64,000 nucleotides of DNA from Patescibacteria group bacterium. GTDB lineage: Bacteria > Patescibacteriota > Minisyncoccia > Phycocordibacterales > UBA918. The translations under genes were made by a program, and so were the position numbers. The stretch is from positions 4,739-68,738 of the forward strand of contig JAIELQ010000002.1 of the NCBI GenBank assembly GCA_019752815.1, given 5' to 3'. The notes below the pieces were generated by a model, which saw nothing but the letters and a program-made list of their open reading frames with translations, was not told where the DNA came from and ran no database searches. How positions within the stretch are numbered: the first letter of the stretch is position 1; each line of letters begins with the position of its first letter. Below are positions 1-64,000 of this stretch, piece after piece.

Positions 1-1
1 G

Positions 2-496
2 GCAAAGGCCATTTCTGAGTTTAAGAAGACAAACAGAATTAAAGGTGTAGATTTTTCTAAGAAGTTTAAAAAACTAGTTGAAATTTATAATGAACGTAAA
101 GATTTTGAACTTGATAACGGTGTTGTATTGGATGAAGTAGCAGACAAATTTTCAGATTTGTTTATGGAAATTCAGAAGGAACGAGCTTCTTTTGCTGAGC
201 TTGGTATTGATTTTGAAGAAAAAGCATTCTATGACATTCTGAAAGAAGTTGCCCATAAGCATAATTTCGAATATCCTGAGGATAAACTGATCAAGCTCGC
301 TCGGCAGGTTAAACTTGTTGTTGATGACAAAGCTAGATATACCGATTGGGCTAAGAAAGAAGATATCAAATCAGAGCTAAAGGTGGATTTAATTCTACTT
401 TTGGCAGATAACGACTATCCTCCAGTTCCGAGGGACGAAGTATTCAAAGAAATCTTTGAACAAGCTGAAAACTTTAAAAAATATGCTTCGGTGTAA
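2..496 (+). CDS. hsdR: 3' end of a Type I restriction enzyme R subunit (HsdR C-terminal domain); the ORF is open to the window start.
   Basis: The frame is open from nt 2. The translation (KFKKLVEIYNERKDFEL...FEEKAFYDILKEV) matches the conserved HsdR C-terminal (DUF3387-like) region. A Type IV restriction gene follows. Confidence 0.55.
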   Translation, partial: AKAISEFKKTNRIKGVDFSKKFKKLVEIYNERKDFELDNGVVLDEVADKFSDLFMEIQKERASFAELGIDFEEKAFYDILKEVAHKHNFEYPEDKLIKLARQVKLVVDDKARYTDWAKKEDIKSELKVDLILLLADNDYPPVPRDEVFKEIFEQAENFKKYASV

Positions 497-691
497 TGAC
501 ATTTAAAGTGCACGTAGTCATATTTATAAATCGTAGTATTGTTTCGTGAAAGTATAATAAAAAATAATAATAATTTCTATGCCAACAATTACAAAAGAAA
601 ACACAATGCACTATGTAAAAGTAATGGATTGGGAGCAGAACAAACCGCTGGAATTCGTAGAGATGATCGTTTAATCATTTAATTTATTTAC

Positions 692-3226
692 ATGGAGGCA
701 TCAAAGAAAAATATCACTGAAATCTTCAACCGCGCCTCTCGGCTTCAGGTGCCGTATTTCCAAAGATCGTATGTGTGGGAAGAACCACAATGGAACAGGC
801 TACTTGAGGATATGCAGTTTGCGACAAAAACGAATCGTCACTACTTCATGGGTGCTGTTATTCTCAAACAGCAAGAGATGCAGATTGGGGATGGGGCTGC
901 CTATAGTGTGATTGACGGGCAACAGCGCTTGACGACTCTTATGCTGTTCTTTAAGGCTCTCTATGAAAACAACGGTGACGATGTGATGTTTTCGAATATC
1001 TTTACAACATTTTCTGGCAAATTGCTCATGGAGCATAACCATTTTGATCGTCCAGTATTTGAGAAAGTCCTCTATGGAAAACTCAATGAAATTACCGAAG
1101 AAGAAAAGGAGAGTAACATATATCGATGCTATAACTTCTATAAAAAAGAAATACAACCAAACACAATTGATCCAAATCAATTATTTTCAAATATAATGTT
1201 TGTCGGTATTTCGCTCCAACAAGGTGAAGACGAGCAGCAAATCTTTGACACCATTAACTCTCTCGGTGTTCGGCTTACCACGGCTGAGCTACTAAAGAAT
1301 TATCTGTTCAATCGTGACTATAAAGCGTATGAGCAATATTGGTTGAATACTTTTGAGGCAGACCAGGATCTACGAGATTACTGGGATATGGATGTTACCT
1401 CCGGTCGAATCGTGCGAAATAACATCGACTTATTCCTGCAAGCATATTTATTTATTAAGATTCAGGATCCAGAGCTTGGGGTGAGTAGTGATGATCGAGA
1501 GCGTTATTATAAGCTAGAATCTATATTTAGTTCATACAAAGAGTTTATTGAGCAATACTTTAATGACAAAGCTGCGTTAATTGTCGAGCTTAAAGAATTT
1601 GCGGCTATCTACAAAAACACCATTAAACCATTAGTAACGGAACAATACCTTGAACCTGGTGATAGAATCGCTCGATTGAATACAATCATCTTCGGCCTTG
1701 AGGTCACTACGATAATTCCTTATGTACTATATGTAGCTAGAGAGCAGACAAATGTAGATGAACAAAATCGGTTATTTGCTTATCTTGAAACTTATTTAAT
1801 GCGCAGATTGGTGACGAGAGGTACCACTAAAAACTATAATAATCTTTTCCGTAGTCTGATTGGTAATCAAGTCATTACTGAAGATGGCCTGAAGGAGTTT
1901 ATTGCTGCGCGTCAGGATGCGAGCGTGCGTATGCCAGATGATGAAAAAGTGTCTAAAGCTTTTGTGACTGAAGCGCTGACTAACAAACAAGCCAAGGGTG
2001 TTCTCTTCCTGATTGAAAGCGCAGTACGGAATAGTCGGCATGCTACCAGACTTCTTAATTTTGATGGCTACAGCTTGGAGCATGTCATGCCAAAGAAATG
2101 GCGGAATAACTGGAAAACAGAAAATCTGTCTGAACAGGCAGCTTATGAAAGAGACGACTTATTACTCACTCTTGGGAATCTAACCTTAATCACAAGCGCC
2201 TTAAACTCTGCTATTAGTGACTCTGATTGGGATAAAAAGCGCCAAGGCAAGACCGGTGCACATGGTTTGAATATGTTTGCACAAGGTATAGAGACTTTTT
2301 CACTATATCTGGGACGAGATGAGTGGAATGAAGAAGTAATTAATGAGCGTGCTCAGGAGTTAACTAATCATGCATTGAGTATCTGGAGTGTTCCGCAAGA
2401 ACTTCAGCAAAGACGACCAGTTGCGAGTGTCGGGAATATTCAGGTGTACTGCACAGGTTCGGGCGCAAACACTGAGGGTGTGTTTGATGGCGTATCACTT
2501 ACAGTCTTAAAAGGCTCTCGCGCTGCATTTGAATCAAAGCCATCTTTCAGTGAACATAGCTACAATTCATTACGGCAAGAATTAATTGCTAAGAACGTTC
2601 TTGAAGAAAATGACGGGTATTATGTCTTTACCTCAGACTATACTTTTTCCAGCCCAAGTGCCGCGGCTGCTGTGGTTATGGGAAGGTCGGCAGATGGTCC
2701 GAGTGAGTGGAAGAATGAAGAGGGAAATAAGTTAAGTTTGTTACTTGACGGAAGTGAGGATGAATCCAAAGTGACATTATCTACAGATATGTACCATGAC
2801 TTTTTTACTAAAGTAAAAAATTTAATGGAAAGTGAGCATAAGGAAAGTCTCGGTGATTTGCAAATAGATGAACATAAGGCAAAGAACTATATGCAAATGA
2901 AATATCAGGGCTTCGGTAATAATCACTTCGAATTACGGTTCTTAAGAAGATCACCAGTTGGGCCAGCATTTGAAATAGCATTGCATCGAGAGTGTAAAAA
3001 AATAGACTTAATACTAAGAGATGTATTCGAGTCACAATTACCTAAACTTAGTGAGATTCTTGGCGAGAATGTGGCTTACGAAAGATGGGGAAAGGAGTGG
3101 GAGCGTGTCTACTACTTATACCCTACAACCAATGAACTTTTTGATGATGAGACAGCTAATAAAATTGTAAAACGTGTGATAGATTTTATTCATTCCATAC
3201 AGCCATATGTTGAAAAAATAACTTAA
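692..3226 (+). CDS. GmrSD-like Type IV restriction protein with an N-terminal DUF262 and C-terminal DUF1524 HNH-like domain, plus a ~270-aa C-terminal extension.
   Basis: The DUF262 signature (FQRSYVW, DGQQRLTT) is at the N-terminus and a DUF1524-type motif (LEHVMPKKW...N) is mid-protein. The extra C-terminal region resembles DUF4357-like tails. It sits downstream of hsdR. Confidence 0.7.
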   Translation: MEASKKNITEIFNRASRLQVPYFQRSYVWEEPQWNRLLEDMQFATKTNRHYFMGAVILKQQEMQIGDGAAYSVIDGQQRLTTLMLFFKALYENNGDDVMFSNIFTTFSGKLLMEHNHFDRPVFEKVLYGKLNEITEEEKESNIYRCYNFYKKEIQPNTIDPNQLFSNIMFVGISLQQGEDEQQIFDTINSLGVRLTTAELLKNYLFNRDYKAYEQYWLNTFEADQDLRDYWDMDVTSGRIVRNNIDLFLQAYLFIKIQDPELGVSSDDRERYYKLESIFSSYKEFIEQYFNDKAALIVELKEFAAIYKNTIKPLVTEQYLEPGDRIARLNTIIFGLEVTTIIPYVLYVAREQTNVDEQNRLFAYLETYLMRRLVTRGTTKNYNNLFRSLIGNQVITEDGLKEFIAARQDASVRMPDDEKVSKAFVTEALTNKQAKGVLFLIESAVRNSRHATRLLNFDGYSLEHVMPKKWRNNWKTENLSEQAAYERDDLLLTLGNLTLITSALNSAISDSDWDKKRQGKTGAHGLNMFAQGIETFSLYLGRDEWNEEVINERAQELTNHALSIWSVPQELQQRRPVASVGNIQVYCTGSGANTEGVFDGVSLTVLKGSRAAFESKPSFSEHSYNSLRQELIAKNVLEENDGYYVFTSDYTFSSPSAAAAVVMGRSADGPSEWKNEEGNKLSLLLDGSEDESKVTLSTDMYHDFFTKVKNLMESEHKESLGDLQIDEHKAKNYMQMKYQGFGNNHFELRFLRRSPVGPAFEIALHRECKKIDLILRDVFESQLPKLSEILGENVAYERWGKEWERVYYLYPTTNELFDDETANKIVKRVIDFIHSIQPYVEKIT

Positions 3227-3228
3227 AT

Positions 3229-3783
3229 ATGGAACTACTCATCAAAAACATCATCGATACTACCAATCCGCGTAACGATAACTCGGACAAGAAACAGTTG
3301 TTCACATCGGGCACTTTTGAAATTGCTCGTAATAAGCGCGAATCATGGAATTTTATTAAGGATGAAGCAATATCGAGAAACATCTCGTACCAAATGCAGT
3401 ATCTTGAATTTCAAGTCCGGTTGTATAACGACTACCAAATCTATCTCACGGTGGAGTCACTTATGTGCAAAAACATCATTGTTACTATCGGTGGCATTAT
3501 TGAAGCGGCGCTGTTTGCCCTTATGACTGAACATGCTGAAGGGAGTGGGTATCAGTTTGATGATCGTACCCCATACTTCAAACGGATTGATGAAGCGTAT
3601 GATATGCAGATAATAGATCGTGAACTCAAGGATACACTACATAACCTCCGTAAGATGCGTAACTTGGTGCACTTAAATACGCTTGATTACCGTGAATACC
3701 AAGCCTATGATGTAGAAGAGGCAAACGAGTATATCACTGCGTTAGAACGGTTTATACAGTACCAAACTACGCATGCCAAATAA
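3229..3783 (+). CDS. Hypothetical protein, possibly a HEPN-like partner of the GmrSD gene.
   Basis: The start lies 3 nt after the upstream stop, indicating translational coupling. An R-x6-H motif (RKMRNLVH) near the C-terminus is compatible with the HEPN Rx4-6H signature. Confidence 0.4.
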   Translation: MELLIKNIIDTTNPRNDNSDKKQLFTSGTFEIARNKRESWNFIKDEAISRNISYQMQYLEFQVRLYNDYQIYLTVESLMCKNIIVTIGGIIEAALFALMTEHAEGSGYQFDDRTPYFKRIDEAYDMQIIDRELKDTLHNLRKMRNLVHLNTLDYREYQAYDVEEANEYITALERFIQYQTTHAK

Positions 3784-4009
3784 TCAGCCAGGCGACCAAG
3801 ACTCGAGCCGAGCATTTATGGACGGATTAACTGCTTCTGATGACGGATGGCGTAAGGCCTTGCGGGGGATGACACCTGAAGTGGCTACTGAGCTACTGAA
3901 ACGCTGTTACAATTTAACAGATGACCAAGCCAAAGAAGCGCAGCGGTTGCGTGACGTGATGCGGATGTCTGAAGATGAGGCGATTAAAGCTGTAATAAGC
4001 TACGCCTAA
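3773..4009 (+). CDS. Small hypothetical protein of 78 aa.
   Basis: The start overlaps the upstream stop (ATGCCAAATAA). No recognisable motifs. Confidence 0.3.
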   Translation: MPNNQPGDQDSSRAFMDGLTASDDGWRKALRGMTPEVATELLKRCYNLTDDQAKEAQRLRDVMRMSEDEAIKAVISYA

Positions 4010-4055
4010 AACTCTCCTAGGAAAACTCGGATTATTTTTTGATATAATTACTCAA

Positions 4056-4322
4056 ATGTCCAACCGAATCTATCACCTTGACTTGCATCCGATTGCTAAG
4101 GATGGTCGAAAAATTGACGTTGCGTTAGCTGTGGCGCTGGAGATGGTACTGAAGAAACGTCTGGCGACACTCGAAATTATTCCTGGAAAGGGAACTGGGC
4201 AGTTGATGAACCGGGTGAAGAAATGGCTCAAGGAACCGCAGGTTAAAAACACCTATTTTCGGGTTGAAGTTGATGACAAGAATCATGGACGGGTGTTTGT
4301 CCATTTTCGGCATAGTCGGTAG
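4056..4322 (+). CDS. Smr (small MutS-related) domain protein.
   Basis: LDLHP...IIPGKGTGQL matches the Smr LDLHG...IIHGKG-G-L signature. Confidence 0.55.
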   Translation: MSNRIYHLDLHPIAKDGRKIDVALAVALEMVLKKRLATLEIIPGKGTGQLMNRVKKWLKEPQVKNTYFRVEVDDKNHGRVFVHFRHSR

Positions 4323-4378
4323 TGTGCCACTTGGCTCCTATAACCATAATTTGTATCAATGGTTAATTTCTGCTATAA

Positions 4379-4912
4379 ATGGCTCCTATGTTAGATATTT
4401 TGAATTCTTTTATTGTAATCCAGCCGGAGACAGTTACGTTTGTGGTTGATTTGGTGGTGGCAATTATACTCGGTACTATTATTGGGATTGAACGGGAATC
4501 GCGGGGTAAAGACGCGGGAATTAGTACCAACTGTTTTGTGATTGTGGGGGCGATGTTGTTTACATTCATGTCAGCCACGGTTGACCCGGCGTCACAGTCA
4601 CGCATCGCGGCTCAGGTAGTAACGGGGATTGGGTTCCTGGGAGCTGGGTTGATTCTCAAAGACGGTACCTCAGTGCGTAATTTGACCACAGCAGCCAGTA
4701 TTTGGTTCGCAGGCGCTATTGGTATGGCGATTGGGTTTGGGTACCTGCAGATAGCCGTTATTGCAGCCTTGGCATCGATTTTGATTCCACGGATTCCACA
4801 CGTGAAGCATAAAGGTGGCAAAGGAAAGAATGCACCAGCTGATGAAAAAAATAAGGAAGACGATGGACCAGAAAAGGCCAATCAAATAGCTGGTGCTTCC
4901 GGAGGAGATTAA
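4379..4912 (+). CDS. MgtC/SapB family membrane protein.
   Basis: GIERESRGKDAGISTN...VGAMLF matches the MgtC family motif. The protein has multiple TM helices. Confidence 0.65.
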   Translation: MAPMLDILNSFIVIQPETVTFVVDLVVAIILGTIIGIERESRGKDAGISTNCFVIVGAMLFTFMSATVDPASQSRIAAQVVTGIGFLGAGLILKDGTSVRNLTTAASIWFAGAIGMAIGFGYLQIAVIAALASILIPRIPHVKHKGGKGKNAPADEKNKEDDGPEKANQIAGASGGD

Positions 4913-4953
4913 AAATGACGCCGCCTCGTATACACGAGACGGCGTTTTTTCGA

Positions 4954-5634
4954 TTAGTCCTTTGTGGTACCCATGGCATTGGCAGCGATACCGATGATGG
5001 TGCTCAGGAGAATGAACACAACTACCACAATAAACGAGACGAAGAACGGAATTGCCATCATCGAAGTTTCAGCGAGCGGTCGCACGATATCGCTCCAAGC
5101 GTCGAGGGTCATCATTTGAAACAACGTGAACATGGCGGTATGAAGGTTTCCGAAATGTTCAGGGTCAAGACTACCGAACAGCTTTGACGCCACAATGGCA
5201 AAGATACTAAGCTGTAGCGCGAGCACACCCATCACGGCGGCACTGTCTCGCAGTGCTCGGATGATGCCGGCAAAGACTCGCCTAAAGGCGGGTACGGCGC
5301 TCAGGAGCCTCAGTAACCGTAATGCCCGAAAGGCTGATACATTCCCGAGGGCGGATACCCCTAGCAGGGGCAGAGTGGTCAAAACCACAATCGATAGGTC
5401 AAACCACCGCCATCCATCCGCAAAAAACGTTCGCCGATACACGAGCAGGCGCAGGATTAACTCCATAATGAAGAACGTGATGAATATACCGTCGAGGGTA
5501 GTGAGGATATTTCCAAATTCAGCCATCATCTGAGGATAGGTTTCAAGAGCTAGGGTGATGGCGTTGACAGCAATTACTCCCATGACAAACCGGTCGAACC
5601 AGGCATGCTGGACTACTTTTGACAGCGTTAGCAT
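4954..5634 (-). CDS. Voltage-gated ion channel of the NaChBac-like ion-transport family (single 6-TM domain).
   Basis: An S4 voltage-sensor segment with regularly spaced Arg residues (RALRLLRLLSAVPAFRRV) and a pore/selectivity segment (FTLFQMMTLDAWSD) similar to the NaChBac TLESWAS filter. A GGAG RBS precedes the start. Confidence 0.7.
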   Translation of the reverse strand: MLTLSKVVQHAWFDRFVMGVIAVNAITLALETYPQMMAEFGNILTTLDGIFITFFIMELILRLLVYRRTFFADGWRWFDLSIVVLTTLPLLGVSALGNVSAFRALRLLRLLSAVPAFRRVFAGIIRALRDSAAVMGVLALQLSIFAIVASKLFGSLDPEHFGNLHTAMFTLFQMMTLDAWSDIVRPLAETSMMAIPFFVSFIVVVVFILLSTIIGIAANAMGTTKD

Positions 5635-5775
5635 TGGTAGCTCCTTACAATTGCTTTCTGCGACTAAATTAGCAAACTATGATTAAATAGCAAGTATTGT
5701 TTCTGCAGTGGGTATAGAAACGGCCAGAGCGGTACGCTCTGGCCGTTGTTGTGGGTTCGTGACTCCTTTCGTGAG

Positions 5776-7071
5776 TTACTCAAGTAGTTTTTGGTATTCC
5801 GGGTCGAGACCTGAGACAGCGCGTAGACGATCAAAACCATCGATCACTGCATCGTACCGTTTACCAATTGACGTTCGTTCCCAGGTTGCCCGAGGGTAGG
5901 TACGAGTCGATTGTCCAATTTCATTTTCATCGTCCGTAAACGAGAACATGATGTTGAACGTTGTGACCGGTTCACCTGCTTGACGCAGGGTCTTGGTCGG
6001 AATAAACGATGGGTAGACGACATCGTAGTTATCGCCACGGGCTGTCAGAGGGGCAGTGGTTGCCCACTCCATTTCTTTCCAGTCCCAGCGAGTTCCCTCG
6101 ATGGGATCAGTGCCTACTTGTTTGGTCTGATAACTGGAGCAGTCATAGGTGACGAGGTCAGTCTGTGTCACCCAGGTGCCGTCCGTGTTGTTGTACGAGG
6201 AGTATTCAGTACGAGTGCAGGTCTCAGACACCCAGACTTGTTCGTAGATTGGCTCGTACCTGATGATAACATCGCGATTACTGATAGCAAACGCATCACT
6301 CGGCGGACGCCAAAAGCCATTTTCGGTTTCGTAGGACTGGTCCCTGGCCGCGTATTCTTCGCGCGGTAGGGAATAGGTCCAGGAAACCGATGAGACAGTA
6401 GCTGTGGTTTGGGTGAACGAGTTAAACTGGTTGTACACGTACCAGCCGATAATACATAGCAAAGCCACAACTGCAGCAATGATGAAGATCCAAGGACGTG
6501 GACTATTCTCGTTTGAGATACTCTCCGGCTGGCCTTTCACTTCTGTTTTGATTTCTTCAACCGAGGCCTTAGGTTTGTTTTGTACAGGCTTTGGTGGAGC
6601 TGGTGGCTCTTGCAGGGTCACTGGTCCGACTTCGTCGTTGTGCTGACCAGCTGTCCAGGGAGTGTCAGTAGCGCCAGGAAGGAAACCATTGTTGTCGATT
6701 TGAACCTGACGCTTTGGCAACGCCAAGGCGGTAGGTCCGACTACAAAGTCAGTAACCTGCTTCTCGAACTTCTTGTCGAGGGCTGTGCCACATTGTTTGC
6801 AGCTGAATCTAGCTTCGTTTTGCGTACCGCAAGACTGGCAGGTAACATCCGCACCCTCGAATTTGTAATTGGCGTCGACTTTATTTGCCGAACGATCTTC
6901 TTTGTCGGTAGCATCCTTGCTGTTTCCGCATTGCGGACATTGACGGCACTTGTTCGAGTTTAGGCCTTTGACACCGCAGCTCGAGCAGTCCCAGACCAGA
7001 TAGCTGACAACCCGCGAAAGGGTTCTCCGGCCAAGTTCTTGACCAGGTTTTGGTCGAGTAGTACGGGCCAT
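5776..7071 (-). CDS. Membrane-anchored protein with N-terminal zinc ribbons, one TM helix and an extracytoplasmic domain.
   Basis: CxxC pairs lie in the N-terminal 110 aa, followed by a hydrophobic segment (WIFIIAAVVALLCIIGWYVY). A GGAGG RBS precedes the start. Confidence 0.5.
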   Translation of the reverse strand: MARTTRPKPGQELGRRTLSRVVSYLVWDCSSCGVKGLNSNKCRQCPQCGNSKDATDKEDRSANKVDANYKFEGADVTCQSCGTQNEARFSCKQCGTALDKKFEKQVTDFVVGPTALALPKRQVQIDNNGFLPGATDTPWTAGQHNDEVGPVTLQEPPAPPKPVQNKPKASVEEIKTEVKGQPESISNENSPRPWIFIIAAVVALLCIIGWYVYNQFNSFTQTTATVSSVSWTYSLPREEYAARDQSYETENGFWRPPSDAFAISNRDVIIRYEPIYEQVWVSETCTRTEYSSYNNTDGTWVTQTDLVTYDCSSYQTKQVGTDPIEGTRWDWKEMEWATTAPLTARGDNYDVVYPSFIPTKTLRQAGEPVTTFNIMFSFTDDENEIGQSTRTYPRATWERTSIGKRYDAVIDGFDRLRAVSGLDPEYQKLLE

Positions 7072-7494
7072 GATGGACCTCCATGTAAAACAATCTTAAT
7101 GTACTATACAATAATATTGTAAAAATACAAGTGTTACTACACTAAATACTTGTGTTTTCTAGCTAATTGTAGTTATATATTGTTCTGGGAGGCAGTTCTT
7201 TCATTTGAGACACCTATATATTATGTAGCGTAAGAATGTCTCCTTGGTTTTTAATAACAGGGAGATCAGTAATGATTCACAAATACTACGTCGATAGATT
7301 CGGCAACGTGCACTTTAGACCTCAAGATTGCATTGACGCAAACTTGAAGTAATACAACAGATTCGTTAGTACATTTTTTCGAAAATAAACGACGTGTCGA
7401 ACGAAGGCCAGGGAATATCCTTGGCCTTTTGCTATGTAGGTAGGTCGGGTTGTCATTTGGTAGATACCTGATGCGCTTGTATACTGTACCGACT

Positions 7495-8106
7495 ATGACA
7501 GAAATGGTTATCAACTTTATTACCCAAAATGGCTACTGGGGCGTGTTTGTCCTCATGGTAGCTGAAAACTTATTCCCACCGATTCCATCGGAGGTTATTC
7601 TGCCGTTTGTGGGACACTCTGTGGCAAAAGGTGAGCTTAATTTTTTTCTCGCGTTACTAACAGCGAGTGTCGGCGCGTTCATCGGAACATTTTTTTGGTT
7701 TGCGGTGGGGTGGCTGGCACCGGCGGTAAAATTGGAAAAGTTTTTTCGTAAATACGGCGGGTACGTAGCTATTTCTGGAAAAGATTTTCATAAAGCAACA
7801 AGTTTCTTTGTAAAATTTGAAGTACCAGCAGTATTTTTTGGTCGGATGATTCCGGGAGTTCGTTCAGTGATTTCGATTCCAGCCGGTAGTGTGCGGATGA
7901 ATTTTAAAAAGTTCTTACTCTATTCACTCGCCGGGTTACTTATCTGGAACACATTGCTTATCAGTATTGGTTATTTTGCATTGAGTGATTACGAAATTGT
8001 AGATACCTACATGAAGCCGGTAGGGGATGCGATCATTTATTTGTTTATACTGGTGTATGTAATACAAGTTATCCGGTTTGTACTCGACAAAGAGGGACGT
8101 TCCTAA
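7495..8106 (+). CDS. DedA/SNARE-associated (VTT-domain) membrane protein.
   Basis: GYWGVFVLMVAENLFPPIPSEVILPFVGH matches the DedA family motif. The ATG at 7495 is the preferred start over the upstream non-ATG start. Confidence 0.7.
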   Translation: MTEMVINFITQNGYWGVFVLMVAENLFPPIPSEVILPFVGHSVAKGELNFFLALLTASVGAFIGTFFWFAVGWLAPAVKLEKFFRKYGGYVAISGKDFHKATSFFVKFEVPAVFFGRMIPGVRSVISIPAGSVRMNFKKFLLYSLAGLLIWNTLLISIGYFALSDYEIVDTYMKPVGDAIIYLFILVYVIQVIRFVLDKEGRS

Positions 8107-8289
8107 GGTGTTCCTAAAAATTGCCATCTACTGCGTTGGACTGCAAAAAATAATCTTCGCTGGACAGGTGTCCCACTCAGATTATTTTTCTTGTCCGCCT
8201 TGTATATGACTAATTTTAAGAAACACCAATTGATTTAGAAAAGTAAAATAGGGGTTGAATTATATGTTTTTCATGATATAATATCAGTA

Positions 8290-8970
8290 ATGAAAAACTT
8301 TGAACCAGGCGGTTTACGTAATCGCAAGCCGGATTTGGGTGGACGTCCATTTAGTGATGCAAATAACTACGCCCCGAAAAAACGTTTTGAGGGTAGTAAA
8401 GGGTCTTTTGGTGGGAATAAATCAAGTTTTGGTAACAAGCCATCATATGGCTCAGATCGTGATAAAAAAGATGTAACTCTCTACGCTGCCACCTGTACTA
8501 CCTGCGGCAAGTCATGCGAAGTACCGTTTCGACCGGATGGTAAGAAGCCGGTACTGTGTCGGGATTGTTTTGCAGCCAAAAACGAATCACCAACCAATAT
8601 GTCTGCACATCGTGATCGCTTTACCCCTAATGAAATGGTCGGGCGAAAGTTTGAACAGCCTGCCGGTGCACGACCTACGGTCTCTCCTGATTACCAATTA
8701 CTGGTAAAACAATTAGCTGTTGTTGAGGATAAAGTAAATCAAATACTTACCCTGATTAAAGCATCAGAACGTCTTGTTGAGGCCTTGCCAGTGGTGGGGC
8801 AAAAACCAGTATCAGATGGTGATACAGAAGCGGAAGACGTACTGGCCACACCAACAAAACTCCGCAAGCCAAAGAAGGTAACCCCAGCAATTAAAAAAGC
8901 GGCAGCGAAAAAGAAAGTTGCGAAAAAAGCGGCCGTAGCGAAAAAAATCGCCAAGAAAGGAGCAAAATAG
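8290..8970 (+). CDS. CxxC-x17-CxxC zinc-ribbon protein with a Lys/Ala-rich histone-H1-like C-terminal tail.
   Basis: CTTCGKSC...CRDC; the C-terminal sequence KKAAAKKKVAKKAAVAKKIAKK is low-complexity. Confidence 0.5.
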   Translation: MKNFEPGGLRNRKPDLGGRPFSDANNYAPKKRFEGSKGSFGGNKSSFGNKPSYGSDRDKKDVTLYAATCTTCGKSCEVPFRPDGKKPVLCRDCFAAKNESPTNMSAHRDRFTPNEMVGRKFEQPAGARPTVSPDYQLLVKQLAVVEDKVNQILTLIKASERLVEALPVVGQKPVSDGDTEAEDVLATPTKLRKPKKVTPAIKKAAAKKKVAKKAAVAKKIAKKGAK

Positions 8971-8985
8971 ATTTATTAAAAAAGA

Positions 8986-9017
8986 GAGTCCTTGAGTTCA
9001 ATCGAACTCAAGGACTC
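8986..9017. terminator. Rho-independent terminator hairpin, apparently bidirectional.
   Basis: A 14-bp perfect inverted repeat (GAGTCCTTGAGTTC / GAACTCAAGGACTC) with a 4-nt loop. Flanked by A-run/T-run. Confidence 0.5.
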
Positions 9018-9285
9018 TGTCGTCTGTGCGGTTTTGTAACATTATTGTTTGCCCTGCCCAGTCAGCCAGTTCCGGAAAGATGTTGTTATCAGAAACTTTG
9101 ATGATTATTTGCAGTGGGTTACGATTGCAAATATTGCTCGTGGGAACATAGTAGACAGGGTTGTCGTGGGGTAGGTTTGAACGAAACGTCACCGTGTGTA
9201 GTCGATCATTACGGGTCGAGCATTCAAGTTCGTATACTCGAACAAGAGGCAAACCCAGCACAGTTGGGTAAGAAGGAACATTCAT
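8998..9285 (-). CDS. Small hypothetical protein of 95 aa.
   Basis: An AGGAG RBS lies 8 nt upstream of the ATG. The stop lies within the terminator hairpin. No homology recognised. Confidence 0.3.
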   Translation of the reverse strand: MNVPSYPTVLGLPLVRVYELECSTRNDRLHTVTFRSNLPHDNPVYYVPTSNICNRNPLQIIIKVSDNNIFPELADWAGQTIMLQNRTDDRVLEFD

Positions 9286-9342
9286 CCAAGAACTCCTTTC
9301 CTGAGGTTCTGTATAGTATATACCAAAGTCTTATATATAATC

Positions 9343-9371
9343 TTGCCCCAAATCACAGGAAAGGCTATAAT
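9343..9371 (+). promoter_or_regulatory. Sigma70-like promoter for tRNA-Ala.
   Basis: TTGCCC-N17-TATAAT, about 30 nt upstream of the tRNA 5' end. Confidence 0.35.
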
Positions 9372-9403
9372 CACCCCGCAAAACGCACGTTTAACGCAAT
9401 AGA

Positions 9404-9476
9404 GGGCCCTTAGCTCATCCGGTAGAGCGCTTCCATGGCATGGAAGAGGTGAGCGGTTCAAGTCCGCTAGGGTCCA
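9404..9476 (+). tRNA. tRNA-Ala with anticodon GGC.
   Basis: A cloverleaf read by eye: 7-bp acceptor stem with the G3:U70 Ala identity pair, D arm GCTC/GAGC, anticodon stem CTTCC/GGAAG with loop AUGGCAU (U33, anticodon GGC, A37), and T arm AGCGG-TTCAAGT-CCGCT. The discriminator A is followed by CC. Confidence 0.85.
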
Positions 9477-9486
9477 CCGAGACAAA

Positions 9487-9522
9487 CCAAAAATCATCCC
9501 ATTGCTATGGGATGATTTTTGG
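9487..9522 (+). terminator. Rho-independent terminator downstream of tRNA-Ala.
   Basis: A 16-bp perfect stem (CCAAAAATCATCCCAT / ATGGGATGATTTTTGG) with a 4-nt loop, followed by TTT. Confidence 0.6.
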
Positions 9523-9911
9523 TTTAGCAAGTGACCAATGTCACTTGCGAGTCTCGGTGGAAGGCGTAAACGCTGTGGCTCTGCCACGAGTGCGCCGGGG
9601 TCGAGAGTACTTATTAGAATTGGAGCCGAAGGCGAACAATTATAATTAGTAACTCGTGACCACAAAAAATCTCCAACTTATCAACCAACTTACATTACGG
9701 GCGGACTTGAACCGCCGGGATGATGTAGCTTTGCTACAAATGAGGCGTGTCCCGCAGCACCTGCTAGATTGTGAGCGCAGCGAAACAATATAGCTTGGTG
9801 ACCGTCAGGATCAGTCAGCAAACGTGTAGTTGAGACTCTTAGAAACTCGTGACCACCAGACCATATTATTTTACTTTGCGAGCTGAAGACAAGCCATCTA
9901 GAGTCTATATA

Positions 9912-9940
9912 TTGACAATCTGTAATATATATGCTATTAT
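9912..9940 (+). promoter_or_regulatory. Near-consensus sigma70 promoter.
   Basis: TTGACA-N17-TATTAT, with AGGAG upstream of the ATG at 9978. Confidence 0.5.
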
Positions 9941-9977
9941 GTAAACAGATATAAATAAGGCAACACAGGAGTTCGCC

Positions 9978-10304
9978 ATGACTAAAATTGTCACCGTCAC
10001 CCTCGAAGAACTCGGCCTCAAGGCGAAGGTCAAATTCACCAGCGACATCGGAAATTACGGCTACCGGCACAAAGATGTCGTGGAGGCCTTTAAGGCTAAT
10101 GGGCTCACCCCAATCACCAGTGTCGATGATCTCTACCAAGTGGTCTTCCACGCCCAGAACTCGTACATCCCTGACAAGGACTTCTTCAAGGTCGAGGTCC
10201 CGGACTGTCCCTATATGAACTCTGATGAGTTCTTCCGTGGCTCCTACTTGGAAGATCATGGCGGATGGCCACCGAACGCTGCATGGATCCTCCTCAAGGA
10301 GTGA
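9978..10304 (+). CDS. Hypothetical 108-aa protein in a locally GC-rich, apparently foreign segment.
   Basis: Consensus promoter, AGGAG RBS and a terminator hairpin are all present. Codon usage is visibly more GC-rich than the surrounding sequence. Confidence 0.55.
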   Translation: MTKIVTVTLEELGLKAKVKFTSDIGNYGYRHKDVVEAFKANGLTPITSVDDLYQVVFHAQNSYIPDKDFFKVEVPDCPYMNSDEFFRGSYLEDHGGWPPNAAWILLKE

Positions 10305-10329
10305 TACGCCCCAAGCCCCACGAGGAAGT

Positions 10330-10360
10330 CCCCACGACTTCACAACTCGTGGGGTTTTCT
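10330..10360 (+). terminator. Rho-independent terminator (copy 1 of a duplicated ~55-bp terminator segment).
   Basis: Stem CCCCACGA / TCGTGGGG with a 9-nt loop, followed by TTTTCTTATT. Confidence 0.55.
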
Positions 10361-10397
10361 TATTCATATATAAATTAACTACCAGATCTACTACATA

Positions 10398-10426
10398 TTG
10401 ACAAATACAGAAAATAACTTTATAAT
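10398..10426 (+). promoter_or_regulatory. Consensus sigma70 promoter.
   Basis: TTGACA-N17-TATAAT, a perfect match to the consensus. Confidence 0.5.
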
Positions 10427-10477
10427 ATTACCAGAAAGTTGCACTTCAGCAACATCAAATCAAGAAAGGTTCAAGCG

Positions 10478-10897
10478 ATGATTCGTGATCTTTGGGATGA
10501 CCTTGTCGGTAGTGGCACTGATCTGTTGGACAGGTGTCTTGCCCTACTAATGTTCCTGGTTATTGGTCTGGGAGCTGTCCTCGTGTTCTTTCTGGGATAT
10601 CTTTTGATTGACTGGATTGGTATTACGTCGACTTATTCCGCAGTTACGGCTGTGGAAATGAAACAAATTCATTCTTCGTACACCACACTCATGCCTGTGG
10701 GAAAGCTGATGATTCCGCAATATCATCCGGAATCTTATTCAATCTATTTTTCGATTACCAATGAATTGGTTTCCTCTTATGTCACTCGGTCATTCTTCAC
10801 GACGGTTGATATTGGAGATCAAATTCAAGTCGAGTACGGTTTCGGAAGACTAAGTGGTGAGTTTTATGCCATCAACATCACCATCACTGATTATTGA
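10478..10897 (+). CDS. Hypothetical single-pass membrane protein of ~139 aa.
   Basis: The ATG at 10478 is preferred over the TTG start in the ORF track. It has an N-terminal TM helix (LLMFLVIGLGAVLVFFLGYLLI) and is followed by the duplicated terminator. Confidence 0.5.
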   Translation: MIRDLWDDLVGSGTDLLDRCLALLMFLVIGLGAVLVFFLGYLLIDWIGITSTYSAVTAVEMKQIHSSYTTLMPVGKLMIPQYHPESYSIYFSITNELVSSYVTRSFFTTVDIGDQIQVEYGFGRLSGEFYAINITITDY

Positions 10898-10919
10898 TGA
10901 CGCAAGCCCTACGAGAAGT

Positions 10920-10950
10920 CCCCACGACTTCACAACTCGTGGGGCTTTCT
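10920..10950 (+). terminator. Rho-independent terminator (copy 2 of the duplicated terminator segment).
   Basis: The 30-nt core (GAAGTCCCCACGACTTCACAACTCGTGGGG) is identical to 10325-10354. Confidence 0.5.
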
Positions 10951-11040
10951 TATTTATAGCTGCTAAAGCAAGTATTGAAATAAAACTATTTATACGTATT
11001 ATGTTCGCTAGAACCACAAGATCGTAAAAAGGAGGAAGCA

Positions 11041-11298
11041 ATGGCAGGATTTGTAACGTTTGAAAGTCTGAAAGAAGGAGATCTCTTCTTCGCTCGTGGG
11101 AAATTCCACTGCAAAAGCGAGATTGGAGTTTTTCAAAAACCCAATGACGGCACTAACGTTACCTACAACGCTTTTTATTTTGACGGCCCAACCGGGAAAT
11201 GGGCACATTTTGACGCTCCTACTTTGGTGCAAATCTATGACGAGAGCGTTCATGGGCAACCGGCAGATATCATTAATTTGCATAACGTCACGGTTTGA
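11041..11298 (+). CDS. Hypothetical small protein of 85 aa.
   Basis: A strong RBS (AAAGGAGGAAGCAATG) precedes the start and a terminator hairpin follows. Confidence 0.5.
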   Translation: MAGFVTFESLKEGDLFFARGKFHCKSEIGVFQKPNDGTNVTYNAFYFDGPTGKWAHFDAPTLVQIYDESVHGQPADIINLHNVTV

Positions 11299-11319
11299 TA
11301 AATCTCGGTAAAACAAAAT

Positions 11320-11343
11320 CCCCTCGCCAGCGTTGGCGAGGGG
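11320..11343. terminator. Bidirectional rho-independent terminator.
   Basis: A GC-rich hairpin (CCCCTCGCCA GCGT TGGCGAGGGG) sits between convergent genes. Confidence 0.55.
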
Positions 11344-11353
11344 ATACTCATTT

Positions 11354-11998
11354 TTAGCTTACACACAATTGTGTTTTAGCAGCGGCAAACGCCTCCTCTA
11401 GTTTTGCCGTCAATTCATCAGCGTTATTAGCATGAAAGTGAACACCGCCAGTCGCTGGCTGGATGTTTTTCTCGACGAAGTTGCTGACTTCCATAGGGCC
11501 GAGCGAGATGGTATACACCAGCACATCTGCAGGGATGGTCTTACCAAGATCCCAATTTGTTGGCTCGTTTGAAACACCATCAGTAGTAAAGATGAGCACT
11601 TTTTGCTCTGCGTTTGATGCGGTTAACTGTTTAACAGCTGCCCGGATACCTTCAGAGTGGTTAGCACTGAGCATCCTGCTGTGGCTAACAGGCCACAGTG
11701 CCAGAGCGTAATCCGCGACGGCATCCTGATTGATGAGTCGTGCGTTTAGGGATTCTTTGGCTCTATCTCCCCAGGCAATGTAATTGATTTCCAGGTTGTT
11801 GCAGTCAACGACATAATTCGCAAACGCTGTGATAAGCGCTTCACGCTGGATAACCACATGGTCACTCGTGAACATACTATCACTTTGGTCAGCAGCGATC
11901 ACTATTAGAGCTGAGTTTTCGTCAGCATGCGTTTTATTAACAGAGAACATGGTCAACACAGATATCGTGAGTGTAATGAGAATATGTTTCATCATTGT
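11354..11998 (-). CDS. Secreted vWA-like protein (DUF1194-like), paralog 1.
   Basis: The start was moved to the internal MMKHIL, which has a GGAG RBS. There is an N-terminal signal peptide. A DxSxS MIDAS-like motif (DQSDS) and the overall pattern resemble DUF1194. Confidence 0.55.
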   Translation of the reverse strand, partial: TMMKHILITLTISVLTMFSVNKTHADENSALIVIAADQSDSMFTSDHVVIQREALITAFANYVVDCNNLEINYIAWGDRAKESLNARLINQDAVADYALALWPVSHSRMLSANHSEGIRAAVKQLTASNAEQKVLIFTTDGVSNEPTNWDLGKTIPADVLVYTISLGPMEVSNFVEKNIQPATGGVHFHANNADELTAKLEEAFAAAKTQLCVS

Positions 11999-12114
11999 GG
12001 ACTCCGTTACTCGTGTGAACCTCCCAATCTTTAGAGTATGCCTGTATCTGATGACTGTAAAGAAAAAACTGTATATAAAATTAAACCGCACCCCAGAACA
12101 GGGATGCGGTAGTT

Positions 12115-12768
12115 TTAACTTGCTGGACAGTGGTCGTATCCTAGTCCGTCAAACACATGATAGAGAATTTTTTCAAACTCTCGAATAGTTGATGCATGAT
12201 AATGGCGACCGTTAACAGTTGGTGGCACGATGTGACGCTTGAAATATCCTGCGACACTGTCTGAACCAAGAGAGATACCAACAAGTTCAACATGTGGTGG
12301 CACTAGTTCCCATAACCCAGCATCTTTTTCTCCTCCAAGGTATTCATCGCTGACGAAAATAATGATTGTCCGATCATAACCATCTGCAACCCAGCTCAAG
12401 GCATGTAACATGCCTTTGTGTTGAGCAGTTCCTTGCATGTTTTGGAAGGTGAGATTTACAAGCAGACTGGAAAAATTTTTGCCGTCGACATTGCTGCGCA
12501 ACACGGTACGCAAGGGAGGTAGAGCTTCTGTACCCCAGCCCACATAATCAATATGGAGTTCTTGGCACCGACTTTGATAGTTATTAAAGTACTGGGCTAA
12601 GAATGTTTGTTGCGCATTCATCCATGAAGGATGATGGCTTAAACGCATACTGGCACTTTGATCACCGGCATATATAACATGGACTTTGTATTCCGGTTCA
12701 CTAGCATTACCTTTTAATGGTGTAGTCAAAAAACAAGTCAGGGCAAGAGCGGCAAGAAGTATCTTCAT
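12115..12768 (-). CDS. Secreted vWA-like protein (DUF1194-like), paralog 2.
   Basis: A signal peptide and a GDQSASM (DxSxS) motif. The layout parallels the upstream paralog. Confidence 0.55.
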   Translation of the reverse strand: MKILLAALALTCFLTTPLKGNASEPEYKVHVIYAGDQSASMRLSHHPSWMNAQQTFLAQYFNNYQSRCQELHIDYVGWGTEALPPLRTVLRSNVDGKNFSSLLVNLTFQNMQGTAQHKGMLHALSWVADGYDRTIIIFVSDEYLGGEKDAGLWELVPPHVELVGISLGSDSVAGYFKRHIVPPTVNGRHYHASTIREFEKILYHVFDGLGYDHCPAS

Positions 12769-12842
12769 GACAGTCCTCCTTTTACAATCCTTCAGTAACT
12801 GTACTCTTGTTTAAAATGATCGTAAAGTGCGACTGGGGAGAA

Positions 12843-13541
12843 TCATGAAAGAAGTTTTACCAGCCGATGATAACAATCAATATGATCATCGACGAGCACC
12901 GTATCAATGACTCCAATCACGGCTTCATCATTACCGCCCGGGAATAATCCATCACCATAGTAGATACATTCGGATTTGTCCCAGCCCATCCAGTCAATTA
13001 ATTTCTGCACGTTTGTGCCTTTATGACGATCTTTGTGGATGTAGTCGAGACTGGTTGAACCACCAATTTTTACCACTAAATCTTCTGACGCAAAGGGGAT
13101 TTGGGCGAGCAAGGACTCACGTTTTTTGCGGTCGGGGTCATAGGTTTTCTTCATCTCGACTGGGGCAGTGTTGCCAATCGGACTAAAAGTGATTTGTCCA
13201 CCACGGTCTTCGATGGGATTCCATTCGTGATTGAGTTCATGGTCGAGCAGTTCAACAATTTCACTAATGTGGTCAAGAATTTGGTCGCGATGGTGGGGCA
13301 GGAGTGGAGTATTCCATAAATCGCTACCATCAATCGACAGAGCATGATTTCCATTTTGTCCTAGTCGGTAGGCAGGTAAGTTGTTTGATTGGAAGTTGAT
13401 TTGTTCAATAGTGGAGCCAGACACGATGATAATGTCCTGGGGAGCATTTTTAAGTAACTCGAACATCTCCGGTAAAATAGGCTGCCTGGAAGGGGCAATG
13501 GTCATATCCATGTCAAAAAAAAGGTGTTTGTAGTGTGTCAT
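12843..13541 (-). CDS. Eukaryotic-type phosphomannomutase (PMM family, HAD superfamily).
   Basis: A DxDxT motif (FDMDMTIAP). The segments ISPIGNTAP, KIGGSTSLDY, GWDKSE and YYGDGLFPGGNDEAVI parallel the human PMM2 motifs ISPIGRS, RGGMISFDV, GWDK and FFGNETSPGGNDFEIF. Confidence 0.6.
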   Translation of the reverse strand: MTHYKHLFFDMDMTIAPSRQPILPEMFELLKNAPQDIIIVSGSTIEQINFQSNNLPAYRLGQNGNHALSIDGSDLWNTPLLPHHRDQILDHISEIVELLDHELNHEWNPIEDRGGQITFSPIGNTAPVEMKKTYDPDRKKRESLLAQIPFASEDLVVKIGGSTSLDYIHKDRHKGTNVQKLIDWMGWDKSECIYYGDGLFPGGNDEAVIGVIDTVLVDDHIDCYHRLVKLLS

Positions 13542-13625
13542 ATAGTTTGTTTTATATTATAACTCAATTTGGTAATGAACAGTTACGGCATACTAGTCCG
13601 AACCTGACTGGTACTATAGTGGTAT

Positions 13626-14114
13626 ATGGAAATAATTATTCTTTTAGGAACTATATTACAGGGAGCTGCGATTTCATTAGGAATGGGAGCTTCAACATTA
13701 GCAATCGTCAACTTTTTTGTCGCGATTGCTGATGGAAAAATTGAACCTGATGAACGGAAAATGATGGGAGTAGTTTATGTAGTATTGCGGGTTGCTATGG
13801 TGATGATACTCACGACATTTGTACTTCTGCTCGGAGCACAGTACATCGTCAGCGGCGTGGTGGCAATCAACTTTGCACTACTTACACTGATCTCGGTACT
13901 GTTTATAAATGCAATTTTGATGACAAAACGAATCATGCCGAGCACCGTTGGGCCAGCCTTGCAAGCCAGCACCTGGTACACACAGGGAATTATGACTGCG
14001 GCAGTACCACTAGGATACGTACTCTCATATGGCCAATTCTTACTTGCGTACATGACGATGTTTGTGTTGGCAGTGAGTATTGTGAATGGGATAATGGCGT
14101 ATTTGAAGAAATAA
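13626..14114 (+). CDS. Hypothetical polytopic membrane protein of 162 aa.
   Basis: About four hydrophobic helices. Followed by a terminator. Confidence 0.45.
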   Translation: MEIIILLGTILQGAAISLGMGASTLAIVNFFVAIADGKIEPDERKMMGVVYVVLRVAMVMILTTFVLLLGAQYIVSGVVAINFALLTLISVLFINAILMTKRIMPSTVGPALQASTWYTQGIMTAAVPLGYVLSYGQFLLAYMTMFVLAVSIVNGIMAYLKK

Positions 14115-14123
14115 CTATTAATA

Positions 14124-14154
14124 AAAAACCGCCGGCATGTGCCGGCGGTTTTTT
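14124..14154. terminator. Bidirectional rho-independent terminator.
   Basis: AAAAAACC-GCCGGC-ATGT-GCCGGC-GGTTTTTT. Confidence 0.6.
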
Positions 14155-14164
14155 AAACGACGTC

Positions 14165-17100
14165 TTATGCTCGACGTATCTTGTGGTAGATGTATTTTGG
14201 CCACCGTATGAAGAACCACTGTTTCTTTACGGGATTAAGTTTTGCAAGTTCATTACGGTAATACAAGGTTGGAACCAGTACCAACGTTAGAATCATCGCA
14301 AACGTGAGACCGAACATAATCGCAAAAGCGAGCGGACTCCAGAAATCAGAAATAGTTGAGAGTGGAATCATACCAATCACCGTTGTAATAGTGGTGAGCA
14401 TAATCGGACGGAAGCGTGATACCGACGCATCTGCTACTTGATCAATGAGACTTTCATTTTCATTCTTGGCACCCTTGTGGGTAATCATTGAGTCCATCAA
14501 AATAATGTTGTGGTTAATAATCACACCAGCGAGGGCAATAACACCAAGGAGTGAAGTGAACGATAGTGCTAAACCAGTAGCAGCGAGCCCCGCAAACACA
14601 CCAATAAGTGAGTAGGGAACAACGAGTAATAGGTAAAGTGAGTAACGAATTGAGTTAAATGAAAGTACCAAAATCGCGAGCATCAAGAGTAGCCCCACAG
14701 CCAAGGCAATAAACATTTCGGTAAATGACTGATTCACATTTTCAGCTTCACCACCGTAGGAGATCTCAACTCCGTCTGGAGCCTCCAGTTCACTTACTCG
14801 TTCCTTGAATTGGGCTACAACATCTCCAGCTACCACTCCTTCTTCGGTGAAGGCGCCGACGGTTACTTGTCGCTCTTTATCTTCGTGGTTAATAGCGGCG
14901 TTAGCTGAAGCGAGTGTTTCATTGGTGATACTAGAAAGGGGAACACTTTCACCACGAATTGAGGTGACGGTTAGGTTCCGCAAGGTATCGAGTGTAACAT
15001 TCGGAGTGGCAGAACTATCAAGGGTATTTTTATCTACACCAAGTCGTACCACCACATCGATATCCTCACCATCTTGGCTAATGGTAGTAGCTTCAACACC
15101 GAAGACGGCACTACGGAGGGTGCCACCAACTGCTGCTGGAGGAACTCCGAGGTTACTTGCTTTGCCTTTATCAACGGTCAGTACAAACTCAGTGGCGTTA
15201 CTCTTACTACTGGCTTCGACATCGCGTGTACCTTCGATATCGTTGAGTAATGCTTCTGCTCGATCTGAGACCAGTAATAAGTCAGCGAGACTGTCTCCAC
15301 TAAGTTTAATAAATACGGGCGCACCTGTTGGGGGGCCATTTTGTTGTTCAGTAATTTTTACCGTTCCACCTTTAACGTCGGCAAATTCTTTGCGGAGCTC
15401 TATCGCGAGATCGATACTAGATTCTTCTCGTTCTGGGTCAAGACTAATCGTGATATTAGCGAATTTACCACCAGCATTAGTGCTGCCAGTGAAGGCTGAT
15501 CCGGCACCAGCGGTAGTTGTAAATGACTTGATGTAGTCTTTTTCGTAGAGAATTTCTTCTACCTGACGGACAACTAAGTCTGTTTCGGTTACTGGTGTAC
15601 CTTGGGTTGTTTCAATTTCAACATAAATTTCATCAACGTTTTCTGGTGGGAAGAAGATTACCTTGAGTAAACCAGTGGCGGGCAGAGTAAACGCAACAAT
15701 GAGTCCAATAAATAAACTCCACAGTAAGATGCGTTGTTTTCGGGTGCTCTGTAGGAAGTTAACTAGTTTGGTGCGGTACCAAAGCTGGGCTTTTTCTGTG
15801 TATGCCTCTTGTATTTCTTCAAATTTGTTTGAGTGACCATCCTTAGTGAGATAGATAGCAATAAGTGGCACCAATCCAAGAGCCACGAAGATAGATGCAA
15901 TCAAGACAAAGATAATCGTAAACGGAATTGAAGCGATAAATTCACCCGTTACTCCAGAGAGGAAGAAGAGGGGAGCAAACACCGCTACGGTAGTCATTGT
16001 TCCGGCAATGAGTGGCCACGCATACTCACGAATTGATTGCTCTGCCGCTTCCATTGCGTTGCCTGATTTACGCATACGAGTATGGATAGCCTCTGTGACC
16101 ACAATACCGGAGTCTACAAGAATACCTACCGACAAAATGAGCGCAAAGAGGGAAATAAAGTTGATGGTGTTACCCGAAGCGTATAACCCAATGAACGCAA
16201 TCACAAACGACAGAGGAATTGAGAGTGCAGCTACCAACGACTCACGCCATCCAATAGTTAAGAGGAGTACCAACACAACGAGGACTACCGTTTCTAATCC
16301 AGCCTTGATCAATTCAGAGAGGTCTTTTCGAACTTGTTTGCCTTGGTCAAATACCACCAGCACCTGTGAGTCAGAGAGTAGACCACCGTCTTGTTTTAGC
16401 TCGTCAATTTTTGCGAGCACTGGATCAGTCACGTCAGTGACGTCGCCACCAGCTTTTTTGTAGATAGTGAGTGTCATGGAAGCTTCCGACGGCACACCAT
16501 CAACTGATACCCGTGAAATGGTAGATTCACGACTGACACCATCGGTTACATCAGCAACATCGCGGATGTAGATTACTTGCCCGTTATTTGATTTAATCGG
16601 CACACTCTTGATGTCATCAATGGTGTTGAGTTTTCCTTCAAAACGTACCGCATATTCAATACCATCGGTCGCTACCGTACCAACTGGTACGGTGAGGTTT
16701 GCTTGACCGAGAGCACTCGTTACATCATTAATACTAATACCAAAGCTAGTCAGCGATTCCTCGCGCACCAATACTTGAATTTGTCGTTCACGAGTACCAG
16801 AAATTTGTACTTCAGACACACCGTTAATCGCAGTCAATTCGTCTTTAATAGCTTCACCGAGCGCCGTAAAGGCTGGGCCTGATACATCTGCTGAAACAGC
16901 TACAATTAAAATCGGCTGATTAGAAAAGTCGACTTCAGATACGATAGGGTCGTTGGCATCAGCGGGCAGCTCATTTTTAACGCTATCAACAGCGTCTTTT
17001 AGTTTCTGAATTGATTTATCAATATCGGCACTCGCGGTAAACTCGACAGAAATTGACGACACATCATCACGTGAGGTAGAGGTTAGATTTTCAATATCCT

Positions 17101-17326
17101 CGAGGTTCGCGATTGCATCTTCGAGTTTATTAGTAACCAGTTCTTCAATATCAGCAGCGCCGGCTCCTGGATACACCGTTGTAACAATACCTACTGGCAC
17201 AATTACTTCTGGAAAAGATTCTTTTGGGATGATGGTTACGGCATACGTACCAAGCCCAATAAGAGCCAGTATCAACAAAATACTGAATTCTCGCTTATGG
17301 AGAAAAAATAGCCAAAGTGAATGCAT
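14165..17326 (-). CDS. Efflux RND transporter permease subunit (AcrB/HAE1-like).
   Basis: A 1053-aa protein with 12 predicted TM segments and two large periplasmic loops. Characteristic RND sequence throughout. Confidence 0.85.
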   Translation of the reverse strand: MHSLWLFFLHKREFSILLILALIGLGTYAVTIIPKESFPEVIVPVGIVTTVYPGAGAADIEELVTNKLEDAIANLEDIENLTSTSRDDVSSISVEFTASADIDKSIQKLKDAVDSVKNELPADANDPIVSEVDFSNQPILIVAVSADVSGPAFTALGEAIKDELTAINGVSEVQISGTRERQIQVLVREESLTSFGISINDVTSALGQANLTVPVGTVATDGIEYAVRFEGKLNTIDDIKSVPIKSNNGQVIYIRDVADVTDGVSRESTISRVSVDGVPSEASMTLTIYKKAGGDVTDVTDPVLAKIDELKQDGGLLSDSQVLVVFDQGKQVRKDLSELIKAGLETVVLVVLVLLLTIGWRESLVAALSIPLSFVIAFIGLYASGNTINFISLFALILSVGILVDSGIVVTEAIHTRMRKSGNAMEAAEQSIREYAWPLIAGTMTTVAVFAPLFFLSGVTGEFIASIPFTIIFVLIASIFVALGLVPLIAIYLTKDGHSNKFEEIQEAYTEKAQLWYRTKLVNFLQSTRKQRILLWSLFIGLIVAFTLPATGLLKVIFFPPENVDEIYVEIETTQGTPVTETDLVVRQVEEILYEKDYIKSFTTTAGAGSAFTGSTNAGGKFANITISLDPEREESSIDLAIELRKEFADVKGGTVKITEQQNGPPTGAPVFIKLSGDSLADLLLVSDRAEALLNDIEGTRDVEASSKSNATEFVLTVDKGKASNLGVPPAAVGGTLRSAVFGVEATTISQDGEDIDVVVRLGVDKNTLDSSATPNVTLDTLRNLTVTSIRGESVPLSSITNETLASANAAINHEDKERQVTVGAFTEEGVVAGDVVAQFKERVSELEAPDGVEISYGGEAENVNQSFTEMFIALAVGLLLMLAILVLSFNSIRYSLYLLLVVPYSLIGVFAGLAATGLALSFTSLLGVIALAGVIINHNIILMDSMITHKGAKNENESLIDQVADASVSRFRPIMLTTITTVIGMIPLSTISDFWSPLAFAIMFGLTFAMILTLVLVPTLYYRNELAKLNPVKKQWFFIRWPKYIYHKIRRA

Positions 17327-17329
17327 ATA

Positions 17330-18880
17330 TTATTTTGTTTCAATGGTTACTTCCGTTCCTTCTTTAAGTCCACGTCCGTCAGTCACAATCGGAGTATCAC
17401 GGTTAATCCCAGAAGTAACCACGACAACATTGCCGCGAATATTTCCCAGTACAATTGGATTCGCGATTAACGTGTTTTTGTCGGCATCGACGGTAAATAC
17501 AATCGGACCACTGCCGGTCATTTTAACGGCTGAAAGAGGAATGCTGATTTCAGAAGTGTCTGAACTCTTTTCAGTTGTAAACACTACAGAAACCGCAGAA
17601 CCGTTTTGTAATGATTCGTTTTCATCAACACTAATTTTAACCGCTACTTTACCGGTTGTCGGATCAATAGAACCGCCAATTGCTGCAATGGTTCCAGTGG
17701 CTACTTTATCAATTTTAACTTCGTCACCGACTTTGATGAGGACACTTTCTTCTTGACTGACTGAAGTAGACACTTCGAGACCTTGGTTATTATTTGCAAT
17801 GATGGCGGCTGGAGTAGATGGACCAGCATATTCACCCGCTTTGAGGTACAGCGCGTTTACGACACCAGTGATTGGTGAACGCACGAGAGTTTTTTCGTAG
17901 TTAGCTTGGGCTGAGCGCAGTGACCCAAGGGCAATTTTGATTTGTGCGTCAGCACTTGATACCTGACTGCCTGTGCCGGCAATTTGGGCACGATTAAACG
18001 CTTCCTCAGCTGATGTAAGTCCAGTGCGAGCATTGTCGATTTGAGATAAATTAGCAACTAAACCAGAGCGTACACCACTGAACACAGCAATTTGTGCTCG
18101 CTTTTCCTCCTCACTAATGACATTGCTGTCATTGTTGCGGTTTAGCGCTCCGAGAATTTGGTCAGTAATAACTAAAACATCTTTGATCACTGTTTCAGCC
18201 TCGTTTAACGCTCCTGGCAAATCACTTTGTGTCGTAATTGTAAGCGTGCCTTGTTGCCAGGTCGCCAGACTTTTTTGCAAACGTACACGCGTATTGTTCA
18301 TCAGTGATACGTCAGTACCACCGATTTTAACTCCGGGAATAGTTGTATTAGGATTTGAGAAATATTGATCAATAGTACTTCGTAGTACTCCTGAAACGGA
18401 GCTGTTTAAAGATTTATAGGTAGTAACTACTTGATTTTTTGCACTTTCAAGATTAGTTTGAGCATCACGGACACCACTATTGCCTTGGGCAGCTCCCGCC
18501 AGAGCTGCTTCATAGGCTCCTTGAGCCTGCAATAGTTGCGCACTTTCTGAAGCACCTTCCAATTTTGCGATGATAGTTCCGGCACGTACTGTTGCACCCA
18601 GTTCAGTGTAGACACCAACGATTCGTCCGCCAGTTTCTGTTTGGAGCTTAGCTTCAGATACTGCTTGTAGGGTTCCCACGGCAGTAAAGGTACTATCACC
18701 ACTCGTATTAGCTGCACTCTCTACTGTTACCGTTGGGAGTTTAGCCGCTACTTCAGTGTCCTCGACTGTTGAATTGCCAGTAAAAAACAACAAATAAGCA
18801 GCTAACACTGCCACTAAAACTGCTACACCCCGCACCACCTTCTTTCCGTACCATTTATCTAATTTGTCGACAATTTGCAT
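17330..18880 (-). CDS. Efflux RND periplasmic adaptor (membrane fusion protein, HlyD family).
   Basis: The stop lies 4 nt upstream of the permease start. It has an N-terminal membrane anchor, a long Ala/Gln-rich coiled coil and a C-terminal beta domain. The start was placed at the internal MQIVDKL ATG. Confidence 0.65.
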   Translation of the reverse strand: MQIVDKLDKWYGKKVVRGVAVLVAVLAAYLLFFTGNSTVEDTEVAAKLPTVTVESAANTSGDSTFTAVGTLQAVSEAKLQTETGGRIVGVYTELGATVRAGTIIAKLEGASESAQLLQAQGAYEAALAGAAQGNSGVRDAQTNLESAKNQVVTTYKSLNSSVSGVLRSTIDQYFSNPNTTIPGVKIGGTDVSLMNNTRVRLQKSLATWQQGTLTITTQSDLPGALNEAETVIKDVLVITDQILGALNRNNDSNVISEEEKRAQIAVFSGVRSGLVANLSQIDNARTGLTSAEEAFNRAQIAGTGSQVSSADAQIKIALGSLRSAQANYEKTLVRSPITGVVNALYLKAGEYAGPSTPAAIIANNNQGLEVSTSVSQEESVLIKVGDEVKIDKVATGTIAAIGGSIDPTTGKVAVKISVDENESLQNGSAVSVVFTTEKSSDTSEISIPLSAVKMTGSGPIVFTVDADKNTLIANPIVLGNIRGNVVVVTSGINRDTPIVTDGRGLKEGTEVTIETK

Positions 18881-18980
18881 AATAAAATGAGTTATGTCAA
18901 TACAATAACACAAAAATTACACTATGTCTATATTTTTACGCTCTGCGTGCACCGTGATTCTTGTGATATTATAAAGTCCT

Positions 18981-19295
18981 ATGTTTGGAAAAATAAAAAA
19001 TTACGCGGTTAAAAAAGTGATTCAGTCACAAATGAAAAACGTGCCGGCTGATCAACAAGAGATGATTATGACCATGTTGGATAAAGATCCAGCTTTGTTC
19101 GAGAAAATCGCTACAGAAATGCAAGCAGAACTCAAAAGTAACGGTAATAACCAGATGGCAGCAGCGATGAAGGTCCTCCCGAAGTACCAACAAGAAATCA
19201 TGGGCGCTATGACACCAGAGATGAAGGAGAAGATGATGAAGATGCAGATGGGGGCTCAGGGCCGATTCAACCCTAATGGTTCAATTCGTCGGTAG
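18981..19295 (+). CDS. Hypothetical Met/Lys-rich small protein of 104 aa.
   Basis: Divergent from the RND operon. No recognisable family. Confidence 0.35.
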   Translation: MFGKIKNYAVKKVIQSQMKNVPADQQEMIMTMLDKDPALFEKIATEMQAELKSNGNNQMAAAMKVLPKYQQEIMGAMTPEMKEKMMKMQMGAQGRFNPNGSIRR

Positions 19296-19488
19296 ACGTC
19301 CAAAAAATGAATCATTACGTTGTTGTGCGTCGAAAAAATATTTTCATCGTATAGGTATACGCCTTAAAAATTTTTTCTAGCACGCCTAGTACTGATTTCA
19401 TTTTATGAACGTCTCGATTATAATGAGCACTCACTACTGAATGTCTAGTCTGTTACTTGAGATTTTAAGAGTAAAATGAAGAGTAATC

Positions 19489-19519
19489 AACAGTGCGCGG
19501 GCGTAGCCCGCGCACTGTT
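19489..19519. promoter_or_regulatory. Perfect 14-bp-arm GC-rich palindrome upstream of the oxidoreductase gene; a candidate operator.
   Basis: AACAGTGCGCGGGC-GTA-GCCCGCGCACTGTT. No T-tract follows. Confidence 0.25.
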
Positions 19520-19547
19520 ACGTTATACTGGCAATGTAATACAAAAT

Positions 19548-20126
19548 ATGTCAAAGAAAATTTTAGTTCTCTGTGGTCACCCAGATAAAGATTCATTCAG
19601 TGGAACTGCCGCAGACCACTATCAAGCCGGGGCTGAAGATGCAGGACATACTGTCGTACGAGTTAACATTGGAGAACTTAACTTTGACCCTATCCTGCAC
19701 AAAGGCTACAAAGAAATACAAGCGCTCGAACCAGACCTGATTGATCTACAAAACAAATTTCGTGACGCTGACCACATTGTAATTGTGTACCCAAACTGGT
19801 GGTGCACCATGCCAGCGATTTTAAAAGGACTGTTTGATCGTTTCTGGCTTCCTGGATTTGCCTTTAACTTCAACAAAGAAACCAAACGCATTGAAAAGCA
19901 CCTCAAAGGGCGAACTGCCCGGGTAATTATTCTCTCTGGCTCACACTCACCGTTTAAGACCTGGTGGAATTTTGGTGACTTTACCAACGAAATCCAATAC
20001 GGAATTTTAGAATTTGCCGGACTGCGCACAGCAGTATCAGCCTATGGCCCGTGTGAAAAAGTTGACGGCATCTGTCGTGAAAAGTGGCTCCGTGAGATTG
20101 AAGTTTTAGGGAGAAAGGGAATTTAG
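19548..20126 (+). CDS. Flavodoxin-like-fold NAD(P)H dehydrogenase (quinone) family protein (KefG/MdaB-like).
   Basis: KILVLCGHPDKDSFSGTAADHY...IVIVYPNWWCTMPAILKGLFDR matches the family signature. Confidence 0.65.
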   Translation: MSKKILVLCGHPDKDSFSGTAADHYQAGAEDAGHTVVRVNIGELNFDPILHKGYKEIQALEPDLIDLQNKFRDADHIVIVYPNWWCTMPAILKGLFDRFWLPGFAFNFNKETKRIEKHLKGRTARVIILSGSHSPFKTWWNFGDFTNEIQYGILEFAGLRTAVSAYGPCEKVDGICREKWLREIEVLGRKGI

Positions 20127-20132
20127 TAAGGA

Positions 20133-20162
20133 AAAAGTCAACCAATCTGGTTGACTTTTTTT
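20133..20162 (+). terminator. Rho-independent terminator.
   Basis: AAAAAGTCAACCA-ATCT-TGGTTGACTTTTTT. Confidence 0.6.
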
Positions 20163-20208
20163 GTATTAGTTGTACTGTTAAAGTAGAAAAACATTTTGGA
20201 GAACGTGG

Positions 20209-20559
20209 ATGAAAAAAATTCTTGCAGGCGTAGCACTACTGTCGTTGCTATCTGGCTGTGTTCCTGTTGGTGACGTTCAAATCAATACGACCACTATCGT
20301 CACCACCAGAGAATCGCCAGCACAACAAGCGTTCCCTCGTGGCGAGTATGTCTTTGCGTGCACTACCATGGCCGATCTGTACTACTACCTCGACAACAAC
20401 ATCATAGTCGAGGGTTGTGGACAGGTAGCGATGACGGCAGTAACGGAACGCGGCAGTTATGATAGCTACCTATACGGCAGGGTCAGCATCTATCAGTTCC
20501 AGCATGGCTGGGATATGTACTTCACCTATTACGAAGGGTGGGGGTGGAGACGCTACTGA
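20209..20559 (+). CDS. Hypothetical lipoprotein.
   Basis: A signal peptide with a lipobox (LLSGC). Confidence 0.5.
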   Translation: MKKILAGVALLSLLSGCVPVGDVQINTTTIVTTRESPAQQAFPRGEYVFACTTMADLYYYLDNNIIVEGCGQVAMTAVTERGSYDSYLYGRVSIYQFQHGWDMYFTYYEGWGWRRY

Positions 20560-20567
20560 GAAAATGC

Positions 20568-20603
20568 CGGTCGCGAGTTATAACTAACTCGCGACCGTAT
20601 TTT
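20568..20603 (+). terminator. Terminator hairpin.
   Basis: CGGTCGCGAGTTA-TAAC-TAACTCGCGACCG followed by TATTTTGTT. Confidence 0.45.
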
Positions 20604-20630
20604 GTTAATAAAATGCTACAATAAAAACAT

Positions 20631-21026
20631 ATGGAAACACAACAATGGTACGCAACGTTAATCAAGCCAGAATGGGCGCCGCCAGCTTGGGTGTTTGGAC
20701 CTGTTTGGTCAGTACTCTACACCATCATCGCCATATCATTTGGCTATGTGTTTTATAAAATCTACCAAGGAGAGATACCTTTATGGGTTGCCTTGCCGTT
20801 TGTGCTCAATCTATTTTTCAACCTCATCTTTTCACCCATTCAATTTGGGCTACAAAACAATCTATTAGCCGCTATTGATATTTTTTTGGTACTAGGCACG
20901 TTGGTGTGGCTCATGTTTGCTATTTTTCCCTACGCTCCTTGGGTAGCATACGTCAATATCCCGTATTTAGTGTGGGTATGTATTGCTACTACACTGCAGT
21001 GCACTATCACGTATTTAAATTGGTAG
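20631..21026 (+). CDS. tspO: TspO/MBR family (tryptophan-rich sensory) protein.
   Basis: KPEWAPPAWVFGPVWSVLY plus a Trp-rich five-TM pattern. Confidence 0.8.
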   Translation: METQQWYATLIKPEWAPPAWVFGPVWSVLYTIIAISFGYVFYKIYQGEIPLWVALPFVLNLFFNLIFSPIQFGLQNNLLAAIDIFLVLGTLVWLMFAIFPYAPWVAYVNIPYLVWVCIATTLQCTITYLNW

Positions 21027-21041
21027 TATAATCGGGGGATT

Positions 21042-21884
21042 ATGACTACAGTTTCATTTGGACGAGAGTTGGCGAGCGTGTTGCTTAAAGTATTTGGTGT
21101 GTTGCTGACTATTTTTTTGATTGGTGCAATCGTTGTGTTTTTTAGTTTTGGATTTACTGCGGTCAGTGACGGAGAATGTAACATTGCCGTCATGCCTATA
21201 GAAGGTGTCATTATGCCGTGGGGCTATGGTGCACAATATCCAGAATTTGCAGTGACACCGGACGATGTTAGAGACTTCCTCGCGCTCGTTGAGGACGATG
21301 AATTGTTTATCGAAGGAGTATTATTTGAGGTAAATTCACCCGGTGGTACACCAGTCGCCTCAGAAGATATTGCTAGACAAATCAAGGCACTCGAGCTACC
21401 AACCGCTGCTTTAATCGGCGATATGGGGGCGTCCGGTGGATATATGGCGGCGTCAGCAGCTGATAAAATATTTGCGTCAGCCATGTCAGATATAGGGAGT
21501 ATTGGTGTGTCGATGTCATACGTAGAGGAGTCACTAAAAAACAAAGAAGAGGGTCTGACCTATGAGTCACTCACCACGGGAAAATTTAAAGACGCTGGTG
21601 ATCCTAACAAGCCTCTATCAGAAGAAGATCGTGCCTACTTTCAAGGCCAGCTTGATGCTGTCAATAACGAATTTATCAATCTGGTCGCAAACAATCGTGG
21701 TCTAGAAACCGATACCGTACGCGCACTAGCCGATGGTTCAACGCTGATTGGACAAAAGGCTGTTGATGCAAAATTAATTGACTCCATTGGTGATCGTGAT
21801 GCCGTCAAAGCGTTCTTTGCAGAAACACTTGGTAAGGATGTATCTGAGATTTCATTCTGCGAGTACGTAGCACCATTGTTCTAA
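21042..21884 (+). CDS. sppA: Signal peptide peptidase SppA (S49 family).
   Basis: VNSPGGTPVASE...GDMGASGGYMAASAADKIFA around the catalytic Ser, and an N-terminal TM helix. Confidence 0.8.
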   Translation: MTTVSFGRELASVLLKVFGVLLTIFLIGAIVVFFSFGFTAVSDGECNIAVMPIEGVIMPWGYGAQYPEFAVTPDDVRDFLALVEDDELFIEGVLFEVNSPGGTPVASEDIARQIKALELPTAALIGDMGASGGYMAASAADKIFASAMSDIGSIGVSMSYVEESLKNKEEGLTYESLTTGKFKDAGDPNKPLSEEDRAYFQGQLDAVNNEFINLVANNRGLETDTVRALADGSTLIGQKAVDAKLIDSIGDRDAVKAFFAETLGKDVSEISFCEYVAPLF

Positions 21885-22278
21885 ATAGTTTTATTAATTT
21901 AGAAATTATGGTATAAAAAGCATCCAACGGTCTTGGTTTCATTGTCCCCACCCTTGCAGGCCATGATTGTTGGAGCGCGATGGGGACTTGTTTCCATCGC
22001 GTTTTATTACACCAAATTTTATATATGTCACTATCTGTCGGGACTGCATGGACAGCTACCGACTCGGAGATCCCCTTGTAAAACCTAAGTATTTTCTACC
22101 GTTTAAAGCTACAATTTCTATCCCAATGCCCAAAAGACCTGGCAAAGACTACGGTTTCCTCCCAGGCAAGAATAAGGTGTGACGATATAAGCCTATGCAT
22201 CACTGCACGGGCTTTTTGCTGTATACCCATGAGAAAGTACTGCATTTGGTTCCGACACATTGGTAAATCGCAGCATTG

Positions 22279-22629
22279 CTATACCGATACAGTGGCGCGT
22301 GCCTGCTTCTGTCGTTCAGCAAAATAACGCTTCAGTCGCTGCTTAGGATAAAACTTCAGTACCTCATGTTCAGGAAGCATTACTTGATGTGGTCCCGCAA
22401 CACCAGGCCGACTAGGACGCTTCACTAAAGCAAAATCGCCCAAGTGAGGCATACGCACTACTTTGTGTCGTCGAAGCTCCTGAGCCACTACCTGCACCAT
22501 TGCGACGTAAATAATAAACACTTCATCACGACTTAGGTGATTAAGTTCTTTTGACAGCAACTGATAGAAGCGTTCATCTCGAAGCAGATCTTTGTTCGCC
22601 TCGTAGTTTATTGGTGGTTTCCATGACAT
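22279..22629 (-). CDS. HU/IHF-like DNA-binding protein (divergent).
   Basis: LGDFALVKRPSRPGVAGPHQ...VLKFYPKQRLK parallels the HU arm motif GFGTFEVRER-AR-GRNP...FK-GK-LK. Confidence 0.4.
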   Translation of the reverse strand: MSWKPPINYEANKDLLRDERFYQLLSKELNHLSRDEVFIIYVAMVQVVAQELRRHKVVRMPHLGDFALVKRPSRPGVAGPHQVMLPEHEVLKFYPKQRLKRYFAERQKQARATVSV

Positions 22630-22909
22630 TACAACACTATATCTCAGTACCTTAGTCTAATTTTTGGATAGAAATTTTTTTGGGATCAGCGTTTTTTTCA
22701 TACCAACTATTTCCAAACCACCCCGTCTATTAAAAATTGCGTGAGATACCGTTACTTACCCAGTGTCTTATGTAGCCAAACGTTTCCAAACCACGCCCCA
22801 TACCTACCATCAAGGTTTCAAGGTTCTTAGGACTCATCGTATGAATGAAGTATTTAAATAGCCACGCATCATTTGTATTGATTACCTCAGTACGGCCTAA
22901 CAAAAAAGT

Positions 22910-23230
22910 ATGAAGAATATAAACACAATCTTGAAGGAACGTAAGGTGGAGTCCACTTGGCGCGGGAGTAAGAAGACAGAAGATCAAATGCGGGAGCAGA
23001 TAAGAGCAAAATTTGGAGACACTGTGGCGAAAGAATATGACGCCAAAATGCACGTTATGAGTTTAAGGCAATGGTCTCGTTTCGGAATTAAAATTTTACC
23101 TGGCGAGTCAGCCCTGAAGACATATACCGTAATTGAGAACGATGAAGAGACTGGTGAAATGAAGCGAGTACGTAGATCAATACCGGTATTCCATTACTTA
23201 CAGACCGACTTAGCTACTACACATGAATAA
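22910..23230 (+). CDS. Hypothetical protein.
   Basis: An ORF whose stop overlaps the next start (ATGAATAA). It overlaps an antisense ORF. Confidence 0.3.
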   Translation: MKNINTILKERKVESTWRGSKKTEDQMREQIRAKFGDTVAKEYDAKMHVMSLRQWSRFGIKILPGESALKTYTVIENDEETGEMKRVRRSIPVFHYLQTDLATTHE

Positions 23231-23798
23231 TACTACTTATGCGCGTCGCACGACTCAAAGACGCACCTACCATACACCGACTCAGGCACAGCATCCCGCT
23301 CAGGAGGCCGTAGAATCGGTTATAAGGCAGTATGAAGGGGAGTTTCAGCTCAGAGCACAGTTTATCAAAGACGACGCTTCAATGACGGTATTTCGCCGCC
23401 CAAACAGTGTCGTAGTTGGTTATATCTGTAGGCTATTCGATGCAGAAAATCGTTGTCTCAGTGAAGGGAGAGGTGTCTCAATTATTAGTTTTCAAACAGG
23501 GAGGTATATAAACAAAGCAATTCTCTACGCACGAAACGCCAGTCTCATTGATTGTGTAAGTCGTGCTAGTAAACTCTCTACGGTGTTCGCGTCAGATGAG
23601 GAGGATGGGAGTGAAGTGAGTCAAAACAGCTATGCTTCAAATCCTCCCGAGCAACAACCGTCAGAAAAACAGGTAAAATATCTTACGTCGTTGATTGAGA
23701 CACTACCTTCTGATGAACAGTCCGATTTACTAACGCGCCTACCGCAAATGAGTCGCTATGATGTATCGCAACTGATTAACACATTAAAAGAGGCATAA
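23223..23798 (+). CDS. Hypothetical protein of 191 aa.
   Basis: Coupled to the upstream ORF and followed by a terminator hairpin. Confidence 0.4.
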   Translation: MNNTTYARRTTQRRTYHTPTQAQHPAQEAVESVIRQYEGEFQLRAQFIKDDASMTVFRRPNSVVVGYICRLFDAENRCLSEGRGVSIISFQTGRYINKAILYARNASLIDCVSRASKLSTVFASDEEDGSEVSQNSYASNPPEQQPSEKQVKYLTSLIETLPSDEQSDLLTRLPQMSRYDVSQLINTLKEA

Positions 23799-23802
23799 TA
23801 TA

Positions 23803-23840
23803 AAAAGCCGTGTTTCCTTTGGGATGCACGGCTTTCTTGT
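23803..23840 (+). terminator. Terminator hairpin.
   Basis: AAAAAGCCGTG...CACGGCTTTCTTGTT. Confidence 0.4.
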
Positions 23841-24250
23841 TGTTATTAGCCATAAATGAGCGTATTATTAGCTAACAATATAGTCACCTAAACCGTTTGA
23901 GCGGCATGGTGCGAATAAATAAGCCCCGTCAGAGCTAAAAAACCCATCTTGTGGGGTTTGCTCTGACGGGCCGTGTCTTGGAAACAGGACATGGTGGCTG
24001 AAAGGCCACACCCATGAGGTGGGTTTTTTGTATTTTAATTATATCTCTATGTTTAAAGGCTTCGCATTCTTGATTGTTGGTGGACTTGTCGGATGGTTAC
24101 TAGTAAATATTTTTCCAAATGATGAAATAACTCCCGTGGTTATAATTACCGCTACAACAATATTTGGATTTTATTTTATGTGGAAAGAAGCTGAGGAAGA
24201 TAACAAACGTGAATAAATCCAAATTATCAAATAATAGATGTTACTAGGTA

Positions 24251-24574
24251 ATGAACAAATTTTTCTACATCTCTACCATACTTGCATCACTGGTTACGAT
24301 TGTGACTTGGTTTTACCTTCAGAAATTAGAATCATCACCAGCTACAGTTACGACAGTTTGTCCGACTGAAAGTAATTTTGAGCAATTCTGGAATGACTGG
24401 TCCTATCAATATCTCACCGACAATCCAGACGTAGATATAGATACACAAATGGAAGACTGGAACACTCTTGTCGTTTTACATGATTGTGGTGAGGAATGGT
24501 TAAATCCGCTTGATGAAATGATTAAAGAGCATGGTGCTTCTGGTACGCCAGTGTATTGGTATGATACCCCTTGA
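24251..24574 (+). CDS. Hypothetical membrane-anchored protein.
   Basis: An N-terminal TM helix (ISTILASLVTIVTWFYL). Confidence 0.35.
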   Translation: MNKFFYISTILASLVTIVTWFYLQKLESSPATVTTVCPTESNFEQFWNDWSYQYLTDNPDVDIDTQMEDWNTLVVLHDCGEEWLNPLDEMIKEHGASGTPVYWYDTP

Positions 24575-24732
24575 AGAATTTAAAAAGCTGGTCCCTGATG
24601 GTGAAAAATTGACTGAGGATCAATTGATTATATTTCGTGACCTTATAGACGGACAGGCAGAGTTAATTCTTGACTCGTTTATGATTGAAAAGGCTAAAAA
24701 ACAACAAATGAATAATGATACAATATAGTGAC

Positions 24733-25134
24733 ATGAAAAAGTGGCTCACAAATAACAAAGTGGAGCTAGTGCTCGGCATTGGACTCACGCTCTTTTTGAT
24801 AAACCTATTTACTGAACAAGATAGTGACCTATACATCATTTCAATTCCATTAGTAGTAATCGGTGGACTGATGATGTACAAACGACACTTCCGTTCGAAT
24901 TCGTTCAATTCTTCATTCTATAGTTCGCTAGATGATATTGATGACGATGAGCTGTATGAAGATGCTAAGGAGGCGGTTCTAGAGGCTGGCAAAGCTTCTA
25001 CCTCATACATCCAACGCAAACTACGAGTTGGCTACTCCAGAGCCGCGCGCTTAATGGATATGCTAGAAGAGAAAGGTGTTATTGGTCCTGCCAACGGCGC
25101 AGAACCACGTGAAGTAAAAAACGTCCTTAAATAA
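24733..25134 (+). CDS. Small membrane protein with a C-terminal FtsK-gamma (winged-helix, KOPS-type) DNA-binding domain.
   Basis: Two N-terminal TM helices. The C-terminal sequence ([58 protein letters not shown]) matches the FtsK/SpoIIIE gamma domain consensus. Confidence 0.55.
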
Positions 25135-25182
25135 AGCTATACTTGTGTTTCGCTTTCAAGAAATTGGCGGTACACTTAAGAC

Positions 25183-27237
25183 GTGAGAAAAATTGATCTA
25201 CATATTCACACAATCGCGGCACCTGAGGGTAAGGACGTGGCTTTTGAGTTTGATATTTCAAAATTTAAAGAATATGTTGACACTGCAGGACTACACGCAG
25301 TTGCAGTCACTAATCATAACCTATTTAACCTAGAACAATTTAACGAGATTGCAGATGCGTTACAAAACGTAAAAGTGTTCCCAGGGATTGAAATCGACTA
25401 TGAAGACGGGCATATGTTGCTTATTGCTGAAAATGACGATCTTGATGATTTTAATACCAGATGTGCATTAGTCGAAGCTGAACACAGTGCAAATGGTAAA
25501 GTCAGACACGCTAAACTAATTGAAATTTTTGAGGACGTTAGCAAGTACTTACTTATTCCGCATCACGACAAAGATCCAAAAATTGGCAGGGTTCACATTG
25601 ATGTGTTGCGTGATGAAATCACCGCAGGTGAAGTGGGGAGTCAAAAAAGATTTCATCGATTGTTAAAGAAGCAAGATGAGCTAGTACCTGTTCTTTTCAG
25701 TGATATTCGGGTTAAATCATCACTTGATGTTTCTACCGTTCAAGGTAGACAAACTTACCTTAAAACAAACGCAGAGGAATTGAGTCTAAGTGCAATCAAG
25801 GCTGCCTTGCAAGATAAAGACAAAGTATTCCTTAGTCGCACTGAAAATCATGATTTTTTTGAAATATTTTCTGATGGTCAACAACTTTCTCATGGACTGA
25901 ACGTTATACTAGGCAACAGATCCTCCGGTAAAACACACTTTTTAAACAAGATTGTTGAAATGCTAGGCAGTGATGAAAAAGGTGTTAAATACATCAAACA
26001 GTTTGAACTGACAAAAATCGATGAGAAAGAATTTAATGATCTTCTTGAGAAGCAAGGAGGTTTTGTGCGGGAAGAATATCTTAGTGCTTTCAAGCCAGTT
26101 GTACAAAACGTTTTGGAGATTGACCGCTCACTAACCTTGCAGAAGATTGAGGAGTTTACAAATTCGCTTGTTTTGTATGCAAACAATGAGCAGTTACAGG
26201 ATGAATATTCGAGAGCAGTACTTTTTAATCAGAGAAAGCTTCCAGTCAAGCGAGATGGTGGTATCAATATTCTGATTGATGCTATCAAAGCATTGTTGGA
26301 CAGCGATAGTCACAAAGACGTGATCCTGAAGCACTTACCTGAAGCTTCACTGAAAGCAGTGTTAAACGAACTAGCGTTGCAGATGAAAATAATCACGCTA
26401 GATCGTTTAAAGCGGGAGTGGGTGAACGAATTGGTAAGTGATATTTCTGATGGTCTGCAGTCACGTAGCTCAAGACCACCTGTAAAGCATAATGATCTGA
26501 GCATTTATACGGTAAAGCTTGAGAAGGAGAAGATAAGACGTTTCAACGCTGTTGCAAAAGCAGTAAAAACTAATCAGACAATTAGAAAAGAGAAGAAAGG
26601 TAAATTCACTGTGGAGGCTTATGTTAGACCGTATAGTGGCACTCAGGAAGTAAAAAATGAAAGTAAAACCAATGACATCTCCTTCAAAGATGCTTACGAG
26701 CACTATAGTGACCCCTTTAGATATCTCAGCATCCTGAAGACGAAGAATTTAGATAAAGCCTCTCTCTACAAGTACTTCTGCAAAGTAAGATATCAAGTAC
26801 TAAACGAGTACCAAAAACAAGTGTCTGGTGGAGAAATGACCGAGTTTAACTTACTCCAAAGGCTACAGGATGCTTTTCAATATGAAATGCTTCTAGTAGA
26901 TGAGCCTGAGTCATCATTTGATAACGTCTTCTTGAAGGAAAACGTTAATAAGATCTTGAAAGATATCTCTAGGGAATTACCGGTAATTGTAGTAACACAC
27001 AACAACACAGTTGGTATGTTACTGAAACCTGACTACATAATCTACACACAGCGAGAGATAGAAGAAGGCGAGGATAAGTACTATGTCTATTCAGGTTCAC
27101 CTGGAGAAAAGACTTTTAGTACTGCAGACGGCAGTAGAATGGTCGATAGCCACGCGATTCTCCTTGAGGCACTAGAAGCAGGTGCAAATGCATACAATGA
27201 CAGAAAAAGGATGTATGACACTTATAAGAAAAACTAG
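25183..27237 (+). CDS. PHP-domain phosphoesterase fused to an ABC/SMC-like ATPase; it resembles the single-gene Ppl anti-phage system.
   Basis: An N-terminal PHP motif (DLHIHT...TNHN...IPHHD), Walker A (GNRSSGKTHF) and Walker B (MLLVDEPESSFD) separated by ~320 aa. Confidence 0.55.
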   Translation: MRKIDLHIHTIAAPEGKDVAFEFDISKFKEYVDTAGLHAVAVTNHNLFNLEQFNEIADALQNVKVFPGIEIDYEDGHMLLIAENDDLDDFNTRCALVEAEHSANGKVRHAKLIEIFEDVSKYLLIPHHDKDPKIGRVHIDVLRDEITAGEVGSQKRFHRLLKKQDELVPVLFSDIRVKSSLDVSTVQGRQTYLKTNAEELSLSAIKAALQDKDKVFLSRTENHDFFEIFSDGQQLSHGLNVILGNRSSGKTHFLNKIVEMLGSDEKGVKYIKQFELTKIDEKEFNDLLEKQGGFVREEYLSAFKPVVQNVLEIDRSLTLQKIEEFTNSLVLYANNEQLQDEYSRAVLFNQRKLPVKRDGGINILIDAIKALLDSDSHKDVILKHLPEASLKAVLNELALQMKIITLDRLKREWVNELVSDISDGLQSRSSRPPVKHNDLSIYTVKLEKEKIRRFNAVAKAVKTNQTIRKEKKGKFTVEAYVRPYSGTQEVKNESKTNDISFKDAYEHYSDPFRYLSILKTKNLDKASLYKYFCKVRYQVLNEYQKQVSGGEMTEFNLLQRLQDAFQYEMLLVDEPESSFDNVFLKENVNKILKDISRELPVIVVTHNNTVGMLLKPDYIIYTQREIEEGEDKYYVYSGSPGEKTFSTADGSRMVDSHAILLEALEAGANAYNDRKRMYDTYKKN

Positions 27238-27238
27238 T

Positions 27239-27619
27239 ATGAAATATTTGGAAATCAAAAATAGTAAAGGGTTATTCAATCGCGATGGTGTCATGATTGA
27301 GATTGATCAAATTACTGCTGAAGATCTACTTACCATTATTAATCATGCTCATGAAGAAGACTTTGAAATCGATGAGTACACAGAGGCGGCACTCCCCAAC
27401 AAGGCTCATCAGCTCATTTATCAAAATATCTATATTAAACTAACAGACTTTTTGAGTGACAAGAATCAATTTAATCAGCAAGTTGATAAGTTGTACGAAG
27501 ACGCTATTGGCAAATATAATGCCGACATTCCTGCAGAAGCAGAGCCTGAAGTCGACAATATTAACGACTTTAAAGAAGCTGATGCTGAGGAAATTAACCC
27601 CGAGGACATACCATTTTAA
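27239..27619 (+). CDS. Hypothetical acidic protein of ~126 aa.
   Basis: Immediately downstream of the PHP-ATPase gene, with overlapping/adjacent starts. Asp/Glu-rich. Confidence 0.35.
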   Translation: MKYLEIKNSKGLFNRDGVMIEIDQITAEDLLTIINHAHEEDFEIDEYTEAALPNKAHQLIYQNIYIKLTDFLSDKNQFNQQVDKLYEDAIGKYNADIPAEAEPEVDNINDFKEADAEEINPEDIPF

Positions 27620-27728
27620 ATAATAACAACCTCGTTGGAGGGAGTTTATAAGCTATATTTGCTTGGTCATTCATAACTTCGTGATAATTGAGAATCCGAC
27701 CTTAAAATGCTACTCTATCTAGTATTAT

Positions 27729-30584
27729 ATGGGTAAGATTACAGCGTATCACGGCAAGTATTTTGCATATGAACTTACTCGAGAATACTCGTCGGATGAT
27801 TTGCAAAAATTCACCCGTACTCTTTTGAATGCCAAAGTGGATTTAAATCCCCATCAGGTGGAGGCTGCACTGTTCGCATTTCGATCTCCGTTTTCGAAGG
27901 GTGCCATCCTCGCAGACGAAGTTGGTCTCGGGAAGACTATCGAAGCTGGTATTTTATTGTCTCAAAAATGGGCAGAGAAAAAGCGACACATCCTCCTTGT
28001 TATGCCCTCAAGCCTACGGAAACAGTGGCAACAAGAACTTGCAGATAAATTTTACTTACCATCGTTTATTTTGGAAGCGGGCACTTTTAATTCAATACGC
28101 AAAGCTGGTTCAAGCAATCCTTTTGATACAACTGAAAGAATTGTAATTTGTTCATACCACTTCGCAAAAGCAAAAGCAGAGTACATCCGTAAGGTAGATT
28201 GGGATATTGCGGTCCTTGATGAAGCGCATCGCTTGCGTAACGTATACAAAAAGGATAATAAAATTGCTAATGAGATCAAGGATGCACTAGCTGGAGTACC
28301 TAAAGTCTTACTCACGGCGACCCCACTTCAAAATTCATTGCTAGAGCTCTATGGGCTAGTCAGCTTAATCGATGAGCAAATATTTGGAGATATTGAGAGT
28401 TTCCGGTCCCAGTTTAGTCGCGCTGATGAAGATGGCTTACTTGATCTTCGTTCACGCATTCGTCCTGTCTGTCAGCGAACATTACGCAAACAGGTGCCAG
28501 ATATTCCTTACACAAACCGTATCGCAATCACTCAAGAGTTCGTTCCAACTGAGAAAGAACATCAGTTATACGAACACGTATCAAATTACCTGCAAAAAGG
28601 TGACCTGTATGCGTTACCGAAGTCCCAGCGCCATTTGATGACACTAATTCTACGTAAGTTATTAGCATCTTCATCTTTTGCTATTTCGAGCACTCTAGAT
28701 AAACTTGCTACTAAGCTTGAGCAGTATCTAGCCAGCGGTACACTTTTGGGTGATTTTGCTGATGTCCTCGATGAAGATGAGCGAGAGTTATATAATGAAC
28801 ACCAAGATGAGCACGCTGACGAGGAAGATGTTTCTAATGCTCCAACGTATACAGCTGAGCAGAAACAAGCAATAGAAAAGGAGATTCAAGAATTACGGCA
28901 CTTCCATAAGCTTGCAGAGGAGATTGAGCATAACGCTAAAGGAGATGCTCTTATTGAGGGATTACGACGTGGCTTTGAAGCGCTTCGGGCAAATTCTGCA
29001 CCAGATAAAGCAGTTATTTTTACCGAATCAACCCGCACCCAAAACTATTTGTTCGAGGTGCTAAATAGTATTCCAGATTATACCGGTAAGGTTTTGTTGT
29101 TTAACGGAAGCAATAATGACCAGCTTTCTAAACGTCTTTATGATGCATACCAAAAAAAGTATGCTGGCACTGAGCGTATCAGTGGTTCCCGGAGTGCTGA
29201 CACTCGTGCTGCAATAGTAGATGCTTTCCGCGATACAGGAATGATACTTATTGCTACAGAAGCGGCTGCTGAGGGTATAAACCTACAATTCTGTAGTTTG
29301 CTTGTGAATTATGACCTGCCATGGAATCCTCAACGCATTGAGCAACGAATTGGACGATGTCACCGCTACGGACAAAAATTTGACGTTGTCGTCATTAACT
29401 TTCTCAATAAAAAGAACGCTGCCGACCAACGAGTGTACGAGCTACTCAATGAGAAGTTTAAACTCTTTAATGGTGTATTTGGAGCAAGTGATGAAGTGCT
29501 TGGCGCCATTCAGTCAGGTGTTGATTTTGAAAAGCGTATCGTTGAAATCTACCAGACTTGCCGTAGTGAAGTGGAGATCAAGACAGCTTTTGATGCTCTT
29601 CGGGCAGAACTCGATGAACAGCTTACTAGTAAACTAACTGAAGCAAATAAAAAGCTATTCGAGCACTTTGACGAAGAAGTGCGTGAAAAACTTAAAGTTC
29701 AGGACGCGAATACAAAACAAGCACTCGCTACTCAGGAGCGGTATTTGTGGCAACTGGCACAACTGTATTTAAGTAACAGTGCTGTTTTTGAAGAAGGTGA
29801 ATATCGCCTTACACTCCACACTGCACCACGTGCCGATGTGCCTACCGGGGTGTATCATATGGATTACAGGAAGAACGAACCGCATCACTTCCGAATCGGC
29901 TGTCCATTAGCTGAATGGCTCCTTGAAACCGCTAAAAGCGCCGACACTCCGAACACTGTTTTAAAATTTGCCTACACAGGGTCAAATACTAAGATTTCTA
30001 CTCTAGAGCCACTCGTAGGCAAGAAAGGGGTATTGTCGCTGAATCTACTCACTGTAGCTGGTGCTGACAATCAAGAGCTCCTTGTATTTGCAGGTCAGAC
30101 AGCGAGTGGTCATGAACTTGATGCTGATCAATGCTATCGACTGTTTTCATTACCAGCTACCACTACAGGTGCTGAAGCTGTAGCTAATGAACAGTTGCAA
30201 AAGATTTTTGAAAAGAAGCAGCATGTGATCATGACAGATATTGCTGAACGAAACAGTAAATATTTTAATGAAGAGTCAATGAAGCTTGAAAAGTGGGCAG
30301 ACGATAAAAAAGCCTCCCTTGAGAAGGAGATGAAAGATACCAAGATTCGTATGCGAGAACTCAATCGCGAAGCCAGGCAAGAAAAAGACATGCAAAAGCA
30401 ACTTGAGATTCAAAAAAGACTCAAAGAAACAGAGCGAAAACTACGAATACTACGCCAAAACATTTTTCAAGCCGAAGATGAAATTGAGACTGAACGCGAG
30501 CGTCTCATTGCTACACTAGAAGAAAAGCTTAAGCAGAGCACAGCTGTAACGCCAATTTTTAGCATTGAGTGGGAACTCGTTTAA
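27729..30584 (+). CDS. SNF2-family helicase.
   Basis: Helicase motif I (ADEVGLGKT), DEAH box (VLDEAHRLRN) and SNF2 C-terminal helicase motifs (LIATEAAAEGINLQ...QRIGRCHRYGQ). The C-terminus has a ~300-aa coiled-coil-rich extension. Confidence 0.8.
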   Translation: MGKITAYHGKYFAYELTREYSSDDLQKFTRTLLNAKVDLNPHQVEAALFAFRSPFSKGAILADEVGLGKTIEAGILLSQKWAEKKRHILLVMPSSLRKQWQQELADKFYLPSFILEAGTFNSIRKAGSSNPFDTTERIVICSYHFAKAKAEYIRKVDWDIAVLDEAHRLRNVYKKDNKIANEIKDALAGVPKVLLTATPLQNSLLELYGLVSLIDEQIFGDIESFRSQFSRADEDGLLDLRSRIRPVCQRTLRKQVPDIPYTNRIAITQEFVPTEKEHQLYEHVSNYLQKGDLYALPKSQRHLMTLILRKLLASSSFAISSTLDKLATKLEQYLASGTLLGDFADVLDEDERELYNEHQDEHADEEDVSNAPTYTAEQKQAIEKEIQELRHFHKLAEEIEHNAKGDALIEGLRRGFEALRANSAPDKAVIFTESTRTQNYLFEVLNSIPDYTGKVLLFNGSNNDQLSKRLYDAYQKKYAGTERISGSRSADTRAAIVDAFRDTGMILIATEAAAEGINLQFCSLLVNYDLPWNPQRIEQRIGRCHRYGQKFDVVVINFLNKKNAADQRVYELLNEKFKLFNGVFGASDEVLGAIQSGVDFEKRIVEIYQTCRSEVEIKTAFDALRAELDEQLTSKLTEANKKLFEHFDEEVREKLKVQDANTKQALATQERYLWQLAQLYLSNSAVFEEGEYRLTLHTAPRADVPTGVYHMDYRKNEPHHFRIGCPLAEWLLETAKSADTPNTVLKFAYTGSNTKISTLEPLVGKKGVLSLNLLTVAGADNQELLVFAGQTASGHELDADQCYRLFSLPATTTGAEAVANEQLQKIFEKKQHVIMTDIAERNSKYFNEESMKLEKWADDKKASLEKEMKDTKIRMRELNREARQEKDMQKQLEIQKRLKETERKLRILRQNIFQAEDEIETERERLIATLEEKLKQSTAVTPIFSIEWELV

Positions 30585-33500
30585 TTACAATCGTATGGAA
30601 AATAATTTAGAAAAATTCAAAAACACACTCAGGGTCATCTTTCAAATTGACCGTGCTGACCTTGATTTCGGTATTTACCGCATTTTAAACCAGAAACATA
30701 GGGAGATTGAAAGTTTTCTTGAACAAGACTTACTCCCGCAAGTAAAAAAAGAACTAGCTACCTACGAAGCTGGTGACTTAGCAGAACTTTCACGCGAACT
30801 CGATGAGAAGGTAGCAAAATTTCGTGCCGATGGATTCACTGACGATCAAATTAGTGCTAACGAAAAAATCTCAGAATTGCGCGACAAGCTAAAAACCGCA
30901 GATCGTGTAGCGACACTTGAAAGTGAAGTTTTTTCACACCTACTTCGCTTTTTTGAACGGTATTACGAAGAGGGAGACTTTATCAGCAAACGACGCTACA
31001 AGGACGGTGTCTATGCTATTCCGTATGAAGGGGAGGAGGTAAAGTTGTACTGGGCAAACCACGATCAGTACTACATTAAAACCAGTGAACGCTTCAAAGA
31101 CTTTTCATTCAAAGTAGGTGACAAAGGTGTCCACTTTAAAATTCGTGAAGCCGAAACAGATACAAACAATAATAAAAACATCACTGGTAAGGACCGACGG
31201 TTTGTGCTTTGTGCTGAGGATTTTTGGCAAGAAGATGGCGCCGTGCTTAATATTTTCTTTGAGTATGCCAGCGTTGATGGAAAAAAGAAGCAAGAGGAGT
31301 GTAGCAAGGAATCTGTTGAGCGTATTCTTTCTGACATACCTACTCATTGGAAGACTGTTCTCGGTGCTTTGGCTCCAACAGAGAAGCAGAAAGACCGTAC
31401 TACGTTGGAAAAATTCTTGACCTCGTATACCGCGCGAAACACCTTTGACTATTTCATTCATAAGGATCTTGGTACCTTCCTAACACGCGAACTAGACTTC
31501 TACATCAAGAATGAAGTGATGTTTCTTGATGATATTGAGAACGAGACCGTCCCACGCGCAGAGCAATATCTTGCCAAGGTAAAAGTAATTCGTGCCATTG
31601 GAAAAAAGATTATTCGTCTACTTGCACAACTCGAGGACTTCCAGAAGAAGCTATGGGAGAAGAAGAAATTTGTGGTTGGTACTGGGTACTGCATTACACT
31701 GGATTTGATCCCAGAACGATTTTACGATGCTATTTTAGAAAGTGAAGCACAGCGCAACGAATGGAAGCAGCTCGGCTTTGTCGATGACACAACATCGCTA
31801 GATCATGAGTACCTACGGTCACATCCGACACTTTCCATTGATACAAAATTCTTCCCAGAATGGCGAGATGGGCTTTTGGCTACGTTCGATAATCTTGATG
31901 AGCGAGTGAATGGCGTGATGATTAATTCTGAGAATTTTGGTGCCCTTAATTTACTCCAAGAACGATACAGCGAGCAGGTCAAAACAATCTATATTGATCC
32001 ACCTTACAATACATCAGCAAGTGAAATTTTGTATAAAAATGAGTATAAGCATTCAAGCTGGTTGTCATTAATGCAAAATAGACTCGATGAGAGTAAAAGC
32101 TTGTTACATTCATCTGGAGCCATATGCGTTGCCATTGATGATGAGGAAGTATCTGTCATTAAGACACTACTGACGGGTACATTTGATAAGAATTTAGGGA
32201 CAGTACTTGTTCGTTCAAATCCAGTGGGTAGAAAAACTACTGGTAAATTTACACCTAACCATGAATATGCGCTGTTCTTCGGTAAGACTGAGTCAGTTTC
32301 CCCATCAAGCATTACAGATCCTGAAAAGGGAGTAGAAAGATATCCACTTATAGATGGTACAGGTAGATACTCCTGGTTAAATTTTATTAGAGCTGGAAAT
32401 AATGATAGACGAGAAGATAGTCCACGCATGTATTATCCCATTGTTGTAACTCCTGATGATAAAATTCGAATACCTGAAATGCGATGGATTTCCGCTGTTG
32501 CCGGTTATGAAATCACAGAGAAATTGCATGAAGGAGAGGTAGTTATATACCCAATCAAACTTGAAAACGGTATTTCAATTGAAAAAAATTGGCAACGTGG
32601 ATTCGAAAGAGTTTCGACCGAGATCGACGAATACCGTGTGAGAAGAACTCCGACGGGTATATCAATTGATTTCAAAGCTAGAATGGATATGAATGCTGCT
32701 CCCAACACTTGGTGGGGCGATAGTAAGTATGCTTCAGCGAACTACGGTGCAGCTGAACTAAAGAGTCTATTTACTGATAATCCTTTCAGTTATCCTAAAG
32801 CTTGCGCATTAGTGAAAGATTGTATTACAGCAGCTGGGCTTAAAGATAGCAATGGGTTAATCATCGACTACTTCACTGGCTCAGGGACAACTGGTCATGC
32901 TGTACTGAAATTAAATAGTGAAGACAATAAAAATGAACCCGGGAGTGGTCAACGTAAATACATTCTCGTTGAAATGGGAGCATACTTCGATACGGTTACT
33001 AAGCCACGCATGCAAAAGGTGGTATATTCAGACGAATGGTCAGCAGGGAAGCCGCAGGACGATGGTGCCACTGGGACACGCGAACACATCATCAAATACT
33101 TCAAGCTAGAAAGCTACGAAGATACACTTAATAATCTTGAACTGTTGCGGTCCGACGACCAGCAAGCTACACTTGATCAACACCCGCATTTCCGTGAAGA
33201 CTACACACTTGGTTACATGCTCGATGTTGAAGCTCGGGGTAGCGTGTTGCGCCTAGATGCGTTTCGCAATCCTTTTGCATATACCATCAAACTTGCAACT
33301 GATGTAGTAGGAGAAAGTCGCGAGACACCTGTAGACTTGGTAGAAACATTCAATTACCTCATTGGACTTAAAACAGCTTCGGTGCGCCGGCATGGTGAAC
33401 ATTTACTAGTGGTAGAAGGCGAAACTCGTGGTGGAGAAAAAACACTTGTTATCTGGCGTAATCAAGAGATAGTTACTAATGACGGACTCGATGATTTCTT

Positions 33501-33648
33501 CAAGAAGCAGAACTATAGCACGACCGACTTTGAGTTTGATCGAGTATACGTAAATGGAGACAACAATCTAGAAAACCTGAAATCAGACAGTGATCAGTGG
33601 AAGGTAGTAACGATTGAAGAAGAATTCCATAAGCGAATGTTTGCGTAG
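30565..33648 (+). CDS. N6-adenine DNA methyltransferase, beta-class and Mod-like, with a ~470-aa N-terminal extension.
   Basis: Motif IV (IYIDPPYNT) at ~aa 478 precedes motif I (DYFTGSGTTGHAV) at ~aa 770, with a ~290-aa TRD-like spacer between them. The start overlaps the SNF2 stop. Confidence 0.7.
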   Translation: MSGNSFNYNRMENNLEKFKNTLRVIFQIDRADLDFGIYRILNQKHREIESFLEQDLLPQVKKELATYEAGDLAELSRELDEKVAKFRADGFTDDQISANEKISELRDKLKTADRVATLESEVFSHLLRFFERYYEEGDFISKRRYKDGVYAIPYEGEEVKLYWANHDQYYIKTSERFKDFSFKVGDKGVHFKIREAETDTNNNKNITGKDRRFVLCAEDFWQEDGAVLNIFFEYASVDGKKKQEECSKESVERILSDIPTHWKTVLGALAPTEKQKDRTTLEKFLTSYTARNTFDYFIHKDLGTFLTRELDFYIKNEVMFLDDIENETVPRAEQYLAKVKVIRAIGKKIIRLLAQLEDFQKKLWEKKKFVVGTGYCITLDLIPERFYDAILESEAQRNEWKQLGFVDDTTSLDHEYLRSHPTLSIDTKFFPEWRDGLLATFDNLDERVNGVMINSENFGALNLLQERYSEQVKTIYIDPPYNTSASEILYKNEYKHSSWLSLMQNRLDESKSLLHSSGAICVAIDDEEVSVIKTLLTGTFDKNLGTVLVRSNPVGRKTTGKFTPNHEYALFFGKTESVSPSSITDPEKGVERYPLIDGTGRYSWLNFIRAGNNDRREDSPRMYYPIVVTPDDKIRIPEMRWISAVAGYEITEKLHEGEVVIYPIKLENGISIEKNWQRGFERVSTEIDEYRVRRTPTGISIDFKARMDMNAAPNTWWGDSKYASANYGAAELKSLFTDNPFSYPKACALVKDCITAAGLKDSNGLIIDYFTGSGTTGHAVLKLNSEDNKNEPGSGQRKYILVEMGAYFDTVTKPRMQKVVYSDEWSAGKPQDDGATGTREHIIKYFKLESYEDTLNNLELLRSDDQQATLDQHPHFREDYTLGYMLDVEARGSVLRLDAFRNPFAYTIKLATDVVGESRETPVDLVETFNYLIGLKTASVRRHGEHLLVVEGETRGGEKTLVIWRNQEIVTNDGLDDFFKKQNYSTTDFEFDRVYVNGDNNLENLKSDSDQWKVVTIEEEFHKRMFA

Positions 33649-33651
33649 GAT

Positions 33652-36600
33652 ATGGCAAAGAAAGCAGCACCAAAAAAATCACTGCGTTTTGATCAACGAC
33701 TCGTGTTACAACGATGGTTTTTGTCGCTGTTTGATGTCGCAAAATTTGAAGATTTAGCAAAAGATCTCAAAGACCCACGCTACGAAGGTTACACCGAAGA
33801 TAATCAGTCTCACTTTTACCATCATCTGACAGCTCGAACTGCTCCGTTTAGTGGTATCAGTAAGGAACAGTTATTACGGTATGACGAAAATATCTTCTCA
33901 CATACTCTGCGCATCAGTGAACGTCGCCCGAGGCGAGTAACATGGAAATATTTCCAGTATCTTTCACTTTTAGCTACCGAAGTATATTTAGATCGTTGGT
34001 TCACAAATAAAGGAGAATTATGTGCTGACCTTAATGCCTATCTAACGACTTTCAATGATGAGCTACCTGTAAGTGATCAGGTAGAGCCATTCACTGTAGC
34101 TGGTCTATCAAAATTAGCGTTTTGGTCTGCAACAGGTAGTGGGAAGACACTGCTAATGCATGTGCACCTTTTACAGTATCTCCACTATGCGAAAAAACAT
34201 CGAGTAGAAAAAGACATCAATAAAGTCATCCTTATCACACCAAATGAAGGTTTGTCTTCCCAGCACTTAGACGAACTCAGCCTTTCAAGCATCCCGGCTC
34301 GGATTTTTACTAAAGGTAACGAGACAACGTCGCTATTCGCAGGCTTCGGAAATGAAAAACCTGTTGAAATCATCGAATATACAAAACTTAAAGAAGAGAG
34401 TAAGGAGAAAACGGTAGCACTTGAAGCCTTTGAGCATAACAATCTCGTATTTATTGACGAAGGACACAAAGGGGCAGGCGGCGATGTGATTAAACGTTAT
34501 CGCGATACACTATCCGAAGACGGTTTTGCATTTGAGTATTCAGCCACATTCGGTCAGTCGATTAAGGCTGCATCTACAGGTAAGCGAAAGCTATTAGAGC
34601 AGGAGTATGCCAAAGCCATTCTTTTTGATTACTCATACCGTTACTTCTATCGAGATGGATATGGTAAAGACTATAAAATTTTGAACCTGCCGGACGACCA
34701 AGCGTTCGATGAAGCAATCAGACGTTTGTATCTCACAGCTGGACTTTTAACATTCTACCAACAGACAAGGCTCTACACCGATGACACAAAGGCATGGAAA
34801 GCGTTCTTACTGGAGCGACCGTTGTGGGTCTTTGTTGGTGGCAAAGTAACTGCAGTTCGTAAGGAAGGTGGGCGTGAAGTATCTGATGTTGTTGAAATTA
34901 TTTTATTCATTAATGACTTTTTAGAGAATAAAAACGAAAGCAAGCGACTACTGAAAGGACTTATGGACGGCAAGACCGGACTTACAGACACAGCAGGTCG
35001 TGACGTATTTGCGTCATCTTTTGGCTACATACAGACTCTGGGACTATCTACCGAAGATTTGTACAACAACATTATAGAGTCCGTATTTCGTTCACGTGGT
35101 GGTCAACTACATCTTGATAATCTAAAAGGTGTCGATGGTGAGATTGGTGTACGCGTAGGGACGGGCGAGTACTTCGGTGTTATTAACGTTGGTGACGACA
35201 AGGAGCTTTTAAAGCTTTGTGAGACAAGTGGTATTAATACTGCCGAAGTTGAGTTCAGATCATCGCTCTTTAGAAAGATTAATGACGATGACTCAACAGT
35301 TAATCTTTTGATTGGTTCAAAAAAGTTTACTGAAGGGTGGAGTAGTTGGCGTGTAAGTTTGATGGGTCTGATGCATATTGGTCGCAGTGAAGGCTCAGAA
35401 ATCATCCAGCTGTTTGGTCGTGGAGTGCGTTTAAAGGGCAAAAACTGGTCTCTGAAGCGCAGTAAAGCAATTGAGGGTAGTAATGCGCCAAAACACATTC
35501 AGGTGCTCGAAACGCTCAATATTTTTGGTGTTCGTGCTGACTATATGCGCACCTTCAAGGAATATCTCGAGGAGGAAGGATTGCCGACTACAGATACAAT
35601 CGAAGTTGTATTACCTACACTTCGTACATTTGACCCAAATCGCAAACTTAAAGTACTACGCATTCGTGATGGAGTAAGTTTCAAGCGAGATGGTGGCAAA
35701 GTAGACTTCTCCTTGACGGTCGATAAACGCATTGCTCCAGTTGAACTCGATTGCTATCCGAAGCTTCAAGCCTTGGTTGGTGGTGTATCGCAAGGAATTA
35801 CTACTGATCCAGATGTGGGTATTTTTTCACCTGTTCACTTAGCATTCTTCAACTACACTGAGCTCTACTTCGAACTGCAAAAGTATAAAAACGAAAAGAA
35901 TTGGTACAACGTAAATATTACTGCGGAAAGTATCCAGAACCTACTGCTCGATACATCATGGTATCGCTTATACATCCCACACCAGCAATTGACCATGGGG
36001 GACTATTCACGTGTACGTTACTGGCAAGAAATTGCTCTATCATTACTCAAGAAGTACTTAGTGGCATTGTACAACTATCGTAAAGCAGAATGGGAAGAAC
36101 CATATCTTGAGTATCAGGACATGCGTTCTGATGATCCTAATTTTGTTGATGAATACCGAGTGAATGTACCCGATGATGCAGACCACAACGTAGCACTAGA
36201 TAAGATACGCTTGCTCGAGAAACTACTACTCCAACTGAAGAGAGAAAATAAAAACGAAGTGCCAGACGTACAATCGTTTGCTGCAGGTAGTTTCGTACCA
36301 TTTACGTTTGATCGTCACCTCTACCACCCGCTCATTCATATCGACGAAAGTATTGGTATGCAGATAACGGTAAAACCAGTTCACTTAAACGAAGGCGAGC
36401 ATCGTTTTGTTTTAGATTTGCAGCAGTTCTACAACGAGCAACCTGACGCGTTTGCTGGTAAGGAACTTTTTTTGCTTCGCAATAAGTCAAAAGAAGGAAT
36501 TGGGTTTTTTGAAGCGGGTAACTTCTATCCCGACTTCATCATGTGGCTTGTTGACGAGATGACCCAACACGTAGTATTTATTGATCCAAAAGGTATTCGT

Positions 36601-36840
36601 AATTTGGATATATCTGATGATCTTAAGCTGAACTTTCATGCCAAACTAAAGGAAAAAGAAGCCCGACTGGGTGAGCCAAATATCAAATTACACTCGTATA
36701 TCATTTCACGCACTCCATTTGATCTACTCATCAATTACAAATCGGACCAATCTTCACTTGAAGCAAAAAATATTTTATTCCAGCACCAAGGCAGTGATTA
36801 CGTACGCAAGATGTTAAGCAAGGTGCTTATAGAGGAGTAG
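33652..36840 (+). CDS. Res-like DEAH helicase with a C-terminal PD-(D/E)xK-type nuclease motif (a Type III Res-like subunit).
   Basis: Walker A (WSATGSGKT) and motif II (FIDEGHK) in the N-terminal third. Near the C-terminus a YPDF...VVFIDPKG (PD...DxK) motif. The start lies 4 nt after the methyltransferase stop. Confidence 0.6.
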   Translation: MAKKAAPKKSLRFDQRLVLQRWFLSLFDVAKFEDLAKDLKDPRYEGYTEDNQSHFYHHLTARTAPFSGISKEQLLRYDENIFSHTLRISERRPRRVTWKYFQYLSLLATEVYLDRWFTNKGELCADLNAYLTTFNDELPVSDQVEPFTVAGLSKLAFWSATGSGKTLLMHVHLLQYLHYAKKHRVEKDINKVILITPNEGLSSQHLDELSLSSIPARIFTKGNETTSLFAGFGNEKPVEIIEYTKLKEESKEKTVALEAFEHNNLVFIDEGHKGAGGDVIKRYRDTLSEDGFAFEYSATFGQSIKAASTGKRKLLEQEYAKAILFDYSYRYFYRDGYGKDYKILNLPDDQAFDEAIRRLYLTAGLLTFYQQTRLYTDDTKAWKAFLLERPLWVFVGGKVTAVRKEGGREVSDVVEIILFINDFLENKNESKRLLKGLMDGKTGLTDTAGRDVFASSFGYIQTLGLSTEDLYNNIIESVFRSRGGQLHLDNLKGVDGEIGVRVGTGEYFGVINVGDDKELLKLCETSGINTAEVEFRSSLFRKINDDDSTVNLLIGSKKFTEGWSSWRVSLMGLMHIGRSEGSEIIQLFGRGVRLKGKNWSLKRSKAIEGSNAPKHIQVLETLNIFGVRADYMRTFKEYLEEEGLPTTDTIEVVLPTLRTFDPNRKLKVLRIRDGVSFKRDGGKVDFSLTVDKRIAPVELDCYPKLQALVGGVSQGITTDPDVGIFSPVHLAFFNYTELYFELQKYKNEKNWYNVNITAESIQNLLLDTSWYRLYIPHQQLTMGDYSRVRYWQEIALSLLKKYLVALYNYRKAEWEEPYLEYQDMRSDDPNFVDEYRVNVPDDADHNVALDKIRLLEKLLLQLKRENKNEVPDVQSFAAGSFVPFTFDRHLYHPLIHIDESIGMQITVKPVHLNEGEHRFVLDLQQFYNEQPDAFAGKELFLLRNKSKEGIGFFEAGNFYPDFIMWLVDEMTQHVVFIDPKGIRNLDISDDLKLNFHAKLKEKEARLGEPNIKLHSYIISRTPFDLLINYKSDQSSLEAKNILFQHQGSDYVRKMLSKVLIEE

Positions 36841-36850
36841 TTCGATTAGT

Positions 36851-37420
36851 ATGCCTAAATATGTTTTAACACCCGAATACCTTTCTGAGTTAGAACATTT
36901 TTTGGATGAGTTAACGTCACAAGAACAAAAGACAATCATCACGGTATATTTACGGCTGTGTTCAGATTACATCAATAACACTCTATCTGGTAAGACCGAA
37001 ACATACATACTGCCTAAAAGTACTGCTTTTATTATTCGTGCAAAATATGGCGTTCGGGTTCATTTGTTTACGCGGATATTTGATGACTCACCTCATTACA
37101 ACAAAGCACGAAGCCTAGGTATTTTAAGTTTTGATGCCGGTTTATGGTCTGCGCTGCATGATAAGCACCCTGGTCAAACTTATACATTCAGTGCTGGGGA
37201 TGGAGCAAAAACACAACATGGTGAAATATTTTTTAGAACAAAGTCCACTAAGCAGAAACACAGGTTACACCCGGATGAACTTCAAAAATTAAAAAATACC
37301 TTACCGAAATCTAACAGTAAGGTGAAAAACACAAAATCAGCTGGGAAATATAAAACGTATAAATTCATCCCAAAAGATTCGCCTGAGCCCGTGTTCTACA
37401 GAAAGAAGCAAATTTTATGA
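36851..37420 (+). CDS. Hypothetical protein of 189 aa.
   Basis: The stop overlaps the next start (ATGA). No recognisable motifs. Confidence 0.4.
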   Translation: MPKYVLTPEYLSELEHFLDELTSQEQKTIITVYLRLCSDYINNTLSGKTETYILPKSTAFIIRAKYGVRVHLFTRIFDDSPHYNKARSLGILSFDAGLWSALHDKHPGQTYTFSAGDGAKTQHGEIFFRTKSTKQKHRLHPDELQKLKNTLPKSNSKVKNTKSAGKYKTYKFIPKDSPEPVFYRKKQIL

Positions 37421-38148
37421 AAAAGAGACTGTCACAATCGACAATAGAAAAACTTAATTATTACGTATACGCTCTTATCGATCCTCGGTCAGACAAGGTG
37501 TTTTATGTAGGTAAAGGAAAGGGGAACCGCATTTATGCCCACGTAGAAGCTTCAGAGTCAGTGGATACGAATGAAGTGATGAAGATAGCAAAAATACGGG
37601 AAATTCGGGCGGCAAAAAAAGATGTAAAACATGTTGTTATTCGTCACGGACTGACAGAAGACCAAGCTTTTGCTGTTGAAGCTGCCGTGATTGACTATGT
37701 TGAGTCAGTTCAGAAGCAACAACTTACAAACCTCATGTCAGGACACTACACGGCTGAAGCTGGAATTCGCACCATTGAAGATATCGAAATCCAGTATGAG
37801 GCGAAGCCAGCTATCTTTAGTGAACCAATAATGCTTATTCGTGTGAATAGGCATTATAAACACGGCATCACAGATAAAGAGCTTTATAACGTTACCCGGC
37901 AGCATTGGCGCGTTGGTCCGCGTGCTTTCCAAATTAAGTACGCGTGCGCTGTTTACCTTGGTATTATTCGTGAAGTGTATGAAATCAAATCATGGACACC
38001 TACGGAAGTAATTAATGGACATCAGCGTCACGGGTTTAATGGACGTATAGCATCAAAAGAAGTCAGGGATAAGTATCGATACACGTCAGTAAAGCACTTG
38101 TTTAAACAAGGGCACCAAAGCTCGATCGTCTATGCAGAGCCAAACTAA
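37417..38148 (+). CDS. GIY-YIG nuclease domain protein.
   Basis: The N-terminal sequence YYVYALIDPRSDKVFYVGKGKGNRIYAHV matches the GIY-YIG signature (GIY...YVG...R...H). Confidence 0.55.
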   Translation: MKKRLSQSTIEKLNYYVYALIDPRSDKVFYVGKGKGNRIYAHVEASESVDTNEVMKIAKIREIRAAKKDVKHVVIRHGLTEDQAFAVEAAVIDYVESVQKQQLTNLMSGHYTAEAGIRTIEDIEIQYEAKPAIFSEPIMLIRVNRHYKHGITDKELYNVTRQHWRVGPRAFQIKYACAVYLGIIREVYEIKSWTPTEVINGHQRHGFNGRIASKEVRDKYRYTSVKHLFKQGHQSSIVYAEPN

Positions 38149-38298
38149 CAAAGATGCACACTAAAATGAAAATGCCTCATATACCAGAGACGTACAGACC
38201 CGTTATATCGATTGAGCAGTATCGTGCTCTAACCAACGACCATAAATCACCAGACGATTTGATTACACGGCGAATCTTCTACATAGAGCGTTTGTGTC

Positions 38299-38484
38299 GT
38301 GGTGTCATTCAGCAAGAACTACGTAATACCTATGCGGATAAGTGATGAACACATGAACGAGTTTATACGCCTTTATGAAGAAAAGTTCGGCGTTAAACTC
38401 GAATACCAGGAAGCCTACGATAAAGCCTCACGTTTACTTCGTTTCGTTGAGATAGTCGAGTCGGAAGGGTACAAGCAGAGCTAA
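38299..38484 (+). CDS. Small hypothetical ORF; possibly part of a frameshifted gene together with 38154-38345.
   Basis: Two overlapping short ORFs sit in different frames. No RBS is evident. Confidence 0.2.
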   Translation: MVSFSKNYVIPMRISDEHMNEFIRLYEEKFGVKLEYQEAYDKASRLLRFVEIVESEGYKQS

Positions 38485-38601
38485 TATTTTATCGCATCGT
38501 GATAATGGTGTAGATGCGATAAACGATAAGGATTTTCGCTACAGCTACAATGAGACCAAGGTGGTAAATAAAAACGCATACGAGCGATTTTTACCCTCAA
38601 T

Positions 38602-38841
38602 TTATGTCGTCCCCGGGGCTGTTTTGGAAATGTCTCGTTTCGCAATTGAGACTAAGTAACGCAACACCGCCGGTCGCTCATTTTTGGCGTAGTCATCCTT
38701 ATCAACCAGGCGATGAAAATGACGACGAACACTAGCCTCAGTCAGGTTGGTATTTCGGATACTCTCAGCAAAGACGGTGTAGGTACTATAAAACGGGTGC
38801 TTGGTAGCTATCTTCTCATAACGGGATTTAATGTCGTACAT
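38602..38841 (-). CDS. Small putative HTH DNA-binding protein of 79 aa.
   Basis: NLTEASVRRHFHRLV looks like an HTH recognition helix. It is divergent from the Rep-like gene across the iteron region. Confidence 0.3.
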   Translation of the reverse strand: MYDIKSRYEKIATKHPFYSTYTVFAESIRNTNLTEASVRRHFHRLVDKDDYAKNERPAVLRYLVSIAKRDISKTAPGTT

Positions 38842-39026
38842 GCATGATTCGTAGCGGGATTATGTGCTACGAGCCAGATTATCTCAGAGTACTAATTTAC
38901 CCTCAGGCATTCATCGCAGTTACCTTTACTGCTACAAAACTGACTCTGTAGCAACATCCCCGTGTGAGCGCCGGGTTGAGCCCCCAAGAGGCGACCGGCC
39001 GAACAAAGGGGATGCTGCAGTGCCTG

Positions 39027-39075
39027 CTATTAAAAAACGCTGCTATTAAACTTATCTATTAAACTTATTTATTAG
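39027..39075. repeat. Iteron-like tandem direct repeats.
   Basis: CTATTAAACTTAT is repeated perfectly twice (39043-39055 and 39056-39068) with partial copies on each side. Nearby inverted repeats of GAGTA/TACTC lie at 39097-39135. Confidence 0.5.
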
Positions 39076-39172
39076 TATGGAATACGCGACCGTGAGTATT
39101 CTCGTTACTCATGCTTGATCAATCTCGCTACTCATTTTTGGTACTATGGCAAACTAGTTAGCATTACTATTA

Positions 39173-39805
39173 ATGTATAAAGATATGGTTAAATTAATGC
39201 CAGATGAATTTGCTCCAAAAGATTACTTTGCAGATAAAAATGTAGCGGATTACTGGACGATTCCTAAAGGTGTAGCAAAGTGTGAGGCACTATCTTGGGG
39301 TTCAAAAATGCTATATGGAGTAATTTTTGGACTAGCGTACGATAAGAAACAAGCATTTGCTTCATACAAAACGTTGCGTAAGCATTTAGGTAATCCAAGC
39401 CAGGCAACACTACAGCGCTGGCTGAAGGAATTGTTTGATGCGAGATTAATTCGTGCCATTCAGCGCGGACGAGGTGCTACAAACCTATACCGTTTACTAA
39501 AATCACCACTGGTTGGCAACATGACCGACGAGGAATATGCCTTAGGTCCGCAGGTGGTGTATGCAGGGGCTTTAACTGATGAGCCTAAGCTGGTCGACAT
39601 TCAAGAAGCTATCGATCTGTTTGAGATGGAGTATTTCGAGTGGGGAATGAAGAGTACTCTGCCGAGTGACTTTAAGCTACCAAAACCTTACTTCAAAGGA
39701 AGACGAGAAAAAGTAAACACGACTCGCTCATACTGGTTCTGGTATGTTGCAGATAAGTACCTATTCGATTCAGGACTCGCTCTAAGCACCGAGTTTGAGG
39801 AATAA
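39173..39805 (+). CDS. Winged-HTH protein, a putative replication initiator (Rep-like) or element regulator.
   Basis: The central region (YKTLRKHLGNPSQATLQRWLKELFDARLIRAIQRGRGATNLY) looks like a winged HTH. It lies immediately downstream of the iterons. Confidence 0.4.
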   Translation: MYKDMVKLMPDEFAPKDYFADKNVADYWTIPKGVAKCEALSWGSKMLYGVIFGLAYDKKQAFASYKTLRKHLGNPSQATLQRWLKELFDARLIRAIQRGRGATNLYRLLKSPLVGNMTDEEYALGPQVVYAGALTDEPKLVDIQEAIDLFEMEYFEWGMKSTLPSDFKLPKPYFKGRREKVNTTRSYWFWYVADKYLFDSGLALSTEFEE

Positions 39806-39815
39806 TTTGATCTTG

Positions 39816-39844
39816 TTGACAGTAGAAACATTGCCGTTATAAAA
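39816..39844 (+). promoter_or_regulatory. Near-consensus sigma70 promoter driving a long leader.
   Basis: TTGACA-N16/17-TATAAA. No ORF start is found for about 450 nt downstream. Confidence 0.4.
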
Positions 39845-40292
39845 TGCTCGCACGTTAGGTAGTCGCACGAAATGAGACGACCGAGCGTTAGTTCCCCAAT
39901 AGTATGATTCGTAGTTAACCCACGCGGCCTACGAACGGGTAGATGCAGACCGTAACAAAGCATCCGTACGCTAGGTACGTAGCCTCTCTGTCGGTTCGAA
40001 TCCTTTCGCGACAGGGGCGCATGCCCATCATAGCAATGAGGTATGTATCAGTTACGGTTGTCTGTGTTTACTAAGGATTCTGGTGTTAAAGATAAATGCA
40101 TGAAGTCAAGTTCGTGCCGTTATCTTTTGGACTAGATGAAACAATGGAGGGCGTATACCATGCAGTATTCGTGGTAGCCCATTCCCTCCGACGAGAAGAG
40201 ACGTGTCAAATAATTAACAACACCAGCATAGAGCGTGTTTTTAACGCAACACGTAATCCGTGCGTTTCTATTGCTGGTTAAAACTACTCACA

Positions 40293-40634
40293 ATGAACAA
40301 TGTAAAATTTGCTGCTATTTACGTAGCAACACCAGACGGTGACGAGTACGACTTAAACGATCTTGTTGCGATGAACTTATCAAATCTGTTAGCCGACAGC
40401 GGGAAACCTTATTCGAGTCAGGTAATTCTATACATCGATAACGGCTATTATCCATATGGTGATAACCGGCCAGCCCTTAAGGCACTCACTGACGATATTA
40501 ATAGCGGTTTAATCACCGAAGTGTACATGCAGGGTAGGAGCATGCTTCCAGATACCATCGACAACATGTACGGTTTTAGCGCATTGGTAAGGGAAAATGA
40601 CATAAAAATTAGCTTCCTGAATTATGGCGACTAA
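40293..40634 (+). CDS. Degenerate serine-recombinase (resolvase) catalytic-domain protein; predicted inactive.
   Basis: KFAAIYVATPDGDE stands in place of the resolvase aIYaRVSTxxQ motif, so the nucleophile Ser and the Arg are missing. The later segment VYMQGRSMLPDTIDNMYGFSALVRENDIKISFLN parallels the resolvase DRLgRs...GV.f motif. Confidence 0.4.
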   Translation: MNNVKFAAIYVATPDGDEYDLNDLVAMNLSNLLADSGKPYSSQVILYIDNGYYPYGDNRPALKALTDDINSGLITEVYMQGRSMLPDTIDNMYGFSALVRENDIKISFLNYGD

Positions 40635-40806
40635 ATCACGTACTCGGCTCCAAACCTATCTCATGAAGCTGAATCACGTCAGCGACAAGCCCTTAGTAGT
40701 GAAGTACATACGCGATGAAGATGCTTCACTTAAATACCGTCGTGACAATGCTTTGCGCCGCGTTATCGAAATTACTATTGACTACATCAACAAAAACAAA
40801 CTATGA
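40624..40806 (+). CDS. Small basic hypothetical protein of 60 aa; a possible recombination directionality factor.
   Basis: It overlaps both neighbouring genes and lies immediately upstream of the integrase. No homology recognised. Confidence 0.25.
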   Translation: MATKSRTRLQTYLMKLNHVSDKPLVVKYIRDEDASLKYRRDNALRRVIEITIDYINKNKL

Positions 40807-42536
40807 ACAACCTCATTTCGTTAGCTATAGTGCTCGTCTGCATATACCTAAGAACTTCAACTGATAGACAGGAGCGTGATGAGACGATTAAAACTCAACG
40901 CGCAACAATAAAAAGATTCCTTGACTCAAAATATGGTCCGGGTAACTACGAGATTGTTGCTGAGTATGCTGATGATGGATACACCGGTACTAATATGAAT
41001 AGACCGATGTTGCAGCAAATGCTTCAAGACTCTCAAACCGATAAGTGGGACATCCTGGTTACGTTTGATTCAAGCCGTCTATCACGTGACTTCAGCGACG
41101 GTATCACAATCGTAGACAATATAATGCAGGCAGGAAAACAAATTCTTTACACTGACGGAAGCTCACCAAACGGGCGACCTAAACTGTTGAATCGTGTAAT
41201 GGCTGCAGTTGACGATGATGACCGCGAACGAACGGTGCGAAAGTTTCTTGAAGGAAAGAAACATCGTGCTTCACAAGGTCGAATCATGAATAGTGTTAGC
41301 GCATACGGATATACCCTTATTCCAAAGGTGGGATGGCAGGGAAGAGCTGACTATAAAGATACTGAACTAGTTATCAATCCCGATGAGGCTGTAGTTGTGA
41401 AGTTAATTTTTCATCTTGTTGGCAACGAACGCTACTCAGCAAGGCAGGTAATAAAAAAATTGATGGAGCTGGGAATAAAACCTCGCAAGAGTACGCGTGG
41501 CATTTGGGCTCATAGCAGTATCTACAATATGCTCAATAACGAAGTGTATATCGGTAATCTACGCTACGCTTCTTCTATTGCAGTAGAACCCAAGCGACAA
41601 ATTAAACGGCTCCGAAAGAAAAATATTGTAAAAACTAGTCGGATAATAAAGCCACGCAGTGAATGGCAAATCATGAGCGTACCTGCAATTCTTGAGGGAC
41701 AGGAAGGTGTCTTACTCTTTCAACGTGCCCAGGAGCAACTGAGGAGAAATAGACGAGAGGCAAAAGGGAACCGTGATCCCCACAGTTACTTACTCTCAGG
41801 TCGAATTGAATGTAGTTGTGGTTATGCTCGATGTGGCGAAGGTGCAAAAGCCTCGGGCAATCTTTACTACCGTTGCTCAGACAGGGTATCGAACTTTCCT
41901 TTAAGTACCTGTGATGTTGGTGGTGTTCGAGCTATTGATTCTGATGAAGCGGTCTGGCGCTATCTGAGTGCGTTAGTCAGCACCCCCACAGTTTTTCAAG
42001 AAGCTGTTGATGAGTACATGTCTGGATCCATGAGCAAACCAGTTAATGAAGCAGAGCTGGCTATAAGAGCGCTTCAAAAAGAAGAAGAATCACTCATCAA
42101 TGCAAGGACTCGCCTAGAAACTGCACTTCAACGCGGAACACTCGATTACGAACGCTTTGGAGAACTTAATAAAGAAAATAAAGAGAGATTGTCTGAGGTT
42201 AAGGTAAAACTCAATCAGTTGCTTGCTACACAAACTTCGGAAGGTCCGAGCATTGTTGATCCGTATTTAGCGCAGAAAATTGTATTCTACGCACAATCAG
42301 CACTTAGAGACATGAGCTTTGAAGATAAACGTCAATTTGTACTCGACACAGTAACGAAAGTCGTTGCTGTGCCAGGTGAATTGCGTGTAGAAGGAGCACT
42401 ACCCTTAGTTGAGACCTGGTCATACGACGCCATTATCTTGCCTTTACGTCAAAATAAAGCTAAGATTCCGTCACCTTTTTATTATGTCCAGTTCAAAACT
42501 ATCAGTGGGAATTGTTGGACTGCCAAACGTTGGTAA
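40803..42536 (+). CDS. Large serine recombinase (integrase).
   Basis: The catalytic motif VCIYLRTSTDRQ and the motif DSSRLSRD. A recombinase domain, a zinc-ribbon (CSCGYARCG...YYRCSD) and a C-terminal coiled coil give a length of 577 aa. Confidence 0.85.
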   Translation: MNNLISLAIVLVCIYLRTSTDRQERDETIKTQRATIKRFLDSKYGPGNYEIVAEYADDGYTGTNMNRPMLQQMLQDSQTDKWDILVTFDSSRLSRDFSDGITIVDNIMQAGKQILYTDGSSPNGRPKLLNRVMAAVDDDDRERTVRKFLEGKKHRASQGRIMNSVSAYGYTLIPKVGWQGRADYKDTELVINPDEAVVVKLIFHLVGNERYSARQVIKKLMELGIKPRKSTRGIWAHSSIYNMLNNEVYIGNLRYASSIAVEPKRQIKRLRKKNIVKTSRIIKPRSEWQIMSVPAILEGQEGVLLFQRAQEQLRRNRREAKGNRDPHSYLLSGRIECSCGYARCGEGAKASGNLYYRCSDRVSNFPLSTCDVGGVRAIDSDEAVWRYLSALVSTPTVFQEAVDEYMSGSMSKPVNEAELAIRALQKEEESLINARTRLETALQRGTLDYERFGELNKENKERLSEVKVKLNQLLATQTSEGPSIVDPYLAQKIVFYAQSALRDMSFEDKRQFVLDTVTKVVAVPGELRVEGALPLVETWSYDAIILPLRQNKAKIPSPFYYVQFKTISGNCWTAKRW

Positions 42537-43590
42537 ATCAACGTTGTTTACTGCACTCACCAAAAATGAGGTATTAATCGCAAACTACCCATTTGCCACC
42601 ATTGACCCAACCGTGGGTGTAGTCGCTGTGCCTGATAGTCGATTGGCAACATTAGCGGCAATTTCAGGAACCGACAAAATTATTCCAGCGGTAGTTGAGT
42701 TTGTTGATATTGCGGGACTGGTAAAAGGAGCGTCCGCCGGTGAGGGTCTGGGGAACAAATTCCTCGCCAATATTCGCGAAACTGACATGATAGCCGAAGT
42801 AGTGCGGATTTTTGAAGACAGTGATATTCATCACGTGTCAGGTGGGGTAGACCCGTTAGGTGACATTGAAGTAATAAATCTTGAGCTTGTATTCGCTGAT
42901 ACTGAAACTGTAGAAAAGCGACTCGGAACTGTTGAACGCGATGCCAAAAAAGGCGACAAGGACGCTATCGTTGAGCGCGATGTATTGGCTCGTCTCTTGC
43001 CACACCTCCGTAATGGACAGCTCGCAAACACACTCGACATGAGCGCTGAAGAAACAAAGGCTATCAAGGCACTACATCTTTTAACCATGAAGCCGTTTTT
43101 GTATATTTGTAATAAGAAAACTGATGCGTTCAACCTCGATGAACAAAATGATAGCCGCTGGCAAGACCTCCTGCAGTATTTTGAAGAAACAGGTAGTGAG
43201 TATGTAGTGGTTGATGCGGGAATGGAACATGAACTACGTGATTTAAGTGAAGATGAAAAAAATGATTTCCGTCGAGAATACGGCGCTCAAGATAGCGGGG
43301 TAGGGAGCCTTATTCGCGCCTGCTATGACCGTCTAGGTCTCATGAGTTACTTCACAACCGGCGAAAAAGAAACCCGCGCCTGGACCGTTCCAATTGGGAG
43401 CACGGGCCCACGAGCAGCCGCCGCTATTCATACTGATTTTGAGAAAAAATACATCCGCGCCCAGGTTATTACCTTTGAAGACTTAGTAGCAGCCGGCAGT
43501 AAAGCAGTTGCCAAAGAGCAAGGCAAAATGCGCACTGAAGGCAAAGAGTATATCGTCAAAGACGGCGATGTCATCGAGTTTCTCATTTAA
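42484..43590 (+). CDS. ychF: Ribosome-binding ATPase YchF (Obg family GTPase).
   Basis: The G1 motif GIVGLPNVGKST and a C-terminal TGS domain. The start was placed at the internal MSSSKL ATG. Confidence 0.85.
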   Translation: MSSSKLSVGIVGLPNVGKSTLFTALTKNEVLIANYPFATIDPTVGVVAVPDSRLATLAAISGTDKIIPAVVEFVDIAGLVKGASAGEGLGNKFLANIRETDMIAEVVRIFEDSDIHHVSGGVDPLGDIEVINLELVFADTETVEKRLGTVERDAKKGDKDAIVERDVLARLLPHLRNGQLANTLDMSAEETKAIKALHLLTMKPFLYICNKKTDAFNLDEQNDSRWQDLLQYFEETGSEYVVVDAGMEHELRDLSEDEKNDFRREYGAQDSGVGSLIRACYDRLGLMSYFTTGEKETRAWTVPIGSTGPRAAAAIHTDFEKKYIRAQVITFEDLVAAGSKAVAKEQGKMRTEGKEYIVKDGDVIEFLI

Positions 43591-43599
43591 TTTAATCAA

Positions 43600-43630
43600 A
43601 AAATACCCAGGGTACCCTGGGTATTTTTGT
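43600..43630 (+). terminator. Rho-independent terminator.
   Basis: AAAAAATACCCAGGGTACCCTGGGTATTTTTG is a perfect palindrome followed by a T-run. Confidence 0.65.
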
Positions 43631-43776
43631 TTATACTTCGCACATATGCTCTACGGGACTTTCAGAAACGAGTAAAGTTCAAGGCGCGCAAGGAAAATTT
43701 TTCGAGACGTACCCATCGTACGGTGAGAAAAGTTTTACCGCAGTCGCAACGCAGAAGTTTGCCGTTTCTGGAAGTT

Positions 43777-44046
43777 CTAAGACCCTTCCATTGGGGGATT
43801 AGCTCGCTGCACCGGACTCACAATAGTCGGACTCCACTCGGCTTTTACCTCACCGTGTTCCTTTTCGTATTCTTTTAGTTGATGGGTCACATACTGCTGC
43901 AATCGCTTGGCATGTTGCGGGGTGAGCGTGTAAATCGCATTTTGACTGCCGGAACTGAGTCCCATGATAAAAAATTCGGGTGTATAGCCAATATTAATGC
44001 TTTCACAAAATAATTTTGGTGCTCGTTTTAAGTCTTCTGATTTCAT
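43777..44046 (-). CDS. Small hypothetical protein, possibly DUF3467-like.
   Basis: INIGYTPEFFIMG resembles the DUF3467 core. Weak. Confidence 0.35.
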   Translation of the reverse strand: MKSEDLKRAPKLFCESINIGYTPEFFIMGLSSGSQNAIYTLTPQHAKRLQQYVTHQLKEYEKEHGEVKAEWSPTIVSPVQRANPPMEGS

Positions 44047-44071
44047 ATGCTCTCATGGTACAGTATTTAAT

Positions 44072-44695
44072 ATGGATAACGCAAATAATGACCCGTCTAC
44101 TAATGATAAAAATGAACGTTTAGCAGATTTCTTCTTTGAAATCGGTACGATGCGCCGGATTCAACGTATGCTTCGGCAAACACTCCTCGTTGAAGACTCC
44201 TCAGACACTATTGCCTCACACTCGTACCGCGTAACGTTAATTGGTTGGCATCTGGCTAAATTAGCGGGAGCAGACCCGTACAAAGTAGTAATGATGTGCC
44301 TGACCCACGATTTGGGTGAAATTCGTAGTAACGATCATAACTGGGTTCATAAACGGTACGTAAAAATATACGAGGAAGAAATTACCAAAGACCAGCTAGG
44401 GTCACTACCATTTGATGATTTGTACAAAATAAGTCAAGAATACGAAGAGCGAGAGAGTCTGGAATCAAAATTAGCTAAAGACGCCGACATCATTGATCAA
44501 ATTTTACTTCTACGTGAGTATCAATGGCAGGGAAGTATTGAAGCGGGTATCTGGCTTGAGGGTAAACGAGATGAACTGGGTGCCCGACCACTTGATCGGC
44601 TCAAAACACCTGAAGCTCGAGCGCTCGGAGAAACACTCTACGAACGTAATCCTTCTGAATGGTGGAAAGATCTCTGGACGAACAAAAATCGCTAA
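44072..44695 (+). CDS. HD-domain phosphohydrolase (YfbR-like 5'-deoxynucleotidase family).
   Basis: HSYRV...LTHDLGE HD motifs. The start was placed at the internal MDNANND. Confidence 0.6.
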   Translation: MDNANNDPSTNDKNERLADFFFEIGTMRRIQRMLRQTLLVEDSSDTIASHSYRVTLIGWHLAKLAGADPYKVVMMCLTHDLGEIRSNDHNWVHKRYVKIYEEEITKDQLGSLPFDDLYKISQEYEERESLESKLAKDADIIDQILLLREYQWQGSIEAGIWLEGKRDELGARPLDRLKTPEARALGETLYERNPSEWWKDLWTNKNR

Positions 44696-44789
44696 CCTTT
44701 GTTTATATAACTATACTAAGAGTATAGTTGCGTAGAAAAATAACAAGGGTTATGCTGAGTCCTAGAAGTTTTTTATAGAGGGACAGAGC

Positions 44790-45779
44790 ATGTACAGTAC
44801 ACTCGGTACAAAAACGACCAAAACACCAGTCGCACGTCAACGAAATAGTAACGAGCTTGTCATCGGGAGCTGGAACACTTGGTCCGGATGTCTAGCTGAT
44901 ACCCTCGACCATGAAGAAGCAGTGGTTGAGTATACAACTGACTTGGTACGAAACTGTGATTTGCTAGGGCTGTATGAAGTTCATAGGCCTCGTCAAGAGA
45001 TTGACGTACGGTTTGTACAACCACGCGCGCCAAAAGGGCGTCCCGGTCGCATTGATGTCGAACTCCTTAAACGGGTTGAGCGTGTGGTAGCTGACACTCA
45101 CAGCATGGAGTTTGTTGCGCACTTTGGCACCACAGCACTACATGATTGCGAAGCTACAGATTTACCCGTTGACTACGGCAATGCACTCTTTGTTCGCCAT
45201 AGTCTCTTGCAACGTCCGTACAGTTTCGCTCTTGATCGGTTTGTGGTGTATGGTGATGGCAGTCTTAACTCTGAGGATAGCACAACCCTGAAGGGACGTA
45301 CGGCCAGTCGTAAAGGAATGGTTGCTACGGTGCAAATTGGTAAGGAGGCAGTAACCATTGCCTTTGTACACGGACTATGGACCAAAAAAGGTAAAGTGGA
45401 TATTCCGGCTCGAACCGCTCAATCGGCGTGTATCGCACAAGGAATTCTCCATCACCGTAAACGACTTAATCTGAATCCAAAATCAGGAAACATCCTCATT
45501 TTGGGAGATCTCAATTACACCAGTGATCTCGAGGCAATGGCGTATCTCCTCCATAATGAGGATGCGTTTGGCGTAGGTGGCGGAGTTAACCTCACGCCAC
45601 ATATTGATTCAAGAACCAAGTGGTATCCCGAAGATAAACCTACCCGGGAGGCTAACTTTGTTCTGGCTTCGGCGCCTGCAGCTGAGAAAATATCGACAAC
45701 TCACGTTGAAAATGAAGAGGTGCCGTCAGATCATGGCTATACCATGACCATTTATACCATCGCGCCAGGCATACCCTAA
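44790..45779 (+). CDS. Endonuclease/exonuclease/phosphatase (EEP) family protein.
   Basis: LILGDLNY and a C-terminal SDHG motif typical of the EEP fold. Confidence 0.55.
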   Translation: MYSTLGTKTTKTPVARQRNSNELVIGSWNTWSGCLADTLDHEEAVVEYTTDLVRNCDLLGLYEVHRPRQEIDVRFVQPRAPKGRPGRIDVELLKRVERVVADTHSMEFVAHFGTTALHDCEATDLPVDYGNALFVRHSLLQRPYSFALDRFVVYGDGSLNSEDSTTLKGRTASRKGMVATVQIGKEAVTIAFVHGLWTKKGKVDIPARTAQSACIAQGILHHRKRLNLNPKSGNILILGDLNYTSDLEAMAYLLHNEDAFGVGGGVNLTPHIDSRTKWYPEDKPTREANFVLASAPAAEKISTTHVENEEVPSDHGYTMTIYTIAPGIP

Positions 45780-45821
45780 TGCCTGGCGACTTTTTATCTA
45801 TAAAAGGAGTATAATGAATAT

Positions 45822-46715
45822 ATGGAAAATCAAACACCGAAACACTTTGTGTTGCAGTTAGGTTCACTTATTAGTTTATACATATCGCTCGGGTTTCTAC
45901 TCGGATTACTATTTGGCATTATTAATTTAAAATTTCCCGACGCGACCGAAGGGTATTGGGCAATAGAATCTGCCAGTAGTGCAGTCCGGCTTGGTATTGC
46001 GATGGTTGTTGTGTTCTTTCCAACGTATTTGGTGTTAACAAGATTAGTAAACAAGTTACGACGTAAAGAACAAAACAGTTCGTACCTCAATCTTACTAAG
46101 TGGCTGGTCTATTTATCGCTTTTGGTGGGTGGTGGAGTGTTGCTCGGGGATTTGGTAGCTGTGATTATGATGTTTCTTGAAGGTGATGTGACGCAACGAT
46201 TTATTTTTAAAGCCTTAGCAGTACTGGTTGTCGTGGGAATGGCGTTCCACTATTACATTCTCGATGCGCGGGGTTACTGGCTTAAAAATGAAAGCAAGTC
46301 CGTGATGTACGGATACGGAGCCCTCCTCGCTGTATTTATGATTGTTGCACTAGGGTTTTCATACATTGAAACTCCAGCCCAAGTGCGAGAAATGAAGCTT
46401 GATGAGACACAAATTTCTGACTTACAGTCAATCCAATGGAAAGTTGAAGAAGTGCTGACAATGAGTAGTTCGACTCCAGCCAACCTAGAGGAACTCTATG
46501 GTGAGTTTGATGCCCCAACCGCACCCGAAGGTCGTCCCGGGTATATCTACGAACGAACCGATACAGGCTTTAAACTCTGCGCTACCTTCTCTCGAGATAG
46601 TATTCAACCAGAAAATGAGTTTACGCCAAGCTATGACAATGGCATGAAGATTAAAAATCCTGACAACTGGGCCTACAAAGGCGGTGAATACTGTTTCGAC
46701 CGGGTAATAAAATAA
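45822..46715 (+). CDS. Hypothetical membrane protein (four N-terminal TM helices plus a C-terminal soluble domain).
   Basis: Hydrophobicity pattern. Followed by a terminator. Confidence 0.45.
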   Translation: MENQTPKHFVLQLGSLISLYISLGFLLGLLFGIINLKFPDATEGYWAIESASSAVRLGIAMVVVFFPTYLVLTRLVNKLRRKEQNSSYLNLTKWLVYLSLLVGGGVLLGDLVAVIMMFLEGDVTQRFIFKALAVLVVVGMAFHYYILDARGYWLKNESKSVMYGYGALLAVFMIVALGFSYIETPAQVREMKLDETQISDLQSIQWKVEEVLTMSSSTPANLEELYGEFDAPTAPEGRPGYIYERTDTGFKLCATFSRDSIQPENEFTPSYDNGMKIKNPDNWAYKGGEYCFDRVIK

Positions 46716-46726
46716 GTTACCATTCT

Positions 46727-46758
46727 TAAAAACACCTGGCATCAGCCAGGTGTTTTCT
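46727..46758. terminator. Bidirectional rho-independent terminator.
   Basis: AAAAACACCTGGC-ATCA-GCCAGGTGTTTTCT between convergent genes. Confidence 0.55.
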
Positions 46759-46765
46759 ATTTGGT

Positions 46766-48031
46766 CTATGCTAACGGCAAAGTAATCACAAACGTCGTAC
46801 CTTCGTTTTCGACTGAGTTTACCTGAATCGTTCCACCTAATATTTCCACTGATTCTTTTACAATGTATAACCCTAAGCCCGTTCCTTCGGCCCGGTGTAA
46901 TTGGGCGTTACTGGCGCGGAAGAATTTAGTAAACAGACGCTCTAACTGTTCAGCGGGTATGCCGATGCCATTATCTGCTACGGTAATCACGATGGTGCTC
47001 GCTGTTGCGACATACCCAAATTGAATAGTAGCGTTATTTTGTACGTACTTAACTGCATTGGATAGTAAGTTACTGGTAATAATATGAAATAAACGTGTAT
47101 CAGTATTAATCATCAGGTCAGCGGGTTCAAATGTTGGCACCAGGTTAATTTGTTTCTCGGTCACTGCTTGTTGGTATTCATCAATAATAGTTGTCAGGTA
47201 CTCACGAACGTTAATGGTTTCGATAGTGGTAGCAAACGTACCAGTTTCGAGTTTTGAGACACTTAAGAAGTCATTAATCAGTGCCAACATACGACTGACA
47301 TTACGAGTAATTTTTTCGAGATAATTTTTCTGCTTATCGGAACTAGTTTCGCGCATCGTTCGTTCCAGCAACTCTACATTCCAGCGTATGGCAGCAATTG
47401 GTGTTCGTAACTGATGTGTAGCCAGAGCCACAAACTCTGATTTTGCCATATCAACTTGTTTACGGTGTGTCATATCAACGAGTGACACGAGGCGCTGATT
47501 AAACGTTTCATTAACAAACATTGACATCGACACCCAGCGTTTTTGGTCTGCAAAAGTGGCAATTTCGAATTCTGTATCAAAAAACGAAACATTGGCTTCA
47601 AGTTTACCCATGGCAATCGAGACGGCATTATCGTCAGGACTTTGCAGTCGATCAATAATGGTTTTTCCAAATATTGTTTCCGTATCTGTGTCAAGTAGCC
47701 GCAGGGCAGCCTGATTACAAGTCGTGACTTGGCCTTTTTCATCAAGTGTCAGGTATGGTACGGGGCTTTGATTATAGAGTGTGGCATAGAGTGTTCGTGA
47801 GGCATGGATTTGTTTGTCATGCTCACGCTGTAATTGTTCGTCACCTGAACTATAAAAAAGAATGTAGATAGTAAACGTACCAATAAAAATAAGCGTTTGC
47901 CACAAAAGGCTGTACGGGATCAAAAATACATTTACTAATGCAGTCAAAATACCAAACAGGGTAGTAAATACTCCTATAATAAGTGCAGTACGAAGAACTC
48001 GCGTAGATTGGTTGCTAACCATTACCTCCAT
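46766..48031 (-). CDS. Sensor histidine kinase (TM, PAS, HisKA and HATPase_c domains).
   Basis: An H-box (FVALATHQLRTPIAAI) and N/G-box ATPase motifs near the C-terminus. Two N-terminal TM helices. Confidence 0.8.
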   Translation of the reverse strand: MEVMVSNQSTRVLRTALIIGVFTTLFGILTALVNVFLIPYSLLWQTLIFIGTFTIYILFYSSGDEQLQREHDKQIHASRTLYATLYNQSPVPYLTLDEKGQVTTCNQAALRLLDTDTETIFGKTIIDRLQSPDDNAVSIAMGKLEANVSFFDTEFEIATFADQKRWVSMSMFVNETFNQRLVSLVDMTHRKQVDMAKSEFVALATHQLRTPIAAIRWNVELLERTMRETSSDKQKNYLEKITRNVSRMLALINDFLSVSKLETGTFATTIETINVREYLTTIIDEYQQAVTEKQINLVPTFEPADLMINTDTRLFHIITSNLLSNAVKYVQNNATIQFGYVATASTIVITVADNGIGIPAEQLERLFTKFFRASNAQLHRAEGTGLGLYIVKESVEILGGTIQVNSVENEGTTFVITLPLA

Positions 48032-48115
48032 ATGCTTCTATGGTAGCACTCTATAACCATATACTTGGCTACAGTCTGTATATAGTGAAATAAAATGATG
48101 TGATATACTTTTTTT

Positions 48116-48499
48116 ATGAATAAGCATATCTTGGTAGTTGAAGACGAGCCAGACCTTCGCGAAGCGATGGTCGAAGTATTAACCGAAGCTGGCTTTAATG
48201 TTTCAGCTGCCGCTGATGGTGCCTCAGGTCTTGATACTGCCATCGTTGAAAAACCAGATTTGATTTTAATGGACTTGATGATGCCAATTATGGATGGACA
48301 CGAAATGTTACGACGGTTACGACTAGACCCTTGGGGCAGAACTGCGCATGTGGTTGTATTGTCGGCAATGGATGATGTCGCTAATATCGGCCATGCGCAT
48401 GAAGCCAAGCTTGAGGATTACATTATCAAAGCCCACACCAGCCTCGACGAACTGGTTAAAAAAGTACGTGAGTTTATAGCGATAGCAGACAGCCGCTAA
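48116..48499 (+). CDS. Stand-alone response-regulator receiver domain (CheY-like).
   Basis: ILVVEDEPDLRE...LILMDLMMPIMDGHEML. No output domain. Confidence 0.75.
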   Translation: MNKHILVVEDEPDLREAMVEVLTEAGFNVSAAADGASGLDTAIVEKPDLILMDLMMPIMDGHEMLRRLRLDPWGRTAHVVVLSAMDDVANIGHAHEAKLEDYIIKAHTSLDELVKKVREFIAIADSR

Positions 48500-48809
48500 G
48501 TTTTTTAACAAACTGGTCGCGGTTTACAAAATTTGTAATCAGAGTACGATTATTGGGCATGAAATAGGGAGGAAACACATGCGTGAAAAGAAGCCGTTCT
48601 TTAACTCGTTTGATTCTGTTGCTGTACCGGCAATACTTCTGCTCATATTTCTTGGAGTAGTCGTCGCCTTGCCGGCAGTACAAAATATTTGATTCGCGTA
48701 TACGCGAACATCGAGCACTGCTCTAAGGCGTTCCCTTCTTGGAACGCCTTTGACTATTTATATATTCACGGCATAATGAGTGTCTACTAGCTAACTGAGT
48801 ACCACCACT

Positions 48810-51641
48810 ATGCACAAAAAGTTTGATTCCGGAGAAATAGAAAAGAAATGGCAAAACCTCTGGAAAGAACGTGGTATCTACAATGTTGGCGCTCGTGACC
48901 TCACCAAACCAAAATCATACGTGCTCGTTGAATGGCCCTATCCATCTGGGAATCTCCACATTGGTCACTGGTATGCCTTTGCGGTACCTGATATCTATGC
49001 TCGTTATAAGCGAATGACTGGTCACCAGACACTCTACCCAATGGGGTTTGATGCATTTGGATTGCCGGCAGAAAACGCGGCGATTAAACGTAACCTCGAT
49101 CCCAAAGATTGGACGTATTCGAACATGGCATTTATGCGTGAACAGCTCGAGCGCATGGGGAATATGTTTAGTTGGGATATGACAACCAACTCAACCGACC
49201 AAGACTACTACAAATGGACCCAGTGGATGTTCACCCAGTTTTTTGAGCGTGGTATCGCGTATCGCGGCAAGGGAATTGTAAACTGGTGCCCGGGATGTAA
49301 TACCGCAGTAGCTAATGAACAGGTGTTGGCGGACGGTACCTGTGAACGCTCAGGTGACGTGATTGAAAAACGAGAAATGCCACAATGGATGATGAAAATC
49401 ACTGACTACGCTGATCGGTTAATTGATGATCTGGATACCCTCGATTGGCCAGAACATATCAAAGAGTCCCAGCGACAGTGGATTGGTCGAAGTAAGGGTG
49501 CCAAGTTAACGTTTAACCTCTCTGTTAACAGAAAGGTCGAAGTTTTTACAACTAGACCAGATACATTATTCGGGGCTACCTACCTCGTTATTGCACCCGA
49601 ACATCCTTTACTTAATGACTCAGAAGTTCGAGGCGAGACCTCGAATTTGGTTGATGTTGATGCCTATATCAAAACTGCTACTCAAAAAGCCGAACAAGAC
49701 CGTCTTGATGCCACCAAAGAGAAAACCGGGGTGAAGCTCGAGGGTATTACCGCTACCAATCCCGCAAGTGGCGAATCAATTCCGGTGTATGTGGCTGATT
49801 ATGTACTAGGTGGCTATGGTACCGGCGCCATTATGGCTGTACCGGCACACGATGAACGCGATCATGCTTTTGCTACCAAATTTGGGTTACCAATTAAACA
49901 AGTTGTAGCAACCCATTTTATTAAACGTGACGATATAACCAGGACTAGAATAGGTGTCTACGGCCTGATTGAACAGGCAGGAAAATACTTAATCCAGCAT
50001 TTTACAAAGGATGATTTTTACTGGCTCCCAGGAGGTGGTCTCGATCAGGGTGAAACATTTGAAGAAGGTTTGGTTCGTGAGCTCAATGAAGAAACACCAT
50101 ATACTGACTTCAAAATAAATTCGCCGTTAACTGTAGGAATTATTGATACTCAATCAAGTCATAGTGGAGATTCTATTCGAAACATTACCAATGTATTTTC
50201 AGTTGAAATTGCATCAACAAACGAGTCACCGACCGCACTCACCGAGTCCGAAGTGTTGGACGGTATCGAAATGCACTGGCTCAGTAAAAGTGAAATTCTC
50301 AAATTGCAATCAAAATTTGAACCTGAAAGAGTACACCTAATCATTGAGGCTATCGAAAAATATGAGGGAATGATCAAAACTTCAGCAGGCACACTAGTAA
50401 ACTCTGGTGAATTCGATGGGATGGATTCAGAGGAGGCTAAAGAAAAAATTGTTGCGAAAGTCGGTGGGGAAATGACCTCGACCTACCGATTACGTGATTG
50501 GTCTATTGGTCGTCAGCGGTATTGGGGTGTACCAATTCCAATAGTGTATTCGCCAGAAGGTGTTGCCCATATCGTACCTAAAGAACATCTACCGTGGGTG
50601 CTGCCCGCAGACGTTGATTTTAAACCAACCGGTATTGCGCCGTTAGCTAAAAGTGAGGCACTCAAGAAACGGACGGAAGAAATATTCGGGACAGGGTGGA
50701 CACCAGAAGTAGAAACCATGGATACATTCGTTGATTCGTCATGGTATTTCTTGCGATACTTTGATAACCAAAACAACGAATCACTCTCATCGCTCGAAAA
50801 ACAAAAAGAGTGGATGCCAATTGATATGTATTTTGGTGGAGCCGAACACACAACGATGCACTTACTGTATTCTCGGTTCTGGCAGAAAGCACTGTTTGAT
50901 CTTGGACTCGTAGCAGACAACGAACCATACAAACGTCGTATTAATCACGGGATGATTTTGGGTCCTGACGGAAACAAAATGAGTAAGAGTAAAGGAAACG
51001 TAGTAGACCCTGATGAACAGGTGGCACGAGTTGGTGCTGATACAGTTAAAATGTATCTGGCATTTATGGGACCATACGCGGATAGTAGTTATCCCTGGGA
51101 TATGGGTGGGCTCGCCGGGGTGCGACGTTTTTTGGAACGAGTATATGGACTAACTGAACATATTATAGAATCGGAGCCAGAAACTGTTACGAGACAGCTA
51201 CATAAGACCATTACGAAAGTAGGAACTGATATTAGTGAGTTTAAATTCAACACCGCCATTTCAGCGATGATGATTCTCGTTAACCAATGCGAGAAAGAGG
51301 GAATACGTCGAGAATCATATGAGGCATTTGTAAAAATGCTCGCTCCATTTGCTCCGCATATTACCGAACAGATCTGGTCTGAACTCGGTAATAGCGAATC
51401 AATCCACCTCCAGACATTCCCAATTGCAGACCCAGCTTTGGCAATTGATTTATCGGTTATTATCGGCGTACAAATAAACGGAAAATTGCGTGGTCAAATA
51501 GAGGTCGCTCCTGATGCCACCGAAACAGAAGTAATAAATGCCGTACAAGACAATCCACAATTACAAGAAAAGTTACTGACTGGCACTCTGGCCAAAGTTA
51601 TATATGTGCCTGGACGGATCCTGAACCTTATTGTGAAATAA
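48810..51641 (+). CDS. leuS: Leucyl-tRNA synthetase with an inserted NUDIX domain.
   Basis: HIGH (LHIGHWYAF) and KMSKS (NKMSKSKGN) motifs. Editing-domain motifs (TTRPDT, GTGAIMAVPAHDERD). An extra ~160-aa segment contains a complete Nudix box. Confidence 0.9.
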   Translation: MHKKFDSGEIEKKWQNLWKERGIYNVGARDLTKPKSYVLVEWPYPSGNLHIGHWYAFAVPDIYARYKRMTGHQTLYPMGFDAFGLPAENAAIKRNLDPKDWTYSNMAFMREQLERMGNMFSWDMTTNSTDQDYYKWTQWMFTQFFERGIAYRGKGIVNWCPGCNTAVANEQVLADGTCERSGDVIEKREMPQWMMKITDYADRLIDDLDTLDWPEHIKESQRQWIGRSKGAKLTFNLSVNRKVEVFTTRPDTLFGATYLVIAPEHPLLNDSEVRGETSNLVDVDAYIKTATQKAEQDRLDATKEKTGVKLEGITATNPASGESIPVYVADYVLGGYGTGAIMAVPAHDERDHAFATKFGLPIKQVVATHFIKRDDITRTRIGVYGLIEQAGKYLIQHFTKDDFYWLPGGGLDQGETFEEGLVRELNEETPYTDFKINSPLTVGIIDTQSSHSGDSIRNITNVFSVEIASTNESPTALTESEVLDGIEMHWLSKSEILKLQSKFEPERVHLIIEAIEKYEGMIKTSAGTLVNSGEFDGMDSEEAKEKIVAKVGGEMTSTYRLRDWSIGRQRYWGVPIPIVYSPEGVAHIVPKEHLPWVLPADVDFKPTGIAPLAKSEALKKRTEEIFGTGWTPEVETMDTFVDSSWYFLRYFDNQNNESLSSLEKQKEWMPIDMYFGGAEHTTMHLLYSRFWQKALFDLGLVADNEPYKRRINHGMILGPDGNKMSKSKGNVVDPDEQVARVGADTVKMYLAFMGPYADSSYPWDMGGLAGVRRFLERVYGLTEHIIESEPETVTRQLHKTITKVGTDISEFKFNTAISAMMILVNQCEKEGIRRESYEAFVKMLAPFAPHITEQIWSELGNSESIHLQTFPIADPALAIDLSVIIGVQINGKLRGQIEVAPDATETEVINAVQDNPQLQEKLLTGTLAKVIYVPGRILNLIVK

Positions 51642-51736
51642 CCCCCGTACTACTATTTGACGTATTTCAATTGGCATGATATAAATACGGACACGCATTG
51701 AGGTAAACTCTTAATTAACAAGCTTTAGCAACACTT

Positions 51737-52762
51737 ATGATTACGTTCAAACCAAAACAAGTCACCAAAAAACTACTCGCCGCACTCCCTGAACGGGCCC
51801 GCGACGTGCTCACAAAACGGTACGGCTTGAATGCCGCGAGCGAGACTTTTACGCTTGAAGCCATTGGGCAGTCCTACGGCATCACTCGTGAACGTGTCCG
51901 CCAAATTGAAAATTACGGCATCGCGTCAATCCAAAAATCTCCGGTATATGCCGAACATGCTGAACTGTTCGCCGAACTACACGAGCTCATCAAGCAGCTC
52001 GGTGGTGGTGTGGTAGCTGAACATGTCCTCTTGGATAATTTAGCACCAGACGAATCAACTCGAAATCACCTCTATTTCATCTTGGTAGTAGGAGACGCCT
52101 TCTACAAGGGCAAGGAAAACCCTCTCTACGCGCACCGCTGGTTTACCGAAAAGAAAATTGCCGATACGGTAGAAAAAGCTCTTAAGAACGTACACGGGAC
52201 CCTCAATCGTGATGACCTCGTTTCAGAACAAGAAATTCTTAATCGCTTCCGCGCTGAGCTCATTGAACTAGCTGACAAACACGATGATGAGACACTCAAG
52301 CGTTGGTTGTCTATCTCAAAACAAATCGCTCAGAATCCACTCGGCGACTGGGGACCAAGTGACAGTCCAAACGTTCGCGTTAAAGGTATTCGAGACTACG
52401 CATACTTAGCTGTTAAACGTCACGGTTCACCAATGCACTTCAAAGAAGTATCGGAATCAATCAAGGAGCTATTCAAACACAAAGCGCACGTCGCCACTAC
52501 CCACAACGAACTCATCAAAGATGCTCGTTTTGTACTCGTCGGCCGTGGACTCTATGCACTCACTGAATGGGGATACACCGCTGGAGTAGTAAAGGATGTA
52601 TTACGAGAAATCCTAGCAAACGATGGTCCACTCTCACGAGAAGAACTTATCGACAAGGTACGAAAAGAACGCTACGTCAAAGACAACACGATTGTGGTAA
52701 ACCTCCAGGACACAAACTTGTTTAAACGACTGAGTAACGGAACATACACATTGGCTGAATAA
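51737..52762 (+). CDS. Protein with an N-terminal sigma-70 region-4-like HTH.
   Basis: LTKRYGL...TLEAIGQSYGITRERVRQIE resembles the sigma70 region 4 consensus. The rest is unassigned. Confidence 0.45.
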   Translation: MITFKPKQVTKKLLAALPERARDVLTKRYGLNAASETFTLEAIGQSYGITRERVRQIENYGIASIQKSPVYAEHAELFAELHELIKQLGGGVVAEHVLLDNLAPDESTRNHLYFILVVGDAFYKGKENPLYAHRWFTEKKIADTVEKALKNVHGTLNRDDLVSEQEILNRFRAELIELADKHDDETLKRWLSISKQIAQNPLGDWGPSDSPNVRVKGIRDYAYLAVKRHGSPMHFKEVSESIKELFKHKAHVATTHNELIKDARFVLVGRGLYALTEWGYTAGVVKDVLREILANDGPLSREELIDKVRKERYVKDNTIVVNLQDTNLFKRLSNGTYTLAE

Positions 52763-52870
52763 TTAAATACACAGCGAGCAATTCCCAGCCCTCAGTTTGA
52801 GTAGCTGGGAATTGCATTTGGTGAAAAGAATATAAATTAATTCGAGAGTAAGGTACAATAATCACAACAT

Positions 52871-54205
52871 ATGGGAGACCTCTTTAAAGTCCTCGGCGGA
52901 ATCATAGCAGCACCAGTCATTCTTATAACTGCTTTTTTTGTGATGCGGTATACGTTTTCGGTCATGGGTATCGATATGGGCCCGGTGGTTTCTATCATGG
53001 TGGCACTCACGCCCATTTGGCTTCCGTTTGTTTTATTTTTCTTGCTCTATGACAAATGGATGGAATACATTCACGTTAAGTACCGAGTCAGCCAAGGAAG
53101 ATCTACTTTGCGGATTAAAATCCCAAGCGAAACATTCAAATCACCTGAAGCCATGGAGAACGTGCTCAGCATGGTGTACAACGTACAATCCTCTGATAAC
53201 TTGTGGCAAACCTACATTGACGGCAAACACCCGCTTATCATGTCACTGGAGATTGTCTCAATTGGAGGTGATGTACGGTTATACATAAACTGCCCAACTA
53301 AAAAAGTGAAAAATGCCGTTGAGGCACAACTCTATGCCCAATATCCCGGGGTAGAAGTGGTAGAGGAAGAATTTGATTACACTGCAGAAATCGTACCGAA
53401 TCACGATAAATACGATATGTTTGCCCTGCACCACAAACAAAAGGGTGAGGAGGTTTTCCCGATTAAAACCTATATAGATTTCGGGTTAGATAAACTTCCA
53501 AAAGAAGAATTCAAACTCGATCCAATGGCTCCCATGATTGAACATATCGGAACCTGTAAACCATACGAACGACTGTGGATTCAAATTTTATGTATCCCAC
53601 ATACCAAGAAAAATTTCAAAAACGGACATCTGCAAGGGCATGATACGTGGGAACATGAAGTACGTGCAAAAATTGATGAAATGATGGGTCGGGGTCATGA
53701 CCACACTGGTCCGGCAGAGCTCGAAAACCAACCTCGTCTCACCACCGGCGAACGAAATATTATTGAATCAATGGAACGCAATGTTTCAAAAACTGCTTAT
53801 GAGGTGGCAATTCGATGGGTCTATGTTACTAAAAAAGGAGCCTTCAACGGGAATTTTATCGCTCCATTGATTCGTACGTTCTCACAATACGACGTTATCG
53901 GACGGAACCAGCTTGGTGTGGCGTGGCGTACTGACTTTGACTACAACATGTTCCAAGACTATTCGGGCAAGAAAAAACGCCGCTTAAAAATTGAAGAAGT
54001 AAATCACTACAAAACACGCCAGCCAATGCATGGCTCTGGGTTAAATGGTACACCATCAATGAAATTCCAAGTTATGTCCGTGGAGGAATTGGCCACCATG
54101 TTCCACATTCCAAGTAGTACCGTGATGACTCCAGGTTTATCGCGTATCCCATCAACTCGAAAAGAAGCTCCGTCAAACCTACCAATTGGTACTCCATCAC
54201 TGTAA
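52871..54205 (+). CDS. Hypothetical membrane-anchored protein of 444 aa.
   Basis: Two N-terminal TM helices. No recognisable family. Confidence 0.45.
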   Translation: MGDLFKVLGGIIAAPVILITAFFVMRYTFSVMGIDMGPVVSIMVALTPIWLPFVLFFLLYDKWMEYIHVKYRVSQGRSTLRIKIPSETFKSPEAMENVLSMVYNVQSSDNLWQTYIDGKHPLIMSLEIVSIGGDVRLYINCPTKKVKNAVEAQLYAQYPGVEVVEEEFDYTAEIVPNHDKYDMFALHHKQKGEEVFPIKTYIDFGLDKLPKEEFKLDPMAPMIEHIGTCKPYERLWIQILCIPHTKKNFKNGHLQGHDTWEHEVRAKIDEMMGRGHDHTGPAELENQPRLTTGERNIIESMERNVSKTAYEVAIRWVYVTKKGAFNGNFIAPLIRTFSQYDVIGRNQLGVAWRTDFDYNMFQDYSGKKKRRLKIEEVNHYKTRQPMHGSGLNGTPSMKFQVMSVEELATMFHIPSSTVMTPGLSRIPSTRKEAPSNLPIGTPSL

Positions 54206-54214
54206 TAGTATTTT

Positions 54215-55237
54215 ATGCCTCCCATTGTTCCTGACTACACAAACGAAATACCCTCATTACAAACAGAACCTCGCAAAACAAAACGTGGATTAATTTTGCT
54301 AATCTCTCTCGGGATGGCTTTACTAGCGTTACTGGTCATAAGCATGTACCTACGAACACTCACTCAACCACCTGCTAATTTCCCAATTGGGACGAGTATC
54401 GAAATTGAACCAGGCACGAGCATTTCTGCAATTACCCAACAACTTGAAGATCAGAACATCATTAAATCAGGACTCTTGCTCTATATCGTTCTCCTGACAA
54501 ACTACGAGCCAGAAAATGTCAAAGCTAGCACATATTACTTTGATGCTCCACTCAGTGTCTTTGCAGTGGCCGATACGTTAGTCACGGGTGATTTTAACTC
54601 CAACCTCTTATCATTTACCCACATAGAAGGTGAGCGCGCCTCACACGTAGCCGAGAATGCCGCAGGGGTACTTACAGATTTTGATGCAGAGGAGTTTATG
54701 AAGCTCGCCAGTACGTCAGAAGGAAAGTTGTTTCCGGAGACCTATCGAATTCCCAAAGACTTTACTGAAGAAGAACTGTTTACATTAATGCTCGAAACGT
54801 ACGAGAAAAACATTGCGCCACTACGAGAACAATTTAAACTCGTTGACCTCACTGAGAATGAAGTCGTGATCCTGGCTTCAATTATCGAACGTGAAGCAAA
54901 TTCTGTTGAATCTATGAAAATGGTCTCCGGTATTTTGCAAAACCGCATACGAATTGGTATGGGGCTCCAAGTTGATGCCTCAATGGAATACGTCCTCGAT
55001 AAACCGCTGCGTGAGCTCACGGCAGAAGATTTAAAAATGGATAGTCCCTACAACACGTATCTCTACCGCGGACTAACACCCACCGCCATTGGTAACCCCG
55101 GACTAGATGCCATTACAGCGGTACTTGAACCAACCCCGTCTGAGTATATGTTCTATATTACTGGTGATGATGGGAACTTCTATTACGCGGAAACATTTGA
55201 TGAACATAAGGTAAATATTGCCCGACATCTGAGGTAA
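54215..55237 (+). CDS. mltG: Endolytic murein transglycosylase MltG (YceG family).
   Basis: An N-terminal TM helix and C-terminal YceG motifs (YRGLTPTAIGNPGLDAI...YYFY...G.H.F). Confidence 0.7.
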   Translation: MPPIVPDYTNEIPSLQTEPRKTKRGLILLISLGMALLALLVISMYLRTLTQPPANFPIGTSIEIEPGTSISAITQQLEDQNIIKSGLLLYIVLLTNYEPENVKASTYYFDAPLSVFAVADTLVTGDFNSNLLSFTHIEGERASHVAENAAGVLTDFDAEEFMKLASTSEGKLFPETYRIPKDFTEEELFTLMLETYEKNIAPLREQFKLVDLTENEVVILASIIEREANSVESMKMVSGILQNRIRIGMGLQVDASMEYVLDKPLRELTAEDLKMDSPYNTYLYRGLTPTAIGNPGLDAITAVLEPTPSEYMFYITGDDGNFYYAETFDEHKVNIARHLR

Positions 55238-55243
55238 GTTTGT

Positions 55244-55326
55244 GGTTACATAGTTTAATGGTTACATAGTTACATTGTTACTATACAACGTTGCAACCAT
55301 TAAACTATTTAACTATTTAACTATTT
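55244..55326. repeat. Intergenic short repeats.
   Basis: GGTTACATAGTT appears twice (55244 and 55260). AACTATTT appears three times in tandem (55303-55326). An inverted pair TTAATGGTT / AACCATTAA is also present. Confidence 0.4.
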
Positions 55327-55358
55327 AGTAAAAAAAATGTATAGTACGTTTTATATAC

Positions 55359-56420
55359 ATGGACACAAACAAATCAGTTTTTGTAGGACTCTCAGGAGGA
55401 GTCGATTCCTCAGTGGCAGCACTGCGTTTATTAAACGCGGGATACGATGTTACGGGAGTATTTATCAAGGTCTGGCACCCGGATTTTTTGGTGTGTAACT
55501 GGGAACAGGAACGACTGGATGCAATGCGCGTGGCAGCCAAACTTGGTATTCCATTTTTGACGTGTGATGCCGAGGCCGAGTACCGTGATGCTGTGGCGCA
55601 CTATTTTATCGAGAGCTACCGCGCCGGACTAACACCAAATCCCGATGTCATGTGCAACAAAGAAGTTAAATTCGGAGCGTTCTATCGGTTTGCGCGCGAA
55701 CGAGGAGCAGACTACATCGCAACCGGCCACTACGCCCAGACAGTGAGAAAGGGAAGCGATACGAAAATGCACCGAGGCGTTGATACTAACAAGGATCAAA
55801 GTTATTTCTTATGGACACTCACAAATGAAATACTCGATCACGTTCTATTTCCGGTTGGTGACACCACAAAAGATCTCATCCGTGCCGAGGCAGCTGAGGC
55901 AGGTCTACTAACAGCAGAAAAGCGTGACAGCCAAGGAGTGTGTTTCTTGGGGCATATTGATATTCCCGATTTTCTCTCGCACTACATTAATTTGGAAGAA
56001 GGTGATGTGCTTGATGAGAGTGGTGCAGTTATCGGTAGTCACAAAGGTGCGTTTGTATACACCATTGGGCAGCGCCAGGGATTTACCCTACATGACCACA
56101 ACCCCAACCGAGCACCAAAGTACGTAGTGGCTAAAAATACCACCGAAAATACTGTTACTGTTTCCGACACACAGCCGGTATTACAAACTGACGACACCCT
56201 CACACTCACACAGGTAAATACCACTGCTACTATTGCTATAGGGGATATACTGAGCGCACAAAGTCGCTACCGTCAGAAACCATTTACCGTTGAAGTTATT
56301 TCTATAACAGATACAACAATGAACCTGCAGGTAAAAAATCAAAGTGAAGCAACTGCTCTCGGTCAATCATGTGTATTATACCGGGGTGAACAATGTGTCG
56401 GGGGTGGTATTATTTCCTAG
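55359..56420 (+). CDS. mnmA: tRNA-specific 2-thiouridylase MnmA.
   Basis: The PP-loop (GLSGGVDSSVAA) and the catalytic Cys region (GVCFLG). Confidence 0.85.
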   Translation: MDTNKSVFVGLSGGVDSSVAALRLLNAGYDVTGVFIKVWHPDFLVCNWEQERLDAMRVAAKLGIPFLTCDAEAEYRDAVAHYFIESYRAGLTPNPDVMCNKEVKFGAFYRFARERGADYIATGHYAQTVRKGSDTKMHRGVDTNKDQSYFLWTLTNEILDHVLFPVGDTTKDLIRAEAAEAGLLTAEKRDSQGVCFLGHIDIPDFLSHYINLEEGDVLDESGAVIGSHKGAFVYTIGQRQGFTLHDHNPNRAPKYVVAKNTTENTVTVSDTQPVLQTDDTLTLTQVNTTATIAIGDILSAQSRYRQKPFTVEVISITDTTMNLQVKNQSEATALGQSCVLYRGEQCVGGGIIS

Positions 56421-57265
56421 TGTCAATTACGGTAACCAAAGCTGATGGAAGTACCGAGTACTTATCTCTTGAAAACTCACGCGGGTCACCCCGGCCAGCT
56501 GCCCCAACCCCACCCGAACTCTCGACGATTATTGCCGCGATTGAAAAGCGACTGTACGACGGTATAACGACCCAGGCCATCTACCGCCTGGCGTTTGAAC
56601 TCCTGCGTCACACCGAACAAAAAGCTGCTACCCGTTATTCACTTAGGCGGGCCCTCTTCGGTTTAGGTCCAACCGGCTTTCCCTTTGAGCGGTACCTCGG
56701 TCGAGTCTTTGAAGCCGAGGGCTACACCACAAAAACTGGTATCCTCGTCCCAGGCCACTGTGCCGAACATGAAATCGATGTGGCCGCCTATAAAACGGAA
56801 CACAGTTTCGTAGCCGAAGCCAAATTCCATGCTCGCCCAGGTATCAAAACTGATTTACAGGTGGCAATGTATTCGTATGCCCGATTACTTGATCTGCGTG
56901 ACGCTACCATTTGTACTGATGATATTTGCGGTATCAAAGAATTCTGGCTCATCACAAACACCAAATTTACCTCGGCTGCCGAAAAATATGCTAACTGTGT
57001 GGGACTCACTATTCTGAGTTGGGATTACCCTCGCAAAAATAACTTACATGACCGGATTCAGCGACTCGGTGTCTATCCAATCACAGTACTATCAAGTCTC
57101 TCACCGAGCCAGGTCGCTACCTTACTGCAACATGACTGTATTTTATGTAGTGATATCGTCGAGAAACCCCATATGTTACGTTACTTGCACACCACACCAA
57201 GTAAAGTTGAGGCAATTATCGCCGAAGCTACCGGAATTGGAGCCGGAGGAGTGGTAAACCGTTAA
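56393..57265 (+). CDS. ATP-cone domain fused to an Mrr-like restriction-endonuclease catalytic domain.
   Basis: The N-terminus (VTKADGSTEYLSLEN) is ATP-cone-like. A central D...ExK-type motif (GHCAEHEIDVAAY...VAEAKFH) resembles the Mrr catalytic domain. Confidence 0.45.
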   Translation: MCRGWYYFLVSITVTKADGSTEYLSLENSRGSPRPAAPTPPELSTIIAAIEKRLYDGITTQAIYRLAFELLRHTEQKAATRYSLRRALFGLGPTGFPFERYLGRVFEAEGYTTKTGILVPGHCAEHEIDVAAYKTEHSFVAEAKFHARPGIKTDLQVAMYSYARLLDLRDATICTDDICGIKEFWLITNTKFTSAAEKYANCVGLTILSWDYPRKNNLHDRIQRLGVYPITVLSSLSPSQVATLLQHDCILCSDIVEKPHMLRYLHTTPSKVEAIIAEATGIGAGGVVNR

Positions 57266-57352
57266 AAGCAACTTGTGTCAATACTTGTTTGACCTCCTTT
57301 GAGTGATATAATCTCATTATTATCCTTATTTCAGCAATTCATAACAAGTTAT

Positions 57353-57883
57353 ATGTCAGAACAACTCAAAGAAGAATCTCAAAAGACGGTAGTATCATTT
57401 GTCGTCGGACTTTTGGTGGGTGGACTCCTCGTGTGGGCGTTTACCGGAAACAGTAGTGAAGCTCCTAAAAAAGAAATGAAAGATGACAAGTCAGAAATGA
57501 CTACAGATGAAGAAGTGGCGACTCAAGAAGAAGTAGGAACTGACGAAGAAGAAACAACAACCGTACCAGTAGGCGAAGGATCTGTTAGTGTTGATGGTGA
57601 TGCTGCCGGCATGTCAGTATCTCTCGCTAATGTAACCTTTCCAGCAGAAGAAGGGTGGGTGGGAGTACGTAACCTAAACGAAGGTAAACTCGGAATGATT
57701 CTTGGTGTAGCTCGTTTCAGTGCTGAACAAGGACTTAATCCAAAAGAAATTCAACTCCTCACACCAACAGTGAGTGGTCGTGAATACGCCATTGTATTTT
57801 ACTCAGAAAGTGGAGATCGAAAGTTCAATTTGGCTGAGGATGTGCAACTTGAAGGTGAATTCGCTACATTCACCGCAAAGTAA
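57353..57883 (+). CDS. Hypothetical membrane-anchored acidic protein.
   Basis: A TM helix (VSFVVGLLVGGLLVWAF), followed by a Glu/Thr-rich linker and a beta-rich domain. Confidence 0.4.
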   Translation: MSEQLKEESQKTVVSFVVGLLVGGLLVWAFTGNSSEAPKKEMKDDKSEMTTDEEVATQEEVGTDEEETTTVPVGEGSVSVDGDAAGMSVSLANVTFPAEEGWVGVRNLNEGKLGMILGVARFSAEQGLNPKEIQLLTPTVSGREYAIVFYSESGDRKFNLAEDVQLEGEFATFTAK

Positions 57884-58088
57884 CAGTTAGTTCCAAAAAG
57901 CACGCATCTACGTTGTTGCCTGCGAGTTTTTGAAACTCAACGTACAAGTAAGTACGTCTCGTCTCAAAAACTCTTGTCGCCTAGTATCTGCATACTTTTA
58001 TGAAACAAACTCGGCTACTTAAGATAGTCTGAAACAAAATATCCCTAATGGGATTTTTTGTTTATGAGCATGATATAATTTCTGAATT

Positions 58089-58892
58089 ATGGCTGAATAC
58101 ACTAAAAAATATAATCCGAATCGATCAGCTGAATGGAACTACGGGGGAGATAAATGGAAATTGTCTCGGTCTAAAATAGATTTTTTTATTGAATGTCCCC
58201 GTTGCTTCTATATCGATAACAAACTCGGCACCAAACGTCCCGGCATGCCGAGCTTTAATCTCAACATAGCCGTTGATGAATTGTTCAAAAAAGAATTTGA
58301 TAGCCACCGAGCTGCCGGAACCAAACATCCGTTAATGAAAAAATACAACATTGATGCGGTGCCGTTTGCACACAAAGACCTTGATACCTGGCGAGATCCT
58401 TTTGTGGGACTTATGTATACCGATCCCGAAACTGGGCTGGTTGTTTCTGGTGGAATTGACGATGTGTGGCAACACAGTGACGGCTCACTTATTGTCGTGG
58501 ATTATAAAGCCACGAGTAAAGACGGTAGCATAACGAGCCTGGCTGATTCTGCCTGGGAAGAACAGTACGAACGGCAAATTGGTATTTACCAGTGGCTCTT
58601 TGAGAAAATGGGCTTCACGGTACATAAAACGGGATATTTTGTCTACGCGAACGCGCTAAAAACAGCAGATGGATTTAATGACACACTGACGTTTGAAACT
58701 ACAGTCATTCCCTGCACTGGAGACAACACCTGGCTACCAAACACCCTCCAAAACATCAAAAAATGCCTCGACAGCGACGAATATCCCGAGTCTGGACCTA
58801 AGTGTGAATACTGCCCCTATCGAGCAGCCTGCGGTCAAAAACTACAAGCCATACATGGAAATAGAAAAGAGAAAATAGGAAATGGAAAATGA
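58089..58892 (+). CDS. PD-(D/E)xK nuclease superfamily protein, Cas4/RecB-like with a 4-Cys cluster.
   Basis: IVVDYKATSK (DxK) and Cys residues at the N-terminus (CPRC) and C-terminus (CEYCPYRAAC) typical of Cas4-like Fe-S nucleases. Confidence 0.55.
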   Translation: MAEYTKKYNPNRSAEWNYGGDKWKLSRSKIDFFIECPRCFYIDNKLGTKRPGMPSFNLNIAVDELFKKEFDSHRAAGTKHPLMKKYNIDAVPFAHKDLDTWRDPFVGLMYTDPETGLVVSGGIDDVWQHSDGSLIVVDYKATSKDGSITSLADSAWEEQYERQIGIYQWLFEKMGFTVHKTGYFVYANALKTADGFNDTLTFETTVIPCTGDNTWLPNTLQNIKKCLDSDEYPESGPKCEYCPYRAACGQKLQAIHGNRKEKIGNGK

Positions 58893-59001
58893 TAGAAAAA
58901 TAGAATATTGGATATGGAAAATAGAAGATATAAACGCTTCGCGTTTCGTTCGTATTTTTCATTTTCAATTTTCAATTTTCCATATTAAATATACTTAGAA
59001 T

Positions 59002-59265
59002 ATGCTCACTTTCACCCAAAAAGTTCATAATGTTGTAAAAAAGATTCCTGCTGGTAAAGTCATGACGTACAAACAAGTAGCTGAAAAAGCCGGGAATGGT
59101 AAAGCAGCCCGAGCAGTAGCGAACCTGATGGCCAAGAACTATGACCTAACCATTCCGTGTCATCGGGTTATTCGGAGTGATGGGGGAGTTGGTGGTTACA
59201 ATCGTGGCGGAGAGTCAAAAAAGCGTGCTATATTACAAAGCGAAGGTTATGAAATGGTTAACTAA
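59002..59265 (+). CDS. Methylated-DNA-protein-cysteine methyltransferase (MGMT) catalytic/DNA-binding domain protein.
   Basis: The active-site motif IPCHRVI within an 87-aa protein. Confidence 0.7.
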   Translation: MLTFTQKVHNVVKKIPAGKVMTYKQVAEKAGNGKAARAVANLMAKNYDLTIPCHRVIRSDGGVGGYNRGGESKKRAILQSEGYEMVN

Positions 59266-59271
59266 TTATTC

Positions 59272-59643
59272 ATGGATACCACAACACTAAAACGGGAACT
59301 CGATGTCAACAAACGTAATTACGAAATCGCCGTTCAATCCAAAAGACGACTATCTAGTGAAGTCTTGAACACGCAATCAAAAGCTGCCACCTACAAACGT
59401 GATGCCGAAGCTGCAGTAAAAAAAGCTGAGCAGTACAAAATCGACTATGAAAAAGTTGAAACCGAACTAAAAACTAAGACTGAGGAGCTACGCAAGTTAG
59501 ACGAGCAAATTTCAAAATACACCCAAGACATTTCGAAACTTGAACAAGAGTTTAAAAAACTAACCGAGGAGATGCGCCGGGCAACGCAAAGCGCCGCAAA
59601 TGATAACGGTGCTCCGCAACAGAAAAAATCAAGCTGGCTATAA
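59272..59643 (+). CDS. Coiled-coil hypothetical protein of 123 aa.
   Basis: Heptad-like K/E-rich sequence. Confidence 0.4.
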   Translation: MDTTTLKRELDVNKRNYEIAVQSKRRLSSEVLNTQSKAATYKRDAEAAVKKAEQYKIDYEKVETELKTKTEELRKLDEQISKYTQDISKLEQEFKKLTEEMRRATQSAANDNGAPQQKKSSWL

Positions 59644-59652
59644 TTTACTATC

Positions 59653-60249
59653 ATGTACTCCTTTCGTATCGAGCAAGCAATCCGCGCTGCTGCCGTATTG
59701 CACCACGACCAAACCCGTAAAGGTTCAATGCCGTATCCCTACGTTACGCACCTCTATTCGGTTGCTCTCTCACTTACTGCCTACACTGATGATGAAAACG
59801 TTATCATTGCAGCACTACTCCACGACACTCTTGAAGATACCGATTACACCCTGGCGGAATTAACTGAGGATTTCGGAGGGACGGTCGCACAAATTGTTGA
59901 CACCCTCTCAGAGAGAAAAATGAATGGAGAAACCAAGGTACCGTGGGCCGATCGAAAAAAAGGCTACGCTAAACAACTTAAAAACGGACCGATCGAAGCG
60001 GTAATGATTGCCGCTGCGGATAAAATACATAATTTCCGCACTTCAATTGAGGAATACTACGAGGATCATAATCGTTTCCTCCAGGATTTTGGTAAAAACC
60101 TGGATGAACGAATTGAGGTCTACCAAACGATCGCCAACGTGATCAATAACAGACTAAACGGACCACTACTTTCAGAATTTAATCACGTGTTCGACGAATA
60201 CAAAAATTTCATCTATGACATCAAAAAAGCCCAAGAATTCAAGTTTTAA
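59653..60249 (+). CDS. HD-domain protein resembling the (p)ppGpp hydrolase domain of RelA/SpoT (small alarmone hydrolase-like).
   Basis: AAAVLHHDQ...LLHDTLEDT HD/ED motifs typical of the SpoT-type HD_4 domain. Confidence 0.5.
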   Translation: MYSFRIEQAIRAAAVLHHDQTRKGSMPYPYVTHLYSVALSLTAYTDDENVIIAALLHDTLEDTDYTLAELTEDFGGTVAQIVDTLSERKMNGETKVPWADRKKGYAKQLKNGPIEAVMIAAADKIHNFRTSIEEYYEDHNRFLQDFGKNLDERIEVYQTIANVINNRLNGPLLSEFNHVFDEYKNFIYDIKKAQEFKF

Positions 60250-62032
60250 ATACACACCAGAAACAAAACTACCAACATTAAAGAAAGTACAAACTGAATG
60301 GGATTTAAAGAGCCTCTACTACAAATCAGAAAAGGATCCCAAAATCGAAACTGATCTAGCAGATTACGAAGCAGCCATTGCGAATTTTGTTAAAAAGTAT
60401 GCCAATAAGGACTTCACCAGTACCAAAGCCAAGCTTCTGCCAGCGTTAGTTGATGCCTTGTCACTTAGTGAAAAAGTTGGTCATAAACCAGCATACTATT
60501 TTTCGTACCGTCTGGCGTTAAATTCTGCTGATACTGTAGCGCAAAAACGCCTGAATCAAATCGAAGCGCGCTTAACAAAAGCGGGGAACACGTTAGTGTT
60601 TTTTGAACTGGCGATTGGTAAAATTCCGGTTGCTCTACAAAAGGATATTCTAAAAGATAATGCCTTCGCCCTTTATCATTTCTACTTAACCGGCATTTTT
60701 GAAACGGCCAAATACAATCTGTCTGAACCAGAAGAAAAAATTCTCAATCTAAAATCACAAACATCAAGCAGTATGTGGGTGTCGGGTACCGAAAAAATCC
60801 TCGGCAGTACCTCAATCAAATACAAAGGCAAAGATGTTCCCCTAAACGGTGCCATGATGCAGTTTATGGACTTGCCGCCAAAAGAACGTCACATCATGTG
60901 GAATGCCATTGCCGAAGCCCTAAAGAAACTAGGGCCAATTGCTGAAAACGAACTCAATGCCGTGATCACCGATAAAAAAATCAATGACGAGCTCCGTGGC
61001 TTCAAGAAACCATACTCTGCAACTGTATTGAGTCATGACTTAACCGAAACCAGTCTTGAAGCGCTGGTTGATGCCATTTCCAATCGTGGGTACAAACTGA
61101 CTCGGAAGTTCTTTGCACATAAAGCAAAGCTCGCTGGAAAGAAGCTGTCATTTATCGATCGTGATTATTTTGGTGCAGCGCTCCCTAAAATTGATTTCAC
61201 GACAGCGACCGACATCTGTCGCGACTCGTTCTACAACTTCAATCCTATCTACGGCAAAATCTTTGATGAAATGCTCGAACGCGGACAAATTGACGTTTTT
61301 CCACGCCAAGGAAAAGGCGGCGGGGCATTTTGCTCAAGTGGTACCCACATGCCGACCCTCGTGCTACTTAATCACAGTAGTGACTTTCAGGCAGTCAGTA
61401 CCTTTGCCCACGAAATGGGTCACGCCGTGCACGCCTACCGTAGTAAACTGCAACCGTTGATGTATCAAGATCATTCAACTGTCACGGCTGAAACCGCCAG
61501 TACGTTTTTTGAATCAGTTGTGAGTCATAAACTCCTCGAAAAACTTGAGGGTGAACAACGGGTAGCAATGTTAAACACGCAAATCTGCGACAAGATTAAT
61601 ACCATCATCATGTGCATTGCGCGCTACAAGGCAGAACTCGAAATTCACGAAACTATCAGACGTGAAGGTGGTATGACGTGGCAAGAAATGAGTGCGTGTT
61701 TGGTACGCCATTTCCGAGACTACTGTGGATCAGCTATAGACTTTAACGAAACAGACGGCTACAACGTCATTGCTAAAATCCACTACCGCATGTACTTCTA
61801 CCAGTACAGTTACTCGTTTGGAAACCTCGCCAGTTCGATTATGTTCAAACGGTACAAAGACAATCCTGACTATGTAAACCAAGTTGATACCTTCTTAACT
61901 GCCGGTGACCACACCACAGTAGAAAAAATCTTCAAATCAATCGGTATTGATGTTTCCAAATCCGCGGCCTTTGACGAGGGCTTGGATTTACTCGAAGCTG
62001 ACATCAACGCTTTCATTAAAGCCACGAAATAA
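60215..62032 (+). CDS. pepF: Oligoendopeptidase F (M3B family metallopeptidase).
   Basis: The HEXXH motif (FAHEMGHAVHAY) in an M3-like context. The protein is 605 aa. Confidence 0.75.
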   Translation: MTSKKPKNSSFKYTPETKLPTLKKVQTEWDLKSLYYKSEKDPKIETDLADYEAAIANFVKKYANKDFTSTKAKLLPALVDALSLSEKVGHKPAYYFSYRLALNSADTVAQKRLNQIEARLTKAGNTLVFFELAIGKIPVALQKDILKDNAFALYHFYLTGIFETAKYNLSEPEEKILNLKSQTSSSMWVSGTEKILGSTSIKYKGKDVPLNGAMMQFMDLPPKERHIMWNAIAEALKKLGPIAENELNAVITDKKINDELRGFKKPYSATVLSHDLTETSLEALVDAISNRGYKLTRKFFAHKAKLAGKKLSFIDRDYFGAALPKIDFTTATDICRDSFYNFNPIYGKIFDEMLERGQIDVFPRQGKGGGAFCSSGTHMPTLVLLNHSSDFQAVSTFAHEMGHAVHAYRSKLQPLMYQDHSTVTAETASTFFESVVSHKLLEKLEGEQRVAMLNTQICDKINTIIMCIARYKAELEIHETIRREGGMTWQEMSACLVRHFRDYCGSAIDFNETDGYNVIAKIHYRMYFYQYSYSFGNLASSIMFKRYKDNPDYVNQVDTFLTAGDHTTVEKIFKSIGIDVSKSAAFDEGLDLLEADINAFIKATK

Positions 62033-62164
62033 GTTAAAAACAAACGAAAAACCCACCGAAGGCGGGAAGTTCGCATAGGTGGGCTTAGCCGTGCATACGG
62101 CGGGATTCAATTAGCTTTCGCGTCGACGCATCCGGATGATCCTGAAGAGCTTCCTTATTTGCCC

Positions 62165-62443
62165 TTATGCATGAAGTTTGTTTTTCCCTCGAACCGAGGT
62201 AAAAACTAATTGTGGTGTCTTTGGACGGGTGGGACGTGGTTTGGACGATTTAACAAATATCATCTTGGCCTTAGCGGCATCTGCGATTGTGCAGAGCTCT
62301 TGAATTACCGGCAAGATTTCTGGCAGTATCCGAGATGTCTCAGATCCATCAATGCGCTTCAGACGAGCGTGAAGTTTGTGTTCGGCGAGCTTCTTAATTG
62401 CAGAACGAACCGAGCTAACCTCAAGATCATGTTCGATGGTCAT
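62165..62443 (-). CDS. Hypothetical small protein of 92 aa.
   Basis: A strong RBS (AGGAGGAAGTAATG) precedes the start. Confidence 0.45.
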   Translation of the reverse strand: MTIEHDLEVSSVRSAIKKLAEHKLHARLKRIDGSETSRILPEILPVIQELCTIADAAKAKMIFVKSSKPRPTRPKTPQLVFTSVRGKNKLHA

Positions 62444-62583
62444 TACTTCCTCCTGTTTTGAACAAAAATACTGTACTATATAATCTCAAGATTGCAAGTG
62501 TATGCATACTCTTTAAGACAACCCCTCCTCGCCAAATAGTGAGAATTTGCTATAGTAACGAGTGTTAATTTAATATTAAATCT

Positions 62584-64000
62584 ATGTCAGGAAACGAGAT
62601 TCGGAGCAAATATTTGGAGTTTATGAAGGCAAACGGTCATGCGGTACTGCCTTCAGCTGCCTTGGTACCGGAAAACGACCCGACAACCCTCTTTACTGGT
62701 AGTGGAATGCAACCTTTGATCCCATACCTAATGGGAGAAAAACACCCACTGGGAGTCCGACTTACTGACTCCCAGAAGTGTTTCCGAGCTAATGACATCG
62801 AAGAAGTGGGGGACAACCGTCACACAACATTCTTTGAAATGTTAGGTAACTGGTCACTTGGTGATTACTTCAAGAAAGAGCAGTTGCGTTACTTCTTCAC
62901 GTATCTCGTGGACGAAGTTGGTCTTGACCCACAAAACATTTACGTATCTGTGTTTGCTGGGGATGAGAGTCTGGGTATTCCTCGTGATGATGAAGCAGTA
63001 GCTATTTGGAAGGAATTATTTGCTGAACGCGGGATTGATGCCAAAGACGTTTTTATTGGTACCGAAGAAAATGGATACGAAGTTGGAATGCAGGGTGGAC
63101 GAATCTTTTACTACGACGCAGCTAAAAACTGGTGGAGTCGTTCTGGTAAACCGTCTAATATGCCAGCTGGAGAAATTGGTGGTCCTGATAGTGAGATTTT
63201 TTATGACTTCGGACCAGAACATGCTACTCATCCAATATTCGGCAAACAACAACCGCACCCCAACAGTGACTCGGGGCAATTCTTGGAAATCGGTAACTCA
63301 GTATTTATTGAATACATTAAACAAGAAGATGGTTCTTTTACCAAACTACCACAACGAAACGTTGACTTTGGTGGAGGACTAGAACGTATCGCCGCTGCCA
63401 AGGTGAATGACCCTGATGTATTCAAAGTAGACTTACTAGCCACCGTAGTGACACAAATAGAAGAACTATCAGGCAAAAAGTACGCGGATAATCTGGTAGC
63501 ATTTCGGGTTATTACTGATCATATTCGGGGAGCAGTATTTCTAATCGGAGATGGCGTGTTTCCTGGCAATGCCGATCAAGGATATTTCGTACGACGACTA
63601 CTACGTCGAGCAGTGCGATTTGCTGACCAACTGCAGATTCCAGCGGGTAAATTTGCGGAACTATCCCAGAGTGTGATTGATACCTACAAAGATCACTATA
63701 CAAACCTTGCTGATAAAAAAGATATTATTATCGACACAATTAGTAAAGAGGAAGAGCAGTTTAGAAAAACCCTTGAGGCTGGTTTGAAACAGTTTAATAA
63801 AATCACTTTGCAAATTCATGTGGTGAGCAAAGAAGTTGATGGTAAAAAGGTGATTGATAAATCAGTAGCACCAACTACGAAACAAGCTATTTCCGGTAAA
63901 AACGCGTTTGAACTGTATACCACCTACGGTTTCCCGATTGAACTCACTGAAGAAATTGCCGCTGAAAAAGGGTTAATTGTCGAACGAGCTAGTTTTGATG
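62584..64000 (+). CDS. alaS: Alanyl-tRNA synthetase, 5' portion (the ORF runs off the window end).
   Basis: The N-terminus (LFTGSGM, QKCFRANDIEEVGDNRHTTFFEMLGNWSLGDYFK, GGGLERI) matches class II AlaRS catalytic motifs. No stop occurs before nt 64000. Confidence 0.85.
   Translation, partial: MSGNEIRSKYLEFMKANGHAVLPSAALVPENDPTTLFTGSGMQPLIPYLMGEKHPLGVRLTDSQKCFRANDIEEVGDNRHTTFFEMLGNWSLGDYFKKEQLRYFFTYLVDEVGLDPQNIYVSVFAGDESLGIPRDDEAVAIWKELFAERGIDAKDVFIGTEENGYEVGMQGGRIFYYDAAKNWWSRSGKPSNMPAGEIGGPDSEIFYDFGPEHATHPIFGKQQPHPNSDSGQFLEIGNSVFIEYIKQEDGSFTKLPQRNVDFGGGLERIAAAKVNDPDVFKVDLLATVVTQIEELSGKKYADNLVAFRVITDHIRGAVFLIGDGVFPGNADQGYFVRRLLRRAVRFADQLQIPAGKFAELSQSVIDTYKDHYTNLADKKDIIIDTISKEEEQFRKTLEAGLKQFNKITLQIHVVSKEVDGKKVIDKSVAPTTKQAISGKNAFELYTTYGFPIELTEEIAAEKGLIVERASFD

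What the first reader, a model, noticed from the sequence alone, without database searches (positions are those of the whole stretch)
21900..42536. A ~20-kb integrated element carrying the defence cargo, bounded by a large serine recombinase fused onto the 5' end of ychF
Housekeeping genes flank the segment (sppA on the left, ychF on the right). The interior holds typical mobile-element functions: an HU-like protein, an FtsK-gamma DNA-binding membrane protein, an iteron/HTH module, a degenerate resolvase and a large serine integrase.

It also holds the defence genes (the Ppl-like gene, the SNF2/methyltransferase/Res module and the GIY-YIG nuclease). The serine recombinase ORF reads 52 nt past the ychF start codon. 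This suggests integration into the 5' coding end of ychF, with the element supplying a replacement N-terminus.
Basis: inference. Interest (0 to 1): 0.65.

Follow-up and report, generated by a model that had tools for sequence, protein, structure and literature searches.

The report
Serine-integrase defence island inside ychF
A 20.5-kb mobile element carrying several anti-phage systems has inserted into codon 6 of the housekeeping GTPase gene ychF of a candidate-phyla-radiation bacterium; it repairs the gene with its own start codon, and the insertion cuts the last 46 codons off the element's own serine integrase gene, an arrangement I did not find described for this enzyme class.

Summary
In five related Patescibacteria genomes sppA is followed directly by ychF. 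The window has 20,468 extra bases (22042-42509) between them.

The left junction keeps the old ychF promoter, ATG and five codons. The right junction supplies a new ATG (42484) and eight codons. The only sequence shared by both junctions in register is the dinucleotide GG, as expected for a serine recombinase.

The integrase module is 97-100% identical to one found beside a ychF that is only about 70% identical, so transfer was recent. Cargo is PDC-M49, a DrmD-like SNF2 helicase with a type III methylase and nuclease, and PD-T4-3. There is no Ppl hit.

New result: attP lies inside the integrase gene. The 46 codons that would complete it sit at the far left end (22042-22182). They encode a motif (IPFEF..LPPPLRRGVDYGFLPG) conserved in uninterrupted relatives.

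At least nineteen metagenomic left junctions checked keep this split-off tail open and under purifying selection. LOOT RNA is a recurrent component.

Verdict: a new variant of a known kind. The function of the tail swap is inferred.

The parts
22025..22041 (+). Displaced native 5' end of ychF (ATG plus five codons, MSLSV-G), ending in the crossover dinucleotide GG (22040-22041). The native sppA-ychF spacer and promoter region lie just upstream (21885-22024).
   Evidence: Aligns with the empty site of L001, 'ATGTCACTTTCGGTCGGAATTGTCGG'. The same 'ATG..(MSLSIG)..GG' precedes the split-off tail in the metagenomic left junctions printed.
22042..22182 (+). Split-off 3' end of the integrase gene (46 codons plus stop; P' arm of attP, then the conserved tail LPFKATISIPMPKRPGKDYGFLPGKNKV).
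   Evidence: It is in frame with integrase codon 569 across a reconstituted attP. An HMM of 38 uninterrupted-form tails gives a single six-frame hit in the whole window, here, at E=2e-7. BLASTP to P0008 gives E=2e-7.
22279..22629 (-). HU-like DNA-binding protein.
   Evidence: PF00216, E=3e-8.
22910..23798 (+). Two ORFs of unknown function (22910-23230 and 23223-23798). The first is conserved in other elements of the family.
   Evidence: tblastn hits in L094 and L110 just inside their left junctions. No Pfam family.
23885..24009 (+). LOOT RNA gene, with a promoter-like site at 23840-23868 and a terminator-like hairpin at 24010-24024.
   Evidence: Rfam RF03000, 70.4 bits against a gathering score of 46.4. 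Promoter and terminator scan. LOOT is also found 1.6-2.5 kb inside the left junctions of L094 and L115.
24715..25134 (+). Small membrane protein with an FtsK gamma (winged-helix DNA-binding) domain.
   Evidence: PF09397, E=5e-28. Hydrophobic N-terminal half.
25183..27619 (+). PDC-M49 candidate defence pair (A: 25183-27237; B: about 27239-27619).
   Evidence: PADLOC PDC-M49A 757.7 bits and PDC-M49B 100.2 bits.
27729..36840 (+). DrmD-like SNF2 helicase (27729-30584), type III-like methyltransferase (30565-33648) and type III-like restriction subunit (33652-36840).
   Evidence: PADLOC DrmD 696.9 bits, MTase_III 721.2 bits, REase_III 712.5 bits. Pfam.
36851..38148 (+). Unknown 189-aa ORF followed by a PD-T4-3 GIY-YIG nuclease (37417-38148).
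   Evidence: PADLOC PD-T4-3 160 bits. PF22945.
38602..38841 (-). Small conserved ORF of unknown function.
   Evidence: 81% nt identity to L082. Near-identical peptide.
39024..39805 (+). Short direct repeats (39024-39138) upstream of a winged-helix protein resembling the N-terminus of replication initiators (39173-39805).
   Evidence: TRF 13-nt unit x2.5, plus 23-nt x2 repeats. PF13730. PHROG 270/428 replication initiation, E=3.5e-10. Homologues in L081-L083, L094 and L096.
40260..40806 (+). Resolvase-like remnant ORF (40260-40634) and a 60-aa ORF (40624-40806) overlapping the integrase start.
   Evidence: Both are 98-100% identical in L082-L084. Resolvase match E=0.17 here and 8e-10 for the L081 ORF in the same position. 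Small ORFs also precede the integrase in L081, L085 and L088.
40803..42536 (+). Large serine recombinase in its integrated form: 569 element-encoded codons plus 8 out-of-frame ychF codons (NCWTAKRW).
   Evidence: PF00239, PF07508 and PF13408. Tail alignment.
42416..42509 (+). Ultra-conserved block and P arm of attP. It contains promoter-like hexamers, the new ychF ATG (42484) and codons MSSSKLSV, and ends in the crossover GG (42508-42509).
   Evidence: About 99% identical to L081, although the two integrase genes are 55-75% identical elsewhere. Dyad symmetry of all eight genuine attP sites is centred on this GG.
42484..43590 (+). Restored ychF (368 aa) with an element-derived N-terminus.
   Evidence: PF01926 and PF06071. 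93% aa identity to L001 from residue 6.

Best explanation
Window 22042-42509 is an integrated, non-phage mobile element. It resembles an integrative plasmid or mobilisable element and carries defence cargo. It belongs to a large family found mostly in Patescibacteria.

Its large serine recombinase recombined attP with an attB that spans the first codons of ychF. The exchange is at the GG of the Gly6 codon, just before the P-loop.

Shown:
- The right (P) arm of the element carries an ATG and eight codons. These put YchF back in frame and recreate the native residues L-S-V-G.
- The displaced native start stays at the left end.
- attP lies inside the recombinase gene. The integrated copy therefore encodes a protein that has lost its last 46 residues and ends in 8 out-of-frame ychF codons.
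- The missing 46 codons sit 20 kb away at the left end and would be rejoined in frame by excision.

Inferred:
- ychF is now transcribed from the element. The 90-nt ultra-conserved block in the integrase 3' end would act as promoter and leader.
- Only the circular form makes full-length integrase. The tail includes a predicted beta strand that follows the last hairpin in sequence, plus the motif PPPLRRGVDYGFLPG, and is needed for integration or for protein stability.
- Integration therefore changes the enzyme's activity and biases direction, as in Mx8 IntP/IntX or the archaeal SSV-type integrases.
- The defence genes are cargo that benefits the host.

The confidence given applies to the shown steps. 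I put the switch inference at about 0.35-0.4.
For: Empty site: sppA is followed directly by ychF in L001-L004 and L006.

Core: attL and attR overlap in register only in GG. All eight uninterrupted attP sites have their dyad maximum on that GG, with ATGTCGAGTT at -24..-15 and AACTCGACAT at +15..+24. The window, P0002, P0003 and P0004/L081 share the P arm ...ACTATCAGT in different hosts.

Recent transfer: 97-100% nt identity to L082-L084 up to 42509, then about 70%. The rest of the element differs.

Family behaviour: among 135 relatives, at least 48 end in frame-shifted GIVGLPN[VA]GKSTLF, and at least 51 carry the long IPFEF... tail.

Split gene: the tail HMM hits once in the window, at 22096-22176 and in the predicted frame, E=2e-7. 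About 26 of 35 metagenomic tail loci have no integrase body upstream. In the 26 inspected, a ychF-type start is seen in nearly all, about 55-65 nt upstream. Eight of them also have the host gene that normally precedes ychF. In the 19 orphan tails analysed, every frame stays open from the crossover. With the window's tail included (20 sequences), codon-position entropies are 0.65/0.50/1.55 bits, which indicates purifying selection.

Uninterrupted-form contigs L117 and L118 have mobile-element genes on both sides of the integrase.

AlphaFold2 model of P0008: residues 550-558 of the tail form a strand with pLDDT about 84.

Not a phage: no structural-gene PHROG matches among the ten non-defence ORFs scanned. 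No close relative in IMG/VR.

Defence cargo.
Against: No excised circle or same-strain empty site was found: the attP pattern gave 0 hits in viral contigs and the degenerate att pattern gave 0 in metagenome contigs.

No uninterrupted-form integrase was recovered for the window's own subfamily (identity to the window of 39% or more). The tail match is to relatives about 33% identical.

L082, whose module is otherwise about 99% identical, differs from the window at -7, -4 and -1 left of GG. These are exactly third positions in the ychF frame. This would fit a crossover 9 nt further left in that lineage.

The uninterrupted form also occurs in complete Bradyrhizobium chromosomes, so an intact gene does not prove a free circle.

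Promoter-like sites near 42409-42436 are no more frequent than in shuffled sequence.

No recombination directionality factor, relaxase or type IV secretion gene was identified in the window.

The function of the tail is untested.
Confidence: 0.85

Rival explanations
1. The integrase read-through into ychF and the left-end 'tail' have no function for the integrase. The tail is conserved because it is a separate small protein, or a DNA or RNA element of the left end. The truncated integrase is the normal enzyme.
For: The catalytic, recombinase, zinc-ribbon and coiled-coil parts are all retained in the integrated form. Residues 565-585 of the tail and the linker 529-545 are predicted disordered. 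An ORF (21967-22182) in the tail frame exists in the integrated state.
Against: In at least 51 relatives the tail is contiguous with the integrase ORF. Upstream open frames of the orphan tails vary from 14 to 59 codons, with no conserved start. The frame across the reconstituted attP is preserved in the window. The selection pattern is that of a coding sequence.
Confidence: 0.12
2. The crossover is not at GG but at the CT nine bases upstream (42498-42499 and 22031-22032). In that case ATC.GT.GG at each junction belongs to the other partner.
For: The window and L082 are identical up to ...AAAACT. They then differ at -7, -4 and -1, which is the same third-position pattern as in the following ychF codons. 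Both models keep the integrase frame.
Against: Dyad symmetry of all eight true attP sites is centred on GG. L081, P0002 and P0003, in different hosts, keep ACTATCAGT like the window. Integrated and uninterrupted proteins diverge only after the R/G codon that contains GG.
Confidence: 0.08
3. The segment is a prophage or a phage satellite.
For: A large serine integrase, an HU-like protein and a replication-initiator-like protein are common in temperate phages. The closest characterised integrases are from phages (SPbeta and Paenibacillus phages, about 25% identity).
Against: No capsid, terminase, portal, tail or lysis match was found in PHROGs or Pfam. There are no relatives above 30% identity in IMG/VR. 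Relatives carry a type IV coupling protein, ArdC, a zeta toxin and Replic_Relax.
Confidence: 0.03
4. The region is ancestral and was deleted in the relatives. The overlap of the integrase with ychF is only compact gene packing.
For: Only species-level representatives were compared. No same-species empty site was found.
Against: The ychF start is duplicated at both ends. The shared core is exactly 2 bp. The integrase module is near-identical beside a ychF that is only about 70% identical. None of 80 representative ychF loci carries it. Composition shifts across the island.
Confidence: 0.02

Closest known systems
Large serine recombinases (serine integrases) of phages and integrative elements, e.g. 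SPbeta SprA/YokA, A118, phiC31
   Same: The domain order is the same: Resolvase, Recombinase, zinc ribbon with a long helical insertion. The crossover core is 2 bp and non-palindromic. attP is an imperfect inverted repeat of about 50 bp. The integrase gene sits at one end of the element.
   Different: Identity to characterised members is only about 25%. attP lies inside the integrase coding sequence, so integration removes a conserved 46-residue tail. The P arm also encodes the start of the target gene in another frame.
Myxophage Mx8 IntP/IntX and archaeal SSV-type ('suicidal') tyrosine integrases
   Same: The recombination site lies inside the recombinase gene, so integration alters or splits the gene. 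The missing piece ends up at the opposite end of the integrated element and is restored by excision (PMC8371274; Tojo et al. 1996, as cited in PMC4383910).
   Different: Those enzymes are tyrosine recombinases that target tRNA genes. In the SSV type the catalytic domain is separated from the rest. Here only a C-terminal tail of a serine recombinase is removed, which is closer to Mx8. The review states that self-disrupting recombinases are known only in archaea.
Gene-restoring islands in tRNA/tmRNA genes, and LSR elements inserted in protein genes (e.g. pipolins of Bacillota integrated at ychF)
   Same: The target gene is split and the element carries a replacement end, leaving a displaced fragment at the other junction (PMC4383910). 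ychF was already reported as an integration site for pipolins that encode large serine recombinases (bioRxiv 10.1101/2024.05.22.595293).
   Different: Here the 5' coding end, the start codon and probably the promoter are replaced, not a 3' tRNA end. The host is a Patescibacterium and there is no piPolB. I did not test whether the Bacillota integrases are related.
Defence islands carried on integrative elements
   Same: Three or four defence systems are clustered. Cargo is swapped between elements that share the same integrase module.
   Different: The carrier family, its target and its split integrase were not described in the literature I could search.

Membership tests
Large serine recombinase | N-terminal resolvase catalytic domain with the Ser nucleophile motif | tested here: met
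   PF00239, E=7e-21, residues 13-160. Motif YLRTSTDRQ. Invariant in the alignment of homologues.
Large serine recombinase | Recombinase domain and zinc-ribbon domain C-terminal to the catalytic domain | tested here: met
   PF07508, E=1.5e-13. PF13408, E=5e-6.
Large serine recombinase | Coiled-coil insertion in the zinc-ribbon domain | tested here: inconclusive
   Long helices at 386-467 in the AlphaFold2 model of homologue P0008. The window protein itself was not modelled.
Large serine recombinase | Two-base crossover core identical in attL and attR, at the centre of an imperfect inverted repeat | tested here: met
   Only GG is shared in register. The dyad maximum falls on GG in 8 of 8 attP sites of relatives. 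For the window's own reconstituted attP the GG centre scores best by only one match (9 against 8 for three other centres).
Large serine recombinase | Catalyses attP x attB recombination | not testable with these tools
   Needs an in vitro or in vivo assay.
Integrated mobile element with target-gene restoration | Empty site in related genomes | tested here: met
   L001-L004 and L006 have sppA followed directly by ychF.
Integrated mobile element with target-gene restoration | Displaced target fragment at one end, restored in-frame gene at the other | tested here: met
   Fragment at 22025-22041. New ATG at 42484 in frame.
Integrated mobile element with target-gene restoration | The same element in unrelated hosts | tested here: met
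   97-100% identity against about 70%, with the break at 42509/42510.
Integrated mobile element with target-gene restoration | Excised circular form detectable | tested here: not met
   0 hits for attP or attB patterns. Absence from these collections is weak evidence.
Recombinase with attP inside its own gene (Mx8 / SSV type) | The crossover lies within the recombinase ORF, and the 3' part is found at the opposite end, in frame on circularisation | tested here: met
Recombinase with attP inside its own gene (Mx8 / SSV type) | Tyrosine recombinase fold | tested here: not met
   The protein is a serine recombinase. It is therefore an analogue, not a member.
Prophage | Virion structural and packaging genes | tested here: not met
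   None found in Pfam or PHROGs.
Integrative conjugative element | Relaxase, coupling protein and type IV secretion genes | tested here: not met
   None in the window. Relatives have a coupling protein, ArdC or Replic_Relax.
DISARM | DrmA, DrmB and DrmC together with DrmD and a methylase | tested here: not met
   Only a DrmD-like helicase (696.9 bits) next to type III-like Mod and Res. The only DrmA match is a secondary hit (119 bits) of that same helicase, and no DrmB or DrmC match was found among the ten proteins scanned.
PDC-M49 candidate defence system | Adjacent A and B genes | tested here: met
   757.7 and 100.2 bits.
   No Ppl hit at E<=0.001 for 25183-27237.
LOOT RNA (RF03000) | Score above the Rfam gathering threshold over the full model | tested here: met
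   70.4 bits against 46.4, model positions 1-121.

The most novel reading that the evidence does not exclude
A large, mainly Patescibacterial family of serine integrases carries attP inside its own gene. Only the excised circle encodes the full-length enzyme, and integration into ychF yields a tail-less protein. The tail swap acts as a built-in directionality or commitment switch. This would be a bacterial, serine-recombinase counterpart of the archaeal 'suicidal' integrases. LOOT RNA would be a dedicated RNA of the same elements.
Probability: 0.35. Interest if true: 0.8.

Novelty: new variant of a known kind. Interest (0 to 1): 0.66.

Why it matters
Mobile elements of candidate-phyla-radiation bacteria are poorly known. 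This result defines a widespread family with base-pair-exact ends, a conserved target (ychF codon 6, next to the universally conserved P-loop DNA) and exchangeable defence cargo.

It shows that a serine integrase gene can be split by its own attachment site. A recent review describes that arrangement as exclusive to archaeal tyrosine integrases.

There are two practical consequences:
- Integrases of this family mined from integrated copies are annotated with a wrong C-terminus, lacking 46 residues and carrying junk instead. This matters for surveys that look for genome-engineering recombinases.
- Gene callers truncate the adjacent ychF to 322-340 aa.

It also gives LOOT RNA, so far an orphan metagenomic motif, a genomic home.

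Tried and rejected
Searches that found nothing:
- The exact predicted attP in viral contigs.
- A degenerate pattern covering attB, attP, attL and attR in metagenome contigs.
- Integrase relatives in IMG/VR: none above 30% identity.
- An integrase upstream of ychF in 80 species-representative genomes: none.
- Literature on a serine recombinase split by its own attP, or on large serine recombinases in Patescibacteria.

Readings considered and rejected:
- 'Ppl-like' for 25183-27237.
- DISARM for the SNF2/methylase/Res trio: no DrmB or DrmC, and DrmA only as a secondary hit of the DrmD-like helicase.
- Prophage.
- That the long-tail form is simply 'integrated elsewhere, with a host-encoded tail'. 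The tail lies inside the element at left junctions, and the long-tail contigs have mobile-element genes on both sides.

An alternative crossover at CT was weighed and kept only as a minor rival.

Promoter scans were not informative beyond chance.

Full report
**Observation**

ychF starts at ATG 42484. The serine recombinase ORF (40803-42536) overlaps it by 53 nt in another frame. The host is a Patescibacterium: its YchF is 93% identical to that of a Candidatus Kaiserbacteria MAG (L001), and the next relatives are Parcubacteria/Paceibacteria MAGs.

**It is an insertion**

In L001, L002, L003, L004 and L006 the sppA homologue is followed directly by ychF, and none of the 22-42.5 kb genes is present. 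None of 80 species-representative ychF loci has a related integrase upstream.

Reading the junctions against the empty site of L001:
- Left junction: native spacer, ATG at 22025, then ATGTCACTATCTGTC-GG-GACTGCATGG.
- Right junction: ...AAAACTATCAGTG-GG-AATTGTTGGACTGCC.
- Empty site in L001: ATGTCACTTTCGGTC-GG-AATTGTCGGACTCCC.

The reading frame of ychF fixes the attB register. In that register the two junctions share only GG (22040-41 and 42508-09). The element is therefore 22042-42509, 20,468 bp counting one GG.

GC is 41.5% in the island against 43.7% in the flanks. Tetranucleotide distance to the flanks peaks over the defence genes at 24-34 kb.

**Recent mobility**

Window 40210-42509 is 97-100% identical to three ENA contigs (L082-L084). 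Identity falls to about 70% at 42510, where ychF begins. Upstream of that module the replication-initiator-like protein is only 34% identical and the cargo is entirely different.

**Target-gene repair**

The P arm supplies ATG TCC AGT TCA AAA CTA TCA GTG G. The hybrid YchF therefore begins MSSSKLSVG-IVGLPNVGKS, where the native protein begins MSLSVG-IVGLPNVGKS. The native start now heads an 18-codon dead-end ORF.

A block of about 90 nt (42416-42506) is about 99% identical between the window and L081, although their integrase genes are otherwise 55-75% identical. That is much longer than an integrase half-site. I infer that it also serves as promoter and leader for ychF. The promoter scan itself is not above chance.

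**The family**

Integrases 98, 89, 72, 67 and 39% identical to the window's all end in ...YYVQFKTIS plus a short tail that is out-of-frame ychF P-loop DNA. Those with 98% and 67% identity sit immediately upstream of ychF, behind the same right-end module (HTH_36 protein, small resolvase-like ORF, 60-aa ORF). Their cargo differs: a type III-like restriction-modification system, UvrD, an MmeI-like methylase, GmrSD.

A search seeded with P0008 found about 2000 relatives at E<=1e-30 in Patescibacteria, Bradyrhizobium and Rhodoplanes. Their C-termini fall into two forms:
- At least 48 of 135 end in frame-shifted GIVGLPN[VA]GKSTLF. This is the integrated form.
- At least 51 continue into a long conserved tail, RHG..ATRH..IPFEFTIKLPPPLRRGVDYGFLPGSN, or a variant ending ..PPR.ER.I..R..GRI. 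This is the uninterrupted form.

**The integrase gene is split**

Joining codon 569 of the window's integrase across GG to 22042 gives an open frame of 46 more codons: DCMDSYRLGDPLVKPKYFLPFKATISIPMPKRPGKDYGFLPGKNKV*.

An HMM of 38 long tails, searched against the six-frame translation of the whole window, hits once. The hit is at 22096-22176, in exactly that frame, at E=2e-7.

A metagenome scan with the tail alignment returned 35 loci. Nine have the tail contiguous with a full or contig-truncated integrase gene. About 26 have no integrase body upstream. In the 26 inspected, a ychF-type start (ATG TCA CTN TCN ATN GG) is seen in nearly all, 55-65 nt before the IPF motif. Eight of them also have the host gene that normally precedes ychF. 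These are left junctions like the window's.

In the 19 orphan tails analysed, every frame is open from the crossover. With the window's tail included (20 sequences), third codon positions vary 2.5-3 times more than first and second positions (1.55 against 0.65 and 0.50 bits). The split-off piece is therefore maintained as coding sequence. That makes sense only if the elements regularly pass through a form in which the gene is whole.

**Position of the crossover**

All eight genuine attP sites have maximal dyad symmetry exactly on the GG. Outer repeats ATGTCGAGTT and AACTCGACAT lie at ±15-24. The left repeat contains the ATG that becomes the new ychF start, and it explains the conserved peptide [HY]VEFKT. 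The right repeat explains the conserved ATRH.

One anomaly remains. L082 differs from the window at -7, -4 and -1, which are third positions in the ychF frame. However, L081, P0002 and P0003 keep the window's ACTATCAGT in other hosts.

**Structure**

An AlphaFold2 model of P0008 (mean pLDDT 70) has these features:
- A disordered linker at 529-545, which is the part encoded by attP.
- A confident beta strand at 550-558 (IPFDFVVKL), following the last hairpin (508-525) in sequence.
- A disordered end.

The tail therefore probably completes the C-terminal domain. This is an inference.

**Nature of the element**

No phage structural genes were found among the ORFs scanned against Pfam or PHROGs, and there are no close relatives in IMG/VR. 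The element has:
- an N-terminal replication-initiator-like winged helix with a few short upstream repeats;
- an HU-like protein;
- an FtsK-gamma membrane protein;
- a LOOT RNA gene with its own promoter-like and terminator-like signals.

LOOT recurs 1.6-2.5 kb inside two other left junctions. Relatives carry coupling proteins, ArdC, a zeta toxin or Replic_Relax. I therefore read the window's copy as an integrative plasmid-like or mobilisable element.

Cargo: PDC-M49A/B, a DrmD-like SNF2 helicase with a type III-like Mod and Res, and PD-T4-3. It is not Ppl and not a complete DISARM.

**Comparison with what is known**

- ychF has been reported as an integration site for LSR-encoding pipolins in Bacillota.
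- Target-restoring integration is classical.
- Recombinases whose attP lies in their own gene are known for Mx8 (C-terminal change) and for archaeal SSV-type tyrosine integrases, which a 2021 review calls exclusive to archaea.
- I found no report of this arrangement for a serine recombinase. The closest characterised integrases are about 25% identical.

**Verdict**

The added result is a split serine integrase gene in a large family that targets ychF, which makes this a new variant of a known kind.

Shown: the boundaries, the core, the gene repair, recent transfer, the split gene and its conservation.

Inferred: the element-borne ychF promoter, the role of the tail, and any directionality switch.

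Noticed in passing
window 23885-24009 (+); L094 3871-3992; L115 7630-7744: LOOT RNA (RF03000) lies 1.6-2.5 kb inside the left junction of three independent ychF-inserted elements. In the window it has its own promoter-like and terminator-like signals. The motif may be a dedicated RNA of this element family.
   Followed up: partly
window 42416-42506: A block of about 90 nt at the 3' end of the integrase gene is about 99% identical between the window and L081, although the genes are 55-75% identical elsewhere. It is longer than an att half-site. It could be a promoter and leader for ychF, or the trace of a recent conversion.
   Followed up: partly
L082 about 11700-11720, against window 42501-42507: The otherwise about 99% identical integrase module of L082-L084 differs from the window at -7, -4 and -1 relative to the GG core. 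All three are third positions in the ychF frame, as if those 7 nt were host-derived in that lineage. Unexplained.
   Followed up: partly
L087 (Bradyrhizobium diazoefficiens AP014685.1, about 4.44 Mb); P0037, P0050, P0067; P0056: Uninterrupted long-tail integrases of this family occur inside complete Bradyrhizobium chromosomes, with mobile-element and defence genes on both sides. P0056 is truncated at the same point but carries a tail that is not ychF-derived. How these copies are embedded is unresolved.
   Followed up: partly
L104 5119-7992; L089; L101; L121: These are mini or decayed elements. The split-off tail and ychF lie only 1.6-3.7 kb apart, and L104 retains only about residues 309-540 of the integrase.
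   Followed up: no
L081 11757-12779; L082 11820-12788; L083; L084: Gene callers start ychF 28-46 codons late (322-340 aa, losing the P-loop) because the integrase ORF overlaps its true start. This is a systematic annotation artefact at these junctions.
   Followed up: no
window 692-3226 (+): A GmrSD-type (type IV restriction) gene with a DUF4357 domain lies in a low-GC stretch (37-39%) at the left edge of the window, outside the island. Tetranucleotide distance is also raised there.
   Followed up: no
P0038, P0040, P0048, P0052, P0053, P0061, P0062, P0067 and others: A second tail variant shares IPFEF.I.LP.P and then continues ..PR.ER.I..R...GRI.RSAPP instead of LRRGVDYGFLPG.
   Followed up: no
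window 38602-38841 (-); L082 7824-8117 (-): A small minus-strand ORF and its surroundings are 81% identical in nt between two elements whose neighbouring replication-initiator-like genes are only 34% identical in aa. Function unknown.
   Followed up: no

Follow-up and report, generated by a model that had tools for sequence, protein, structure and literature searches.

Two adjoining open reading frames on the + strand, here called genes A and B, lie within a 64,000-nucleotide stretch of DNA from a Patescibacteria group bacterium (the window; Table 1). The initial annotation had described a 684-residue reading frame followed by a small one, and both were present as it stated. The gene A product is 100% identical to a hypothetical protein of a Patescibacteria MAG. 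The conserved Met start of B lies one base past the TAG stop of A. A scan of the flanks of the cassette for sequences resembling promoters or terminators found them at a frequency not above that of shuffled sequence.

Table 1. Features of the A–B locus, with positions counted from the first letter of the window.
Feature	Position	Strand	Description
Gene A (PDC-M49A)	25183..27237	+	684-aa PHP phosphoesterase/nuclease fused to SMC-like ABC ATPase; GTG start
PHP domain	25183..25866	+	about aa 1-228; from invariant residues, Foldseek and NCBIfam TrlF
PHP motif I, D5-L-H7-I-H9-T10	25195..25212	+	invariant in 112 sequences
Last PHP motif, D174-I-R176	25702..25710	+	D-x-R in place of canonical D-x-H; D174 and R176 invariant
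Walker A/P-loop, G244-N-R-S-S-G-K-T251	25912..25935	+	G244, R246, S247, G249 and K250 invariant
Helical insert separating the ABC lobes	26023..26565	+	about aa 281-461, from the model; holds a 42-residue helix (387-428)
ABC signature, S548-G-G-E551	26824..26835	+	invariant; LSGGQ of the HisP and ArtP NBDs aligns here
Walker B and D-loop, D573-E-P-E-S-S-F-D580	26899..26922	+	invariant
H-loop histidine H606	26998..27000	+	T605-H606-N607 invariant
A/B junction	27235..27241	+	TAG-t-ATG: stop of A, single base, start of B
Gene B (PDC-M49B)	27239..27619	+	126-aa acidic partner protein
B core	27239..27526	+	aa 1-96; beta-sheet of three strands, then a short and a 39-residue helix; N-K-A-H-Q-I-I-Y motif conserved
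B tail	27527..27616	+	aa 97-126; disordered acidic linker ending E-D-I-P-F; tip codons 27602-27616

Both proteins were matched over nearly their full model lengths by PADLOC profiles of the PDC-M49 family. Protein A aligned to PDC-M49A (PDLC04680, E 3.1e-228) with residues 1-682 on profile positions 1-673 of 674, and also matched PDLC04678 and PDLC04679. Residues 1-94 of protein B aligned to positions 1-95 of the 97-position PDC-M49B profile (PDLC04682, E 1.3e-29). With PADLOC E values of 3e-228 and 1e-29, respectively, these matches are far above chance. PDC-M49 appears as a two-gene candidate cassette in the supplement of Payne et al. (bioRxiv 10.1101/2024.01.29.577857), one of 145 PDC systems predicted there by "guilt-by-embedding", with candidates found embedded in R-M, BREX and DISARM loci. 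The window pair shares the order, strand, tight coupling and R-M association of PDC-M49 in addition to the full-length HMM matches. It differs in its occurrence in Patescibacteria and in a B tail of ~30 residues that falls outside the PDC-M49B model. The locus is a real, conserved two-gene cassette and a predicted phage-defence candidate, PDC-M49, in agreement with the defence-candidate status first proposed for it. Should it prove ordinary, it would stand as a correctly classified PADLOC candidate.

Motif conservation in A was scored over an alignment of 112 homologs. Invariant positions included D5, H7 and H9 of DLHIHT, H45 of TNHN (T43-N44-H45) and H127 of IPHHD, together with E70, D174 and R176, while H77 was conserved in at least 90% of sequences. 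The metal-binding motifs of the PHP superfamily (DxHxH, TxH, E, H, H, DxH) are present minus the final histidine, which is replaced family-wide by the invariant R176, so that one canonical ligand is gone. Apart from this His-to-Arg change in the last motif, the PHP catalytic residues claimed in the initial annotation were retained, and the metal site is intact and of the binuclear type. Because the last canonical histidine is replaced by arginine, the chemistry of A could differ. The Pfam PHP family (PF02811) did not match the window protein at E<=0.01, and many homologs 42-45% identical to it carry precomputed PF02811. The PHP assignment draws on the conserved motifs, on PF02811 in these homologs and on fold similarity. 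In Foldseek searches the PHP fold of the A model matched the nuclease-type PHP domains of PolC and Pol III alpha. The matches were PolC 3f2c (E 1.8e-5, rmsd 5.6 over 200 columns), Pol III alpha (4gx8, 2hnh), BAD_1165 (3o0f) and RNase AM (7ug9, 9etk). A housekeeping PHP protein, considered at the outset as the alternative identity of A, was not the top match.

The remainder of A carries a full set of ABC ATPase motifs (Table 1). The quoted PHP, Walker A and Walker B motifs were all found, most of them invariant in the 112 homologs, and the Q-loop (Q273), signature, D-loop (SSFD) and H-loop were likewise invariant. Walker A and Walker B (D573-E574), initially placed ~320 residues apart, are separated by 323 residues. 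The AlphaFold model of A (mean pLDDT 88.3) ends with an ABC C-lobe, which aligns to ABC transporter NBDs. Top Foldseek matches of the ATPase part were the coiled-coil SMC-family heads of JetC, RecN, MukB, Smc, cohesin and SbcC, and homologs of A carry precomputed PF02463 (SMC_N). No TOPRIM domain was matched in A. Protein A joins an N-terminal PHP domain to an SMC/Rad50-like C-terminal ABC head bearing a short helical insert, confirming the PHP plus SMC/OLD-like ABC-ATPase architecture originally read from the motifs.

The combination of an ABC head bearing a helical or coiled-coil insert with a metal-dependent phosphoesterase nuclease is also seen in Mre11-Rad50/SbcCD, Wadjet JetC and Lamassu LmuB. 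The nuclease of A, however, is a PHP fold fused to the ATPase, whereas theirs is a separate calcineurin-like Mre11/SbcD or a TOPRIM domain. The insert of A is also much shorter, no kleisin-like partner is recognisable and B lacks a detectable fold relative. [quoted passage not shown] Weak HMM matches of A to AriA, GajA, AbiLi, mad8 and HEC-02 were confined to the P-loop and signature regions (E 1e-5 to 1e-6). In contrast to the OLD, GajA, AriA and PtuA systems, the effector in A is PHP, without TOPRIM or HNH.

In Ppl, as in A, one polypeptide carries a PHP domain at its N-terminus and an ABC-type NTPase after it, and the defence-island and R-M context of Ppl resembles that of PDC-M49. From the domain architecture, the initial annotation had proposed a Ppl-like system. 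The PADLOC Ppl HMM (PDLC02208) returned no match to A at E<=0.01 or E<=10, with either the full protein or each half as query, and PplA membership was rejected on this result. A TrlF control protein matched the same HMM with E 2.5e-35. This TrlF protein also matched the PDC-M49A HMM in its PHP domain (E 6e-17) and aligned to the C-terminal ABC lobe of A with an hhalign probability of 97.6%. Its last PHP motif reads C-D-A-K where A has D-I-R, with D-x-[K/R] common to both. These alignments make A a distant homolog of Ppl/TrlF, with the similarity lying in the PHP domain and the C-terminal ABC lobe. Curated families resembling A are NCBIfam NF045780 (TrlF) and NF045781 (Spaf_1101), of which TrlF is the best match for the PHP and P-loop half. 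Its score of 76.2 bits (E 2.4e-21) covers residues 2-352 only, against a cutoff of 350 bits.

Size and gene neighbourhood further separate these families. The Ppl model spans 894 positions versus 684 residues for A, which falls short of both the Ppl and the TrlF model by about 200 residues. TrlF proteins are 880-944 residues long, with Walker A and B about 480 residues apart versus about 323 in A. Like A, TrlF is found within a type I R-M operon, in a copy on plasmid pNDM102337, but its downstream partner is a 387-residue 'RNA-binding domain' protein and no homolog of B. A search by sequence found no solved structure of Ppl/TrlF or PDC-M49A. PDC-M49 is thus related to the characterised Ppl system without belonging to it.

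Protein B accompanies A almost everywhere. In 78 of 80 genome loci its gene comes immediately after gene A on the same strand, and the A-then-B order recurs in all three viral contigs (3/3) and an Enterococcus plasmid. The start of B overlaps the end of A by 20-23 nt in 71 of 78 other loci, and spacers of 1-4 nt occur in the CPR (Patescibacteria) clade. Evolutionary distances of A and B are correlated (r=0.88; permutation maximum 0.13). At one locus, L032, A appears intact and B is truncated to a remnant. These data show that B is co-translated and co-inherited with A. It is a near-obligate, translationally coupled and co-evolving partner, as the small acidic reading frame had been suspected to be, and an integral subunit, not a bystander. 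The accompanying description of a single-gene system did not hold. Under that description A alone would be the defence protein and the small reading frame unrelated or dispensable, as its Ppl-like PHP and ABC NTPase layout and its distant homology to Ppl/TrlF might suggest, Ppl being described as single-gene. This is very improbable in view of the conserved, mostly overlapping and co-evolving B, the two genes of the PADLOC model, the silent Ppl HMM and the shorter length of A.

The B protein is strongly acidic (pI 4.15, net charge -20), with half of the charge contributed by the last 30 residues. Its core is modelled with a pLDDT of about 80-88, compared with <50 for tail residues 100-119. Fold relatives were not detected by Foldseek against the PDB (best E = 2), a profile search of the PDB gave at best E of about 0.03 (RNAP A''), and no Pfam family was matched consistently across 61 members. 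Proteins like B are always small and stand-alone. An origin of B as a split-off fragment of a longer Ppl/TrlF, or as a repeat of part of A, was rejected with hhalign probabilities of 0.1-0.2%.

The window cassette was said to sit upstream of an SNF2/methyltransferase/Res module inside a mobile element, and it does so on an integrated element with a large serine recombinase. Downstream lie a DrmD-like SNF2 gene, type III MTase (Mod) and type III REase (Res) genes, a 189-aa open reading frame that gave no match, and a PD-T4-3 homolog. We considered A and B as accessory subunits of a five-gene, DISARM-like or type III R-M-like machine with SNF2, Mod and Res. The five genes share one strand, the SNF2 gene begins 109 nt past B and resembles DrmD (707 bits, under the cutoff of 950), and PDC candidates were discovered embedded in such loci. 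However, of the 80 loci only 2, 5 and 0 had homologs of the window SNF2, Mod and Res, respectively, close to A-B. The window lacks the DrmA helicase, DrmB (DUF1998) and DrmC of DISARM, and the pair does not co-occur with its downstream neighbours elsewhere. Because SNF2, Mod and Res so rarely co-occur with it, the pair is autonomous and independent of these neighbouring genes. On co-occurrence across the 80 loci, membership of A-B in the SNF2/Mod/Res module was rejected, and a five-gene machine is extremely unlikely.

Elsewhere, A-B often lies in or beside R-M operons. It was observed inside type I R-M operons (L005, L008, L012, L015), adjoining hsdR (L018, L035) and beside type III-like genes (L002, L004). 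It was also found with IIG systems, without any R-M genes, or on plasmids between transposase and recombinase genes. Flanking genes included MADS, PglX, AriA, PtuA and PbeA. These loci confirm independently that the cassette settles within R-M operons, as PrrC does. Relatives numbered 337 in about 185,000 species genomes, distributed patchily over many phyla. Plasmid records numbered 100, and the cassette sits on both conjugative plasmids and integrative elements. A phage origin was rejected, as a tblastn search of 50,697 phage records gave no match and IMG/VR held only three loci. The cassette moves horizontally across many phyla.

A role outside immunity was also weighed, either in DNA repair and end-processing, as a SbcCD/RecN-like PHP-ATPase, or in maintenance of the carrier mobile elements. 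The resemblance of the ATPase to RecN, SbcC and SMC heads, carriage on conjugative plasmids and integrative elements, and the SSB-tip-like tail of B described below would all suit such a factor, and the defence role of PDC-M49 is a prediction only. The patchy spread over many phyla, recurrent insertion within R-M operons and alongside other defence genes, and homology to a validated defence protein family argue against it, and we give this explanation little credence.

The reading that we consider probable is an autonomous PDC-M49 cassette on an integrated defence island, encoding a Ppl-like, nucleotide-gated nuclease with B as its regulatory or adaptor subunit. Because of the distant homology to Ppl/TrlF and the common D-x-[K/R] motif, we infer a Ppl-like ATPase-gated exonuclease with an obligate regulatory B. 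Ppl is reported to be a 3'-5' exonuclease of ssDNA that NTPs inhibit and that senses 3'-OH ends, which activate it (Xu et al. 2026, as cited in PMC12904381 and PMC13434339). Since the Ppl HMM has no match on A, extending this substrate and trigger to A would be by analogy across a distant homology. Protein A may dimerise through ATP-sandwiched ABC heads and act as a nucleotide-gated nuclease, possibly a 3'-5' exonuclease by analogy with E. coli Ppl. It would be kept inactive at normal NTP levels and be set free by NTP depletion or by DNA ends that a phage generates, whereupon it would degrade the DNA of the phage (or of the cell). For B we hypothesize a conjectural role as a regulatory or adaptor subunit in stoichiometric amount, whose long helix probably docks on the helical insert of A. 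In the Patescibacteria clade, the tail ending in DIPF may add a contact, either with readers of the SSB C-terminus or with the DNA-binding surface of A itself. The analysis thereby ties PDC-M49 to a putative mechanism, that of a compact, two-subunit cousin of the Ppl/TrlF PHP-ATPase exonucleases.

An alternative target for the nuclease is RNA. RNase AM/TrpH is a 5'-3' exoribonuclease, and an abortive-infection or toxin-antitoxin-like module would follow if the PHP domain of A acted likewise and B served as an acidic, antitoxin-like inhibitor displaced or degraded on infection. Foldseek matches to RNase AM (9etk, 7ug9) and the TrpH-like BAD_1165 are consistent with this, as is the small, acidic and translationally coupled nature of B. 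The cassette also occupies type I R-M operons like PrrC, and a PrrC gene shares the operon of TrlF on pNDM102337. Against this, PolC and Pol III PHP matches were equal to or better than those of RNase AM, and Ppl, the sole characterised relative, is reported to be an ssDNA exonuclease. The L032 locus, with its seemingly intact A and truncated B, argues weakly against a strictly toxic A. We regard an RNA-targeting module as unlikely.

The C-terminal tail of B in the Patescibacteria clade is a newly identified feature. SSB recruits its partner proteins through an acidic disordered linker and a DDDIPF C-terminus (PMC5872125, PMC10018359). The B tail has the same layout and motif, a disordered acidic linker with a DIPF end, and the window protein terminates in ...EEINPEDIPF. 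Among 16 B homologs of the CPR clade the (E/N)-D-I-P-F tip is conserved and the linker variable. Across 78 loci, such a tail was found in this clade only. An IPF ending was present in just 8 of 9982 open reading frames, of which 6 were these B proteins. B is nevertheless no SSB, since its core is not an OB fold but beta-beta-beta, alpha, long-alpha, and the tail is confined to Patescibacteria-clade B proteins. In a search of A for a docking site of the DIPF tail, basic residues specific to the CPR clade were found at 13 positions, although most also occur in L004, whose B lacks the tail, and phylogeny confounds this comparison.

We suggest, as a tentative and rather doubtful possibility, that the tail gained by B in the Patescibacteria clade truly mimics the C-terminal tip of SSB in function, plugging the PHP-nuclease/ATPase complex into the SSB interactome. 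The complex could be drawn to readers of the SSB tip among the proteins of replication or recombination. Alternatively, the tail could serve as bait for phage proteins that target this tip, or could inhibit A until displaced by ssDNA or a competitor. A limited literature search found no precedent for SSB-tip mimicry in defence, and we know of no earlier immune system that uses it as a sensing or targeting device. If true, it would offer a concrete handle on how a Ppl-related family recognises infection.

Immunity in Patescibacteria is, to our knowledge, poorly explored. As a separate observation, the integrative element in the window carries a multi-system defence island, comprising PDC-M49, an SNF2 plus type III-like R-M module and a PD-T4-3 homolog.

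The 684-aa reading frame of gene A, a PHP domain fused to an ABC ATPase, and the acidic frame directly downstream of it, gene B (126 aa; pI 4.15, net charge −20), were both borne out by the sequence where the initial annotation had placed them. A 'hypothetical protein' encoded on a 72.6-kb contig of a Patescibacteria-group MAG has the same sequence as A (100% identity). Against PADLOC, A gave a full-length match to PDC-M49A (E 3e-228) and B a full-length match to PDC-M49B (E 1e-29). The locus is almost certainly PDC-M49, a two-gene phage-defence candidate, in line with the defence role first proposed for it. The family first proposed, Ppl, was wrong: the PADLOC Ppl (PplA) HMM comparison gave no match to A at E ≤ 10, with the two halves of A also scanned separately. 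Neither protein had a Pfam match above threshold, and the best NCBIfam match of A, TrlF family AAA-like ATPase, scored 76 bits against a cutoff of 350 (residues 2–352). In the supplement of Payne et al. (bioRxiv 10.1101/2024.01.29.577857), two cassettes are 'assigned as candidate PDC-M49'. To this already catalogued candidate system the locus adds a new Patescibacteria member with a tailed B.

Features of the A-B locus and its surroundings in the window, with gene orders at other A-B loci (L002–L035) and on a TrlF-bearing plasmid (L081)
Feature	Location	Strand	Description
A	25183–27237	+	ORF, 684 aa; GTG start
Last PHP motif of A	25702–25710 (residues 174–176)		D-x-R in all 112 PDC-M49A homologs
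A/B junction, TAGtATG	27235–27241		Stop of A, one base, start of B
B	27239–27619	+	ORF; conserved Met start, 1 base after TAG stop of A
B tail	27527–27616 (residues 97–126)		Disordered, acidic; Patescibacteria clade only
HU/IHF-like DNA-binding protein gene	22279–22629	−	PF00216, E 3e-8; island left edge, opposite strand
Small membrane or unknown proteins (predicted)	24019–25134		Run just upstream of A; last is a 139-aa protein
SNF2/Mod/Res module	27729–36840		DrmD-like SNF2, type III-like Mod (1027 aa), type III Res (1062 aa)
PD-T4-3 homolog and upstream ORF	36851–38148		243-aa GIY-YIG protein, PD-T4-3 match E 1.8e-47; 189-aa ORF
R-M genes around A-B	L005		hsdM, A B, hsdS hsdR
R-M genes around A-B	L008, L012		hsdM hsdS, A B, hsdR
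R-M genes around A-B	L015		hsdR hsdM hsdS, A B
R-M genes around A-B	L018, L035		hsdR + YgjP-like, A B
R-M genes around A-B	L002, L004		Type III-like Mod adjoining A-B
E. coli IncC plasmid pNDM102337 (L081)	NC_019045.2 132577–143458		hsdR, trlF, 387-aa 'RNA-binding' protein gene, hsdS, PrrC-like gene

Alignment of 112 homologs of A (41–81% identity) showed the PHP motifs quoted in the initial annotation to be real, with D5, H7, H9, T43, N44, H45, E70, H127, D174 and R176 invariant; H77 is kept in at least 90%. Also invariant are the P-loop (G244-x-R-S-S-G-K250), Q273, the ABC signature (S548-G-G-E551), Walker B with the D-loop (D573-E-P-E-S-S-F-D-N581) and H606, and the ATPase of A carries the full ABC motif set beyond Walker A and B alone. 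The AlphaFold model of A (mean pLDDT 88.3) fell into two parts when compared with the PDB by Foldseek. Its first ~230 residues are similar to PHP domains (PolC, Pol III alpha, TrpH-like BAD_1165, RNase AM) and the remainder to SMC-family ABC heads (JetC, RecN, MukB, Smc, cohesin, condensin, SbcC), bearing out the proposed architecture. The inter-lobe insert (residues ~281–461) is modelled as helical, with a 42-residue helix. By sequence, neither A nor a TrlF/Ppl relative has a close solved structure. B was modelled as a three-stranded beta-sheet (residues 2–21), a short helix, a 39-residue helix (55–93) and a disordered tail (pLDDT <50 at residues 100–119). It has no Pfam family, matches no PDB fold by Foldseek (best E = 2) and resembles neither A nor TrlF.

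A scan of ~185,000 species genomes yielded 337 relatives, spanning Patescibacteria, Bacteroidota, Alpha-, Beta-, Gamma- and Deltaproteobacteria, Firmicutes, Omnitrophota, Elusimicrobiota, Spirochaetes, Planctomycetota and Gemmatimonadota. Among 80 fetched genome loci, a B homolog lay directly downstream of A on the same strand in 78; of the other two, L047 ends at a contig edge. B overlaps the end of A by 20–23 nt in 71 of the 78, and starts 1–4 nt downstream of it in the Patescibacteria clade. Pairwise distances of A and B were correlated (r = 0.88; best of 500 label permutations, 0.13). An exhaustive profile search for B returned 362 B-like representatives, the best 150 of which are all small stand-alone proteins (65–167 aa), never part of larger ones. 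A and B are very probably an obligate pair; the acidic protein had rightly been suspected as a partner, and 'single-gene' was wrong at the family level. Tight translational coupling, co-evolution with A and the long helix suggest that B is a stoichiometric regulatory or adaptor subunit. It might dock on the helical insert of A, as kleisin/Mre11 helices do on SMC/Rad50 coiled coils. Two loci have a damaged B beside an apparently intact A: L032 (11990–12500) keeps the N-terminal ~44 residues of B, fused to MarR-like sequence, and the B of L056 (11808–12215) stops short at 69 aa. These cases may bear on toxicity of A without B.

Three genes are embedded in the type I R-M operon of pNDM102337: one for a TrlF/Ppl-like PHP-ATPase, one for the 387-aa 'RNA-binding domain' protein, which weakly matches pAgo-associated domains, and one for a PrrC homolog (E 1.6e-116). 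Its TrlF (880 aa, L081:4962–7604) matches both the PADLOC Ppl HMM (E 2.5e-35) and, via the PHP domain, PDC-M49A (E 6e-17). The family profile of A was aligned by hhalign to the C-terminal ABC lobe of TrlF (probability 97.6%), with the terminal helix 'LEAG..AY..R..Y' covered, and in BLASTP the two PHP domains align at each motif (DxHxHT, TNHN, GxE, GxH, xxH). These matches and alignments place PDC-M49A, TrlF and Ppl in one PHP-ABC superfamily, inside which A is a separate family. A is shorter than TrlF/Ppl, its Walker A and B are ~323 residues apart versus ~480 in TrlF, and it has its own partner. The last PHP motif reads SDIR in A and CDAK in TrlF, D-x-[K/R] in place of the canonical D-x-H. 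In PHP enzymes such as YcdX, the histidine of this motif is part of the third metal site. The binuclear core would be intact, the third metal may be replaced by a basic side chain, and the motif points to a PHP subtype whose third metal site is altered.

E. coli Ppl is reported as an ssDNA 3'-5' exonuclease, inhibited by NTPs on both the PHP and NTPase domains and activated by NTP depletion with 3'-OH ends from phage homing endonucleases (review PMC12904381; PMC13434339 citing Xu et al. 2026). From the domains and active-site variant common to A and Ppl, we tentatively infer that A could be a Ppl-like nucleotide-gated DNA exonuclease, a reading we hold at slightly under even chances. A would form an ABC-head dimer whose nucleotide state gates the PHP exonuclease, and DNA ends would probably gate it as well. 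The Ppl link makes the PDC-M49 family mechanistically testable and, together with the tail of B, is the main source of interest in this locus.

The tail adds ~30 residues to B in the window, L001–L003, L005–L007 and most of 15 metagenomic homologs; B homologs of other phyla lack it. It comprises a variable acidic disordered linker and a conserved extreme C-terminus, (E/N)-D-I-P-F. Across the loci, only eight of 9,982 mechanical ORFs end in IPF, and six of these are tailed B proteins. DDDIPF is the conserved C-terminal tip of bacterial SSB, through which SSB binds 17 or more genome-maintenance proteins (PMC5872125, PMC10018359). Judged by its sequence, the tail is a predicted mimic of the SSB tail and not an SSB, because B has no OB fold. 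Clade-specific basic residues of A were examined as a docking patch for it, and the signal was confounded by phylogeny.

In the window, the cassette lies within an apparent island (~21.9–42.5 kb) flanked by a peptidase S49 gene and ychF and ending in a large serine recombinase (577 aa, 40803 to 42536), which supports the mobile-element setting first proposed. The recombinase end falls inside the mechanical ychF ORF (42409–43590). Integration was probably at or in the ychF 5' end. The initial annotation had also tied A to the SNF2, methyltransferase and Res genes; this holds as neighbourhood and fails as system membership, since their homologs occur near A-B in 2, 5 and 0 of 80 loci, respectively. 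Overall its observation was confirmed and its interpretation supported in part. The SNF2 protein scored 707 bits against NF038318 (DrmD-like), under the cutoff of 950, and its ORF shares 20 nt (30565–30584) with that of Mod. With no DrmA/B/C accompanying it, the module is not canonical DISARM and may be an SNF2-augmented type III R-M system. Descriptions of PD-T4-3 usually give it one gene; the 189-aa ORF, which has no family match, overlaps the start of the PD-T4-3 homolog by 4 nt and may be a coupled partner. The 139-aa protein upstream of A joins an N-terminal hydrophobic region to an FtsK-gamma domain, a KOPS-binding winged helix (PF09397, E 5e-28), and only one of 80 loci has a homolog of it near A-B.

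Elsewhere, same-strand neighbours lay ≤60 nt from A-B in 17 of 61 non-redundant loci, and their domains were mostly those of R-M (ResIII 8, HSDR_N 5, N6_Mtase 5, Methylase_S 4, Eco57I 4), in arrangements resolved by clustering. This embedding independently repeats the signal by which the PDC-M49 candidate was defined. Looser flanks include MADS, PglX, AriA, PtuA, PbeA and type IV enzymes. The pair likely functions in defence. A-B was absent from 50,697 GenBank phage records; in IMG/VR, A was found on three contigs only, each with B. It occurs on 100 plasmid records, chiefly of Enterococcus and Staphylococcus, many conjugative. On common E. faecalis plasmids (L082; NZ_CP124883.1 21574–35601), A-B sits between resolvase/recombinase and Mu-like transposase genes, and genes for a DUF4062 protein, for an 'abortive infection family protein' and for a RelE/ParE toxin-antitoxin pair lie no more than 5 kb away. 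The PGAP label of A there, 'histidinol-phosphatase', is misleading.

Follow-up and report, generated by a model that had tools for sequence, protein, structure and literature searches.

Gene content and surroundings of the locus

The locus lies within a 64,000-nucleotide stretch of Patescibacteria DNA that was analysed as a whole (the window) and comprises five open reading frames on the forward strand (g1 to g5, Table 1), all of which an ORF check recovered where a sequence-only reading of the same DNA had placed them (27729-30584, 30565-33648, 33652-36840, 36851-37420 and 37417-38148). That reading had described the junctions as overlapping or very closely spaced, which holds, as described or tighter, for g2/g3 (gap of 3 nt) and g4/g5 (overlap of 4 nt), but not for g1/g2, where the apparent overlap (30565/30584) is an artefact of taking the longest ORF, i.e. 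1027 aa from the first TTG at 30565. All close relatives start this protein at a conserved MENN..., here the ATG at 30595 (1017 aa), so that a gap of 10 nt, and no overlap, follows the g1 stop codon; g3 and g4 are also separated by 10 nt. Promoter and terminator scans returned sites at or below the shuffled-sequence expectation, among them a weak sigma-70-like match (27681-27708) in the g1 5' leader that is not above chance, and the terminator scan placed no forward-strand terminator-like site at any of the junctions. Given this, and the tight spacing, co-transcription of the five genes is plausible. The 4-nt overlap suggests translational coupling of g4 and g5 in this lineage, and thus a possible functional link between these two genes.

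DNA homology to the nearest related locus (L081) begins just upstream of g1 and sets the left boundary of the conserved module. The slot beyond this boundary holds the candidate defence pair PDC-M49A/PDC-M49B here, CBASS in L081, and DUF2779 or ADP-ribosylglycohydrolase genes in other relatives. Downstream of g5 lie two genes assigned to the element backbone, one HTH_36/replication-initiator-like, which recurs downstream of the trio in the related loci L086-L088, and the other encoding a large serine recombinase. A megablast search of plasmids with the entire region gave no match. Under the explanation favoured below, several independent defence modules are probably stacked here on an integrative element of the Patescibacteria genome.

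Table 1. Positions of genes, motifs and neighbouring features in the window.
Feature	Position	Strand	Basis or remark
PDC-M49A/PDC-M49B candidate defence pair, upstream, separate cargo	25183..27619	+	PADLOC 3e-228, 2e-29
Left boundary of conserved module, 5' leader	27686..27728	+	DNA homology to L081 begins at 27686
g1, SNF2-family ATPase, 951 aa	27729..30584	+	Pfam, PADLOC, NCBIfam
g2, long Type III-like Mod, 1017 aa	30595..33648	+	PADLOC, PDB matches, start codon of relatives
Mod N-terminal domain, ~440 aa	30595..31884	+	family hallmark
Mod motif IV, DPPY	31996-32007	+	
Mod TRD, between DPPY and FxGSG	32013..32884	+	swapped relative to L081
Mod motif I, FxGSG	32872-32886	+	
g3, Res-like SF2 helicase with C-terminal PD-(D/E)xK nuclease, 1062 aa	33652..36840	+	Pfam, PADLOC
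g3 Walker A	34129-34149	+	
g3 DEGH	34456-34467	+	
g3 PD...DPK	36529-36591	+	
g4, clade-specific accessory protein, 189 aa	36851..37420	+	
g5, CMoRE/PD-T4-3 homologue	37417..38148	+	PADLOC, PDB 9u7u
HTH_36/replication-initiator-like gene, element backbone	39173-39805	+	Pfam, PHROGs
Large serine recombinase, beside ychF	40803-42536	+	Pfam, PHROGs

Properties of the five gene products

The initial assignment of g1 as an SNF2 ATPase with a DEAH motif and a helicase C domain is supported by Pfam (SNF2-rel_dom, 1.7e-36, and Helicase_C) and by the conservation of GLGKT66-70, DEAH164-167 and QRxGRxHRxGQ539-549 across 53 homologues. The protein is DrmD/RapA-like, with the helicase core at residues ~30-670 and a family-specific C-terminal region of ~280 aa, ending in a K/E-rich predicted coiled coil, which alone had no match in Pfam. 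Its closest named relative is DrmD (PADLOC PDLC02619, 1e-209), but the alignment reaches only from position 24 to 651 of the 872 in the profile, and the NCBIfam DrmD_b score of 707.6 bits falls under the equivalog cutoff of 950, with the C-terminal 210 positions of the profile missing. RapA is the best PDB relative (1e-39), and the PADLOC profiles for BrxHI/BrxHII are also matched (3e-62).

For g2 (Mod), the order first read from the sequence, DPPY, a spacer of ~290 aa and FxGSG, stands: the sole Pfam match is N6_N4_Mtase (PF01555), and the two motifs, at ORF residues 478-481 and 770-773, are 289 aa apart and invariant in relatives. The PADLOC profile MTase_III (PDLC03646) is matched over nearly its full length (5e-217). 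Within the PDB, residues 440-855 align with the Type III Mods 7dsu, 6k0w and 4zcf (family profile E-values of 6e-45 for 7dsu, 2e-41 for 6k0w and 3e-31 for EcoP15I Mod), and this catalytic half matches the EcoP15I, Mbo45V and H. pylori Mods. The N-terminal domain, previously taken to be an unexplained peculiarity of this protein, is instead the hallmark of an N-extended Mod family of ~2,600 representative clusters, and the PADLOC Mod profile is matched with it included. As isolated segments, the Mod N- and C-termini had no Pfam match. Structure prediction, which had been proposed for both this domain and g4, yielded a moderate-confidence model without an assigned fold for the former and a weakly Gre/Rnk-like fold for the latter.

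Comparison with L081 locates an exchange within Mod. The two proteins share 98-100% identity over residues 1-480 and 760-1017, against 18-35% over residues 520-760, and DNA homology breaks at exactly the limits of the TRD; SNF2, Res, g4 and g5 are all 99.2-99.7% identical, the Mod TRD alone being swapped. A TRD swap on such a near-identical background is typical of live restriction-modification (R-M) systems.

The earlier description of g3 (Res) as a helicase core followed by a C-terminal PD...DxK motif agrees with its matches to Pfam ResIII (1.6e-10) and, over nearly the full length, to PADLOC REase_III (PDLC03654, 2e-214), the sole REase profile matched. Among 72 homologues, at least 93% retain each of five elements: ATGSGKT, DEGH, SAT, QxxGRGxR and PD(960-961)...DPK(978-980). 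There are at least about 8,000 full-length homologues, some of which are named 'Type III restriction enzyme, res subunit'. Searches of the PDB (4zcf included) with phmmer and with a family profile gave no matches at E<=1, and hhalign against EcoP1I Res aligned only the Walker A motif, at 4.9% probability, with sensitivity limited by the single-sequence template; the isolated N- and C-termini had no match in Pfam.

The 189-aa product of g4 had been noted as an unknown, and searches of Pfam, PADLOC, NCBIfam and PHROGs indeed gave no family match. It has a basic C-terminus and seven known homologues, all in one tiny clade, and its gene always lies directly 3' of Res in the closest relatives. Other lineages were searched for a possible fourth component in the form of a small gene that recurs behind Res, but none was found.

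The GIY-YIG domain attributed to g5 was recovered by Pfam. The protein further matches PADLOC PD-T4-3 (1.8e-47, profile positions 4-252 of 256) and PDB 9u7u (E=3e-35; residues 14-257 of its 262 align with 8-238 of g5, including YVY...FYVGKGKGNR). Judged by these matches, g5 is a CMoRE/PD-T4-3 homologue, with a GIY-YIG nuclease and a modification-sensing domain, and is a predicted separate single-gene Type IV system.

The SNF2-Mod-Res trio and Type III restriction-modification

Full-length homologues of the long Mod number at least 8,000, and at least 590 species-representative genomes from many phyla encode the protein; the trio is also carried by clinical conjugative plasmids of E. coli and Klebsiella, and is probably amongst the commonest uncharacterised R-M architectures. 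In a synteny sample of 80 Mod loci, Mod is followed by Res in 75, the other five being cut by contig ends, and these 75 were assessed for SNF2: a full-length SNF2 gene stands upstream of Mod on the same strand in 52 (~70%), spread over more than 15 phyla. Recurrence of the gene order thus extends to SNF2-Mod-Res, and not to the five-gene array, since g4 is confined to its clade of seven and g5 occurs in none of the 80 loci.

Type III systems such as EcoP1I and EcoP15I (Mod2Res) hemimethylate an asymmetric site, and their cleavage depends on ATP and on two unmethylated sites in inverse orientation. In organisation, and in the sequence of Mod, the trio resembles these systems. In both, mod and res are adjacent, co-directional and in that order; Mod is a beta-class m6A methyltransferase (motif IV, TRD, motif I), here with a sequence match to EcoP15I Mod; Res joins an SF2 ATPase to a C-terminal PD-(D/E)xK nuclease; and strains exchange TRD alleles. 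Both Mod and Res are already classed as Type III by PADLOC and in some public annotations. However, the Mod described here is longer by ~400 aa N-terminally and ~170 aa C-terminally, no phase-variation repeats were found when sought in its gene, and about 70% of loci conserve an SNF2-family gene as a third member. Moreover, since Res has no detectable specific homology to the EcoP1I or EcoP15I Res, its mechanism may differ from EcoP15I-type one-dimensional diffusion.

On the basis of these comparisons, SNF2, Mod and Res are best described as a widespread, unnamed Type III-like R-M module, and the five genes as something other than one system. The explanation we consider probable is accordingly that of a three-gene, ATP-dependent Type III-like R-M system with g4 as an add-on and g5 as a separate gene, in a defence stack on the integrative element. 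A bolder version, which we regard as possible but unlikely, would make the trio a distinct and very widespread three-component restriction class with a mechanism unlike that of EcoP15I, in which SNF2 would drive translocation or remodelling and the Mod N-terminal domain would couple it to a family of Res proteins that shares no ancestry with the classical ones; such a class would be convergent with DISARM class 1, ARMADA and BREX type 3, all of which combine an SNF2 protein, a methyltransferase and a motor-nuclease, and in this CPR clade a Gre/Rnk-like g4 might also tie it to RNA polymerase.

A simpler arrangement, in which the real system is the two-gene Mod-Res unit and SNF2 an independent neighbour (a stand-alone defence gene or embedded cargo), draws on the 23 of 75 loci where Mod-Res occurs without SNF2, most of them flanked by housekeeping genes, on the extra genes found between SNF2 and Mod in ~18 loci, and on evolutionary distances that correlate less closely between SNF2 and Res (r=0.61, P=0.001) than between Res and the Mod N-terminal domain (r=0.88, P=0.001). 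We nevertheless judge this improbable, since SNF2 keeps its position and strand across distant phyla where the largest embedded cargo family reaches only 8 loci, its distances correlate significantly with those of Mod (P=0.001) as well as Res, its presence is clade-structured (43 of 45 nearest neighbours agree), and the SNF2-Mod gap is 3-100 nt in most loci. TRD distances are uncorrelated with those of SNF2 or Res (r about 0.08-0.10). The sequence-only reading had itself allowed for a standard Type III pair beside unrelated SNF2 and GIY-YIG genes; full-length Type III profile matches and an unrelated GIY-YIG gene were found, whereas SNF2 is a conserved, not an unrelated, partner.

Defence cargo is embedded between Mod and Res in 40 of the 75 loci, and includes AAA_21+DUF4276, AbiJ-like, RhuM, YhcG, Fic, Schlafen and GmrSD genes; the same embedding behaviour is described for BREX, DISARM and Type I R-M (Payne et al.).

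Relationship to other defence systems and a proposed mechanism

Like DISARM class 1, the trio has a DrmD/RapA-clade SNF2 gene immediately before that of an adenine methyltransferase with asymmetric-site logic, and the order SNF2, methyltransferase, helicase-nuclease is that of both DISARM class 1 and ARMADA. The trio might therefore be a reduced or divergent form of either, retaining a DrmD-methyltransferase head with the Res-like protein in place of DrmA/B/C or ArmC, and the identity of the closest named relative of g1 would fit. We find this very improbable given the shortfall of g1 against the DrmD_b cutoff, a beta-class methyltransferase (PF01555, homologous to Type III Mods) in place of a PF13659 (DrmMI) or PglX-like one, and the complete lack of SNF2 in about a quarter of the loci; nor is there any YprA, DUF1998, PLD or Vsr domain. 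The absence of DrmA/DrmB, DUF1998 and the PLD nuclease had been remarked on at the outset, and searches with Pfam and PADLOC found none of these, nor DrmC, in g2-g5, their neighbours or sub-segments, even at E<=1. The proposal that the locus is neither canonical two-gene Type III nor DISARM is thus upheld, with SNF2 as a recurrent partner. In class 1 DISARM, joint deletion of drmD and drmMI lowers protection against only some phages, and the contribution of an SNF2 partner can therefore be subtle.

ARMADA type II consists of ArmA (SNF2), ArmB (methyltransferase), ArmC (YprA helicase-nuclease) and ArmD (UvrD). It shares with the trio the same three roles in the same order (RapA-like SNF2, adenine methyltransferase, helicase with a PD-(D/E)xK-superfamily nuclease) and a location on mobile defence islands. 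Its ArmB is, however, PglX-like (NPPW, gamma-class), its ArmC is a YprA/DUF1998 protein with Vsr nucleases, and its ArmD has no counterpart here, so that the likeness is one of logic, with homology limited to SNF2. ARMADA identity was rejected, as its definition needs a YprA/DUF1998 ArmC and a PglX-like ArmB, and neither domain is present. BREX type 3 (BrxHII with PglXI/BrxXI) likewise combines a large methyltransferase with an SNF2 helicase that is RapA-like and about 940 aa long, but PglZ, BrxC, BrxA and BrxF are absent here, a dedicated nuclease-helicase is present, and g2 matches no BREX methyltransferase profile in PADLOC. The role of the SNF2 partner, once worked out, could explain the RapA-like helicase common to DISARM class 1, ARMADA and BREX type 3.

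The suggestion of an undescribed variant holds in part: we found no paper naming or testing an SNF2-Mod-Res trio, no description of it in the literature on Hma, Dnd-associated SNF2, MORC-associated R-M, Asgard DISARM or programmed-inversion DISARM-like loci, and no literature mention of the accessions of the E. coli plasmid trio proteins, although PADLOC already flags Type III R-M and DrmD. Current tools split the trio into 'RM Type III' and an orphan 'DrmD', and its three-gene nature and 440-aa Mod domain are thereby overlooked.

Least credible is the proposal that all five genes form one integrated system with g5 as a second effector nuclease, since, for all that the genes are co-directional with gaps of at most 10 nt or a 4-nt overlap and the array recurs at >99% identity in four metagenome contigs, those contigs are near-identical strains and not independent evidence, none of the 80 wider loci contains g5, unrelated genes fill its swappable slot in the next-closest relatives (L085-L088), and g5 is homologous over its full length to CMoRE, an enzyme that functions by itself in E. 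coli.

For the three-gene system that we favour, homology to Type III Mods suggests that Mod would read a short DNA motif via its exchangeable TRD and methylate adenine, marking host DNA as self. The Res-like protein would dock on Mod, probably via the Mod N-terminal domain, as their correlated evolution would suggest; its conserved motifs are consistent with an SF2 ATPase that communicates along DNA and a PD-DxK site that cuts unmethylated DNA. We speculate that the DrmD/RapA-like SNF2 protein may serve as a conserved accessory factor, translocating on or remodelling dsDNA and so enhancing or gating restriction. Because Mod-Res occurs by itself in whole clades, SNF2 would not be a strict requirement. 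In this lineage, g4 may be an add-on to Res.

CMoRE is a stand-alone Type IV endonuclease for 5hmC DNA, and the E. coli and Klebsiella enzymes cleave 5hmC/5ghmC DNA and protect against T-even-like phages (PMC12923530). Like them, g5 (full-length relative to the solved structures) combines a YxY...YVG GIY-YIG domain with a C-terminal sensing domain; unlike them, it is encoded in a CPR bacterium, right after an R-M module and overlapping g4. The target of g5 may be phage DNA with hydroxymethyl- or glucosyl-cytosine, which evades methylation-sensitive restriction; g5 would thus complement the trio without belonging to it. The locus would then represent layered defence, with methylation-sensitive restriction beside a modification-dependent nuclease on an island of swappable cargo in a small-genome CPR bacterium.

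Gene array and the conserved unit

The five plus-strand ORFs, g1 to g5, lie where a sequence-only reading had placed them, and its domain and motif calls are correct (see table). They are closely packed, with successive gaps of 10, 3 and 10 nt and then a 4-nt overlap. The 20-nt overlap between g1 and g2 reported in that reading is a product of taking the first in-frame TTG as the start, and is dismissed because Mod begins with a conserved MENN... in every close relative, matching an ATG at 30595 in the window, 10 nt past the g1 stop. Consensus scanning of the plus strand identified no terminator-like site at any g1-g5 junction, but such scans did no better than shuffled sequence, so that a single g1-g5 transcript is only plausible.

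Features of the defence region and its surroundings, in window positions
Feature	Position	Strand	Assignment and evidence
RND efflux pair	14165-18913	-	AcrB-family protein (1053 aa) and HlyD-type adaptor
S49 peptidase	21042-21884		near left side of island
139-aa protein	24715-25134		sole domain FtsK gamma (KOPS-binding winged-helix)
PDC-M49A (684 aa, 3e-228) and PDC-M49B	25183-27619		directly 5' of trio; PADLOC candidate defence pair
g1	27729-30584	+	SNF2 ATPase; SNF2-rel_dom 1.7e-36 and Helicase_C (Pfam); GLGKT, DEAH conserved
g2 (Mod)	30595-33648	+	PF01555 methyltransferase; DPPY at residues 478-481 of the ORF from TTG 30565, FxGSG at 770-773, both invariant in relatives
g3 (Res)	33652-36840	+	ResIII helicase with C-terminal PD...DPK (Pfam, motif conservation)
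g4	36851-37420	+	189-aa protein
g5	37417-38148	+	GIY-YIG (Pfam); PD-T4-3 over full length, 1.8e-47 (PADLOC)
13-bp tandem repeat	39043-39074		CTATTAAACTTAT x2.5, shortly 5' of HTH_36 gene
HTH_36/replication-initiator-like gene	39173-39805		right of trio (Pfam, PHROGs)
Large serine recombinase (40803-42536) with ychF	40803-43590		Resolvase, Recombinase and Zn_ribbon_recom domains; abuts ychF

At least 8,000 proteins match the long Mod at 99% coverage, and searching with two peptide patterns from its N-terminal domain (N-domain) located it in at least 590 species-representative genomes, from Bacteroidota, Pseudomonadota, Bacillota, Planctomycetota, Nitrospirota, Acidobacteriota, Chloroflexota, Campylobacterota, Saccharibacteria and others. 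Of the 80 related loci fetched, 75 have a g3 homologue 3' of Mod and on its strand, the remaining five ending at a contig edge, and 52 of these 75 carry a full-length g1 homologue (41-53% identity) 5' of Mod. SNF2 status is clustered by clade: in 56 of 64 cases it agrees with that of the nearest neighbour by Res. Most loci lacking SNF2 sit among housekeeping genes (such as MutS, aminotransferase or TPR proteins). One locus, from a Binatia MAG (L018, 6332-13138), has two long Mods in tandem 5' of a single Res.

Searches of Pfam, PADLOC, NCBIfam and PHROGs placed the g4 protein in no family, and only seven homologues were found among 5.8 billion proteins searched. All of their contigs place g4 directly 3' of Res, with a different gene following it: near-identical strains have GIY-YIG there, a second lineage has an unrelated 179-aa protein, and a third has a set made up of a 231-aa protein, a 372-aa protein and DUF2779. 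Besides g4, no gene family recurs after Res in the related loci, and the slot 5' of SNF2, occupied by PDC-M49 in the window, holds CBASS, DUF2779 or ADP-ribosylglycohydrolase in relatives. From the locus survey and the comparison of g4 contigs, we therefore conclude that the conserved unit is SNF2-Mod-Res (the trio), that g4 is a clade-specific appendix and that g5 is interchangeable cargo. The proposal of a five-gene operon acting as one system does not hold together, homologues of g4 and g5 being present in none of the 80 loci.

The g5 protein is a system separate from the trio. PD-T4-3 is known from published work as CMoRE, a Type IV endonuclease consisting of one protein and specific for 5hmC/5ghmC DNA (PMC12923530); the match of g5 to the solved structure, 9u7u, spans both domains (E=3e-35). 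Hypermodified phages evading methylation-sensitive restriction-modification (R-M) would become targets of g5, such that layering of the two systems would be sensible; GmrSD, embedded in a related locus, has an analogous role.

Signs of a live restriction-modification system

Comparison with a near-identical relative contig gave identities of 99.7% for SNF2, 99.6% for Res, 99.5% for g4 and 99.2% for g5, with only 76% for Mod. The Mod divergence is confined to residues ~480-760 (18-35% identity), both sides being 98-100% identical, and DNA homology is interrupted at 32013-32884, exactly between DPPY and FxGSG, a clean swap of the target-recognition domain (TRD). Type III mod alleles are known to exchange this domain. 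In 43 complete trios, distances between TRDs showed no correlation with those of the other parts (r about 0.08-0.10), whereas Res co-varies with the Mod N-domain (r=0.88) and SNF2 with Res (r=0.61; both Mantel P=0.001). The ATPase motifs of g3 and its nuclease motif PD960-961...DPK978-980 are at least 93% conserved in homologues.

Extra genes lie between Mod and Res in 40 of 75 loci, comprising AAA_21 and DUF4276 pairs (7-8 loci), AbiJ_NTD4-like (6), RhuM (4), YhcG PD-(D/E)xK nuclease (3) and Fic (3) genes, as well as Schlafen/AlbA_2, GmrSD and 870-935-aa AAA ATPases; ~18 related loci have inserts between SNF2 and Mod. The same "embedded" cargo is described in BREX, DISARM and Type I R-M by Payne et al., who did not survey the trio family, which would be a rich host for "guilt-by-embedding" analysis. 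Taken together, the TRD swap, co-variation, Res motifs and embedded cargo are evidence that the trio may be a working R-M system.

Relation to known systems and plasmid copies

Homology of Mod, gene order and Res architecture all agree with Type III R-M. The PADLOC Type III methyltransferase profile (1,057 positions) matches g2 nearly end to end (5e-217), the catalytic half of g2 matches the EcoP15I, Mbo45V and H. pylori Mods, and the Type III REase profile (1,154 positions) matches g3 at 2e-214; some g3 homologues are already named "Type III restriction enzyme, res subunit" in public records. However, neither the single Res protein nor a 17-sequence family profile showed homology to any PDB chain at E<=1, and hhalign of EcoP1I Res with g3 aligned only the P-loop (4.9% probability). 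Because g3 failed this homology test to known Res, we would call the trio, on sequence grounds, Type III-like and not Type III.

The likeness to DISARM class 1, ARMADA and BREX type 3 is real in logic, each of these, like the trio, joining a RapA-like SNF2 to a methyltransferase and a motor-nuclease. The defining components of DISARM and ARMADA are nevertheless absent: searches of the window proteins and sub-segments with Pfam and PADLOC found no DUF1998/YprA, PLD or Vsr domain. The methyltransferase is PF01555 in g2 and PF13659/PglX-like in DISARM/ARMADA. Although g1 matches PADLOC DrmD at 1e-209, this covers the helicase core only; against NCBIfam DrmD_b it scores 707 bits (cutoff 950), with the C-terminal 210 positions of the profile unmatched.

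Detection tools already have a profile for each trio protein; no paper describing or testing the trio was found in literature of incomplete coverage. The trio occurs, under generic annotation, on IncF and Klebsiella plasmids, and two of the 5,426 complete E. coli genomes have it intact, making it directly testable. It is widespread and in concept an R-M system, with a non-canonical Res. From the Res gene of E. coli plasmid pEC316_2 (NZ_CP018955.1, where the trio spans 29496-39016), a 298-bp segment (L089, 14104-14401) recurs at 99.7% identity in ~166 further E. coli records, most of them plasmids, under the annotation "DUF1158 domain-containing protein"; since only two genomes have the intact trio, the segment appears to be a remnant with a wide distribution. 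The start of the SNF2 gene is overlapped, in the copies on E. coli and Klebsiella plasmids, by the gene for an 81-aa HTH regulator (L089, 5781-6026) that could be a C-protein-like controller; the window has no counterpart.

Island setting

GenBank holds the exact window proteins, from a Patescibacteria MAG, labelled only "DEAD/DEAH box helicase" or "hypothetical protein". The HTH_36 gene also lies 3' of the trio in three other close relatives (L086-L088), and the tandem repeat preceding it could be an iteron or operator. On its right, the ~20-kb integrative defence island ends at the serine recombinase. The PADLOC matches, HTH_36 gene, recombinase and MAG records therefore identify the region as a defence island carried by an integrative element of a CPR bacterium. 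Since ORF residue 20 is the first one covered by the PDC-M49B profile match, the true start of this gene is probably near 27239, just past the M49A stop. The FtsK gamma protein lies inside the island. Patescibacteria are generally thought to have no outer membrane, and the full RND pair is thus unusual there and may bear on MAG binning.
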